62,342 nt of DNA, filler included, from Stramenopiles sp. TOSAG23-6 (GCA_900128565.1; 32 parts of 32 records of this genome joined end to end with filler, not necessarily neighbours in it), one strand, 5' to 3'. Positions 1 through 62,342 are shown, counted from the whole stretch's first letter. Translations and numbers: made by a program. Notes: a model not told the origin generated them from the sequence alone.

Positions 1-872
1 AAAACTTCCTGTTTTGAAGCCTGGAAAAGGAAACACGAAATATGTGTATGAAGGGCTCTTAGTTTCAGGTGGTGGTGATTCTAATATTAAAATATGGAGA
101 TTGGGGTTGATAAAATCTCCTAGAGCTCCATTTGCTCCAATTAACAAAGTAGAAACAAAAAAAGGTGTTTTATCAGCTGCAATAAAAAGACTTGAAGAGG
201 TTCAATCTCTGGATGATGATGAATGGCATGAAGAAGCAACAAATATTGACATTTCACGTAGAATTCATCAAAACGAGCGCCCTGTATCGAGCTCTGGTCG
301 AGTGTCCNNNNNNNNNNNNNNNNNNNNNNNNNNNNNNNNNNNNNNNNNNAGACCAAATACATCATATTCTTTTCTCAAAAATAGAAGTAGACCAAACACA
401 TCACAAACAATTTCATTTGGATATCAAAATCAGACCAATAAGTCGTTCAAGTTTTCACAACAACTTCCTGATTTCGATTTTTCAAGTATTAATAGATATC
501 GCCCAGATGCTCAAAAGAACAGAAAACAAAAATCACTTGGCACATACAATAGGCCATTCACTGCACCAGTACTTAGTAGGAATAATCATAATATTAGTAA
601 TTATAAAAAGATGTCTCCTTCTGTATCATCTGATAATAAAAAAGTAAATTTTGAAAGTAAAAAGGATTCACAAAGAAAACATATACACCAAGATCATTTT
701 CCTGGTCGGGCTGGAGAACTTATTTATACTGCACAATCCTAATTCAAAGAAGACGGTCACAACTGGATGGGATGGTAAAGCTAAAGTATGGACAACAACA
801 CCCCCTGGATTTGATTCATTTGCAAGTTTTTATAATGGTACAAGAAAAAGACATAATAATAATTCAGTATAA
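1..872 (+). CDS. Partial protein with WD40-like segments and a low-complexity linker; apparent frameshift near 735
   Basis: LLVSGGGDSNIKIW and TVTTGWDGKAKVW are WD40-type motifs found in two different frames. Confidence 0.5.
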
Positions 873-1008
873 ATCAAAAATATACTTTTGTTTTATTTAT
901 GACGACGACCTCTTTTATATTCTTTTTCTTTTTATACGTCGTTCCAATTTTTCTAAACATTTGTTTCTTTCACATCAAAATGTTTTCAAATTAAACTGTT
1001 ACACTTTT

Positions 1009-1862
1009 TCATGCTTTCTTCTTCTTCTTTTTATTGAGTTTTCTTCTTTTGTTCTCTAACATTTCATTTGCATCATTTTTCTTCTTATGNNNNNNNNNNN
1101 NNNNNNNNNNNNNNNNNNNNNNNNNNNNNNNNNNNNNNNNNNNNNNNNNNNNNNNNNNNNNNNNNNNNNNNNNNNNNNNNNNNNNNNNNNNNNNNNNNNN
1201 NNNNNNNNNNNNNNNNNNNNNNNNNNNNNNNNNNNNNNNNNNNNNNNNNNNNNNNNNNNNNNNNNNNNNNNNNNNNNNNNNNNNNNNNNNNNNNNNNNNN
1301 NNNNNNNNNNNNNNNNNNNNNNNNNGTAAATATTTCTCAACTGGAAGCAACATACGTGCATTAATAGAATCAAAAATCCACTGAGGTTGTACATATTCTC
1401 TCGCAGGATTTTTCTCACCTTGAATAGACGGTCTATCGACAATCATATGTGTGATAGATTTATCGTTTATATCAAAGGGTGAAGCAAGCCCGTGCCATCC
1501 ACACTCACCAGAAAAAGATCTAATTGCAAATTCAGTAACCTCACGCGGAATTTCTCGACCAAGAAAAAAACNNNNNNNNNNNNNNNNNNNNNNNNNNNNN
1601 NNNNNNNNNNNNNNNNGTAAATATTTCTCAACTGGAAGCAACATACGTGCATTAATAGAATCAAAAATCCACTGAGGTTGTACATATTCTCTCGCAGGAT
1701 TTTTCTCACCTTGAATAGACGGTCTATCGACAATCATATGTGTGATAGATTTATCGTTTATATCAAAGGGTGAAGCAAGCCCGTGCCATCCACACTCACC
1801 AGAAAAAGATCTAATTGCAAATTCAGTAACCTCACGCGGAATTTCTCGACCAAGAAAAAAAC
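1009..1862 (-). CDS. PES1: Pescadillo/Nop7 C-terminal part (BRCT domain); a 246-bp segment is duplicated by assembly
   Basis: FFLGREIPREVTEFAIRSFSG..ITHMIVDRP..REYVQPQWIFDSINARMLLPVEKY matches the pescadillo BRCT. Segment 1326-1571 equals 1617-1862. Confidence 0.9.
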
Positions 1863-1962
1863 NNNNNNNNNNNNNNNNNNNNNNNNNNNNNNNNNNNNNN
1901 NNNNNNTTAATTAATTAANNNNNNNNNNNNNNNNNNNNNNNNNNNNNNNNNNNNNNNNNNNN
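1863..1962. other. Artificial contig spacer N44-TTAATTAATTAA-N44 (first of 31, recurring every ~1.95 kb up to ~60453)
   Basis: The identical 12-mer, which has stops in all six frames, sits between N runs at regular intervals. Genes are truncated at these points. Confidence 0.98.
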
Positions 1963-2214
1963 GTTTTTGAAGGGCCGTAATAAAATAGCAGTATACTTCA
2001 CACGGTATAGTACTCTACCAGTATCTGGTTCAATACGACCACGTCCAATGTCTTCATCATTTACTTCAATCACAAGAATAACGTACCCACATTGTCCCAA
2101 GGAACAGCCTTCCACGGAGTCAATGAGTTTGGTGCGTAAAGTTTCTTTAATCTTTGGTCCAAAGAATTTTGGATGAAGTGACATATCCTTACTCAGTTGC
2201 TTCTTAAAAAACAT
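1963..2214 (-). CDS. RPB7: RNA polymerase II subunit RPB7, N-terminal part
   Basis: MFF..LHPKFFGP.IKETLRTKLIDSVEG.C.GQCGYVILVI..GRI..G.V.Y.VKY.AILLRPFKN is the RPB7 N-terminal pattern. Confidence 0.92.
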
Positions 2215-2486
2215 GTTCACTGGTGTTTGCTAATATATTACGTTGTTATAAATGCACAATTTATTCGTGTAAAACTCAACCTCTACAATGCAATACTATC
2301 AAAAGAAAATGTGTGTGTGTAGTAAGTGTAGTCTGATCGAGTGGAGTCTTTGACTGATCGCGTGCCACCCACGATACCCGGTCCCCTCAATCAAAACTTG
2401 AATCATCGAGTGAGCTTCGGTCTGGTGCAGTCTGCAGAAGTCTTGGTGGAAATTTTCTTCTGTGTTGGACTTCTAGATATATTATT

Positions 2487-3026
2487 ATGTCAGAGCAAAA
2501 TGCATGGTCCTCGGTACCTGCTCACCAGCGGGTGGGCTCAGTGCCAAATTTTTTCCTGGTACCTGAGAAAGGAATCGTAGGTGGTATAAAAGTAATATCC
2601 TTGCCAAAATCAAAGCCTAAGTCTGTTCCTAGAGTTTCTGCTGAAACAATGAAACATCTCGCTGCACGGGCAAAGGAAATAACAGCAAAGCGCAAGCTCA
2701 AGATGGGTGTAAATGTCACTTTCCACACGCAGAATCTGTTTGACTCCCTGTCCAAGACACTTCCTACTAAGTGGGGAGGGGAAGACAATAAATCAATAAT
2801 AGTGTTGGATCAAGTTGTGATCGAACCTCCATATACAATTGGTTCATGCTCTGGAGGAGATGATCGAATGATGTCTCAAGTGGGGAAAATCTTAAATCAC
2901 CACGCTGCGATAGTAAATCAGGGGCGCAACCAGCAGACAGTGGGACAACACACTGGACAAGTACAACAAAACGGTGAAGGCGATGCGCTTTCTTCCAAGT
3001 CCGTATGGGGTCGACGGCCTAAGTAA
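2487..3026 (+). CDS. LSM12: Lsm12-type anticodon-binding (AD) domain protein
   Basis: MGVNVTFHTQNLFDSLSKTLPTKW...IIVLDQVVIEPPY resembles the Lsm12 AD domain. No clear N-terminal LSM fold. Confidence 0.7.
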   Translation: MSEQNAWSSVPAHQRVGSVPNFFLVPEKGIVGGIKVISLPKSKPKSVPRVSAETMKHLAARAKEITAKRKLKMGVNVTFHTQNLFDSLSKTLPTKWGGEDNKSIIVLDQVVIEPPYTIGSCSGGDDRMMSQVGKILNHHAAIVNQGRNQQTVGQHTGQVQQNGEGDALSSKSVWGRRPK

Positions 3027-3200
3027 CTTAGATATTATTGGACTTGACCAATTAAACATATAATACTATATTCTAGCAGTTACTCTTTATTGGATATTTC
3101 GTGATTAGAAACAATATACTATCTAATAATAACTTTAAAAGTTCACTAATGTACAGTATAGTAATAAATAATATACATTTTTCTGAAATATAAGACTATT

Positions 3201-3823
3201 TTATTCAGAAGTTTTAGCTTTCTTTGCTATTACACCATCATTATTTTTCTTCAACGCTCTCGACTTTCGAGTCTGTATTGTATCATAATCCTGTTTATCC
3301 ACATGTAATCGACCAACCCGATCTCCAAACACGTTGTGTGAAATATTCTTTCTTTTCTTAGGCATTAATTGACGAGGTACACGCATTGCTGCTTTGTGTG
3401 TTTCCTTTGCAGCAGTGTGTGACCTGCGAAAGGAAATGTCACAAAGTGGACCCATTTCTGATAATTCTACAACAGGGTACTTAGATCCTTTTTCAGCATT
3501 ATTTTGTGTCACGAAATACCATCGCATGAAACACTTTCCATCAACAGATGTACATACACACACATGATCAATTTGAGCACGATTCAGATCTTTAACAACA
3601 CGACCACGGAAGAAATCAAGTAGTAAACTTTTCAATGAAACAAAAGCTGGATCATGAACAAACTCAGAACCTTGAAAAACAAAGCACGGCTTAGCACCCA
3701 TAAGTTTTGTAGATCCAGCAATTGTCGCTATACCAATGAAGGCTTCTATATGAAGCTCCATCATGTCTAATACTTCAAAATCAAACATACGTCCAAGAAC
3801 AAGATTATTAGGGCGCTTCTTTG
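3201..3823 (-). CDS. RPF2: Ribosome production factor 2 (Brix domain), C-terminal part
   Basis: KKRPNNLVLGRMFDFEVLDMMEL, KPCFVFQG, LKSLLLDFFRG, VELSEMGP and KKRKNISHNVFGDRVGRLHV motifs. Confidence 0.93.
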
Positions 3824-3923
3824 NNNNNNNNNNNNNNNNNNNNNNNNNNNNNNNNNNNNNNNNNNNNTTAATTAATTAANNNNNNNNNNNNNNNNNNNNN
3901 NNNNNNNNNNNNNNNNNNNNNNN

Positions 3924-3993
3924 AATGTTTTGTTAGGTACAAAATTTTCATACAAAAAAAAAAAAATTTGAAATGTATGATGAAAAAACATAC
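3924..3993 (-). other. Non-canonical intron family member, 3'-truncated by contig end
   Basis: AT|GTATGTTTT donor and TTTTGTACCTAAC motif. Confidence 0.8.
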
Positions 3994-5730
3994 ATTCACA
4001 TGAATTTGATGAAACATCTAATTCTGTGAGTCGTGCACTACACATTTGCATTAAATCTGGTACACATTCATAGATAGTTTTTTTAAAAAAAACGCCCTTT
4101 TTTATCTCCTGAAGAATATTCGGTGATTTACAAATACAAGTTTTAATATTACCAAGGTTACCAAGAACAAACCCTTTTTGTTTTTGACATGTATTTTGGA
4201 AAAATATTTCAAAAAAAAAAAAACTTAAATTGGTTAGGTACAAAATTTCGTATGAAAAATAAAAATAAATTCGATTTTTTTGTTTAAAAAAAAAAAAAAA
4301 AACATACATTCACATGTTTTTTTTCCAGTAGTACTTTTTGAAACATCTACACCAAATTCATAATATGCTTCGCATTGAGGATCATCTGAAGGACAGCATT
4401 GAGGATCATCTGAAGGACAGCATTGAGGATCATCTGAAGTACAATATGAGTATACATTAGTTTCTCTATTCTGTTTTCGAAACACTGTGATGGAGCGTTT
4501 ACATTCACATCTGTTTCTAAATATAGTACTTTTAGAAAGTTGCGCTGGATGTATACATCGACATATATTTCCATGTACCCCTATACCATCGATTTCAACT
4601 TCTTCTACGTAGTCTTTTTTTGCTATTGGACAAGTACATCCGTTTTTGCTTTCTGCAGGAGGTACACATTTACACTTATATATATTGTTATCTAGTATAT
4701 ATCGATTAGGGCCTTTACAGCGACAGGCAACTGAATGTATTTTGGAAAAATATTTCAAAAATTTTCTATAAAATTTTTTTTTGTTAGGTACAAAATTTCG
4801 TATGAAAACCAAAAAAAAATTCAATTTCAAATTTAAAAAAAAACATACATAGGAAGGATCTGGAACAAATCCAGCTTCAACTTTTTTAATTTCAATTTTT
4901 TCATGATAATATAAAGAATATTTTTCTTCATATTCTTTTTTATGTATAAATGGTTTTGTACTATAAAATCCTTCTTGGATTGGAAAGTTGTAAAAAGAAT
5001 ANNNNNNNNNNNNNNNNNNNNNNCTGGTCTTTTTTACGTTGACTTGGTATGAAACGTTTATAATATCCACTTCTCAAATGAAGATCTTGTCTTGTTCTGT
5101 CATGTACAAAATGATGAGGTTTTTGTTGTTGTTTTTGGTTTTCTATTAAATCTATTTCTTTTTTTTTTTTTTCTTCAAATTTATTTATAGCTCTTGTAAA
5201 ATGATAATCCTCTAATGATTTTCCTTTTGGAAAAAAATGTTTCTGAACATTCTTTATAGAATCATTTACCATAGATTGCCCATATTGTCCAGGGATGTGA
5301 AACTTTTGCTCGATATTCCAAAATTGATCTTCAAAATGATCAATTTGATGCTGAATTAAATTGTTTTCTGTATAAATTTTGACATGTTCATATACAAAAG
5401 CGTGTTTTGAATCATCATCTAGTTTCCTATTTTGAAAATTATAGTTTTGACTTTTTTCGTGTAAATATCTTTGATAAAACATTGTTTTATATGTATTATC
5501 TTGGGTGTAATAGTTTTCATCAATGTAAACGTAATCAGCTGAAAAAGGTTGTCGTGGTGGATTTGACGTAAAAATATAAAGAGATTCATCATAATCAGGA
5601 TAAAATCCAGCTCCAGAATATTTTCCAGGTCTTTGTAGTGTATATTCATATAACTCTTTAAGTAAAGGATCATCCCAGATACGTTTTTGATTAATTACTT
5701 TGAAATCATCGTCATTCCATGGATCATAAA
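3994..5730 (-). CDS. Partial multi-exon Cys-rich (EGF-like CxC repeat) protein, interrupted by non-canonical introns
   Basis: Removing 4735-4848 and 4189-4307 joins DPSY|SVACRC and KTCEC|QKQKGF in frame. Confidence 0.7.
4189..4307 (-). other. Non-canonical GT-AT intron (119 nt)
   Basis: GAAT|GTATGT...TTTGTACCTAAC...CCAAAATACAT|GTCAA; removal restores the frame. Confidence 0.88.
4372..4439 (-). repeat. 24-bp coding tandem repeat, ~3 copies (SDDPQCCP)
   Basis: GCATTGAGGATCATCTGAAG(GACA) is repeated on the + strand. Confidence 0.9.
4735..4848 (-). other. Non-canonical GT-AT intron (114 nt)
   Basis: TAT|GTATGT...GTACCTAAC...AAAATACAT|TCA; phase 0. Confidence 0.85.
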
Positions 5731-5784
5731 ATGTATTTTGGAAAAATATTTCAAAAAAAAAAACTAAAATTTGTTAGGTACAAA
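5731..5784 (-). other. Non-canonical intron, 3' part only
   Basis: GTACCTAAC...GAAATATTTTTCCAAAATACAT followed by an open frame (FYDPWNDDDF). Confidence 0.8.
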
Positions 5785-5884
5785 NNNNNNNNNNNNNNNN
5801 NNNNNNNNNNNNNNNNNNNNNNNNNNNNTTAATTAATTAANNNNNNNNNNNNNNNNNNNNNNNNNNNNNNNNNNNNNNNNNNNN

Positions 5885-5938
5885 AATTTTGTACCTAACA
5901 TTTTTTTTTTTTTTTTGAAATATTTTTCCAAAATACAT
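5885..5938 (+). other. Non-canonical intron, 3' part only
   Basis: TTTTGTACCTAAC..TTGAAATATTTTTCCAAAATACAT at the contig start. Confidence 0.8.
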
Positions 5939-7744
5939 GTCTGGAATATCAGAGTTTGTTATTTCAACAGGTTTGTCGAAACGTACCTCAGCAAAATATG
6001 CTATTAATATGTACCATACTTTATTTGAAAAGTGTGTACCTATTATAAAGGATACAAAAAATTATATCCATGAAGAAAATCAAAAAAATCAAAAAAATCA
6101 AAAAAATCAAAATTACTTTTTCATACATTCCGTATACGAAATATGTTATGTAATTACTCAACATACAACAAAAAAGTGTTTTCCAACATTTCAAGCATTG
6201 TACCATCATCTAATCAATACAGCAGTCTGTGCCTGTACCGAATTGTTGAGTACAAATCCATCATATGTATGTTTTTTAAAATTTTTTTTACAAAAAAAAT
6301 CGAATTTTTTTTTTATAGTAAATTTTGTACCTAACAAATTTTTTAAGATTTTTTTTTGAAATATTTTTCTAAAATACATCATACATCATATAAATCCATA
6401 CAATCCTTGCGTACACCTAATACATCTTTACCATCTTTACAATCGGAATTTTCATTGAATAACAATATAGACATAAAGTATATATATGCAATGTCAATTG
6501 TAATTACGGTACGTATGTATGTTTTATTTTTTTGAAAATTTGAATTTTTTTTTTTTAATTTCCGTACGGAATTTTGTACCTAACGACTTTTTTTTAGATT
6601 TTTTTTTGAAATATTTTTCCAAAATACATTTTATGTGATATCGATACTAAAACACGAAATGAGCATAATGACCAGATTAATAATATTATTATAAAAGTTA
6701 CTGGCTACACCATCAATGATGGGTTTTCGATATATAACAAATATTTACTTCAGATAGCTTCCAATGCTGAAATAAATAGTCCATATCTTTTAAAATCTTT
6801 AGGTACGAAATATACTACGAAAGTTAATAATAATTATCATAAAAAAGAAAAAACACAAAAATCAAATTCTTTACATAAAAATAGTAGTACCAAAACAGAT
6901 GCTTATGAAGAAGGAAGTGTTTCTTCCTTCAAAGAATATTCCATTAATAATGAGTTACATAATATTGAACACAATATTGAGCATGTTGTTGGAGCTGCTA
7001 CTTATAGACTTGAAAATGGCTTACAAAATATTGAACATGCCGTTGGAGTAGAAGCTCATAAACTTAAGAATGAGTTACATAATATTGAACATAATATTAA
7101 ACATGCCGTTGGAGCAGAAGCTCATAAAGCTAAGAATGAAATACATAGTATTGAATATAATATTGAACATGCTATTAGAGCTGATGCTCATAAAATCAAT
7201 AAAGATTTACATAGTATTGAACATACTGTTGGAGCTGAAGCTCATAAAATAAATAAAGCTGCGCATAATATTGAACATAGTATTGAACATGCTGCGTCAG
7301 TAGAAGCTCATAAAATGAATAAAGATTTACATAATATTGAACATGCTGCGTCAGTAGAAGCTCATAAAGCTAAGAATGAAATACATAATATTGAACATGC
7401 GACATCAGTAGAAGCTCATAAAATCAGTAAAGGTTTCCATCATTTTTTTCATTCGATTTCGACTAAAGCGCAAAAACTTCATAAAGAAATGCATAGCATT
7501 GAACATAATATTGAACATAATATTGAAGCAGAAGCTCATAAAATCAATAAAGATGTGCATAATATTGAGCATGCCGTTGGGGCAGAAGCTCATAAAGCTA
7601 AGAATGAGTTACATAATATTGAACATGCCGTTGGAACAGAAGCTCATAGAGCTAAGAATGAGTTACATAATATTGAACACAATATTGGACATGCCGTTGG
7701 GGCAGAAGCTCATAAAGCTAAGAATGAAATACATAATATTGAAC
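5939..7744 (+). CDS. Partial protein with C-terminal His-rich ~18-aa repeats (NIEHAVGAEAHKAKNELH); exons 5939-6266, 6380-6516, 6630-7744
   Basis: Removing the two inserts gives one uninterrupted frame that runs into ORF 7315-7800. Confidence 0.8.
6267..6379 (+). other. Non-canonical GT-AT intron (113 nt)
   Basis: TAT|GTATGT...GTACCTAAC...AAAATACAT|CAT. Using the internal AG at 6346-6347 gives an immediate TGA. Confidence 0.88.
6517..6629 (+). other. Non-canonical GT-AT intron (113 nt)
   Basis: AT|GTATGT...GTACCTAAC...AAAATACAT|T; phase 2, restores a long ORF. Confidence 0.88.
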
Positions 7745-10700
7745 NNNNNNNNNNNNNNNNNNNNNNNNNNNNNNNNNNNNNNNNNNNNTTAATTAATTAA
7801 NNNNNNNNNNNNNNNNNNNNNNNNNNNNNNNNNNNNNNNNNNNNAATTTTGTACCTAACATTTTTTTTTTTTTTTTGAAATATTTTTCCAAAATACATGT
7901 CTGGAATATCAGAGTTTGTTATTTCAACAGGTTTGTCGAAACGTACCTCAGCAAAATATGCTATTAATATGTACCATACTTTATTTGAAAAGTGTGTACC
8001 TATTATAAAGGATACAAAAAATTATATCCATGAAGAAAATCAAAAAAATCAAAAAAATCAAAAAAATCAAAATTACTTTTTCATACATTCCGTATACGAA
8101 ATATGTTATGTAATTACTCAACATACAACAAAAAAGTGTTTTCCAACATTTCAAGCATTGTACCATCATCTAATCAATACAGCAGTCTGTGCCTGTACCG
8201 AATTGTTGAGTACAAATCCATCATATGTATGTTTTTTAAAATTTTTTTTACAAAAAAAATCGAATTTTTTTTTTATAGTAAATTTTGTACCTAACAAATT
8301 TTTTAAGATTTTTTTTTGAAATATTTTTCTAAAATACATCATACATCATATAAATCCATACAATCCTTGCGTACACCTAATACATCTTTACCATCTTTAC
8401 AATCGGAATTTTCATTGAATAACAATATAGACATAAAGTATATATATGCAATGTCAATTGTAATTACGGTACGTATGTATGTTTTATTTTTTTGAAAATT
8501 TGAATTTTTTTTTTTTAATTTCCGTACGGAATTTTGTACCTAACGACTTTTTTTTAGATTTTTTTTTGAAATATTTTTCCAAAATACATTTTATGTGATA
8601 TCGATACTAAAACACGAAATGAGCATAATGACCAGATTAATAATATTATTATAAAAGTTACTGGCTACACCATCAATGATGGGTTTTCGATATATAACAA
8701 ATATTTACTTCAGATAGCTTCCAATGCTGAAATAAATAGTCCATATCTTTTAAAATCTTTAGGTACGAAATATACTACGAAAGTTAATAATAATTATCAT
8801 AAAAAAGAAAAAACACAAAAATCAAATTCTTTACATAAAAATAGTAGTACCAAAACAGATGCTTATGAAGAAGGAAGTGTTTCTTCCTTCAAAGAATATT
8901 CCATTAATAATGAGTTACATAATATTGAACACAATATTGAGCATGTTGTTGGAGCTGCTACTTATAGACTTGAAAATGGCTTACAAAATATTGAACATGC
9001 CGTTGGAGTAGAAGCTCATAAACTTAAGAATGAGTTACATAATATTGAACATAATATTAAACATGCCGTTGGAGCAGAAGCTCATAAAGCTAAGAATGAA
9101 ATACATAGTATTGAATATAATATTGAACATGCTATTAGAGCTGATGCTCATAAAATCAATAAAGATTTACATAGTATTGAACATACTGTTGGAGCTGAAG
9201 CTCATAAAATAAATAAAGCTGCGCATAATATTGAACATAGTATTGAACATGCTGCGTCAGTAGAAGCTCATAAAATGAATAAAGATTTACATAATATTGA
9301 ACATGCTGCGTCAGTAGAAGCTCATAAAGCTAAGAATGAAATACATAATATTGAACATGCGACATCAGTAGAAGCTCATAAAATCAGTAAAGGTTTCCAT
9401 CATTTTTTTCATTCGATTTCGACTAAAGCGCAAAAACTTCATAAAGAAATGCATAGCATTGAACATAATATTGAACATAATATTGAAGCAGAAGCTCATA
9501 AAATCAATAAAGATGTGCATAATATTGAGCATGCCGTTGGGGCAGAAGCTCATAAAGCTAAGAATGAGTTACATAATATTGAACATGCCGTTGGAACAGA
9601 AGCTCATAGAGCTAAGAATGAGTTACATAATATTGAACACAATATTGGACATGCCGTTGGGGCAGAAGCTCATAAAGCTAAGAATGAAATACATAATATT
9701 GAACNNNNNNNNNNNNNNNNNNNNNNNNNNNNNNNNNNNNNNNNNNNNTTAATTAATTAANNNNNNNNNNNNNNNNNNNNNNNNNNNNNNNNNNNNNNNN
9801 NNNNAATTTTGTACCTAACATTTTTTTTTTTTTTTTGAAATATTTTTCCAAAATACATGTCTGGAATATCAGAGTTTGTTATTTCAACAGGTTTGTCGAA
9901 ACGTACCTCAGCAAAATATGCTATTAATATGTACCATACTTTATTTGAAAAGTGTGTACCTATTATAAAGGATACAAAAAATTATATCCATGAAGAAAAT
10001 CAAAAAAATCAAAAAAATCAAAAAAATCAAAATTACTTTTTCATACATTCCGTATACGAAATATGTTATGTAATTACTCAACATACAACAAAAAAGTGTT
10101 TTCCAACATTTCAAGCATTGTACCATCATCTAATCAATACAGCAGTCTGTGCCTGTACCGAATTGTTGAGTACAAATCCATCATATGTATGTTTTTTAAA
10201 ATTTTTTTTACAAAAAAAATCGAATTTTTTTTTTATAGTAAATTTTGTACCTAACAAATTTTTTAAGATTTTTTTTTGAAATATTTTTCTAAAATACATC
10301 ATACATCATATAAATCCATACAATCCTTGCGTACACCTAATACATCTTTACCATCTTTACAATCGGAATTTTCATTGAATAACAATATAGACATAAAGTA
10401 TATATATGCAATGTCAATTGTAATTACGGTACGTATGTATGTTTTATTTTTTTGAAAATTTGAATTTTTTTTTTTTAATTTCCGTACGGAATTTTGTACC
10501 TAACGACTTTTTTTTAGATTTTTTTTTGAAATATTTTTCCAAAATACATTTTATGTGATATCGATACTAAAACACGAAATGAGCATAATGACCAGATTAA
10601 TAATATTATTATAAAAGTTACTGGCTACACCATCAATGATGGGTTTTCGATATATAACAAATATTTACTTCAGATAGCTTCCAATGCTGAAATAAATAGT

Positions 10701-13700
10701 CCATATCTTTTAAAATCTTTAGGTACGAAATATACTACGAAAGTTAATAATAATTATCATAAAAAAGAAAAAACACAAAAATCAAATTCTTTACATAAAA
10801 ATAGTAGTACCAAAACAGATGCTTATGAAGAAGGAAGTGTTTCTTCCTTCAAAGAATATTCCATTAATAATGAGTTACATAATATTGAACACAATATTGA
10901 GCATGTTGTTGGAGCTGCTACTTATAGACTTGAAAATGGCTTACAAAATATTGAACATGCCGTTGGAGTAGAAGCTCATAAACTTAAGAATGAGTTACAT
11001 AATATTGAACATAATATTAAACATGCCGTTGGAGCAGAAGCTCATAAAGCTAAGAATGAAATACATAGTATTGAATATAATATTGAACATGCTATTAGAG
11101 CTGATGCTCATAAAATCAATAAAGATTTACATAGTATTGAACATACTGTTGGAGCTGAAGCTCATAAAATAAATAAAGCTGCGCATAATATTGAACATAG
11201 TATTGAACATGCTGCGTCAGTAGAAGCTCATAAAATGAATAAAGATTTACATAATATTGAACATGCTGCGTCAGTAGAAGCTCATAAAGCTAAGAATGAA
11301 ATACATAATATTGAACATGCGACATCAGTAGAAGCTCATAAAATCAGTAAAGGTTTCCATCATTTTTTTCATTCGATTTCGACTAAAGCGCAAAAACTTC
11401 ATAAAGAAATGCATAGCATTGAACATAATATTGAACATAATATTGAAGCAGAAGCTCATAAAATCAATAAAGATGTGCATAATATTGAGCATGCCGTTGG
11501 GGCAGAAGCTCATAAAGCTAAGAATGAGTTACATAATATTGAACATGCCGTTGGAACAGAAGCTCATAGAGCTAAGAATGAGTTACATAATATTGAACAC
11601 AATATTGGACATGCCGTTGGGGCAGAAGCTCATAAAGCTAAGAATGAAATACATAATATTGAACNNNNNNNNNNNNNNNNNNNNNNNNNNNNNNNNNNNN
11701 NNNNNNNNTTAATTAATTAANNNNNNNNNNNNNNNNNNNNNNNNNNNNNNNNNNNNNNNNNNNNAATTTTGTACCTAACATTTTTTTTTTTTTTTTGAAA
11801 TATTTTTCCAAAATACATGTCTGGAATATCAGAGTTTGTTATTTCAACAGGTTTGTCGAAACGTACCTCAGCAAAATATGCTATTAATATGTACCATACT
11901 TTATTTGAAAAGTGTGTACCTATTATAAAGGATACAAAAAATTATATCCATGAAGAAAATCAAAAAAATCAAAAAAATCAAAAAAATCAAAATTACTTTT
12001 TCATACATTCCGTATACGAAATATGTTATGTAATTACTCAACATACAACAAAAAAGTGTTTTCCAACATTTCAAGCATTGTACCATCATCTAATCAATAC
12101 AGCAGTCTGTGCCTGTACCGAATTGTTGAGTACAAATCCATCATATGTATGTTTTTTAAAATTTTTTTTACAAAAAAAATCGAATTTTTTTTTTATAGTA
12201 AATTTTGTACCTAACAAATTTTTTAAGATTTTTTTTTGAAATATTTTTCTAAAATACATCATACATCATATAAATCCATACAATCCTTGCGTACACCTAA
12301 TACATCTTTACCATCTTTACAATCGGAATTTTCATTGAATAACAATATAGACATAAAGTATATATATGCAATGTCAATTGTAATTACGGTACGTATGTAT
12401 GTTTTATTTTTTTGAAAATTTGAATTTTTTTTTTTTAATTTCCGTACGGAATTTTGTACCTAACGACTTTTTTTTAGATTTTTTTTTGAAATATTTTTCC
12501 AAAATACATTTTATGTGATATCGATACTAAAACACGAAATGAGCATAATGACCAGATTAATAATATTATTATAAAAGTTACTGGCTACACCATCAATGAT
12601 GGGTTTTCGATATATAACAAATATTTACTTCAGATAGCTTCCAATGCTGAAATAAATAGTCCATATCTTTTAAAATCTTTAGGTACGAAATATACTACGA
12701 AAGTTAATAATAATTATCATAAAAAAGAAAAAACACAAAAATCAAATTCTTTACATAAAAATAGTAGTACCAAAACAGATGCTTATGAAGAAGGAAGTGT
12801 TTCTTCCTTCAAAGAATATTCCATTAATAATGAGTTACATAATATTGAACACAATATTGAGCATGTTGTTGGAGCTGCTACTTATAGACTTGAAAATGGC
12901 TTACAAAATATTGAACATGCCGTTGGAGTAGAAGCTCATAAACTTAAGAATGAGTTACATAATATTGAACATAATATTAAACATGCCGTTGGAGCAGAAG
13001 CTCATAAAGCTAAGAATGAAATACATAGTATTGAATATAATATTGAACATGCTATTAGAGCTGATGCTCATAAAATCAATAAAGATTTACATAGTATTGA
13101 ACATACTGTTGGAGCTGAAGCTCATAAAATAAATAAAGCTGCGCATAATATTGAACATAGTATTGAACATGCTGCGTCAGTAGAAGCTCATAAAATGAAT
13201 AAAGATTTACATAATATTGAACATGCTGCGTCAGTAGAAGCTCATAAAGCTAAGAATGAAATACATAATATTGAACATGCGACATCAGTAGAAGCTCATA
13301 AAATCAGTAAAGGTTTCCATCATTTTTTTCATTCGATTTCGACTAAAGCGCAAAAACTTCATAAAGAAATGCATAGCATTGAACATAATATTGAACATAA
13401 TATTGAAGCAGAAGCTCATAAAATCAATAAAGATGTGCATAATATTGAGCATGCCGTTGGGGCAGAAGCTCATAAAGCTAAGAATGAGTTACATAATATT
13501 GAACATGCCGTTGGAACAGAAGCTCATAGAGCTAAGAATGAGTTACATAATATTGAACACAATATTGGACATGCCGTTGGGGCAGAAGCTCATAAAGCTA
13601 AGAATGAAATACATAATATTGAACNNNNNNNNNNNNNNNNNNNNNNNNNNNNNNNNNNNNNNNNNNNNTTAATTAATTAANNNNNNNNNNNNNNNNNNNN

Positions 13701-15684
13701 NNNNNNNNNNNNNNNNNNNNNNNNAATTTTGTACCTAACATTTTTTTTTTTTTTTTGAAATATTTTTCCAAAATACATGTCTGGAATATCAGAGTTTGTT
13801 ATTTCAACAGGTTTGTCGAAACGTACCTCAGCAAAATATGCTATTAATATGTACCATACTTTATTTGAAAAGTGTGTACCTATTATAAAGGATACAAAAA
13901 ATTATATCCATGAAGAAAATCAAAAAAATCAAAAAAATCAAAAAAATCAAAATTACTTTTTCATACATTCCGTATACGAAATATGTTATGTAATTACTCA
14001 ACATACAACAAAAAAGTGTTTTCCAACATTTCAAGCATTGTACCATCATCTAATCAATACAGCAGTCTGTGCCTGTACCGAATTGTTGAGTACAAATCCA
14101 TCATATGTATGTTTTTTAAAATTTTTTTTACAAAAAAAATCGAATTTTTTTTTTATAGTAAATTTTGTACCTAACAAATTTTTTAAGATTTTTTTTTGAA
14201 ATATTTTTCTAAAATACATCATACATCATATAAATCCATACAATCCTTGCGTACACCTAATACATCTTTACCATCTTTACAATCGGAATTTTCATTGAAT
14301 AACAATATAGACATAAAGTATATATATGCAATGTCAATTGTAATTACGGTACGTATGTATGTTTTATTTTTTTGAAAATTTNAATTTTTTTTTTTTAATT
14401 TCCGTACGGAATTTTGTACCTAACGACTTTTTTTTAGATTTTTTTTTGAAATATTTTTCCAAAATACATTTTATGTGATATCGATACTAAAACACGAAAT
14501 GAGCATAATGACCAGATTAATAATATTATTATAAAAGTTACTGGCTACACCATCAATGATGGGTTTTCGATATATAACAAATATTTACTTCAGATAGCTT
14601 CCAATGCTGAAATAAATAGTCCATATCTTTTAAAATCTTTAGGTACGAAATATACTACGAAAGTTAATAATAATTATCATAAAAAAGAAAAAACACAAAA
14701 ATCAAATTCTTTACATAAAAATAGTAGTACCAAAACAGATGCTTATGAAGAAGGAAGTGTTTCTTCCTTCAAAGAATATTCCATTAATAATGAGTTACAT
14801 AATATTGAACACAATATTGAGCATGTTGTTGGAGCTGCTACTTATAGACTTGAAAATGGCTTACAAAATATTGAACATGCCGTTGGAGTAGAAGCTCATA
14901 AACTTAAGAATGAGTTACATAATATTGAACATAATATTAAACATGCCGTTGGAGCAGAAGCTCATAAAGCTAAGAATGAAATACATAGTATTGAATATAA
15001 TATTGAACATGCTATTAGAGCTGATGCTCATAAAATCAATAAAGATTTACATAGTATTGAACATACTGTTGGAGCTGAAGCTCATAAAATAAATAAAGCT
15101 GCGCATAATATTGAACATAGTATTGAACATGCTGCGTCAGTAGAAGCTCATAAAATGAATAAAGATTTACATAATATTGAACATGCTGCGTCAGTAGAAG
15201 CTCATAAAGCTAAGAATGAAATACATAATATTGAACATGCGACATCAGTAGAAGCTCATAAAATCAGTAAAGGTTTCCATCATTTTTTTCATTCGATTTC
15301 GACTAAAGCGCAAAAACTTCATAAAGAAATGCATAGCATTGAACATAATATTGAACATAATATTGAAGCAGAAGCTCATAAAATCAATAAAGATGTGCAT
15401 AATATTGAGCATGCCGTTGGGGCAGAAGCTCATAAAGCTAAGAATGAGTTACATAATATTGAACATGCCGTTGGAACAGAAGCTCATAGAGCTAAGAATG
15501 AGTTACATAATATTGAACACAATATTGGACATGCCGTTGGGGCAGAAGCTCATAAAGCTAAGAATGAAATACATAATATTGAACNNNNNNNNNNNNNNNN
15601 NNNNNNNNNNNNNNNNNNNNNNNNNNNNTTAATTAATTAANNNNNNNNNNNNNNNNNNNNNNNNNNNNNNNNNNNNNNNNNNNN

Positions 15685-17286
15685 AGACGAAGGCCTACAG
15701 GCACGTCTTGAAGAACGTACCAAAACTATTCAACCTGGAAGTACATGTGCTTACATATACACATCTGGTACCACAGGTCAACCAAAAGCTGTAATGATGT
15801 CACATGATAACATTATATTCGAAGCTCGTTCCGCTGACAACTCACTTGAAATTTTTGGCTTTAGTGGTGAAGAAAGAATTATTTCTTATCTCCCTCTTTC
15901 CCATGTCGCAGGCATGCTCCTTGATATTGTATTTCCTATTGCATGTACAGCATTTAAACCTGATGGATGGTTTAGTACCAATTTTGCTCGTCCGTATGAT
16001 TTGAAAATTTGTTCCTCGTGTTTGGGAAAAGTTTGCAGAAAAGATGCAAGAAATTGGTGCTGCCATTAGAGCCAAAGGTGGTTTAAAACCTATGATATCC
16101 TCTTGGGCAAAGGGAAAATTGCTTTACAATGCAAGAGAGTCTACTTTGGGTGGTTCTGGTAGTAGAGCATGGGGTCATTCTGTTGCATCCTATATTATGG
16201 GTAAAGCAAAAGCTGGTCTTGGACTTGATCAAATGAAGTTTGCTTTGACTGGCGCAGCTCCAATTAAAATTGAAACTCTTGAGTATTTTGGACAACTTGG
16301 TATTTGCATTAATGAGGTATATGGAATGTCAGAATGTGCCGGTGCTTCGACGTTTTCTACTGATCATGTACGTTTTCATCTTTCATTTTTTACCAATTTC
16401 GAATTTCTTTTGGTACGAAGTTTTGTACCTAACGAATTTTACAATGAAAAATTGTTTCACAATACATGCTCACGTATGGGGATCTTGTGGTTTTCCAATG
16501 CCAGGTGTTGAAGTAAAGATTTTCAAAACATCTGATTCTGGTAAATCTGGCGAATTAGTCGAATGTCCTCGAGCTACTAATTTCAAGAATGTGACGGAAG
16601 AGCAGCAAGGAGAGATTTGTTTTCGTGGTCGAAATACAATGAGTGGCTATATGGCTAATCCAGAACTTGGCGAAGAACATGTTGCTACTATACGACAGAA
16701 GAACATTGATGCTGTTGACGAAGATGGCTGGATTCATTCTGGTGATATGGGTTGTATGAGTGACACTGGATTTGTAAAAATTACTGGCCGTTACAAAGAA
16801 CTAATTATCACTGCTGGTGGTGAGAACGTTGCTCCTGTTCCAATTGAAGATGAAGTCAAGAGAAACTGCCCAGCTGTATCAAACATTGTCATGGTTGGTG
16901 ATAAACGGAAATTCAATATTGCTCTTGTTACCCTTAAAGCGTACGGTACTGGTGAGGAACCTGGAGGTCAAGATTTGGAAAAAGCAGCTGCATTGCATGG
17001 TTGTAAAACTATTACTGATGCAATGGCTTCCAAAGATTACACTGATATGATCAAAAATGCCATCGTCAAAGCAAATAAGAATGGCGATGTTTGTCCTTCT
17101 AGTGCTTCACAAATTCAGAAATTTACTATTCTCCCCCACGACTTTTCTGTTTCTGGAGGTGAGCTCACTGCTACACTGAAAACGAAACGTAGTGTTGTTT
17201 CATCTATGAATAATTCTTCTATTGACCGTTGTTATGATGCTTCTGTGCCAAGAGCTCAAGCATTTGTCAGATACAAGGACGCATAG
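15685..17286 (+). CDS. Long-chain acyl-CoA ligase (bubblegum/ACSBG-like), C-terminal part; one intron and an apparent deletion/frameshift near 16005
   Basis: YIYTSGTTGQPK, SYLPLSHVAG, VPRVWEK, YGMSE, GWIHSGDMG and ITGRYKELIITAGGENVAP motifs. Confidence 0.92.
16368..16467 (+). other. Non-canonical GT-AT intron (100 nt)
   Basis: CAT|GTACGT...GTACCTAAC...CAATACAT|GCT joins TFSTDH to AHVWGSCGFP. The next AG (16503-16504) would delete the GSCG motif and shift the frame. Confidence 0.92.
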
Positions 17287-17644
17287 GCTTTAGCAAAGAA
17301 GATATTATCAACGTTGTGAATTTGTTTCGATAAAATTGGGTCAAAGATCCATGAAAACACTATTTGATCTCTATCTTAGTGATTAATTATTTTAAAATAT
17401 GTACAGCATAGTACATATTTTTTTATATCCATTCATAAAAGGTAGGTAATTCATTTATTTGTTACAGTAATAAAAATACTTTTCGTAATTTTTTGTTTTT
17501 GTTTTTCGCCGCGTTTCGACCACCTGCACGGCCCATTTCCCGAANNNNNNNNNNNNNNNNNNNNNNNNNNNNNNNNNNNNNNNNNNNNTTAATTAATTAA
17601 NNNNNNNNNNNNNNNNNNNNNNNNNNNNNNNNNNNNNNNNNNNN

Positions 17645-18189
17645 CATGCCCAGCAAATCATTATTGTCTTGTTGGTAAAGTCTGTAGTGCTACAGCAAAG
17701 GAATCAAAAAAGAAGATCATTGAAGCAAATATCAAAGCAGTATTTACCGATAAACAATATGATCCAAACGATCAAAAAGTTCTTGGTCAAATTGCACAGA
17801 TCATTGTGGATGAAGTAAAATTGAAAGGTCTTAGTGTTAAGGATGGTTCTGATGGAATTAGTTTTGGCCCAGGATCAATAGTTGCTCGTTTTATTGTTCA
17901 ACAAGAAGTGAATCTAGATGAAGAAGTTATACCTACAAAAGAAGATGTGCAGAAGACATTAAAGAATGAATTAGATTCCGCATCTGCTAAAGAGAAGTTT
18001 GAGGCTGTTGGATTTTCTTCACCGAGTGTGGCGGTAACAAACTATAATATTACTGAAAAAGTTCTTACGCCAAATGATGGTGATATCAACACTAATCATA
18101 TTTCTCATGCTTCCCTGAATTGTAATATAATCAGTCCTTTCATAGCGGCTTTAATTATGTTTAATATGTTATTTATACAATATATTTAG
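17645..18189 (+). CDS. C-terminal part of a surface protein with an SEA-like segment and hydrophobic tail (possible GPI or TM anchor)
   Basis: Open frame from the contig start, with FGPGSIVARF motif and a hydrophobic C-terminus. Confidence 0.5.
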
Positions 18190-18667
18190 TATGTAAATAT
18201 AGTGTAAAATATATCAAAAGAGATATTTGTTTTATTGAGATTGAGTGAAATATATCAAACGTTATCCTATATATTCTTTATTACTTTTTTTGTTTTTTTT
18301 GTTTTTAACTTGTTGATTTTTTTGTAATATATTCTTTTCATTACTTTTTTTGTAATATATTCTCGAATTCTTTTTCTTCGCAACCATTTAACAAAATGGA
18401 ATGCTTTGATATAACCACAAATGTACTAGTAATGATATTATACATTATGTCCTCTCGGGATCTCAGATCTCTCTACTCTAAAATGTTATAAAATGTTACA
18501 TTCGCGAGTTAAACATTATTTCAAACACGAAAACACGAAATCCAAGATTCAAAAGTTTTGTAACTTTGTAACGCTGTAACGTTTTCTCTCTCTCCCTCTC
18601 TCTCGCTGTTATATTAAAATCTTTCTGTGTATAATACGGAATCAAACCAAATTTTTAGCATTGTGCA

Positions 18668-19503
18668 ATGGGTCTCACACAATCTTTGACATCACCATTT
18701 AAACGGATTCAAGCGTATACACTCCAGGATGCAAAGGATTTGCGAGAGAGATACCGTGACAGTGACCTTGATTTTGGGATAAACGCTTCGGAACTCGCAA
18801 CACTTTTGGAGTCAAAAGACATTGAAGAGGCGAAACGCATGATCTTTGCTTTTACAGACAAAGCAATTGTATCTATCATCAATCTGATTGGTGGAGCAAT
18901 CGTATGTTGCAAAGGTGATTCCACAGAAAAAATGGCAGAACTATTTGACGTTATTGATTTTGATTCTGATGGGAAAATTTCCAAGGACGAGCTCGCATGT
19001 CTTTTAATTGCAACACAGTCCGGTGTTAGCAAGTTAACAGGAAAAGGTCGTTTAAACACTAATGAAGAAGTAAACATATATATAAAAGAAGCATTTGAAG
19101 ACGTTGGTACACAAAAAGATGCAAAGTTGCCTAAAGATTCGTTTATTAAATGGATGAAAACAAAAGTTTCCGCCAATGCAAGTGTAGATTCAGTTCAAAG
19201 AGCGTTTGGTTGTAGCGAGACAAAGGAATCAGAAAATAAATTTATGGACAAAGAAGACTCAGTGGAAAAGGTCAACGAAAACACAGATAACAATGTAGAA
19301 AATGTAGATGAAAAAGTAACTAATCAAAAAGATGAAGAAGTTTTGTTAGATGAGGAAAAGGGAGAGGAAGAAACCAAGCCAAAGAATGAAAAAATTGACA
19401 AAACGGAAAACGAAAAAACTCCTGAAGTAAAAGTAGAAGAAGCACCAAAGGTGGATGAAGCTGTTGAAAAACCTGAAGAAGTAGAAGCACCAAAGGTGGA
19501 TGA
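18668..19503 (+). CDS. EF-hand protein with MG start (possible myristoylation) and acidic tail; 3' partial
   Basis: MGLTQS start, canonical EF loop DFDSDGKISKDE and E/K-rich repeats. Confidence 0.8.
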
Positions 19504-21562
19504 NNNNNNNNNNNNNNNNNNNNNNNNNNNNNNNNNNNNNNNNNNNNTTAATTAATTAANNNNNNNNNNNNNNNNNNNNNNNNNNNNNNNNNNNNNNNNN
19601 NNNCATGCCCAGCAAATCATTATTGTCTTGTTGGTAAAGTCTGTAGTGCTACAGCAAAGGAATCAAAAAAGAAGATCATTGAAGCAAATATCAAAGCAGT
19701 ATTTACCGATAAACAATATGATCCAAACGATCAAAAAGTTCTTGGTCAAATTGCACAGATCATTGTGGATGAAGTAAAATTGAAAGGTCTTAGTGTTAAG
19801 GATGGTTCTGATGGAATTAGTTTTGGCCCAGGATCAATAGTTGCTCGTTTTATTGTTCAACAAGAAGTGAATCTAGATGAAGAAGTTATACCTACAAAAG
19901 AAGATGTGCAGAAGACATTAAAGAATGAATTAGATTCCGCATCTGCTAAAGAGAAGTTTGAGGCTGTTGGATTTTCTTCACCGAGTGTGGCGGTAACAAA
20001 CTATAATATTACTGAAAAAGTTCTTACGCCAAATGATGGTGATATCAACACTAATCATATTTCTCATGCTTCCCTGAATTGTAATATAATCAGTCCTTTC
20101 ATAGCGGCTTTAATTATGTTTAATATGTTATTTATACAATATATTTAGTATGTAAATATAGTGTAAAATATATCAAAAGAGATATTTGTTTTATTGAGAT
20201 TGAGTGAAATATATCAAACGTTATCCTATATATTCTTTATTACTTTTTTTGTTTTTTTTGTTTTTAACTTGTTGATTTTTTTGTAATATATTCTTTTCAT
20301 TACTTTTTTTGTAATATATTCTCGAATTCTTTTTCTTCGCAACCATTTAACAAAATGGAATGCTTTGATATAACCACAAATGTACTAGTAATGATATTAT
20401 ACATTATGTCCTCTCGGGATCTCAGATCTCTCTACTCTAAAATGTTATAAAATGTTACATTCGCGAGTTAAACATTATTTCAAACACGAAAACACGAAAT
20501 CCAAGATTCAAAAGTTTTGTAACTTTGTAACGCTGTAACGTTTTCTCTCTCTCCCTCTCTCTCGCTGTTATATTAAAATCTTTCTGTGTATAATACGGAA
20601 TCAAACCAAATTTTTAGCATTGTGCAATGGGTCTCACACAATCTTTGACATCACCATTTAAACGGATTCAAGCGTATACACTCCAGGATGCAAAGGATTT
20701 GCGAGAGAGATACCGTGACAGTGACCTTGATTTTGGGATAAACGCTTCGGAACTCGCAACACTTTTGGAGTCAAAAGACATTGAAGAGGCGAAACGCATG
20801 ATCTTTGCTTTTACAGACAAAGCAATTGTATCTATCATCAATCTGATTGGTGGAGCAATCGTATGTTGCAAAGGTGATTCCACAGAAAAAATGGCAGAAC
20901 TATTTGACGTTATTGATTTTGATTCTGATGGGAAAATTTCCAAGGACGAGCTCGCATGTCTTTTAATTGCAACACAGTCCGGTGTTAGCAAGTTAACAGG
21001 AAAAGGTCGTTTAAACACTAATGAAGAAGTAAACATATATATAAAAGAAGCATTTGAAGACGTTGGTACACAAAAAGATGCAAAGTTGCCTAAAGATTCG
21101 TTTATTAAATGGATGAAAACAAAAGTTTCCGCCAATGCAAGTGTAGATTCAGTTCAAAGAGCGTTTGGTTGTAGCGAGACAAAGGAATCAGAAAATAAAT
21201 TTATGGACAAAGAAGACTCAGTGGAAAAGGTCAACGAAAACACAGATAACAATGTAGAAAATGTAGATGAAAAAGTAACTAATCAAAAAGATGAAGAAGT
21301 TTTGTTAGATGAGGAAAAGGGAGAGGAAGAAACCAAGCCAAAGAATGAAAAAATTGACAAAACGGAAAACGAAAAAACTCCTGAAGTAAAAGTAGAAGAA
21401 GCACCAAAGGTGGATGAAGCTGTTGAAAAACCTGAAGAAGTAGAAGCACCAAAGGTGGATGANNNNNNNNNNNNNNNNNNNNNNNNNNNNNNNNNNNNNN
21501 NNNNNNTTAATTAATTAANNNNNNNNNNNNNNNNNNNNNNNNNNNNNNNNNNNNNNNNNNNN

Positions 21563-21619
21563 TAGGTACAAAATTTCGTATGAAAANAAATAAATTTGAA
21601 ATTCATGATGAAAACGTGC
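21563..21619 (-). other. Non-canonical intron with GC donor, truncated
   Basis: TAT|GCACGTTTTCATCATGAATTTC...GAAATTTTGTACCTA directly after HKAKNY. Confidence 0.8.
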
Positions 21620-22516
21620 ATAATTCTTCGCTTTATGACACTCATCNAACAGTAAACAGCCTGTAAANTCAGCAGCTTTACCAGCCTGATTCGTACACCA
21701 TTTTACAATGGCATTTAATCTAGACCCTGAAGATTTTGTGCCTTTTGAAATTAAAGTCGAATATGTACAATACAAAACACTGGCGCCACTACAATTAAGT
21801 CCAAACGCNTTTTTTCCAAGTTTATCTAATTCCTGACATCCATCAATTACCGATATACCTAATGCACCTAAGTCCCTAATATCNCGTATCGCATCATGAC
21901 GTAAAGGTTGCGATACAGAAAACCATATATGGCGGGAACGACCACGTGCTACATTGTCTAACACAATCGCTGCTAATTGTCTACCTTTTCCAACTCCCGT
22001 TCCGTCACCAATAAAAAAACCTGCGCGAGATCCATCAGCGAGAAAATGCCTATGACGATGACATGCATACGCAACTCCTTCGAGTTGAAGCTCACTAAGT
22101 TTACCAGCAGAAATGCAATCTTTAGGTAACGCATCAGGTAGGGGGTAAAAAGCACCAACAGAAGGCATTTTTACAGCCGAAAGAGTTGAAGCTTCTACAA
22201 TATCACCTGGATGGCGATGACCATAGTTTACAGAGCGACATTTATATTCCGCAAATACTTCCGACACAATACCTTCTTTTGCATTTTCTGCAACATTGAG
22301 CTCATTGAGAAACTCATCGTTTGTATCAAGACCTTTCGATGGGACAACATTTAAATCAGGCTTTGTAGTCGGTACATTTACTTGCAAAACACGTCGTGCA
22401 CCTGGTTCGAAAACAGGACAAATTAGACGGAGCCTCAAACCATCATGATTAAATTCATAAGATTGACCGCTTTCAATATCTGGAGGTATTGTAATCCGTA
22501 TGATGCGATACGTCAT
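21620..22516 (-). CDS. SBNO: Strawberry notch-family helicase-like protein, N-terminal exon
   Basis: HPGDIVEASTLSAV, LSELQLEGVAYAC, GFFIGDGTGVGKGRQLA and DECHKAKN motifs. Confidence 0.92.
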
Positions 22517-22756
22517 TTCTTTTACGAAGAAATCTCTCTTTGAAGAAAGGTACACTGAACTCCGAGACCTTCGTTGTGTTTGTTTATTCAGTGACCTTAA
22601 TTTTGACCCCGGTCAAAATTTTAGGGGTTCAATTGAAATTTGATACGGTAATACCCGTACAGGAGCATTCGCATTGTGTTGTTCGTGTGTTTCCGTGTGT
22701 TTTAATTTATTTACGTAAACTTTGAAGTAGTTGAACGAGAATTGCATTGAACGAAA

Positions 22757-23417
22757 ATGACGGAAATAAAGAAAAAGATGCCTAAGCCATACAAATGTAG
22801 AGCGATGTCATTCAGTTGTGGTTCGTTTAATTACAAACTTCCCGAACACCTCTCCACGACGCAGGCAGATAGTTTCCACATTCAATACGGTAAGAGTACT
22901 TTTAAGTTTCAGTGGTTCAGTCGAGACAGGGTATACAGAAAGGTCGAAGTTCGCTTTGATGATATTGCCGAATTTCGGATTATTAAAGCGACAGGTGGTG
23001 CAAATGAAATCTGTCCAACAACGCTTCAATTTCGTCTCTATGATGTAAATAAAACAAAAGTAACGTCACAGAAATGGAACGAAAGAAAATGGCTTGAGTC
23101 TTCAAAGACTGTTGCAAATGGTGCAACCCTTACTTGCGGTGTTCATACGATGATTTTCAGCCATAAGGGCGATAAAGCGAGAAAAGCAATCGATACACTA
23201 TTTGAGCACTTCCCTAATTTAGCCGCATTAGCAGAAGCTAATACGGGTCCTATTACTGGGAAAAATTTTGCAGTTCGACCAGTGGTCAAAAAACGTGTTT
23301 TGGACAACAATACAAAAGAAAACTCTGCACCAAAACCGAAGAAACCGCGCAAGAAAGCTGTCACAGCAAAATCGCTTGGACTTACACAAGAAGAGTTCAA
23401 TTCAATAAAGTTACCAC
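22757..23417 (+). CDS. Hypothetical protein, 3' partial
   Basis: Long ORF with an ATG start, divergent from SBNO. No family recognised. Confidence 0.6.
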
Positions 23418-23517
23418 NNNNNNNNNNNNNNNNNNNNNNNNNNNNNNNNNNNNNNNNNNNNTTAATTAATTAANNNNNNNNNNNNNNNNNNNNNNNNNNN
23501 NNNNNNNNNNNNNNNNN

Positions 23518-23656
23518 CTCTCCAGATTGGCCTCAAATGGGACGTAAAGCTACTGAACCATATTGTACTTCTCTGTGCTGGTCTCCTGACGGTCTTGTCC
23601 TCTTTTCCGGTTACACTGATTCCGTAATTCGTGTCTGGCAAGTGTCTGTGATTTAA
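23518..23656 (+). CDS. RACK1: RACK1 (G-beta-like) C-terminus
   Basis: [30 protein letters not shown] matches the RACK1 C-terminus. Confidence 0.85.
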
Positions 23657-23939
23657 GTAAATTTCTAGGAGTTTACTTGAAGTATGTATTGATTACATAT
23701 AATATTTTGCTACGTATGCTATAAATAGTGTGAATAGAGAAATATGTAACCAATAACTAAAGGTGAGTTGTAATGATTTTATGAATTCTCTGAATGGATT
23801 GCCATAGTTTGGTTTTTTGTATTATTAAATAACGCTAAAGAATTACTGTAAGTACTAGTATTATCGCGGAAAGAAGCGAAATAATAATTTTTTGAAGATT
23901 CACTTGAAGTACATCAAACGTATATAGATTCATAGGATA

Positions 23940-24411
23940 ATGGCTACAGAGTCAAAGGAAGGCGAAGCGCCTACAGATATCACAAAGTTGCCTGTTGAAC
24001 AACTTAACATGATAAAGAAACAGCTGGAAAATGAGATAAAAGCCTTAGCACAAAACTACCATGGTCTGCGCAGTGCAAAAGCACGTTTCACCGAGTCAAA
24101 AAAAGCGCTCGAGCCGTTTACACCTGAAAACAATGGCAAGTCATTGCTTGTGTCACTTTCTGAATCTTTATATGTTCCGGGCGTAATGAGTGACGTTAAA
24201 GAGGTCATGGTGGATATCGGAACTGGTTACTTTGTGTCCAAGTCAATTCCTGAGGCAAAAATATACTTTGAAAAGAAGAACAACTTCCTGAGTAGCCGAT
24301 TGAAGGAAGTGGAGAAAGTTTTGGTTGCCAAAAAAACAAAATGCGCAAAGTGTAGTGATGGTGATGCAAGGAAAGATAGCGGAAATGTCTCAGAGTCAGT
24401 CGCAACAATAA
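23940..24411 (+). CDS. PFDN5: Prefoldin subunit 5 (alpha type); +1 homopolymer frameshift near 24330
   Basis: LLVSLSESLYVPG..VMVDIGTGYFV motif. Removing one A gives AKKQNAQSVVMVMQGKIAEM..*. Confidence 0.88.
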
Positions 24412-24501
24412 AAACGAAATGATTTTCTTTTAATTCTTTTTATCTCTCCCATAAATACTATGTATTTGTACCAAATGTTATACTTTTTAATCATTATATA
24501 T

Positions 24502-25371
24502 CTACAAACTGGCCATATCATCTAATATCATATCTGCAGCTTTCTCTGCAATCATTAGAGTTGGACTATTTGTGTTTCCACTTGTTATATAGGGCATAAT
24601 TGAAGCATCTACAACTCGTAAACCTTGAACATTATGAACACACAATCGNNNNNNNNNNNNNNNNNNNNNNNNNNNNNNNNNNNNNNNNNNNNNNNNNNNA
24701 CCACTGAATTTGGATCAATTAATAAAGATTCACCCATTTTACATGTACCTACTGGATGAAAGATAGAAGTACTAATATCTGGTATAATATCTCCAAGGAG
24801 TGATTCTGTAGTATATATATTGTAAAAAAATATTTTTCTTTTTTTCTAGTAAAAAAAAATCGTGAGGTACAAAATTATCAATGAAAATAAAAATGTAGGT
24901 AAAACATTCAATTTTGAAAACGTATATTGGCAACCGGGAAGATGTTCTTCAGGCTCATGAATTTTAAATGCATTTGCTGACATGTATTTTGGAAAAATAT
25001 TTCAAAAAAAATGTTAGGTNNNNNNNNNNNNNNNNNNNNNNNNNNNNNNNNNNNNNNNNNNNNNNNNNNNNNNNNNNNNNNNNNNNNNNNNNNACATTCA
25101 TAATTTCTCGGGTTTTTTGTACTCCTCGAATTGCCACTAAACGGTCATTTTCTGTTGAAAGATAATTCGGATTTATAATAGGTGCATTTCTTATATCTTT
25201 ATCTGCAATTTTTACTGATCCTCTAGAGGTAGGTCGTAAATTGCAAACAGCACATTTGTTGTTGAAAAATATGTTAAAATTCGAAAGTTTTATCATATTT
25301 TTGTTAGGTATGATTTTTTTTTTTTTTCGTTTTTTTTTTATGTAAAAAAATTCATTATGAAATTGTACATG
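24502..25371 (-). CDS. GMC (choline dehydrogenase-like) oxidoreductase, C-terminal part, with three family introns
   Basis: [32 protein letters not shown] and [31 protein letters not shown] motifs. Confidence 0.9.
24815..24925 (-). other. Non-canonical intron (111 nt); AT-AT register, or GT-AC if slid 4 nt
   Basis: CAAT|ATACGTTTT...TTTTGTACCTCAC...CAATATAT|ATACT joins PGCQ-Y-TTES. Confidence 0.75.
24982..25095 (-). other. Non-canonical intron with its donor region obscured by Ns
   Basis: ACCTAAC..GAAATATTTTTCCAAAATACAT at the 3' end. The exact register cannot be resolved. Confidence 0.7.
25254..25368 (-). other. Non-canonical GT-AT intron (115 nt), divergent copy
   Basis: CAT|GTACAATTTC...ATACCTAAC...CAACAACAAAT|GTGCT upstream of CAVCNLRP. 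Confidence 0.75.
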
Positions 25372-26375
25372 NNNNNNNNNNNNNNNNNNNNNNNNNNNNN
25401 NNNNNNNNNNNNNNNTTAATTAATTAANNNNNNNNNNNNNNNNNNNNNNNNNNNNNNNNNNNNNNNNNNNNCCTCAATCTGCTGCACGATTCCCGACGAT
25501 GGGTTATTCTGGCTCGGCTTTTAGGCGTCGCCCTTCAGTACTACTACGGATGCACTGGAATGCTCGCAGGGCCCAAGTAAACAGGACCCATAGAAGCGGA
25601 ACCCAAGGAAACAGGGCCCAAGAATACAGTCCCGTTGTCGTTGAAACGCCGAGCTCGTCGCAATCGCAGCCGGCAATTAGCACAGCACACACCAGGAACG
25701 CTGCATCCGTGACTGAAGAATCCAAGACAGAGCAACCGCGGCAAGTACACGCTTGCGTATACTGTGGAAAATCATATATCCAGGTAAAGCGCGTGCGCAT
25801 CCTACCCGCGCGCATTCCGTTTTGTGGACATTTTGTTCCATGCACACGAGTCTAACGCGGCAAACGCAGCTGTGCAATCTAAGATTGCATATCTAAACAC
25901 ATTGCAAATACATTGGTAAAAGACCATTCCAATGCCACGTTTGCGGTTGGTCCTATTCACAACTATCATATCTCAAGCGACACATTTCGGAGCACCACGT
26001 GTCGGATGCACCAGCGTGACCTACAGCACTTTTTCTCCCGCCGACATAATCACACGCACAAGTATTGGTGCTACGCGGCATGGAGACCTAAACTCGTCGT
26101 TTATTCAACGGATTGACGGCAGTTCACAAGGACAATTTTGAGTTGTTTAGCATTAGCACAGCAAGTTGACGGGAAAAAACACCTCCTAGAATTGTAAGAA
26201 TTGTAAGTGTACAGGCTCAAGTGTTTTTGCACTGGCAAGAGACACTAGGAATTTGAATGCGACAGAACGAAGACACATGTTTAGACATCTGCAATTAGAT
26301 TTCCGTTTTCATTTCGTTACGTGCAACTTCTGCTGTTGCATGCGAAAACAGGATCTGATATTGGTGTGCATAAAA

Positions 26376-27131
26376 CTAAGGACGCTTACCCACGCAGAAG
26401 TGCTTGAGCCTATGCAGCATGTGGTCGTCAAAGTTGACAATCTCTTTGAGGTCCCTTTCGAATGCACGCAAGGATCGACCTTTTGCAAGGCGGAGCTGGT
26501 TGGTCTCGTCCCGAGCAGATCTGTGGAATCGAATGTGTACGGCTTCGTTGGTGAGGTACTCTGATATTGTACCCGTCCCGTCACCATAATTGGCCCATCG
26601 AGCTGCGTCCTTGCTCTCATCGCCAAGGATTGTGGCGTCGGCACCGGCCTCAACAAGTACACGAACAATGAACATCTTGTTATTGAAAGCGGCAAACATA
26701 AGCGGGGTGTTCTTCGACTTGTTGGCAATATTTACATCAGCCTTGCTTCTGATGAACAGCTCCACGATGTCCGTCTTGCCAAAGGCAGACGCCATGTGCA
26801 GCGAAGTATTCCCAGTGTCGTCCTGCCAATTGATTGGTGCCCTCCCGCGGATAAGTCTCTTGACTTTTGCTGTGTCTCCATTACGAGTGGCAACAATGAC
26901 TTTCTGGAGGATTGATGCAAAGTGCGGCAAAACGTTCTATCAGCAAAGGTAAATAAAGTCGTGTCGTGCCATGCCTCTCACCCTTCCCAAACGGTGGATC
27001 TCCTTTTCTGAAAAGCGCTGCACACAATGCTCAAGTGTCGAGGTTGTCAAGTCGCTCTTTCCATCGCTTTGTTCATGAAGAGGACTGTCACATTGACGAG
27101 AAGGCTGCAAGCTCATGGCTCCCTGCAGCAT
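26376..27131 (-). CDS. Ankyrin-repeat protein in a GC-richer contig; probable canonical intron at 26937-26981
   Basis: GNTSLHMASAFGKTDIVELFI and NTPLMFAAFNN..IVRVLVEAGAD ankyrin repeats. The upstream exon is inferred. Confidence 0.75.
26937..26981 (-). other. Candidate canonical GT-AG intron (45 nt)
   Basis: AGG|GTGAGA...TTTATTTACCTTTGCTGATAG|AAC joins two ORFs in phase 0 and removes in-frame stops. Confidence 0.55.
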
Positions 27132-27217
27132 ACTTCATAACAGCTCGCAAAGCCGAATATTTAAATAAAAGATCGGGCAAACACGGCGCTTTGGGAGCGC
27201 AGTTGGCCAGAAAAGGC

Positions 27218-27324
27218 ATGTCGCAAGGGGATGCTATGGCCACTAGGCAGCTTAAGCTAGAGCTAAAGGGGCACAGCAACTGGATCTACTCGGTCTCGTT
27301 TTCCCCAAACGGCCAGCCCGTGGC
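27218..27324 (+). CDS. WD40-repeat protein, N-terminal fragment
   Basis: LKGHSNWIYSVSFSPNG is a WD40 repeat. Confidence 0.65.
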
Positions 27325-27424
27325 NNNNNNNNNNNNNNNNNNNNNNNNNNNNNNNNNNNNNNNNNNNNTTAATTAATTAANNNNNNNNNNNNNNNNNNNN
27401 NNNNNNNNNNNNNNNNNNNNNNNN

Positions 27425-27499
27425 TTTTTTTTTTTTAAAAATGTTAGGTACAAAATTTACTACGAAAAAAAAAAAAAAAAAAAAAAGATGAAAACATAC
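27425..27499 (-). other. Non-canonical intron, 3'-truncated
   Basis: ACT|GTATGTTTTCATC...AAATTTTGTACCTAAC. Confidence 0.8.
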
Positions 27500-29277
27500 A
27501 GTAGCCGCTTTATTAAAAGATGAATTGAGACGGTGACGTGCCAAAGGAAAGCCAAACGCATGTGAATCCTCCCATGCTATAGTACACATTAATTCAAATC
27601 TGATGAAAACGACCAAATATGTATTTTGGAAAAATATTTCAAAAAAACTCGTTAGGTACAAAATTTCGTACGAAAAAAACTTCGAATTTGAAAAAAAAAA
27701 ACATACATACTTTGTTCTCAGATGTGTTTTGGGGAAATATATCAAATTCAAAATTGGTTGGATACAAAACACTGTAGGATTTGTTTGTATTTGATACAAA
27801 AAAAACAAAAAAACAAAAAAACAAAAATTGAAATGAATACTGAAGACGTATATGTAAAAAAAACACCAAAAGAAAATTCCTTACGTACAAAATTTCATAC
27901 GAAAAAAAAACACCAAAAGAAAATTCCTTACGTACAAAATTACATACGAAAAGAAAATGAAATGAATAATGAAAACGAACATAGTTAACACCTAAGTGCT
28001 TACACACTGCAGCTTCTGCAGTTTTATGAAATTTTTTTTCCAATTCTTGAAAACCCAGAGCAACAATATCAAAACCGACATTACGATTTCGTGTACTATT
28101 TTTGGTATCATTTGAGAGTTTTTTATCAGAATTTCGTGTACTATTTAAATCATCATTATTTACAAAGTTTTCACCTACAGATGATTCAGAGTTTGAACAA
28201 AAGTTTCCCATTTGTTTTTCATTATTTGGCTTCTTTTCTTCATTTGAACATTTCACATTTTTATCATTTTCCTCATCTGACTCTTTTGGCCAACCTCCAT
28301 TGACAGGTAGCCAAGGAGAGAAAGCATCCTTTCCAGGGCATTTGCACCCAGTGTTCCAAGTACCGACCCAAATACGAAGTTTCGAACGACCATTCAACCA
28401 TTTGAGACACTCTTTATCACCTATAGGTTTTATCTTATTTTGTTCATATGTTGTAGTGTAATTAGGGTTAGGGTTTTCTATTGTTTTTTTGTCTATTACA
28501 TTATTTAACCTTTTCAGTGATGTTTTACTTCCAGGTTGTTGTACACCATTATAACAGTTTGATGTGTACGACATAGAATGCTGCATCGAATGATCTCTTT
28601 CTTGAATAAGAGATTCATTGGTATAAGCATCAATTTTATTGCAATGTTGAGTTTGACTTGAGGATCTTTTGATTGTTTTAGACACGTTAGGGTTAGGGTT
28701 ACTTAATGTACTACCTTTGTTTACGTGTTTTCCATCCTTAATTGTCTTGTTGACAACCGTTGTTTTTGGTGTTTTTGGTGTTTTTGGTTTATTGAGAATT
28801 GAAGACCGACTTTCTTTTAATAATCTAACAATTGGTTTCTGTATAAATCTCGCTGGAGACAAGATATTTTCTGCAGTTGGTAGTACTATATTATCCAAAA
28901 GTCGCCGAGGGTGCAATGCACTAGTCAACTTTCGATTTTTTTCGTACCCGGGGCTTAAAAACTGTACAACTCCAATGGGCAAAGGTGTAAGAGCAATAAC
29001 AGAGCGTAAATACTTTTCAAGCTCAATACGACGTGCTTCTACTTTGGAAGAATCGAAATTATTGAACCAAAGTTTGGGAGGCAAAGTGATACTATGAGAA
29101 ATCTTTCGGTTTGACTGGCATATAGAGTTATGAAGTTGTACAAAATCTGAATATCGTCTCTTGAAACACATTCGCGATTTATTGTCATCCATGTTATCGC
29201 ACCACATCATTTCACCAGTCATTTGAGATGTACGAGCTCGTCTGTGTAACCTAACCCTTCGGCTATTTACGTCCTCG
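27500..29277 (-). CDS. PX domain plus inositol polyphosphate 5-phosphatase protein, partial, with clustered introns
   Basis: PX motifs: KRRYSDFVQLH..LPPKLWF..RRIELEKYL. 5-phosphatase motifs: IWVGTWN, DIVALGFQE, YLVVFIR, NKAA. Confidence 0.8.
27619..27706 (-). other. Non-canonical GT-AT intron (88 nt)
   Basis: GTAT|GTATGT...GTACCTAAC...AAAATACAT|ATTTG gives ENKV-Y-LVVFIR. Confidence 0.82.
27722..27840 (-). other. Divergent family intron; the frame needs the 3' end at 27724 (GT-AC) or an equivalent shift
   Basis: CA|GTATTC...TTTTGTATCCAAC...CCAAAACACAT. Confidence 0.55.
27852..27980 (-). other. Non-canonical GT-AT intron (129 nt) with an internal duplication of its core
   Basis: TAT|GTTCGTTTT...(TTTGTACGTAAGGAATTTTCTTTTGGTG)x2...TTACAT|ATA. 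Confidence 0.65.
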
Positions 29278-29377
29278 NNNNNNNNNNNNNNNNNNNNNNN
29301 NNNNNNNNNNNNNNNNNNNNNTTAATTAATTAANNNNNNNNNNNNNNNNNNNNNNNNNNNNNNNNNNNNNNNNNNNN

Positions 29378-31226
29378 ATTCAAAGGTTCATGTATTTTGG
29401 AAAAATATTTCAAATTTTTTTTTTTAGTTTCAAAAAAAAAAAAAAAAAATTGTTAGGTACAAAATTTACTACGAAATTTTTTTTTGTAAAAAAAAAAAAA
29501 AAACATACAAGTACTAGCCACCTTTTTTTCCAACCTCCACTTTTAGTTTTCTTCTTTTCAACCCATCCTGAATGTTCACAAACACGTTGACGCCAACTTA
29601 ATTTAGAGTATTCTTGGTCATGTTTTTTGTAAAAATATTTCAAAATTTTTCAAAAAAAAAAATTTGTTAGGTACGAAATTTTTCAAAAAAAAAAAATTTA
29701 AAAAAATAAATAAAACATACATGTCGACTACGTGAAGCAACATCAAAATGTACTTCTAATGTTTGAAGGCCACCATCTCGAATACCTCTTTGTTCTTTTT
29801 GATGATGATTATGATTGGACTCTTCCGCATTTTTATCTGGTGCGGCATCTCGACTCCCATGCGATGTCTTTGTATTACAAGGCCATAAATGTAACATGAT
29901 TGATTTATTCTGTCGTGGTTGATATTTTAGTGGTGTATTGCTTAATAAACTGATCATGTCAAAGTTTATATCTTGGGTATAATCAATTAAACTGTGTTTA
30001 TCTCGAATAACACTGACTCTATGCCCTCGAAATTTGTTTTGAGTAGGCTTTGATTTAGGTTCACTGACCGATAATCTCTGTAAATTTTTGACGACATCTT
30101 CAAATGATTCTTTATTATTTTTGTTATTATTAGTATTATTAGTATTGTTTTTATGTTGTAGAGTGGATACACAAATTTGTTTTTCCGTGGGAGAGTAGCA
30201 GACACATTCAAGTAAAGGAACTTCTCCAATGGCAACTGGGACACTAAATGTATTTCAAAAAAATATTTCAAAAAAAAAATTTGTAGAAAAATTGTTAGGT
30301 ACAAAATTTCGTATGAAACCAAAAAAAAAAAATTCGAAAAAAAAAAAAAAAAAAAAATTTTGAAAAAAATTTGAAAAAAATAAAAACATACATTTGTCTA
30401 ATAATACAATGCGAATTTTACTCGCCGTTGGAGCATCTTTTAGTAAAAGTGGGCATTCAATCCAGTACACTCCTTCAAACTTTGGTGTAGAACGCATTAA
30501 TTTTCTAAAATAGCCGAGAACAACATCACAATAAATTAATTCAACGCGAACAGAGATATCAGGTGGCAATTCCGGTGTCGCTGATGAATTTTGTAAAAAT
30601 ATTTCAAAATTTTTTTACCAAAAAAAAAAAAAAATCGTTAGGTACAAAATTTTTCAAAAAAACCAAAAACAAAAAATAAATTCGATTTTTTTTTAAGGCT
30701 CAAAAATAAAAAAATAAAACATACAGAAGAAACGTTCGTCGAAAGTACCATAACTGAAGTAATAAAAAAGCAGGAATACCAACCACATTAAGTAGTATAC
30801 ATAAAAATGCCAATGGTCGGGTTATGGTATAATAATATTCATCACACACGACCGAATAATCGAACTTTAGTACTTGATTATATGTATTGTAAAAAAAAAT
30901 TAAATTCGAAATTTGTTTTTTGGTTAGGTACGAAATTTCGTACGAAAAAAAAAAAAAAAAAAAAAAAAAATTAGGAAAAAAATTCATAATGAAAACGCAC
31001 ATGGGAAATTTCCATTTACTGCACCACGCCCATAAGAAGCTTCTGTGTCTCCCGATAGATAAGCTGTTGTATTCATATTAATATTTGTGCAAAATAAACA
31101 TATATTTTGGAAAAATATTTCAAAAAAAAAATGTTAGGTACAAAATTTCGTACGGAAAAAAAAAATCATAGAAAAAAAGAAAGAGAGACATTCTCACCAC
31201 CAGAATCGAGTTCGATCTGCTCATCA
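29378..31226 (-). CDS. Partial multi-exon membrane protein with a TM helix, C2-like segment and PH-domain start
   Basis: Spliced: NFPYNQVLKFDYSVVC..VVGIPAFLLLQLWYFRR / IRIVLLDKFSVPVAIGEV / HSGWVEKK..GGWKKRWLVLEP. Confidence 0.65.
29390..29508 (-). other. Non-canonical GT-AT intron (119 nt)
   Basis: CTT|GTATGT...GTACCTAAC...AAAATACAT|GAA; keeps the PH motif WKKRWLVL. Confidence 0.88.
29620..29720 (-). other. Non-canonical GT-AT intron (101 nt)
   Basis: CAT|GTATGT...TTCGTACCTAAC...ACAAAAAACAT|GAC; phase 0. Confidence 0.85.
30248..30391 (-). other. Non-canonical GT-AT intron (144 nt)
   Basis: AAAT|GTATGT...GTACCTAAC...GAAATACAT|TTAGT; phase 1, frame restored. Confidence 0.85.
30584..30724 (-). 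other. Family intron whose GT-AT register does not restore the frame
   Basis: CT|GTATGT...GTACCTAAC...ACAAAATTCAT. The frame needs the 3' end at 30586 or 30583. Confidence 0.65.
30882..31000 (-). other. Non-canonical GT-AT intron (119 nt)
   Basis: CCAT|GTGCGT...TTCGTACCTAAC...CAATACAT|ATAAT gives GNFP-Y-NQV. Confidence 0.85.
31100..31197 (-). other. Family intron with an uncertain donor (31189 or 31197)
   Basis: TCCGTACGAAATTTTGTACCTAAC...CCAAAATATAT at the 3' end. Confidence 0.65.
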
Positions 31227-31326
31227 NNNNNNNNNNNNNNNNNNNNNNNNNNNNNNNNNNNNNNNNNNNNTTAATTAATTAANNNNNNNNNNNNNNNNNN
31301 NNNNNNNNNNNNNNNNNNNNNNNNNN

Positions 31327-31452
31327 CCAATTGATTTGATACCAGAATTATTTTTTGGATTTTTTGGACTCATTGATGATATATGTGTCTTTATTTTTGC
31401 ATTTACATTTTTCTTGTCAATGTTTCGAAATATTTTAAGACAACAAGAATGA
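31327..31452 (+). CDS. C-terminus with a DUF1232-like motif (RNF170-type)
   Basis: PIDLIPELFFGFFGLIDDICV. Confidence 0.7.
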   Translation, partial: PIDLIPELFFGFFGLIDDICVFIFAFTFFLSMFRNILRQQE

Positions 31453-31488
31453 AGTTGAGATGTTACTGTAGTATCGTGAGAACATTAC

Positions 31489-31600
31489 TCATTCTCTTCA
31501 AAAACCCTCACAAGATTGTGTGGATAGGATAAAAACCCTCACAAGATTGTGTGGATGGGATAATTTTTATTCTCTTCAAAAAAACTCACAAGATTATGTT
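31489..31600. repeat. Intergenic imperfect ~30-bp tandem repeat
   Basis: AAAAACCCTCACAAGATTGTGTGGATRGGAT occurs twice, plus a degenerate third copy. Confidence 0.75.
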
Positions 31601-31903
31601 GATTATTGGATTCTGAGGATTATTTTAGTTATATCATAAAAGTAACGATAACAAAATGAATTTATTTTTCTAATGTTTTTTTTCTTTCTGTCAAAATTTA
31701 ATATCAAATCGTTTTGAATCAGACCAAAAGTAATTCGAACCCACTAAATACAATTTAAAAGAAGAACCAGTCCAAAAGTAGCGAGGGCGAAAAACGTTTT
31801 TCGCTCAGATGTTCTGATATTGATGAATAGTTCATCATTTATAGAAAATTCTTATGGAATATTGTGCGAAATACTATAGGTATAATTCATTTATTGAAAA
31901 TTC

Positions 31904-33175
31904 TTAGACAAAATTTGTTTTTCCATTTGGCAGTGTATAAGAATTACATAAAAACAAGCATCCGCTAAAAGGCATGACGTTATCAAAATTCCCTCCTACA
32001 GTAATTGCTAAAGCTTGAAATGCAGCAAATAAAATAATGAATGAAATATATACTAAAACTGCCCATTTAGGAGATAAAACATAAGCAAGCAATACTTTGA
32101 TTGGGATTGTAAAGAATATAATTACTGGAATTACATCATTTGCAGCAGTAAGAAATGCCGATGACTGCTCCGGTCCCATTTTGACTCCAAAAGTAATGTT
32201 CACATATACTGCAAGTACTACTAATGTCAATATTTCGGCATGTGCAGACAATAATGATATAATACGCCAAAAAAGAAGAGACTTGTTCCAAAGTAGCAAT
32301 TCTCTCTTTCGTGTTGCAAGTGTTCTGCCTCTATCCCCTCGGAACATTTGCTGAAATTTTCCACAGCCGACACTTCGATTGTAAATCTTTTGTCTCGCCT
32401 GGACTCTCCATTTCAATTGTATTGATGACGCGGCGTTATGTTTCATATCATATACTTGAGTGTCAATTTTCATTTTTGCTATTTTAGCTTCTCTCGAAGN
32501 NNNNNNNNNNNNNNNNNNNNNNNNNNNNNNNNNNNNNNNNNNNNNNNNNNNNNNNNNNNNNNNNNNNNNNNNNNNNNNNNNNNNNNNNNNNNNNNNNNNN
32601 NNNNNNNNNNNNNNNNNNNNNNNNNNNNNNNNNNNNNNNNNNNNNNNNNNNNNNNNNNNNNNNNNNNNNNNNNNNNNNNNNNNNNNNNNNTATTTGTCTT
32701 GGCTCGTGATCAATTCCCATATCATTACACGCTTTTGAATATCGAACAAAATGTCGATCACTCGAAGGTTTGGGTTTTTCATTAAATTTTGCGATTTGTT
32801 GTGATAATGTCAGCCGTTTCGTTGATTTATCGAGTTTCTTTAATTTAGTTGCTTGGCGCTCACGCAAAAGCTTTGCTCTTTTTGCTTTTCTCTGTCGTTT
32901 TTGTTTAACTTACTTTAGGCGTTCCTTGGNNNNNNNTATTTGTCTTGGCTCGTGATCAATTCCCATATCATTACACGCTTTTGAATATCGAACAAAATGT
33001 CGATCACTCGAAGGTTTGGGTTTTTCATTAAATTTTGCGATTTGTTGTGATAATGTCAGCCGTTTCGTTGATTTATCGAGTTTCTTTAATTTAGTTGCTT
33101 GGCGCTCACGCAAAAGCTTTGCTCTTTTTGCTTTTCTCTGTCGTTTTTGTTTAACTTACTTTAGGCGTTCCTTGG
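31904..33175 (-). CDS. Partial protein with IQ-like motifs and C-terminal TM helices; a segment is duplicated by assembly
   Basis: AASSIQLKWR and FQQMFRGDRGR motifs plus hydrophobic helices. Segment 32691-32929 equals 32937-33175. Confidence 0.55.
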
Positions 33176-36100
33176 NNNNNNNNNNNNNNNNNNNNNNNNN
33201 NNNNNNNNNNNNNNNNNNNTTAATTAATTAANNNNNNNNNNNNNNNNNNNNNNNNNNNNNNNNNNNNNNNNNNNNCATGCCCAGCAAATCATTATTGTCT
33301 TGTTGGTAAAGTCTGTAGTGCTACAGCAAAGGAATCAAAAAAGAAGATCATTGAAGCAAATATCAAAGCAGTATTTACCGATAAACAATATGATCCAAAC
33401 GATCAAAAAGTTCTTGGTCAAATTGCACAGATCATTGTGGATGAAGTAAAATTGAAAGGTCTTAGTGTTAAGGATGGTTCTGATGGAATTAGTTTTGGCC
33501 CAGGATCAATAGTTGCTCGTTTTATTGTTCAACAAGAAGTGAATCTAGATGAAGAAGTTATACCTACAAAAGAAGATGTGCAGAAGACATTAAAGAATGA
33601 ATTAGATTCCGCATCTGCTAAAGAGAAGTTTGAGGCTGTTGGATTTTCTTCACCGAGTGTGGCGGTAACAAACTATAATATTACTGAAAAAGTTCTTACG
33701 CCAAATGATGGTGATATCAACACTAATCATATTTCTCATGCTTCCCTGAATTGTAATATAATCAGTCCTTTCATAGCGGCTTTAATTATGTTTAATATGT
33801 TATTTATACAATATATTTAGTATGTAAATATAGTGTAAAATATATCAAAAGAGATATTTGTTTTATTGAGATTGAGTGAAATATATCAAACGTTATCCTA
33901 TATATTCTTTATTACTTTTTTTGTTTTTTTTGTTTTTAACTTGTTGATTTTTTTGTAATATATTCTTTTCATTACTTTTTTTGTAATATATTCTCGAATT
34001 CTTTTTCTTCGCAACCATTTAACAAAATGGAATGCTTTGATATAACCACAAATGTACTAGTAATGATATTATACATTATGTCCTCTCGGGATCTCAGATC
34101 TCTCTACTCTAAAATGTTATAAAATGTTACATTCGCGAGTTAAACATTATTTCAAACACGAAAACACGAAATCCAAGATTCAAAAGTTTTGTAACTTTGT
34201 AACGCTGTAACGTTTTCTCTCTCTCCCTCTCTCTCGCTGTTATATTAAAATCTTTCTGTGTATAATACGGAATCAAACCAAATTTTTAGCATTGTGCAAT
34301 GGGTCTCACACAATCTTTGACATCACCATTTAAACGGATTCAAGCGTATACACTCCAGGATGCAAAGGATTTGCGAGAGAGATACCGTGACAGTGACCTT
34401 GATTTTGGGATAAACGCTTCGGAACTCGCAACACTTTTGGAGTCAAAAGACATTGAAGAGGCGAAACGCATGATCTTTGCTTTTACAGACAAAGCAATTG
34501 TATCTATCATCAATCTGATTGGTGGAGCAATCGTATGTTGCAAAGGTGATTCCACAGAAAAAATGGCAGAACTATTTGACGTTATTGATTTTGATTCTGA
34601 TGGGAAAATTTCCAAGGACGAGCTCGCATGTCTTTTAATTGCAACACAGTCCGGTGTTAGCAAGTTAACAGGAAAAGGTCGTTTAAACACTAATGAAGAA
34701 GTAAACATATATATAAAAGAAGCATTTGAAGACGTTGGTACACAAAAAGATGCAAAGTTGCCTAAAGATTCGTTTATTAAATGGATGAAAACAAAAGTTT
34801 CCGCCAATGCAAGTGTAGATTCAGTTCAAAGAGCGTTTGGTTGTAGCGAGACAAAGGAATCAGAAAATAAATTTATGGACAAAGAAGACTCAGTGGAAAA
34901 GGTCAACGAAAACACAGATAACAATGTAGAAAATGTAGATGAAAAAGTAACTAATCAAAAAGATGAAGAAGTTTTGTTAGATGAGGAAAAGGGAGAGGAA
35001 GAAACCAAGCCAAAGAATGAAAAAATTGACAAAACGGAAAACGAAAAAACTCCTGAAGTAAAAGTAGAAGAAGCACCAAAGGTGGATGAAGCTGTTGAAA
35101 AACCTGAAGAAGTAGAAGCACCANNNNNNNNNNNNNNNNNNNNNNNNNNNNNNNNNNNNNNNNNNNNTTAATTAATTAANNNNNNNNNNNNNNNNNNNNN
35201 NNNNNNNNNNNNNNNNNNNNNNNCATGCCCAGCAAATCATTATTGTCTTGTTGGTAAAGTCTGTAGTGCTACAGCAAAGGAATCAAAAAAGAAGATCATT
35301 GAAGCAAATATCAAAGCAGTATTTACCGATAAACAATATGATCCAAACGATCAAAAAGTTCTTGGTCAAATTGCACAGATCATTGTGGATGAAGTAAAAT
35401 TGAAAGGTCTTAGTGTTAAGGATGGTTCTGATGGAATTAGTTTTGGCCCAGGATCAATAGTTGCTCGTTTTATTGTTCAACAAGAAGTGAATCTAGATGA
35501 AGAAGTTATACCTACAAAAGAAGATGTGCAGAAGACATTAAAGAATGAATTAGATTCCGCATCTGCTAAAGAGAAGTTTGAGGCTGTTGGATTTTCTTCA
35601 CCGAGTGTGGCGGTAACAAACTATAATATTACTGAAAAAGTTCTTACGCCAAATGATGGTGATATCAACACTAATCATATTTCTCATGCTTCCCTGAATT
35701 GTAATATAATCAGTCCTTTCATAGCGGCTTTAATTATGTTTAATATGTTATTTATACAATATATTTAGTATGTAAATATAGTGTAAAATATATCAAAAGA
35801 GATATTTGTTTTATTGAGATTGAGTGAAATATATCAAACGTTATCCTATATATTCTTTATTACTTTTTTTGTTTTTTTTGTTTTTAACTTGTTGATTTTT
35901 TTGTAATATATTCTTTTCATTACTTTTTTTGTAATATATTCTCGAATTCTTTTTCTTCGCAACCATTTAACAAAATGGAATGCTTTGATATAACCACAAA
36001 TGTACTAGTAATGATATTATACATTATGTCCTCTCGGGATCTCAGATCTCTCTACTCTAAAATGTTATAAAATGTTACATTCGCGAGTTAAACATTATTT

Positions 36101-39100
36101 CAAACACGAAAACACGAAATCCAAGATTCAAAAGTTTTGTAACTTTGTAACGCTGTAACGTTTTCTCTCTCTCCCTCTCTCTCGCTGTTATATTAAAATC
36201 TTTCTGTGTATAATACGGAATCAAACCAAATTTTTAGCATTGTGCAATGGGTCTCACACAATCTTTGACATCACCATTTAAACGGATTCAAGCGTATACA
36301 CTCCAGGATGCAAAGGATTTGCGAGAGAGATACCGTGACAGTGACCTTGATTTTGGGATAAACGCTTCGGAACTCGCAACACTTTTGGAGTCAAAAGACA
36401 TTGAAGAGGCGAAACGCATGATCTTTGCTTTTACAGACAAAGCAATTGTATCTATCATCAATCTGATTGGTGGAGCAATCGTATGTTGCAAAGGTGATTC
36501 CACAGAAAAAATGGCAGAACTATTTGACGTTATTGATTTTGATTCTGATGGGAAAATTTCCAAGGACGAGCTCGCATGTCTTTTAATTGCAACACAGTCC
36601 GGTGTTAGCAAGTTAACAGGAAAAGGTCGTTTAAACACTAATGAAGAAGTAAACATATATATAAAAGAAGCATTTGAAGACGTTGGTACACAAAAAGATG
36701 CAAAGTTGCCTAAAGATTCGTTTATTAAATGGATGAAAACAAAAGTTTCCGCCAATGCAAGTGTAGATTCAGTTCAAAGAGCGTTTGGTTGTAGCGAGAC
36801 AAAGGAATCAGAAAATAAATTTATGGACAAAGAAGACTCAGTGGAAAAGGTCAACGAAAACACAGATAACAATGTAGAAAATGTAGATGAAAAAGTAACT
36901 AATCAAAAAGATGAAGAAGTTTTGTTAGATGAGGAAAAGGGAGAGGAAGAAACCAAGCCAAAGAATGAAAAAATTGACAAAACGGAAAACGAAAAAACTC
37001 CTGAAGTAAAAGTAGAAGAAGCACCAAAGGTGGATGAAGCTGTTGAAAAACCTGAAGAAGTAGAAGCACCANNNNNNNNNNNNNNNNNNNNNNNNNNNNN
37101 NNNNNNNNNNNNNNNTTAATTAATTAANNNNNNNNNNNNNNNNNNNNNNNNNNNNNNNNNNNNNNNNNNNNCATGCCCAGCAAATCATTATTGTCTTGTT
37201 GGTAAAGTCTGTAGTGCTACAGCAAAGGAATCAAAAAAGAAGATCATTGAAGCAAATATCAAAGCAGTATTTACCGATAAACAATATGATCCAAACGATC
37301 AAAAAGTTCTTGGTCAAATTGCACAGATCATTGTGGATGAAGTAAAATTGAAAGGTCTTAGTGTTAAGGATGGTTCTGATGGAATTAGTTTTGGCCCAGG
37401 ATCAATAGTTGCTCGTTTTATTGTTCAACAAGAAGTGAATCTAGATGAAGAAGTTATACCTACAAAAGAAGATGTGCAGAAGACATTAAAGAATGAATTA
37501 GATTCCGCATCTGCTAAAGAGAAGTTTGAGGCTGTTGGATTTTCTTCACCGAGTGTGGCGGTAACAAACTATAATATTACTGAAAAAGTTCTTACGCCAA
37601 ATGATGGTGATATCAACACTAATCATATTTCTCATGCTTCCCTGAATTGTAATATAATCAGTCCTTTCATAGCGGCTTTAATTATGTTTAATATGTTATT
37701 TATACAATATATTTAGTATGTAAATATAGTGTAAAATATATCAAAAGAGATATTNGTTTTATTGAGATTGAGTGAAATATATCAAACGTTATCCTATATN
37801 TTNTTTNTTANTTTTTTTNTTTTTTTTGTTTTTAACTTGTTGATTTTTTTGTAATATATTCTTTTCATTACTTTTTTTGTAATATATTCTCGAATTCTTT
37901 TTCTTCGCAACCATTTAACAAAATGGAATGCTTTGATATAACCACAAATGTACTAGTAATGATATTATACATTATGTCCTCTCGGGATCTCAGATCTCTC
38001 TACTCTAAAATGTTATAAAATGTTACATTCGCGAGTTAAACATTATTTCAAACACGAAAACACGAAATCCAAGATTCAAAAGTTTTGTAACTTTGNANCG
38101 CTGTAACGTTTTCTCTCTCTCCCTCTCTCTCGCTGTTATATTAAAATCTTTCTGTGTATAATACGGAATCAAACCAAATTTTTAGCATTGTGCAATGGGT
38201 CTCACACAATCTTTGACATCACCATTTAAACGGATTCAAGCGTATACACTCCAGGATGCAAAGGATTTGCGAGAGAGATACCGTGACAGTGACCTTGATT
38301 TTGGGATAAACGCTTCGGAACTCGCAACACTTTTGGAGTCAAAAGACATTGAAGAGGCGAAACGCATGATCTTTGCTTTTACAGACAAAGCAATTGTATC
38401 TATCATCAATCTGATTGGTGGAGCAATCGTATGTTGCAAAGGTGATTCCACAGAAAAAATGGCAGAACTATTTGACGTTATTGATTTTGATTCTGATGGG
38501 AAAATTTCCAAGGACGAGCTCGCATGTCTTTTAATTGCAACACAGTCCGGTGTTAGCAAGTTAACAGGAAAAGGTCGTTTAAACACTAATGAAGAAGTAA
38601 ACATATATATAAAAGAAGCATTTGAAGACGTTGGTACACAAAAAGATGCAAAGTTGCCTAAAGATTCGTTTATTAAATGGATGAAAACAAAAGTTTCCGC
38701 CAATGCAAGTGTAGATTCAGTTCAAAGAGCGTTTGGTTGTAGCGAGACAAAGGAATCAGAAAATAAATTTATGGACAAAGAAGACTCAGTGGAAAAGGTC
38801 AACGAAAACACAGATAACAATGTAGAAAATGTAGATGAAAAAGTAACTAATCAAAAAGATGAAGAAGTTTTGTTAGATGAGGAAAAGGGAGAGGAAGAAA
38901 CCAAGCCAAAGAATGAAAAAATTGACAAAACGGAAAACGAAAAAACTCCTGAAGTAAAAGTAGAAGAAGCACCAAAGGTGGATGAAGCTGTTGAAAAACC
39001 TGAAGAAGTAGAAGCACCANNNNNNNNNNNNNNNNNNNNNNNNNNNNNNNNNNNNNNNNNNNNTTAATTAATTAANNNNNNNNNNNNNNNNNNNNNNNNN

Positions 39101-42100
39101 NNNNNNNNNNNNNNNNNNNCATGCCCAGCAAATCATTATTGTCTTGTTGGTAAAGTCTGTAGTGCTACAGCAAAGGAATCAAAAAAGAAGATCATTGAAG
39201 CAAATATCAAAGCAGTATTTACCGATAAACAATATGATCCAAACGATCAAAAAGTTCTTGGTCAAATTGCACAGATCATTGTGGATGAAGTAAAATTGAA
39301 AGGTCTTAGTGTTAAGGATGGTTCTGATGGAATTAGTTTTGGCCCAGGATCAATAGTTGCTCGTTTTATTGTTCAACAAGAAGTGAATCTAGATGAAGAA
39401 GTTATACCTACAAAAGAAGATGTGCAGAAGACATTAAAGAATGAATTAGATTCCGCATCTGCTAAAGAGAAGTTTGAGGCTGTTGGATTTTCTTCACCGA
39501 GTGTGGCGGTAACAAACTATAATATTACTGAAAAAGTTCTTACGCCAAATGATGGTGATATCAACACTAATCATATTTCTCATGCTTCCCTGAATTGTAA
39601 TATAATCAGTCCTTTCATAGCGGCTTTAATTATGTTTAATATGTTATTTATACAATATATTTAGTATGTAAATATAGTGTAAAATATATCAAAAGAGATA
39701 TTNGTTTTATTGAGATTGAGTGAAATATATCAAACGTTATCCTATATNTTNTTTNTTANTTTTTTTNTTTTTTTTGTTTTTAACTTGTTGATTTTTTTGT
39801 AATATATTCTTTTCATTACTTTTTTTGTAATATATTCTCGAATTCTTTTTCTTCGCAACCATTTAACAAAATGGAATGCTTTGATATAACCACAAATGTA
39901 CTAGTAATGATATTATACATTATGTCCTCTCGGGATCTCAGATCTCTCTACTCTAAAATGTTATAAAATGTTACATTCGCGAGTTAAACATTATTTCAAA
40001 CACGAAAACACGAAATCCAAGATTCAAAAGTTTTGTAACTTTGNANCGCTGTAACGTTTTCTCTCTCTCCCTCTCTCTCGCTGTTATATTAAAATCTTTC
40101 TGTGTATAATACGGAATCAAACCAAATTTTTAGCATTGTGCAATGGGTCTCACACAATCTTTGACATCACCATTTAAACGGATTCAAGCGTATACACTCC
40201 AGGATGCAAAGGATTTGCGAGAGAGATACCGTGACAGTGACCTTGATTTTGGGATAAACGCTTCGGAACTCGCAACACTTTTGGAGTCAAAAGACATTGA
40301 AGAGGCGAAACGCATGATCTTTGCTTTTACAGACAAAGCAATTGTATCTATCATCAATCTGATTGGTGGAGCAATCGTATGTTGCAAAGGTGATTCCACA
40401 GAAAAAATGGCAGAACTATTTGACGTTATTGATTTTGATTCTGATGGGAAAATTTCCAAGGACGAGCTCGCATGTCTTTTAATTGCAACACAGTCCGGTG
40501 TTAGCAAGTTAACAGGAAAAGGTCGTTTAAACACTAATGAAGAAGTAAACATATATATAAAAGAAGCATTTGAAGACGTTGGTACACAAAAAGATGCAAA
40601 GTTGCCTAAAGATTCGTTTATTAAATGGATGAAAACAAAAGTTTCCGCCAATGCAAGTGTAGATTCAGTTCAAAGAGCGTTTGGTTGTAGCGAGACAAAG
40701 GAATCAGAAAATAAATTTATGGACAAAGAAGACTCAGTGGAAAAGGTCAACGAAAACACAGATAACAATGTAGAAAATGTAGATGAAAAAGTAACTAATC
40801 AAAAAGATGAAGAAGTTTTGTTAGATGAGGAAAAGGGAGAGGAAGAAACCAAGCCAAAGAATGAAAAAATTGACAAAACGGAAAACGAAAAAACTCCTGA
40901 AGTAAAAGTAGAAGAAGCACCAAAGGTGGATGAAGCTGTTGAAAAACCTGAAGAAGTAGAAGCACCANNNNNNNNNNNNNNNNNNNNNNNNNNNNNNNNN
41001 NNNNNNNNNNNTTAATTAATTAANNNNNNNNNNNNNNNNNNNNNNNNNNNNNNNNNNNNNNNNNNNNCATGCCCAGCAAATCATTATTGTCTTGTTGGTA
41101 AAGTCTGTAGTGCTACAGCAAAGGAATCAAAAAAGAAGATCATTGAAGCAAATATCAAAGCAGTATTTACCGATAAACAATATGATCCAAACGATCAAAA
41201 AGTTCTTGGTCAAATTGCACAGATCATTGTGGATGAAGTAAAATTGAAAGGTCTTAGTGTTAAGGATGGTTCTGATGGAATTAGTTTTGGCCCAGGATCA
41301 ATAGTTGCTCGTTTTATTGTTCAACAAGAAGTGAATCTAGATGAAGAAGTTATACCTACAAAAGAAGATGTGCAGAAGACATTAAAGAATGAATTAGATT
41401 CCGCATCTGCTAAAGAGAAGTTTGAGGCTGTTGGATTTTCTTCACCGAGTGTGGCGGTAACAAACTATAATATTACTGAAAAAGTTCTTACGCCAAATGA
41501 TGGTGATATCAACACTAATCATATTTCTCATGCTTCCCTGAATTGTAATATAATCAGTCCTTTCATAGCGGCTTTAATTATGTTTAATATGTTATTTATA
41601 CAATATATTTAGTATGTAAATATAGTGTAAAATATATCAAAAGAGATATTNGTTTTATTGAGATTGAGTGAAATATATCAAACGTTATCCTATATNTTNT
41701 TTNTTANTTTTTTTNTTTTTTTTGNTTTTAACNTGTTGATTTTTTTGTAATATATTCTTTTCATTNCTTTTTTTGTAATATATTCTCGAATTCTTTTTCT
41801 TCGCAACCATTTAACAAAATGGAATGCTTTGATATAACCACAAATGTACTAGTAATGATATTATACATTATGTCCTCTCGGGATCTCAGATCTCTCTACT
41901 CTAAAATGTTATAAAATGTTACATTCGCGAGTTAAACATTATTTCAAACACGAAAACACGAAATCCAAGATTCAAAAGTTTTGTAACTTTGNANCGCTGT
42001 AACGTTTTCTCTCTCTCCCTCNCTCTCGCTGTTATATTAAAATCTTTCTGTGTATAATACGGAATCAAACCAAATTTTTAGCATTGTGCAATGGGTCTCA

Positions 42101-44963
42101 CACAATCTTTGACATCACCATTTAAACGGATTCAAGCGTATACACTCCAGGATGCAAAGGATTTGCGAGAGAGATACCGTGACAGTGACCTTGATTTTGG
42201 GATAAACGCTTCGGAACTCGCAACACTTTTGGAGTCAAAAGACATTGAAGAGGCGAAACGCATGATCTTTGCTTTTACAGACAAAGCAATTGTATCTATC
42301 ATCAATCTGATTGGTGGAGCAATCGTATGTTGCAAAGGTGATTCCACAGAAAAAATNGCAGAACTATTTGACGTTATTGATTTTGATTCTGATGGGAAAA
42401 TTTCCAAGGACGAGCTCGCATGTCTTTTAATTGCAACACAGTCCGGTGTTAGCAAGTTAACAGGAAAAGGTCGTTTAAACACTAATGAAGAAGTAAACAT
42501 ATATATAAAAGAAGCATTTGAAGACGTTGGTACACAAAAAGATGCAAAGTTGCCTAAAGATTCGTTTATTAAATGGATGAAAACAAAAGTTTCCGCCAAT
42601 GCAAGTGTAGATTCAGTTCAAAGAGCGTTTGGTTGTAGCGAGACAAAGGAATCAGAAAATAAATTTATGGACAAAGAAGACTCAGTGGAAAAGGTCAACG
42701 AAAACACAGATAACAATGTAGAAAATGTAGATGAAAAAGTAACTAATCAAAAAGATGAAGAAGTTTTGTTAGATGAGGAAAAGGGAGAGGAAGAAACCAA
42801 GCCAAAGAATGAAAAAATTGACAAAACGGAAAACGAAAAAACTCCTGAAGTAAAAGTAGAAGAAGCACCAAAGGTGGATGAAGCTGTTGAAAAACCTGAA
42901 GAAGTAGAAGCACCANNNNNNNNNNNNNNNNNNNNNNNNNNNNNNNNNNNNNNNNNNNNTTAATTAATTAANNNNNNNNNNNNNNNNNNNNNNNNNNNNN
43001 NNNNNNNNNNNNNNNCATGCCCAGCAAATCATTATTGTCTTGTTGGTAAAGTCTGTAGTGCTACAGCAAAGGAATCAAAAAAGAAGATCATTGAAGCAAA
43101 TATCAAAGCAGTATTTACCGATAAACAATATGATCCAAACGATCAAAAAGTTCTTGGTCAAATTGCACAGATCATTGTGGATGAAGTAAAATTGAAAGGT
43201 CTTAGTGTTAAGGATGGTTCTGATGGAATTAGTTTTGGCCCAGGATCAATAGTTGCTCGTTTTATTGTTCAACAAGAAGTGAATCTAGATGAAGAAGTTA
43301 TACCTACAAAAGAAGATGTGCAGAAGACATTAAAGAATGAATTAGATTCCGCATCTGCTAAAGAGAAGTTTGAGGCTGTTGGATTTTCTTCACCGAGTGT
43401 GGCGGTAACAAACTATAATATTACTGAAAAAGTTCTTACGCCAAATGATGGTGATATCAACACTAATCATATTTCTCATGCTTCCCTGAATTGTAATATA
43501 ATCAGTCCTTTCATAGCGGCTTTAATTATGTTTAATATGTTATTTATACAATATATTTAGTATGTAAATATAGTGTAAAATATATCAAAAGAGATATTNG
43601 TTTTATTGAGATTGAGTGAAATATATCAAACGTTATCCTATATNTTNTTTNTTANTTTTTTTNTTTTTTTTGTTTTTAACTTGTTGATTTTTTTGTAATA
43701 TATTCTTTTCATTACTTTTTTTGTAATATATTCTCGAATTCTTTTTCTTCGCAACCATTTAACAAAATGGAATGCTTTGATATAACCACAAATGTACTAG
43801 TAATGATATTATACATTATGTCCTCTCGGGATCTCAGATCTCTCTACTCTAAAATGTTATAAAATGTTACATTCGCGAGTTAAACATTATTTCAAACACG
43901 AAAACACGAAATCCAAGATTCAAAAGTTTTGTAACTTTGNANCGCTGTAACGTTTTCTCTCTCTCCCTCTCTCTCGCTGTTATATTAAAATCTTTCTGTG
44001 TATAATACGGAATCAAACCAAATTTTTAGCATTGTGCAATGGGTCTCACACAATCTTTGACATCACCATTTAAACGGATTCAAGCGTATACACTCCAGGA
44101 TGCAAAGGATTTGCGAGAGAGATACCGTGACAGTGACCTTGATTTTGGGATAAACGCTTCGGAACTCGCAACACTTTTGGAGTCAAAAGACATTGAAGAG
44201 GCGAAACGCATGATCTTTGCTTTTACAGACAAAGCAATTGTATCTATCATCAATCTGATTGGTGGAGCAATCGTATGTTGCAAAGGTGATTCCACAGAAA
44301 AAATGGCAGAACTATTTGACGTTATTGATTTTGATTCTGATGGGAAAATTTCCAAGGACGAGCTCGCATGTCTTTTAATTGCAACACAGTCCGGTGTTAG
44401 CAAGTTAACAGGAAAAGGTCGTTTAAACACTAATGAAGAAGTAAACATATATATAAAAGAAGCATTTGAAGACGTTGGTACACAAAAAGATGCAAAGTTG
44501 CCTAAAGATTCGTTTATTAAATGGATGAAAACAAAAGTTTCCGCCAATGCAAGTGTAGATTCAGTTCAAAGAGCGTTTGGTTGTAGCGAGACAAAGGAAT
44601 CAGAAAATAAATTTATGGACAAAGAAGACTCAGTGGAAAAGGTCAACGAAAACACAGATAACAATGTAGAAAATGTAGATGAAAAAGTAACTAATCAAAA
44701 AGATGAAGAAGTTTTGTTAGATGAGGAAAAGGGAGAGGAAGAAACCAAGCCAAAGAATGAAAAAATTGACAAAACGGAAAACGAAAAAACTCCTGAAGTA
44801 AAAGTAGAAGAAGCACCAAAGGTGGATGAAGCTGTTGAAAAACCTGAAGAAGTAGAAGCACCANNNNNNNNNNNNNNNNNNNNNNNNNNNNNNNNNNNNN
44901 NNNNNNNTTAATTAATTAANNNNNNNNNNNNNNNNNNNNNNNNNNNNNNNNNNNNNNNNNNNN

Positions 44964-46320
44964 GTGGAAAATCACACCAAGAACGATATTTGCAACTATT
45001 GTGTGGTAAAGATGAAAATGGTGAAAACAAAGATGAAGATGCAAGTAGTGATGATAGTGAAGAATCAGATATTGATGAAACTGATCGTAATCCTCTGTTA
45101 GAAACTAGTAATTTTGTGGGACAAAACCCTTCATCTCGTGCAAATCGTTGGTTTAGTAATGCAATTTTTGATGATTTAGATGATGATAATGACGATGAAA
45201 ACAAAACTGTTATCAAGAACGCCAAGGTAAATGCAGACTCTCAACAAAAGCAATCAGAAAAAATCTCAGCTGTAGAACGAATTTCCAACGAACTTGCTTC
45301 ACTTCCAAAAAGTAACGGAAAAGAGACGAAGGTCGAGAAAAGCGCGATTCTAAAGGTTTTACTGTTATTGCGCGGGAACAAGATGATGATAATAATATAA
45401 CTGATAATATTATAGATGAAACAAAAACTGATTTGTCTACAAGATTTGGTCGTCGTCGAGCTCGTGATGCCCTAGAATTAAAAGAAAGTATTGCGCGTCA
45501 AGCTGCAAATGAAGCTCTTATTCGTGCCGGCATGGGTGCTAAAATCGATAAATCTACAGTACTAGCTTCTCAAGCTGCATATAATAGTGATTCTTCTGAC
45601 GATGAAGATGAGCGAGAACGCAAACGGGTAAAAGTTGTTTCTGGTTTCGAAGTGGTAAAAAGTAAAGTGTCTGATGCAACTCAGAAAGCTCTAGATTATT
45701 TTGATGACATCGAAGTCGGTTCTACTGAACATGCGAGGACATTGGCCATGGGTGAAATAATGCTCAAACATAGTAAAGCTAAAGATCTTCTCGATGGTAC
45801 ATATAATCGATTTGCTTTTGATGATCCCGAAGGACTGCCAAGTTGGTTTGTTGATGACGAAAATCAACATAATAGACCTCAGTTGCCAGTAACACGTGAA
45901 ATGGTTGAAAAGATTAAAGCACGTTATGTCGATCTTGCAAATAAACCTATTAAAAAGGTTGCCGAGGCACGTGCAAGAAAACGGTTCAAGGCAGTGCAGA
46001 GGATGAAAAAAGCTAAACAAAGAGCCGAGGCAATTGTTAATAATGATGATTTATCTGCAGTATCCAAGATGAATGCGATTCGTAAGGCGATGAAAAAAGC
46101 AGAAGTAAAGAAACCTGGGAAATGTTATGTTGTTAATGCTGGTAAAGGACGTAAAGCTAAAGGTGGTAGAGGTTCTAAATATGCTACACGAGTCGTGGAT
46201 AAACGTTCAAAAAATGACAAACGTGCAACGAAACGAAATCTGGACGGAAAACACAAGACGAATAATCGTGGTAAAAATCAAAAAAGAAAATCTAGTCATA
46301 AAAAAAGACGTCGTAAATAA
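44964..46320 (+). CDS. SPB1: SPB1/FTSJ3 rRNA methyltransferase, C-terminal part; frameshift near 45310
   Basis: YNRFAFDDPEGLPSWFVDDENQHNRPQLPVT..PIKKVAEARARKR..VVDKRSKND motifs. Confidence 0.92.
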
Positions 46321-46911
46321 GTCACATATAATTTTAAATATTAGCAATATGGTGTATTATAAAATTAACACATTATACATATCTATTAGGATTTTGTAAT
46401 ATATATATTTCATGTAATAAACTAGTTCAGATTTAGCATTAAATTTTTTTAAAACATTTTTTCGTACGAATATTTGTACGTAACAAATTTAACAAAAAAA
46501 AACGATTGTAAGATTTTATTGATTTAATTCAGCCCTACCTATTTGACTTTTAAATACTACTAATAATTATTAATTTTAAGTATTGTGTGAGATTTTATTG
46601 ATTTTAATTTAGCCCTATTTGACTTCTAAAAAAACACGACTAATAACTTAGTGTTGTACATATTATGAAATTCCATACAAAAACATTTTTGGAATACTTC
46701 TTGTTATTGTCACTGTTTTTTTTTGTCGATACTATTTTGTAACTATGATTATGCAACATTTGCTGATGTTGTTGATGTGGCGATCATTCGACGGCCTTTA
46801 TTGACGTATTTNNNNNNNNNNNNNNNNNNNNNNNNNNNNNNNNNNNNNNNNNNNNTTAATTAATTAANNNNNNNNNNNNNNNNNNNNNNNNNNNNNNNNN
46901 NNNNNNNNNNN

Positions 46912-47430
46912 CAGAAAGATTCAGTGATGAATGCTACAACAGTAAATAATACAGCTAATGGGCCAGTGACAAATAATATTACTCAAAAAGATTCCATAAA
47001 ATCGAAGGAATCACTTATTCGGTATTTGAACATTGTTCCAGTGCCCTCAAAATTTTCACACGAATTTTCTTTAGATAATATTATGAAAATTAAAAGCGGA
47101 AATTCTAATTTAATATTAGTTCTTTCAAGTGTTGAAGATCTTTGTCAACTTTCATTTCATCTTAAACAATCTATGTACGGTATTGATATAGGAAATCAAT
47201 TTGCAAGAATGTCACCAAAAGAATTGAAAATAAAAGCTAAAGAAATGCTTTTTGAAGCGGACTGGGGTAGACAGGAAAACATCACATATCATGAATTTCT
47301 TGAGTGTATAAGTGCAGTTCATGAAAAAGAGCTTCATACTACATTACATATGGATTACAGCAAATACACACACAGGGAATTTAGTCCCGAAATCTTGAGT
47401 GAAAAGGTGGCTGAGATGGACATCGAGTGA
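46912..47430 (+). CDS. C-terminal fragment, possible degenerate EF-hand
   Basis: Open frame from the contig start; EADWGRQENITYHEF. Confidence 0.5.
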   Translation, partial: QKDSVMNATTVNNTANGPVTNNITQKDSIKSKESLIRYLNIVPVPSKFSHEFSLDNIMKIKSGNSNLILVLSSVEDLCQLSFHLKQSMYGIDIGNQFARMSPKELKIKAKEMLFEADWGRQENITYHEFLECISAVHEKELHTTLHMDYSKYTHREFSPEILSEKVAEMDIE

Positions 47431-48120
47431 GAGGAATGTTTCAATTGTAAAACTACAGACTATGAAACGTTGTAATGATAATATCAGACTGTGACAAATT
47501 TTCTGTTATATTTGCCGACATTTGCATAATTGAGAAGCTTAGTCTGCAAAGTCTTTGTTTGAGATTCTTTCTGTCGAGATGATAATAAGGAGTAAAATGA
47601 TATTTGGTGGAAGGGTTTTCAGTATGAGAAAATGACTTCAAATGTACCACTTTTATTCATATATGTTTATCTGCAAATAAAGCATTTATTTATGTATTTA
47701 TGTATGTATCAATTTGTTATTTTTTTTGGATATTTACCAAAGAGAAATTTTTAATTTTATTAAAAATTGGCCATTATCTTGAAATCTTTAGGCAGCCAAA
47801 ACTTGTCCTTGAAACACTAGCGATTTTCTTCACTATATTTTCTAGGAGACTGATATGAATTCGTTTAAGGCTCCTCTATAAAACTAATTTGATTTAGATT
47901 GATTTTTTAGTATAAGAAACGCCCGATTTGGGATATTAATATATTGACACGAAATTAAGATTTCGAGATTGATTTGGATTTGCCATCTTTTTGTAGTAAA
48001 TTTACTACCTTTAAACTTTTCTAATTTAAATGTCTTCAAGTGTTCGGATTTTACTACTACTTTAGGATTAGAGCATAAGATATACCAGAGAACATTTTTG
48101 TTCGACCAAAACTACGGGAT

Positions 48121-48758
48121 ATGTCAGCACCACATCCTCTTCGTCCTGGGGTAACTTCAGAAGCTTGCACTTTTCTTCAGGGTAGTCCTAGCGAGCAACA
48201 CATCTGGCGTGCAGGTTGGAAACGGGCCAATGGCGGTGTCGTACCGCGTGTTGTTTATGCAGTAGTTTGGTTAGATATATGCGCAGTTGGACTCGTCATT
48301 CCTTTACTTTCCTTTTATGCGAGAGATCTTGGGGGTGGTCCTGCATTTGCAGGTGCCCTGTCTTCTGCATATGGTATGATGAATCTTGTTGGGGCTGGTT
48401 TCATGGGTTCTTTCTCTGACACCCACGGCCGCCGTCTTGTCTTGATAATTTCCCTCATGGGAGCAATATCTGGATACTTCATGTTATTTCTAAGTGTATT
48501 TCATTTTAAGTCTTTGGCGATTTTGTTTCTTAGTCGTGTACCTATTGGATTAGCCAAGCAAACAATGACTGCGTCGCGTGCGATAGTATCAGACTGTTCT
48601 TCGGATTCCGACAGAGCTTTAGTTTTATCACGAGTGAGTGTTGCGGCTGGTCTTGGATTTGTTGTTGGTCCGATGTGTGGTGGTATTTTAAGCGCTACAC
48701 TTTCTCCATTTATTTTACCTATTATATCTCGTGGTACAGAAAGTGTTACGACAGAAAT
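48121..48758 (+). CDS. MFS transporter (TetA/SLC22A18-like), N-terminal part
   Basis: MFS motif A (GSFSDTHGRR), motif C (GLGFVVGPMCGG) and TM helices. Confidence 0.88.
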
Positions 48759-48858
48759 NNNNNNNNNNNNNNNNNNNNNNNNNNNNNNNNNNNNNNNNNN
48801 NNTTAATTAATTAANNNNNNNNNNNNNNNNNNNNNNNNNNNNNNNNNNNNNNNNNNNN

Positions 48859-48883
48859 AAAATTTTTATAAAAAAAAAAATTC

Positions 48884-48916
<33 letters not shown>

Positions 48917-49023
48917 GGAAAAAAAAAAAAAAAAAAAAAAAAAAAATCGAATTTATTTTTTCGTACGAAATTTTGTACCTAACAAACTTTTTTATGATTT
49001 TTTTATATTTTTCCAAAATACAT
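48859..49023 (+). other. Non-canonical intron, 3' part, followed by a terminal exon 49024-49091
   Basis: TTCGTACGAAATTTTGTACCTAAC...TTCCAAAATACAT|ATAGATCTGGA...TAA. Confidence 0.8.
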
Positions 49024-49660
49024 ATAGATCTGGATGTTCACTGTATGAAGAAAATCTTGAAGTTCCTATAGAAGCTCATGAATGTGATTAATTATTTTTA
49101 TTATTTCAGCAACATAAAATATAAAAAAGAATTTTTATAATTAGAATTTTAAATTAGTTGGATAGAACTGATTTTTTTTTTTTTTTTTGTAGTTAATTTT
49201 GTACCTAACGATTTTTTTGGCAAAAGTAAAAACAAAATGAGGTCTCCTTTAGGATTCATCACTCATGAAAGACTATTTCTTTGATTCTTTGTCTACTTTA
49301 TCTTCTGTGTTGTTGTATATACGTATCTTTGGATTCCATACCATTTTTTTGTACTTATTTTTTTAGGTATGAAAAAATGGTACGGAATCTTTTTTAANAA
49401 AAAAAAAAAAAAATCGGCAAAAATCCCAAAAATCGCCGAATTGAATCCAAACTTCCGTTACACTTTCTGTCGGCGTTTTTTCGTAGTAAGTAAGTAAGTC
49501 AGTAATATTTTACTTAATATAACTAGTATTCCAAGCACATAGCTACTTTTATTTTCTTATTCTCACTCTAAAAAGTGTGATCTTGGAGCCATTGTTGTGT
49601 TCCTTCCATTGAATATCATACAAACACATTTAAAATCCATTTGAAGTTGAACTCTTTATA

Positions 49661-50644
49661 ATGACAAAACTTTTATTTTTTTTGTTCATTTTTTTTATTG
49701 CCTCTTTGGTTCGTCCTATATTCTGTACAAATCCTACTACAAATCCTACAAATATAGACAAACAACAAGTATACCGTGTTCGATACCGTTTACATAACAA
49801 GGATAACAATGCCGATGTGGAATCGAATGAAAATGGAGAAAAACAAGAAAAACAAGAAAAACAAGAAAAACAAGAAAAACAAGAAAAACAAAATAAGTTT
49901 ACACTAAAAGAGCATCGTCGTCTCTCTCACAAAGATGCATTTATGTCGTATTTGCTAGACCTCAATTTTGATTTGCTTGGGATTTCTTATACATTACATT
50001 TCAAACGAAACCAAAACACAAATGTATCAAAAGTATTTGCTGAAAATGCAACGCATACACTTATAACAAATAGTGGCTCGATACATGTACGTTTTCATCA
50101 TGAATTTCGAATTTATTTTATTTTTCATACGAAATTTTGTACCTAACAAAAAAATCAAAAATTTCAAAAAAATATTTTTTCAAAATACATTCAAAAACGC
50201 CATACGAATTACAAAACATTCCGCGTTTTGAATGCGAAAATGGATTATTACTATTACTTAATCATTATGTTCATGATGGAATACATGAAAATAATATGGA
50301 ATCCAAATTATCATTTGATATTGAAAATCAAAAAGATCAAAACAAAACTCAAAAAAATCAAAAAACTCAAAAAACTCAAAAAAATTCATACGAAAAACAA
50401 AAGAGTAACCCTAACCCTAGTAATATTGCAATACTTGATGGATTTTTTATCCAAGATGACAAAATGTTTAATTTTCGAACATCTCAAAAAGATAGTGATT
50501 ATTTGATTATTACCCAACATAAAAGTGCAATTCCAACCACTAAACATCAAAATAATCAAAAGAATCAAAATATTGATAATTCTCATCCTACTCGTCGTGG
50601 AAGAGTACTAAAAATCGATGAGTGGAAACCATGTACAGGACAAT
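49661..50644 (+). CDS. Secreted protein N-terminus, reprolysin/ADAM prodomain-like; exons 49661-50086 and 50191-50644
   Basis: Signal peptide, LNFDLLGISYTLHFKRN, and a basic RRGR site. The family call is tentative. Confidence 0.55.
50087..50190 (+). other. Non-canonical GT-AT intron (104 nt)
   Basis: CAT|GTACGT...GTACCTAAC...CAAAATACAT|TCA joins ORFs 49661 and 50137 in frame. Confidence 0.9.
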
Positions 50645-50705
50645 GTTTGTTTTCATCATGATTTTTTTTTTTTTTTTTTTTTGGTTTTTTTTTTTTTTTG
50701 TTTTT
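50645..50705 (+). other. Family intron, 5' part only
   Basis: AAT|GTTTGTTTTCATCATGA followed by T-runs, like the starts at 50087 and 21619. Confidence 0.65.
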
Positions 50706-50805
50706 NNNNNNNNNNNNNNNNNNNNNNNNNNNNNNNNNNNNNNNNNNNNTTAATTAATTAANNNNNNNNNNNNNNNNNNNNNNNNNNNNNNNNNNNNNNN
50801 NNNNN

Positions 50806-51483
50806 TAGAGAAAGTGTTTGACTTTGTAGGGTTAGATTTTTTCCGGGTACTTATTCCTAAAACTTCGCGTAGGTTATCGATTGCAGCATTTGACCGTTCC
50901 AGCTCAGCTTGGAAAGAATTTGCGCTTGCGGAACTTTCTTTATCGAATTTAGAATTTGACAACGTTTTGGAAGTTACCGGAAGATTTTGATTTTGAGAGC
51001 TTATATTTGGAGTTGTAGAAGCAGGAGTTGTAGAAGCAGTAGCAGTATCAACAATCCAAGAACGGAATTCAGCTGTTGAGTGTTTTGGTATTGGTGTTCG
51101 AACAGCGATTTTTAGTGGCGTTGGCCCCTCGTCAATAACGTGACTAATATATGGCGAATCCATAGCGTTACAAGAATCTTTAATATCTTTTAATATTGAG
51201 TCTAGATTTCCGGACTTTGTAGTTGTATTTCGCGGAGTGAATAGAGTGTTACCCACCTCTTTGAGCGGATCAGTGTTTTTTGTCGGAGATATTAATGTAT
51301 TCAATTTAATAGTGTCACTCTTTTTTATCGAAGAAGTAGATATTATATTTTCAAGTATATTTGGTGAAGGCGCATCAGGAACGGACGCTTTTAAGCGACC
51401 CAAAGATTCAAGGAGTGCGTCTATTGACGAATTTTTTTTTAACTGGTTCTGAAGATTTTCGCTGTTTTCATCTAATTTTATCA
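50806..51483 (-). CDS. Hypothetical Ser/Thr-rich protein, partial
   Basis: ORF of more than 220 aa; no family recognised. Confidence 0.5.
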
Positions 51484-52749
51484 TGATTACTAACACCTAG
51501 AATGCACCCAATTCTGAGATAACTCAGCCAATATAAGAAGCGATCTCTATCAAAAGCGAAGAAGCTTCATTGTGGAAAAATAATGAGTTCTTAAATGAAT
51601 TTGTTTCCTTAAGACTTAGAATGAATTTGTTCTTGTATTTTTTCGAAGTGAGGAGGTGGAGGAGTAACATTTGATTTTTGAATGCGGAATTATTTTTTTT
51701 TTCCAATCATATTACCGGGTAACCTATATGCGGCGTGAACCAGCGTGAACACACCTTGCCGCTTGGCTTGCGTTTGCTTGCGGCCGCGGCTTATTTTAAA
51801 AATATCACTTTTGTTTTTCTTGTATTTTTTTTCTAAAATATATTTTTTTCACAATACGTAGGAAAACAAATCTCTTACACGATGCACTAGTTACTGAATC
51901 TACTAAAGACACACCTTAAAGTTTTAGTAAAAAATAAAAAATCAGTAAATTTTGATGTCTTTTTTTAAGTTTATTTTTCAAGTATTCTACCAAGCCTTGT
52001 AAAATGCTACAAATTATATTTTCATTCGTTACTTTAACTATAATACATTTATATACTTTACTTGGAATTCATGATGTGTAAGAAACATGTCTTTAACTTC
52101 AGGTTTATTGAAAACTTCAGGTTTAATCAAGACCGCCAACATAAGGTCTCCCTAAGGAGGTCTCAGGTCTGCATGAGGTCACATGAGGTTAGGTGTACTG
52201 AAGGCTTCATTAATAGGTTCAACAAAGAATTCAGTATATGCCCTATTTTCCATCATAAGAAAATAGCGAAGGAGTTTTTCGCAATTCAACATAACTGGGG
52301 CATTACTCCCTTCAACAGCAACGTATATTTGAAAATTCTCTAAAAAAGCATCCAATCTAGTTGATACAGGGTCCAATCCTAGGACGTCACTGACGATATT
52401 TTTACATAAACTATAGAAATTTATCAGCGAACAGTTAAGATTTAAAGTATAGAGCTTAGTCCATAAGAAAAATCTAATACATACGACTTTTGATTCTTGA
52501 TTTGAAAGTCTTTGCTCTGCTAACGTTGGCAAGTTACTTAATTTATCTGATAGACGTTTGAAGTTTTCAATTTTACACTCCTTACAAACGAATGATCTAC
52601 CTTGTCTATATGTATTGCATGCTTCGTCACATGCTTCGTCACGGATACANNNNNNNNNNNNNNNNNNNNNNNNNNNNNNNNNNNNNNNNNNNNTTAATTA
52701 ATTAANNNNNNNNNNNNNNNNNNNNNNNNNNNNNNNNNNNNNNNNNNNN

Positions 52750-52815
52750 TTAGGTACAAAATTTCGTACGAAAAAAAAAATTCGATTTTTTTGTAAAAAA
52801 AAAAATAAAACATAC
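52750..52815 (-). other. Non-canonical intron, 3'-truncated
   Basis: GAT|GTATGT...TTCGTACGAAATTTTGTACCTAA after the GSED motif. Confidence 0.82.
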
Positions 52816-53466
52816 ATCTTCTGATCCAGTAACCACACTTTTACCATTTTGTAAAGATATTACACAATGTAAAAATTCTTCATGACCTGAAAATGTCGAA
52901 GTAATTTCACTGTGTTCCAAGTTCCAACAATACGCGTTATTATCACCAGCAGCAGAATAAAGATGATCGCCATTCACAAATATTCCATTTGTTTCACTTA
53001 GAGGAGAAAGAGAGTTCCGATGACCCACTCGTTGTGGATTTTGAAATGAGCGAACTTTTGCTTTATCAGCCGTGTTTATAAGAGAATCGGAGTCCTGAGA
53101 TAGATTTTTTGCACATTTTTGAAACCCACGTAATTTTAATAAAGTTTCCCAACGCCAACAGTGTATGTAATCATCTCCGGCGCTAATGAGTAGATTTCCA
53201 TTGGTCGAAAATTTGAGATCATAGATAGAGCCATCTTCGTGGGCTTGTAAGGCACATAAAGGTTCACGATAACTTTCTGAAGACTCACACCATAAATGGT
53301 CCAGAGTCCAAATATTCAATCGACCCGTACTAGATCCGCATATCAAATAACGACCACATGGTGAAAACAGAGTCGATAGGATTGTTGACTCACGCTGTGC
53401 ACACTGTAAAAGAAGCTCTTCTCTATGCTTCTTTTCTGAGTAAAATGAAGGTGGCAAGTCAGCCAT
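52816..53466 (-). CDS. THOC6: WD40 protein, THO complex subunit 6-like, first exon
   Basis: FSPCGRYLICGSSTG, AHEDGSIY, SETNGI, LYSAAGDN..WNLE..FSGHEEFLHCV..TGSED. Confidence 0.7.
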
Positions 53467-53805
53467 TGTATTACGACGCCGAGGGGGTACTGAAAAAATA
53501 TAGTTATTGTAAAAGAAATACACTCTTTTTGTTGAGTGAGTTGAGTTGAGTTGAGTTGTGAGTCAACTTTTTCAGTGATAACGATTTTTGAGATGGCAAT
53601 CAACGAATCTAAATCAACGTACCGAAGATAAAGCACGAAATCTGTGTCTTGAATATAGTCCCGGGTACCGAAATAACGGTTTCATTAAAAATTACCAAAG
53701 TAGTATCTTCTTTTTCTACTTCAGGAATCAATTATTAATTTATCATATAACCGCGCCACCGCCCAGGACATACGTACATAGTGTGTAAATCTCATTTTTA
53801 TTTAA

Positions 53806-54539
53806 ATGGCGGCTGTTGATGGAAAGCAAGATGAAATAAATCAAGCTTTTAATCTGTATTGTATTTATAACCCCCGAACGGATCATTTTGATAAAGCAAA
53901 TGAAGGAAAAGTTCTCAAGTCTTTACTTGGTCACATCGTTCGAGCCGTTGGTTGTACACCAACGTCTGAAGAACTCGAGGAAGTCCAAAATTCAATAAAA
54001 GGTGACTATATTACAATAAAGCATGCGAAAGATGCTGTGAATAAGTTTAGCTCAATGAAACAGTATACTGTAGATGACATGTTAGACGCGTATGATGTCC
54101 TTGCTGAGGAAGGGCATAAAAGCAACCATATTGACAGCGTTATTTTGGCAAAGAAAATGAAACGCCGTTTAGTCACGGATTATCTCGTTAGTCAGATGAT
54201 AATAGATGCACATCCAGATGAAGAAGGGATGATTAATTACAAAGAATTTGTCGATCGCCAATTTGCAGTAAAAAATTTAAGTATCAAAAAAAAATCTTTT
54301 CCAAAAACTCCAAGTGTTGAAGAAGTCAAAGCTCGTTTGAAGAGTTTGTATGGTGAGGAGACTGGCCCAAAGTACACTTCTAAATACAAAAATAACGCAC
54401 AGTTATATCGTGAGTTGGGTGGGAAAGCTGCAGCAACTAGACAATACATAGAGTATGGCAGACAACAATTAAAAGTTATCAATGAAACTGTTAAAAATGA
54501 ACTTGACACTAGTTTGGTTTCAAAGAAAATTGCGGCATT
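53806..54539 (+). CDS. Protein with an N-terminal calmodulin/myosin-light-chain-like EF-hand region; first exon
   Basis: LGHIVRAVGCTPTSEEL and DEEGMINYKEFV. Confidence 0.7.
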
Positions 54540-54550
54540 GTATGTTTTTG

Positions 54551-54581
<31 letters not shown>

Positions 54582-54592
54582 TTTTTTTTTTT
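54540..54592 (+). other. Family intron, 5' part only
   Basis: TT|GTATGTTTT followed by a T-run to the contig end. Confidence 0.6.
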
Positions 54593-54692
54593 NNNNNNNN
54601 NNNNNNNNNNNNNNNNNNNNNNNNNNNNNNNNNNNNTTAATTAATTAANNNNNNNNNNNNNNNNNNNNNNNNNNNNNNNNNNNNNNNNNNNN

Positions 54693-55085
54693 GGATATTA
54701 TTCTCAAGCTGTTAGGGCATATACCAAAGAACTTGCTGCAATCAAAATATCATCGACTGGTGAAAAATTGCTCTTTGAGGCAATAATATTATGCAATCGG
54801 GCACTGGCTAATTTCGAGCTTGGTTTATATAGAAAGGCTAAAAAGGACTGCGATACAGCCATTGAAATATACCCTGAATACGTTCGTGGGTATATCACAA
54901 AGGGCAAAATACTTGTTGCGCTTAACAAATCGAAGAAAGCTCGAAGAAAAGGTTAAACTACAAAAGAATAAATGCAAAACAGAAAATCAAAATGTAAATC
55001 TCGATTTATCTCTAGGAATTATGCATGTAAATACTGGAAATTTTACGACTGCTTTGGACGTGTTCAATCGCATAATTAAACTAGC
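54693..55085 (+). CDS. TPR-repeat protein fragment (frameshifted)
   Basis: YSQAVRAYTK..ILCNRALANFELGLYRKAKKDCDTAIEIYPEYVRGYITKG. Confidence 0.7.
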
Positions 55086-55152
55086 GTCCTCTCAACAAAA
55101 AAATAAACAAACGTCCTCTCAACAAAAAAATAAACAAACGTCCTCTCAACAA

Positions 55153-56532
55153 AAGTTATTATTACTTATAACCGAAGTTTATCAACTGTAAATACTGCTG
55201 ATGCGTCTGATTTTGTTGTGGACGTGGAAGGTACTTCAGCAACAATCTCAACCCTATCATATCTCGGACCTACCGTTGAATTAACACTTTCAAGCGCTAT
55301 AGTTGCAGGACAAACTGTAACTGTTCAGTATACTATGCCTGCAGATTCAAATCGCACGCAGGATACAAGTGGAAGCCCTGCGGCCACACTAAATACGACA
55401 AATGTACAGAATAACATAGCTCAGCCGACACTTGTTAGTGCAGAAATTCCTTATGATTCAACTACATCTTTAATTCTTACATTTAATTCGAAATTACATG
55501 AAACTAATCCTTCGGATGGATTAGACTGGACTGTGACTGTCGATTCGTCAACTGCAACTATAACATCTGTCACAACTAGTGGAACATCTATTACTATAGT
55601 TCTTGATTNNNNNNNNNNNNNNNNNNNNNNNATATCATATACAGACAATTCAGATGCAAATTTTGTTCGTGATACAGGAACAAATCCTTTAAGTAACTTT
55701 TCAAATGTGTCTGTGACAAATAATGCTCCCATTCCAGTCCTTATTTATGCGACATCACCATCCGGGGGAAGCAAAACTCTTGTATTGATATTTGATCATG
55801 AACTACACGAAACAAATATTCCAGAAGAGGAAGATTTCACAATAACAATTGGTTCTGGTGCGGCTGTTAATCCTGAATCATTAAGTGTTTCAGAGACAAC
55901 TGTAGTTTTAACAATGACAGATGTAGTCCTCGAAGGCCAATCAATTGCTTTTACATATACTAAATCCAATTCTAGTACGGATATATTACAGGATACTAGT
56001 GGTAATGCAGTAGCTGATATTGATTCTAGTACACATGCCGTATCATATGTAAATAATGTCGTGAATTTGACCTTACGTANNNNNNNNNNNNNNNNNNNNN
56101 NNNNNNNNNNNNNNNNNNNNNNNNNNNNNNNNNNNNNNNNNNNNNNNNNNNNNNNNNNNNNNNNNNNNNNNNNNNNNNNNTGGTGTTGCAAATTCTGTAA
56201 TTGCTACAGACATCAATGAAGTACAACTTACATTGTATCTGACAAATCCTATACATGCAAACCAAGTTGTTACCTTATCGTGGAGTACAACAAGTTACAG
56301 TTCTAGAATTGTAGATGAACAGAGTAATCCACTTAATTCTTTAAGTTCTCAATCTGTGGAAAATCTTATAAATGATATTTTTATATCCGCGATTGTGCCA
56401 CGAAATGATGCACACAAAATAGTACTAAACTATAGTCGAATGTTAGACACAATTAATTATCTAGGGTCGGGAATTTGTGTGACGGGGCAGATTGGAACGA
56501 CTGCGATTGCGACATCCTCTGACAATTCAGAA
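55153..56532 (+). CDS. Tandem SwmB-like (bacterial surface-protein) repeats, partial
   Basis: Recurring ~100-aa unit: L.L.F...L.....DF.V.V......V.LTL...V..GQ.VTV.YT.......QDTSGN. Confidence 0.65.
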
Positions 56533-56632
56533 NNNNNNNNNNNNNNNNNNNNNNNNNNNNNNNNNNNNNNNNNNNNTTAATTAATTAANNNNNNNNNNNN
56601 NNNNNNNNNNNNNNNNNNNNNNNNNNNNNNNN

Positions 56633-56663
56633 AAATTAAATTAGAAATTCATATAAAACATAC
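56633..56663 (-). other. Family intron, 5' part only
   Basis: GT|GTATGTTTTATATGAATTTC at the contig end. Confidence 0.6.
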
Positions 56664-58161
56664 ACGCAATGACTTGTAGCAGATTTGTATCAATTTTGTC
56701 ATTTGCAGCAATGTATTCTAATGATGAATCAATAAATGTATTATTCAATTGTTTTGTTGATTTTGATGAAATCTTTTTGGTAAATATTTGGACACCATAA
56801 AAGTTTGTAAATACAGAAAATGTCATTATTGAAGAGAATGGATTTTTTTCAATATTGCTTAACTTATATGTTTTTAATATTTTCAACAAAGATATCTCAA
56901 CAGAATCCAAATAGTCCGCAGATGCTTCCAAAAGTTGTATAATAAGTTTGTATAGTAAAAAGATTCCAAAATTTTAAATTCGTCAGGTACAAAATTTTCA
57001 AAGTAAAAAAAATTTTAAAAAAATTTCGTACCAAAAAAAAAAAAATCATAATAAAAACATACAAACGTAAGAGATACAAAGAAGCTATTTGTGCACGCGG
57101 ATGAGTCCAAAGACAAACAATTCTATAGAGTAAAGAAATTTCAGCTTTCGGAATGTTACAGGATTTACTAGAGAGAGTATGCTGTGTTGTCGTCATAGAA
57201 GTGAAATTATCAAGACAATTTGATTTTTCTAGAACACTCGACAGATGAGTAATCATTGTACATGTATTTTGGAAAAATATTTGATTTTGGTTTTGTTAGG
57301 TACAAAATTTCGTACGAAAAAATAATTCGAATTTGAAAAAAAATAAAACATACATTGTTCCTTTGTTAAATGGAAAGGAATGCCTGAGATTTGTATTGTT
57401 TTACTAGCAATATTTTCTGAAATGGATATCAACCTTTGTCCCATGGTTACTGCACTTGTTGAATCTGTATAAAATGTTGGTTTTGTTGCCACTTTTTCAA
57501 AGTTTTCAAAACGTTCCGTACTATTTTGTTCTTTTAATACATTTATTTTTTCTTCTTTAGTTTCTTTTTTACTACTACTACTACTACTATGTGATACACT
57601 TTCATTGGTTGACACTGCTGGTGGTGGTGCTGATACAATACCATGAGATTCTAAAGTGTTTTGCATTGAACCAGTGAAACTATCTATGAAAGGAGCAAAT
57701 TGAGCACCCAATGGAGTGGCAGCAAACTGTTCAGGCTGTTTCAATATTCTATCAGGTATACGTCCAGGACCTAATAGAAACGAGACAAGGTCGTTTGAAA
57801 AATGGTTACAATTATGACGAAGTAGCGAATAAGAGCCACATCTCCACTGTGCTTTAGCAGTGTTAAGAAAAGCAATTAATTCAGAGTTAGTTTTTCTTGT
57901 TTGCCCTAAATTAATTATTTCAATCGGACGCATACCAAACATTTGTTCAAACTGGATTGGAGGCAACGAACTTATTCCACTATCATCTGGACGCGTCCCA
58001 CCACCTCCGAAGAAATACTCAATTTTTTGTCCAGAAAGTGAAATACATACTCCAGTATGATAGATAGCATCAAATTGCTGTCCGGTCAAAGCAAGTGACA
58101 TTGTACGAGCCATACCCCTAGAAATATCATAAACGCGCAATAACACACTTGCATCGGACAT
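56664..58161 (-). CDS. PPPDE/DeSI peptidase fused to a PUL-like domain; exons 58161-57354, 57261-57063, 56947-56664
   Basis: VYDISRGMA, IYHTGV, EYFFGG and YSLLRHNCNHFS (His/Cys dyad). Spliced LYLLRLLII is a PUL-like motif. Confidence 0.85.
56948..57062 (-). other. Non-canonical GT-AA intron (115 nt)
   Basis: TT|GTATGT...GTACCTGAC...CTATACAA|ACTT gives LLRLLIIQ. The TG-CA register would create a TAA. Confidence 0.78.
57262..57353 (-). other. Non-canonical GT-AT intron (92 nt)
   Basis: CAAT|GTATGT...GTACCTAAC...AAAATACAT|GTACA joins two ORFs. Confidence 0.9.
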
Positions 58162-58571
58162 TATGAAAACTCAGTAACACTATGAACTGGGATAATTGAG
58201 TTTATTAAGAAATATTATATTTGAGCAACTATAATATCATAACATTGGTGGAAGAGTGAGAAAGCTGTGAGAAAGAGAACAACACACAATGCGCGAATGC
58301 ATCATTTCATAATATCTAACCCTAACCCTAACCACTTCTGACCCAATATTTTGAAAAATAACGGACATTGTAGTAATAGCTACTTATATCTACTATATAT
58401 ACTTATAACTAGTAGAGGAATATAGGCTATTTATCTAAGTAGTGTATCTTATTCTCAAGCAATCTAATATGNNNNNNNNNNNNNNNNNNNNNNNNNNNNN
58501 NNNNNNNNNNNNNNNTTAATTAATTAANNNNNNNNNNNNNNNNNNNNNNNNNNNNNNNNNNNNNNNNNNNN

Positions 58572-58786
58572 TAGGGGTTTGGGAGTGTACACCCGGAGGT
58601 TTCCCTGTTGATACTCGAACAACTACAGAGACAGTATACATTATATCCGGCAAAGCAATCATAACAAATAACACTGACAAATCAAAGAAAGAGATCAAGG
58701 CTGGAGATGTATTGGTGCTGCCTAAAGGTTGGAGCGGCAGATGGGATATTACAGAAACACTCAAAAAGGTATACATTCTAGCTTAG
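58572..58786 (+). CDS. Cupin (DUF861/EutQ-like) C-terminal part
   Basis: GVWECTPG...ETVYIISG...AGDVLVLPKGWSGRWDITETLKKVY. Confidence 0.85.
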
Positions 58787-59018
58787 AGTAGTGATTATTT
58801 ATTTCATATACTTTAATAAACAACTTTGAATACAACTCATTATTTTTGAAAGAAGTTTATTTATACGTCACAAAATAGAGAAAATAATGACAATTTCACA
58901 ACAAGAAATGTGCCACATTTTTGGAATAGATTTAGTATACAATACTGTACGTAAAGGTTAATACACTAGCAAGAAAACACTCTTTGCTATCCAATGTTTT
59001 ATACAATAACATTTTTAA

Positions 59019-60408
59019 TTAAGCAGTAAAGTCTTCATCCTCAGAGTCATCTTCAGTATCACCTAAACGCCGACGAGTCTTTTTATTCTTCTTCTTCTTT
59101 TTCTTCTTTGCTACTGGCTTATTGGGCAAAACTTTTTTCTCAATAGAGACGGGGGGTGGCATTTTGACACGAGTGCCAATACTCGCATTATTCGTTGAAA
59201 TATCATTACACTTTGCTTCAGTATCATCATTATCAGTAACTACATTGCCGAGTAATTTACACTGAACTTTAAGATCTGACAAATTACTATTATACGCTAG
59301 TTGCACTAGAAATTTTCGATTCGGTAGAGATAACACAGGTGTTACACGAGACTGACGCAATATTGTTTTTTCACTACTCTTGGCAGAAAAATCACGACAT
59401 TTTGCATTTGTGAGAGCGTATAATTCCATAAGATATATTTTCAAAGACTTTACAATTAATAAACTTGAAGCTTTTGTACACAATTTTCTTAACTTTTTCA
59501 TAGTAGCTGAATCCATTACAATTTTAGGACGATTATTTGAATTCAAATCTAAATCATCTATTTCATCAGATTCTTCTCCATCGCCATCAGCACCATCATT
59601 AAAATGTTCATTCGTAGGTAAGATTGATGTTTCATGAGCGGAAAATATACTTACTATTTCTTCATGAAGTATACCAGCTCTCAGAGAAATTATTCGGTCA
59701 ATTTGTTGAATAATGAATAAGGGTTCTTCTTCATGTGTGTAAGGCAAATTTGCAAGTTCAATAGCTATGTATTTTGTGAAAATATTTTTCAATTGTTTTT
59801 TGTTAGGTACACAATTTGGTACGAAAAAATAAATATATTCGAAATTCAATTTTTAAAATGTACATTTGACGTAGATACAAAAGTTTTGCACCAGCAAAGT
59901 TATAAGCCACTCGATCTACATTTCGTTTTTGTTTATCATCGCCATTTTTTTCCTCAAAAGTTCCAGTGTCTTTTACCATTTTCAATGGTGATGTCAATTG
60001 TTTCAGAAACTTTTCACCAGCAAGGCCTTTACGTTGTGGGTCAAAATAAGCCAACATTTGTCTCATAAAAACTTGCATTCGAGTTCGTGGCATTTGAAGA
60101 CATTTTTTATATACTGAGCCTAGGATGGATTTGTGCTCTTCATTTAATTGGCCTAGTTCAGCTTTAATGTTAGTAGAGTACACAAAACCTAGAAGAGCGC
60201 CTTCAGCTACACACAAACCTGCCAAGTCAGGATTATCTATATGCTCAGAGCAAATTAATTTCATCGCATGAGCACACACTTCAGCTTCTGGATCACTTTG
60301 CAAGGCAATAAGCTTTGTAAAAGATCCCATTGGGTTAACAATACCTTGACGTAAAACAACAGCTAGCATTCTTACTGCAGCATTACGAACACCAGTGTTT
60401 GTGTCAAA
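59019..60408 (-). CDS. NIPBL: Nipped-B/Scc2 cohesin loader, C-terminal part; one intron
   Basis: VLRQGIVNP..LIALQSDP and LANLPYTHEEEPLFIIQQIDRIIS motifs. Confidence 0.85.
59767..59863 (-). other. Non-canonical GT-AT intron (97 nt)
   Basis: AT|GTACAT...GTACCTAAC...AAAATACAT|AGCT. Using the AG 2 nt downstream would shift the frame. Confidence 0.9.
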
Positions 60409-60508
60409 NNNNNNNNNNNNNNNNNNNNNNNNNNNNNNNNNNNNNNNNNNNNTTAATTAATTAANNNNNNNNNNNNNNNNNNNNNNNNNNNNNNNNNNNN
60501 NNNNNNNN

Positions 60509-60607
60509 GAGCTCAACAAACTCCTCGGTAATGTTACGATTGCTGCTGGTGGTGTTCTTCCAAACATCCACGCTGTTCTTCTCCCAAAAAAGAAAGGACG
60601 CAAGTAA
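60509..60607 (+). CDS. H2A: Histone H2A C-terminus
   Basis: [28 protein letters not shown]. Confidence 0.95.
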
Positions 60608-60655
60608 GATGTTTCATCTTATCGTGTAAGGCTTACGGCCATAAAAACTTAACAA

Positions 60656-60670
60656 GGTATTTTCAATACC
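60656..60670 (+). promoter_or_regulatory. Histone 3' stem-loop-like hairpin
   Basis: GGTATT-TTC-AATACC lies 48 nt after the H2A stop and is preceded by an A-rich flank. Confidence 0.55.
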
Positions 60671-60871
60671 ATCCTTAAGAAGAAAACAATTTTCTAAAAG
60701 TATATATATTATTAATATTATATGTTAATTGAAATAAAATTACGCTGTATGAAAACTTTTTGTCTTGATTATGTGTAAAGGTACGGCGAACGTTTACAAT
60801 GTATCACTAGCTAGTACCAGGCTAGACACACGCAAGTATTAAAGCTTGATGAAGATCATTAATGATTTAGT

Positions 60872-61651
60872 TTATTGTTTTATATAGATGATGTCTTTAA
60901 AATTCTCCGTATGCTGTTGATCTCGTCGATTGTTAATCCTGTTGATAAAGCGTATGTTTCGGCCGCTACATTTTCTTTGGTTTGGATATTTGTCATCTAG
61001 AAAAAGCAATGAACCAGCATTTATTTCACCATCTGCTTTAGCTTTACATAAATGATTCTGTGACCTAGAATAATCGTCTAACACCATTTGTGGTGTTGCA
61101 CCACATAATAACAATAGAAGTGCCGTTATGAGTCCAGTTCTATCCTTTCCATGAACGCAGTGAACAAGGATTGGATAATTTTTTTCTTCGGTGTATACTC
61201 GAAGTGCTTCAGCTACAGCTGGTTTGCTATACGTCAAAATAGTTTTGTATAAGTTTGTTAGCCCAACTCTTTCAAAAATAAGTTGTGCAAGTAATTCGTC
61301 CCTATTTTTATTGAATAAAGCAGGTATACTACAATTTGGTGGCAGACGTGCTAAAAGGCGTAAGCCTGTAGGGAATGTTGGAACCAGGTTCACATTGACG
61401 TAATTAATGTCTTTATTTTTTAGTTTGTTATTTTCTCTTCCAGGGCGTCGTAAGTCTAAAACTGTTCCACAATATTCTGGATAGTGTATATTTTTGTCAA
61501 TCGAGCATTCACTTTCAACAGGATTGTTTTCATGTGTAGGTATTTTAAAAATATCAATAGTATATTGCTGAGATGAACGGTACAACATTCCTAGTCGTAA
61601 AATATTACATTTCTCTCCAACGTCTCTCATATTGACATCCGGACTAAACAT
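60872..61651 (-). CDS. Protein tyrosine phosphatase-like (PtpB/Y_phosphatase3 type)
   Basis: NMRDVG, LYRSS, VLDLRR, PILVHCVHGKDRTG and DYSRS motifs. The C-terminus may be frameshifted. Confidence 0.82.
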   Translation of the reverse strand: MFSPDVNMRDVGEKCNILRLGMLYRSSQQYTIDIFKIPTHENNPVESECSIDKNIHYPEYCGTVLDLRRPGRENNKLKNKDINYVNVNLVPTFPTGLRLLARLPPNCSIPALFNKNRDELLAQLIFERVGLTNLYKTILTYSKPAVAEALRVYTEEKNYPILVHCVHGKDRTGLITALLLLLCGATPQMVLDDYSRSQNHLCKAKADGEINAGSLLFLDDKYPNQRKCSGRNIRFINRINNRRDQQHTENFKDIIYIKQ

Positions 61652-62342
61652 ACTTTAAATTCTATCACTATCTGGAGAAGTTACTAAATTGACGAATGTG
61701 TAATATATTTAGCAATATATTTTAGATTCATAGAGACTTCGAAGGAGAAAGAAGAGTTCCAGTTCCTTGTCGAAGTTCGAAGTTTTATAGTTTGTTTTTG
61801 TTTTTTGTATTCCAAAATATGACAGTTTCTTTTGGTGTCTGTCAGTCAAGCCAAGCAATACCTCCTACTACTAGCTATTATAGGTTACAGTAAAGTATTA
61901 TTTATTAGTACTACTACTAACAGCACTACATATTTTCATCATTTCCGTCGGAATTGACTCACCACGGTACATTATCAACACATTTAAAATCTTTATAAAC
62001 TTGTTTTTAACAAGTGAACTTTAAAAAATATGTGGAAAAAGGCATTATCTGGATCACATGATAGACACAAACCTTCAACCATCCCATACAAAGGACCATC
62101 AACACGACGAAAGCCACCAAATAGCCCAACGTCTCAAAAATCATCAAAGACACCTTCTGTCGAAAATAAAACAGATTCAAAACTACCACTGACGGCCTTA
62201 GAGAGGGTAATGGCTGCACGGAGGGGGAAAGCGCCACCTATTCCAAGCTACTTAAACGATGACTCTTCTGATACCTCCTCCGATGAAGGTGAAGAGGTTT
62301 CGAAACCAATGTCTCGGCAAGATCAACAGAAACAAATACGTC

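Follow-up and report, generated by a model that had tools for sequence, protein, structure and literature searches.

Transposon-like inserts with probable GT...AT intron boundaries in the coding exons of a marine eukaryote

A repeated family of inserts of ~100 bases, confirmed here as real, interrupts coding exons in an AT-rich, gene-dense marine eukaryote. At two of the inserts, environmental RNA contigs show removal at the predicted junctions, without use of the nearby AGs. We consider it probable that the family consists of introner-type, transposon-like introns that are removed by the spliceosome as GT...AT introns, the AT being supplied by a duplicated target.

A repeated insert family in 11 contigs

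The window, that is, the whole stretch of 62,342 nt that was analysed, consists of 32 records of ~1.85 kb joined by N44-TTAATTAATTAA-N44 spacers, and 21 unique contigs were left when duplicate records were removed. The repeat family, with members of 88–144 nt, has 28 copies across 11 unique contigs after de-duplication and checking by hand. An earlier reading from the sequence only had listed about 31 inserts in 11 unique contigs; the number of contigs stands, while the copy number is corrected to 28. With a profile of 14 full copies, 46 matches were obtained at E<0.01, duplicated contigs counted in, and the 21-nt core of the family was matched 28 times at ≤3 mismatches, as against 0 times in 100 shuffles.

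The copies begin with GTAYGTTTT, the consensus start proposed earlier, contain a T-rich stretch and an invariant TACCTAAC, and close with a conserved 3' box, ...CCAAAATACAT, which ends in ACAT. The branch-like, CTAAC-type TACCTAAC lies 33–63 nt upstream of the 3' end of the insert. It occurred 21 times inside the initially listed copies and once elsewhere, where it marked a further family copy. Scans of three public collections yielded no further copies, no longer, autonomous element of the family was seen in the window, and an Rfam search of the window detected no snRNA.

Copies are on the minus strand unless the plus strand is stated. Full intron copies whose removal joins the reading frame occupy phase 0 at 4735..4848 (114 nt, also matched by the profile), 6267..6379 (113 nt, plus strand) and 50087..50190 (104 nt, plus strand), phase 1 at 4189..4307 (119 nt, also a profile match, splitting a Cys codon of a repeat protein rich in Cys), 27619..27706 (88 nt), 30248..30391 (144 nt) and 57262..57353 (92 nt, downstream of a DeSI/PPPDE domain), and phase 2 at 6517..6629 (113 nt, plus strand) and 59767..59863 (97 nt, within a Nipped-B_C region and also supported by domain matches). 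The copies at 6267..6379 and 6517..6629 are repeated in four duplicate contigs. Further full intron copies are the phase 0 intron at 16368..16467 (100 nt, plus strand), located in an ACSBG-type acyl-CoA ligase gene whose homologues are colinear over the junction, the phase 0 intron at 29620..29720 (101 nt) and the phase 1 intron at 30882..31000 (119 nt), the last two being found in spliced form in RNA contigs.

Partial copies comprise 5' parts at 3924..3993 (cut by a contig edge; nhmmer E=3.8e-07; 5' end gtgaat|GTATGTTTT), 21563..21619 (GC start, in a strawberry-notch-like helicase gene), 27425..27499 (at a contig edge, with the flank CT instead of AT) and 52750..52815 (at a contig edge, in a WD40 gene), and 3' parts at 5731..5784 (cut by a contig edge), 5885..5938 (plus strand, at the start of a contig that recurs at +1960, +3920, +5880 and +7840), 24982..25019 (adjoining an N run) and 48945..49023 (plus strand, its 5' end blurred by long A/T runs); those at 5731, 21563, 24982, 48945 and 52750 were identified as profile matches. 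More divergent members were found at 24815..24925 (111 nt, starting and ending with AT, in frame, in the C-terminal region of a GMC oxidoreductase), 25254..25368 (at a contig end, its 3' end set by family homology only), 31100..31189 (profile match whose 5' end reads GTCTCTC, a probable intron of the 5' UTR) and 56942..57062 (121 nt, in frame, with a CTGAC branch motif, the flank TT and a 3' end, ...CTTAT, that was picked by motif pattern), together with a degenerate profile match at 49172..49219 (plus strand), around which coding sequence is sparse. The copies at 24982..25019 and 25254..25368 belong to the same GMC gene as 24815..24925. A full copy of 119 nt at 29390..29508, flanked by TT, interrupts the start of a PH domain; its frame is not testable because only 12 nt of exon follow.

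Boundaries, orientation and reading frame

The terminal dinucleotide is AT in 23 of 23 copies, with 3' ends placed partly by that motif, and the 5' dinucleotide, scored in 22 copies, is GT in 20, GC in one and AT in one. On the exon side, base -1 is T in 22/22 copies and base -2 is A in 18/22. Within the insert, AC precedes the terminal AT in 18/23 copies and is absent at -4/-3 in the other 5.

When strand was scored by the flanking open frames, 26 of 29 candidates proved to be sense, and the other three consist of one that is sense to the SBNO gene and two weak or doubtful matches. Wherever the coding flanks are clear, the copy runs sense to its host gene, in line with the sequence-only reading, which had also placed the inserts in all three codon phases; among 14 introns these number 6, 5 and 3. 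Exact GT...AT excision joined long sense frames in 12 of the 14 testable introns, and at these 12 the ends of the repeat coincide with the frame-restoring ends, as in introners, where the copy is the intron. The exceptions are the 141-nt full copy at 30584..30724 (flank CT), for which the frame would need 142 nt, and the composite at 27722..27980, in which two copies are arranged head to tail (27850-27980 and 27722-27849) and removal of 259 nt leaves the frame 1 nt out; the exon structure of the composite is a candidate one.

In 6 of 18 introns, an AG occurs downstream of the branch motif but still inside the intron. The AGs at 6346, 16503 and 59765, said earlier to cause frameshifts or stops, lie at offsets of -32, +37 and +2, and each of them shifts the frame; in the GMC copy at 24815..24925, an AG 9 nt downstream would give a stop codon. 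With AT at the 3' end, and the nearby AGs out of frame or unused in RNA, the family does not have canonical GT/GC-AG boundaries.

Host genes

The interrupted genes encode an acyl-CoA ligase, Nipped-B, a GMC oxidoreductase, SBNO, WD40, PX-domain and PH-domain proteins, and other proteins, and the standard genetic code reads through them. The earlier expectation that exact removal restores conserved proteins held to different degrees. Restoration is strong for the acyl-CoA ligase, where the homologue P0055 runs colinearly from residue 189 to 193 over the removed 100 nt, and good for Nipped-B_C, where matches flank the intron on either side. For the PH and GMC proteins it is weak, with matches (including GMC_oxred_C) that fall under the Pfam cut-offs, and the DeSI domain lies entirely upstream of its intron. 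In the SBNO gene, the homologue alignments end at residues 330-338, mostly at 331, which is the exon end. Elsewhere in the acyl-CoA ligase contig, ~18 conserved residues are missing and a frameshift is present; damage or misassembly is therefore possible in some of the host genes.

In the SBNO gene tree, the only tree built, the strawberry-notch fragment was placed outside animals and not with Euglena. The best named matches of RPF2 are to animals, at 42-47% identity.

Removal of two inserts from RNA

The RNA evidence consists of assembled contigs from two polyA seawater metatranscriptome runs of one study (X4 and X8), which derive from environmental samples rather than from the DNA-donor cell; the contigs carry 0-1 mismatches to the window. 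In X4 record 1 and X8 record 24, position 29623 is joined to 29725, which gives the same product as removal of 29620..29720, and in X8 record 28, position 30881 is joined exactly to 31001. The downstream AGs, at +7 and +23 for the first of these introns and at +9 and +17 for the second, are unused. Direct RNA support thus covers 2 of ~20 complete introns. In addition, X8 record 28 aligns only as far as 31101, and its 61 remaining nt are compatible with splicing of 31100..31189 but are no proof of it. A DNA metagenome contig, X5 record 8, spans the exon/intron edge at the 3' side of 30248..30391 in unspliced form.

For two introns, these results directly showed excision from RNA at the junctions that had been predicted. 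The sequence-only reading had named the use of AG acceptors or retention of the inserts as outcomes that would speak against GT-AT splicing; at these introns, the RNA contigs have joined exons and make no use of the AGs. The joints and the disuse of AG are thereby upheld, while the register is a separate matter: since the intron end recurs in the flanks, spliced RNA cannot tell GT-AT from AT-AC or TG-CA, and the same mRNA is predicted from TG-CA in all copies and from AT-AC in most. GT-AT is the most uniform reading of the cut register.

Transposon-like ends and a proposed mechanism

The insert ends form inverted repeats, ATGTAT...ATACAT, of only ~6 bp, plus a T-run and an A-run, and this putative terminal inverted repeat is so short that the splice signals themselves could partly explain it. 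AT stands just before the element in 18/22 copies and closes the intron in all 23. From this pattern, the AT flank is probably a 2-bp target duplication; the repeat could instead reflect a target or exon-end preference. In the head-to-tail pair, the second copy starts directly after the terminal AT of the first, an arrangement that fits insertion at AT. One site, TGTGAAT|GT, also exists without an insert in a host protein's paralogous repeat; this paralogous empty site was the only one seen, with no orthologous counterpart. The sequence-only reading had overlooked both the transposon-like (introner/MITE) ends and the probable AT duplication.

In the mechanism that we propose, short non-autonomous transposon-like elements would have invaded coding exons across the genes of the marine host. 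Each copy would bring, in sense orientation, a strong major-type 5' splice site (GTAYGT), the branch-like motif, the T-rich stretch and the 3' box. The element proper would be read most simply as GTAT...ATAC between 2-bp AT target duplicates, and the cell would cut out the element together with the downstream AT copy, restoring the original coding sequence. The intron would end in AT, and not in AG, because its last two bases would come from the duplicated target. Removal would presumably proceed by the major spliceosome in the GT/AT register, with the CTAAC-type motif as the putative branch site, and the second step in the host would be predicted to accept (C)AT instead of (C)AG.

Alternative readings

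The same elements might be AT-AC introns, with both cuts placed two bases upstream and removal by U2-type AT-AC splicing or by a divergent minor spliceosome. The first and last bases of AT-AC form the classical, chemically compatible pair, which G...U does not; the high frequency of AT before the GT and of AC before the final AT would make the mRNA mostly identical, and the aligner set one of the RNA joints four bases upstream. We nevertheless consider this reading unlikely, since the 5' site would become ATGTAT, a poor match to every known 5' consensus, whereas the GT register gives GTATGT or GTACGT. Moreover, the A at -2 is missing in 4/22 copies and the AC at -4/-3 in 5/23; the four copies without the A are weakly tested witnesses, however, being one partial copy, one with too little exon for a frame test, one frame failure and one with a motif-chosen 3' end. 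U12-type introns include rare GT-AT and AT-AC termini and tolerate non-AG 3' ends, with conserved 5' and branch motifs, the branch motif being TCCTTAAC-like and close to the 3' end. The U12 5' motif RTATCCTT, which had been called absent, was indeed found at none of the family's ends, and in the window it is at chance level (7 matches vs 3.8 expected, with a single site repeated in duplicate contigs accounting for 5 of them). The distance from CTAAC to the intron end is too great for a U12-type branch, and a U12-type assignment was rejected on the 5' motif and this spacing. A U12-type branch within the 3' box was likewise rejected, as the box varies at positions that would have to pair.

Removal that is non-spliceosomal or guided by RNA structure, as proposed for euglenid and hemistasiid introns, would accommodate the inverted-repeat ends and boundaries that are not GT-AG, with AT and GC starts among the copies; the introns of those groups are described as having paired ends that bring the junctions together and short flanking direct repeats, and as possibly MITE-derived (PMC12621601, PMC11282704). 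This seems quite improbable to us: all 6 introns tested fold no better than shuffles (z-scores of -1.1 to +0.6), and the consensus structure for the alignment of 14 full copies has an energy of -0.02 kcal/mol and 0 compensatory pairs. In contrast to those classes, the family has highly conserved, U1-like ends, and the invariant CTAAC and strict sense placement match spliceosomal signals. Still less credence is given to elimination at the DNA level, like that of ciliate IES, or to an insertion polymorphism in which insert-free DNA or strains lie behind the joined RNA. The inserts are short, AT-rich, palindromic-ended and present in all phases, the environmental RNA contigs do not come from the DNA-donor cell, and the X5 metagenome has no coverage of the two exon pairs joined in RNA, which leaves room there for a joined DNA form, although none was seen; however, DNA excision would not demand sense-only placement in coding flanks, the genes are read through by the standard genetic code, the joined forms occur only in RNA libraries, with near-perfect identity and at two separate introns, and a DNA metagenome contig keeps an intron edge. 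The least plausible reading, to which we attach hardly any weight, is that of plain gene-disrupting transposon insertions that are never removed and leave pseudogenes. The unrelated deletion and frameshift in the acyl-CoA ligase contig and the two introns that leave the frame unrestored could be cited for it, but precise removal in RNA contradicts it for two introns, the restoration of long frames in 12/14 compares with about one third by chance, and placement is in sense only.

Comparison with known systems

Spliceosomal GT...AT introns of introner type, our preferred reading, can be set beside several described systems. The closest are the MITE-derived non-AG introns of Fritillaria and the introners of Micromonas. 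Introners in Micromonas pusilla, Aureococcus and others are described as having a co-opted AG at the 3' end and canonical GT/GC-AG splicing, with a target duplication of 3 bp in Micromonas (PMC11282704, PMC12130899). The present family resembles them in its many similar short copies in unrelated genes, each matching one intron, in its putative terminal inverted repeats (here ~6 bp) and probable short target duplication (here AT), and in its aquatic host, whereas it differs in the probable AT target and the AT intron end, in a duplication of probably 2 bp and in that no autonomous partner was seen.

MITE-derived non-canonical introns are reported from Fritillaria borealis and relatives (bioRxiv 10.1101/2025.08.15.670264, PMC13326754, PMC11282704). 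There, a 3' AT is the commonest terminus (34% in F. borealis and 44% in F. pellucida), a U-rich tract precedes the 3' AT, and removal is ascribed to the U2-type spliceosome; the introns mostly start with AG (AG/AC, AG/AT) and their termini are very diverse (bioRxiv 10.1101/2025.08.15.670264, PMC13326754). The host is a larvacean tunicate with duplicated U2AF subunits (bioRxiv 10.1101/2025.08.15.670264, PMC13326754, PMC11282704). Common to both systems are the transposon-derived look, non-AG 3' ends that match duplicated exon sequence and a T-rich tract before the 3' AT, and probably also inverted repeats and a target duplication; in contrast to Fritillaria, our family has a uniform GT 5' site (20/22 copies) and a CTAAC branch motif. 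No tunicate affinity of the host was found, the strawberry-notch fragment falling outside the animals, and the window contains no U2AF gene.

Amoebophrya, a marine protist, also has multi-copy non-GT-AG introns, with inverted repeats and target duplications to which the present family has probable counterparts; the duplications there are variable (3-5 nt), the intron ends are diverse, and U1 snRNA is reported as apparently absent (PMC11282704). Our family differs in its uniform boundaries and a 5' end that looks U1-compatible. Introns of euglenids and hemistasiid diplonemids are reported to lack conserved ends and to depend on stable pairing between them, the inverted ends being G/C-rich in hemistasiids, and non-canonical introns have been predicted in single-cell genomes of marine diplonemids (PMC12621601, PMC6221363). 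The non-GT-AG boundaries, short flanking repeats and suspected MITE origin are shared with these groups, the hosts there being marine flagellates, while the ends here are conserved (GTAYGT) and A/T-rich and form no stable fold.

Implications for splicing in the host

The probable AT target duplication would explain the AT 3' end of the inserts. A broader proposal, which we put forward tentatively and regard as possible but doubtful, is that the second step of the major spliceosome has been re-tuned to (C)AT for most or all introns of this host, with AG no longer serving as an acceptor, and that the AT-target transposon family exploited the change. If this is true, an AT-duplicating transposon family would have taken advantage of a changed 3' site to spread scarlessly through coding exons, and the host would represent the first lineage with canonical 5' and branch signals but a uniformly altered last intron base, and would offer a natural experiment in 3' splice-site recognition.

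A repeat family within protein-coding genes

The family, inserts that recur inside genes, start with GTAYGTTTT, end with AT and were proposed to be GT-AT introns, was counted in the sequence-only reading at about 31 inserts in 11 contigs; after de-duplication and inspection the number of unique contigs stands at 11 and that of copies is revised to 28. The 21-nt core defined in that reading has 28 matches at up to three mismatches, as against none in 100 dinucleotide shuffles, and with a profile of 14 full-length copies the window yields 46 matches at E<0.01, duplicate contigs counted. The copies are 88–144 nt in size and share the GTAYGTTTT start, an invariant GTACCTAAC and, in most copies, a 3′ box GAAATATTTTTCCAAAATACAT, with variable T and A runs between the conserved blocks. 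TACCTAAC occurs 21 times within the listed copies and once elsewhere, and the latter occurrence proved to be a further copy. About 20 copies have both ends within a contig, and the others are truncated where a contig ends or an N run intervenes. The number of contig ends lying inside a copy is at least seven, as expected of a high-copy repeat that disrupts assembly.

The 62,342 bases are 32 joined records (1,834–1,862 bases each, sorted by length, with spacers of N44-TTAATTAATTAA-N44), which rules out their reading as a single locus. Removal of duplicates leaves 21 unique contigs: the contig at 5885–7744 is present five times, and that at 17645–19503 and 33276–35123 eight times, in two slightly different lengths and with single N's in some copies. 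The G+C content is 26–40% in all unique contigs except 25472–27324 (49.5%); this contig, with ORFs overlapping on both strands, ankyrin repeats and no family copy, may come from another organism.

The gene content is that of ordinary eukaryotic genes, with Pfam matches to an ACSBG-type acyl-CoA ligase, Nipped-B_C, a PPPDE/DeSI peptidase, PX and PH domains, strawberry-notch AAA_34, Spb1_C, Brix/RPF2, an LSM12-type AD domain, prefoldin, WD40, MFS, EF-hand and Y_phosphatase3. Neither Rfam at gathering thresholds nor a tRNA scan gave any match in the window. Neighbouring genes are about 175 nt apart in a convergent ORF pair (3026–3201) and about 140 nt apart in a divergent pair (22612–22751), and the genome is therefore compact. 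A long ORF in 6610–7744, with its duplicates, has no Pfam match; its product contains dozens of degenerate repeats centred on HNIEH and AEAHK motifs. In a Cys-rich protein, in which two family copies are inserted at C-E-C motifs, three tandem 24-nt units (4372–4443) encode SDDPQCCP repeats.

Outside the window, a metagenome contig collection yielded three loci with the 19-nt core and no further family members; the three loci are chance matches in unrelated sequence of 38–44% G+C, two of them near-identical to each other. The genome and viral contig collections contained no further copies. The family core at 31052–31175 is found in hundreds to thousands of contigs, at very high summed depth, in a seawater DNA run and in two of three RNA runs, and in 75 contigs in X8, a polyA seawater metatranscriptome. 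The family or its relatives appear abundant in those seawater samples.

Intron-like behaviour of the copies

Every copy with clear adjoining coding sequence lies on the sense strand of its host gene. With the open frames on either side as the criterion, sense placement is found for 26 of 29 candidates. Of the three exceptions, the copy at 21563–21619, in a strawberry-notch-like helicase (SBNO) gene, had been scored non-sense through a misplaced boundary and is sense to its gene, where the homologue alignments end at residues 330–338, mostly 331, which is the exon end; the other two (6791–6833 and 46440–46500) are weak or doubtful family matches. Exact GT...AT removal joins long sense-strand frames in 12 of the 14 testable introns, and phases 0, 1 and 2 are represented by six, five and three introns, respectively. 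The proposal that the copies are sense to their hosts and occupy all three phases is thereby borne out.

The same reading had held that removal restores conserved proteins, and this is so for the acyl-CoA ligase and Nipped-B_C. In the former, the alignment of the homologue P0055 reaches residue 189 ahead of the insert and resumes at residue 193 beyond it, and the three residues missing from the alignment are exactly the codons left once 16368–16467 is removed; a second homologue, P0004, 72% identical to the ligase, shows no gap at the intron site. The Nipped-B_C match continues on either side of 59767–59863. The intron-cut PH and GMC matches score below the Pfam cut-offs, and the DeSI domain lies entirely upstream of its intron. 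The GMC intron (24815–24925, AT...AT) is in frame, and splicing to an AG 9 nt downstream would introduce a stop codon.

Every intron recognised by eye over 39 kb of the window belongs to the family, which may, as the sequence-only reading proposed, be the organism's main intron class. A non-exhaustive inspection, also by eye, of same-strand ORF pairs without a family copy found no GT-AG introns; the ORF pairs in 17645–19503 and 52750–54592, considered as candidates for canonical introns, are separate genes or reflect a start codon.

Several frame irregularities accompany these results. Joining the frames around 30584–30724 needs the removal of 142 nt rather than 141, and an AG 3 nt downstream is no help. 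When the pair at 27722–27980 is fully removed, the frame is out by one base and the product falls short by six residues of its relatives, of which 23 matches included only two; these suggest that a micro-exon, which at 15–16 nt would fit the length, may be hidden inside the pair. The acyl-CoA ligase lacks about 18 conserved residues between ...ARPYDLK and VPRVWEK... (15990–16020), where there is no family copy, and the frame shifts by one base at 16007–16010; the gap may be a deletion, the mark of a pseudogene, or an artefact of assembly or amplification. The Spb1-like gene changes frame near 45316–45400, where two ORFs overlap by 85 nt and no intron signal was found, probably through a one-base error in an A run. 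The problems in the ligase and the Spb1-like gene are unrelated to the family, and assembly errors are therefore plausible.

Removal from environmental transcripts

Contig 29378–31226 was compared with public runs; it is matched in three small DNA runs from one organism, probably the source, and several seawater metatranscriptomes hold 5–14% of its sampled words. Contigs from three RNA runs and one DNA metagenome were aligned to this contig only, and the RNA support consists of assembled environmental contigs, those of X4 (also a polyA seawater metatranscriptome) and X8 coming from one study. Record 1 of X4 and record 24 of X8 run from 29518 or 29537 to 29623 and continue unbroken at 29725, with 0–1 mismatches. 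This joint gives the same product as removal from the GT at 29720 to the AT at 29620 (101 nt); the presence of ACAT at both edges led the aligner to set the joint four bases upstream. Record 28 of X8 joins 30881 to 31001, and the joint, checked on the sequence, corresponds exactly to GTGCG...ACAT, an intron of 119 nt. Downstream of these intron ends lie AGs, at 7 and 23 nt for the first and at 9 and 17 nt for the second, that are unused in those RNA contigs. At two introns the exons are thus joined in RNA as had been predicted, without AG acceptors.

The alignment of X8 record 28 ends at 31101 with 61 bases left over, which fits, and does not show, removal of the next intron (31100–31189). The RNA runs cover only parts of the contig, and the uncovered parts are uninformative on its other four introns. 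In the DNA metagenome X5, record 8 runs unspliced over the 3′ edge of the intron at 30248–30391; the X5 coverage excludes the two joined exons, which may also occur joined in DNA.

Splice register and the terminal AT

In the GT register, the 5′ dinucleotide is GT in 20 copies, GC in one and AT in one of 22, and the 3′ dinucleotide is AT in 23 of 23, some of these 3′ ends having been placed by that motif. Copies starting with AT are found at 24925 and 27849, and one starting with GC at 21619. Intron base −3 is C in 19 copies and T in four. In the exon, all 22 copies have T at −1, and 18 of the 22 have A at −2. With the flank thus repeating the intron end, the mRNA would be the same for TG...CA in every copy and for AT...AC in 18 of the 22, these being the same excision shifted upstream by one and two bases, and spliced RNA cannot separate the registers. 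The four copies without A at −2 could discriminate between them; one is partial, one has no testable frame, one is off-frame and one has a 3′ end placed by motif. We prefer the GT-AT register, since the 5′ site is then classical (GTATGT or GTACGT), where the AT register would give ATGTAT, since it is the sole register uniform across copies, and since the U12 5′ motif is absent. On this last point the sequence-only reading holds, as no such motif occurs at the family ends.

The dinucleotide AT alone cannot define the 3′ site, because about five other ATs follow the branch motif in each intron. In 14 of 18 introns no other CAT comes between CTAAC and the terminal CAT, but the copies share descent and so do not provide independent evidence; six of the 18 have an AG in the stretch from the branch motif to the 3′ end. 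RNA folding of six introns was in every case no better than that of shuffles, and the consensus structure has an energy of about zero and no compensatory pairs. This lack of a stable fold argues against a structure-guided mechanism of the euglenid type.

A transposon origin may account for the AT. The termini ATGTAT...ATACAT form a 6-bp inverted repeat, and in the simplest reading the element would be GTAT...ATAC flanked by a duplicated AT target, with the host cutting after the duplicated target, so that the intron would end in AT. Several arrangements fit such a duplication: two copies stand head to tail at 27850/27849, the second starting directly after the terminal AT of the first; in the Cys-rich repeat protein, the site TGTGAAT|GT is cut by a copy in two repeats and intact in a third, paralogous one; and joins between copies appear to occur in environmental contigs. 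These apparent joins, of one copy's 3′ end to another's 5′ end (30725 / 31098–31104), are seen in many X5 DNA contigs and a few RNA contigs; with sides shorter than 30 nt, they give only a hint that head-to-tail dimers are common.

Affinity of the host

In a single-gene tree, the SBNO fragment is sister to a EukProt protein with support of 100, apart from Euglena, animals, green algae and stramenopiles. The best named RPF2 matches are animal proteins at 42–47% identity, relatives at 72–76% identity occur in environmental data only, and the protein atlas offers only generic RPF2 clusters. The host is here treated simply as a marine eukaryote. The organism appears to be present in seawater metagenomes and metatranscriptomes of several studies, in small shares that were partly checked.

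Discussion

Few signals in eukaryotic gene expression are as conserved as the 3′ AG of introns, and the lineages known to depart from it on a large scale are very few and have heterogeneous intron ends. The original observation of introns that lack it is confirmed here and strengthened by the RNA evidence; its interpretation is partly supported, and a proposed transposon explanation of the AT is added to it.

Fritillaria and its relatives are described as having MITE-derived introns with non-AG ends, AT being the commonest 3′ terminus, removal by the U2 spliceosome and, in F. borealis, duplicated U2AF subunits (bioRxiv 10.1101/2025.08.15.670264; PMC13326754; PMC11282704). Most of those introns begin with AG, and their diversity is great, whereas the family here is uniform and starts with GT. 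For Amoebophrya, euglenids and hemistasiid diplonemids, non-canonical introns with a suspected transposon origin are described (PMC12621601; PMC11282704), and their ends are heterogeneous, unlike those of the present family. Introners elsewhere are GT/GC-AG (PMC12130899; PMC11282704), whereas here the target is AT and nothing containing AG. Phrase and keyword searches of the literature, with supplementary tables outside their scope, returned no description of a uniform GT-AT introner class; an earlier description of such introns elsewhere in the literature is possible.

As only the 3′ dinucleotide is changed, while the 5′ site and the branch motif look textbook, one variable of splice recognition would be isolated in this organism. 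Software for gene finding or spliced alignment that takes GT-AG for granted will mis-annotate every such gene. The family would further be evidence that an intron-generating transposon needs neither to carry nor to encounter an AG in order to spread, if the host cuts after the duplicated target.
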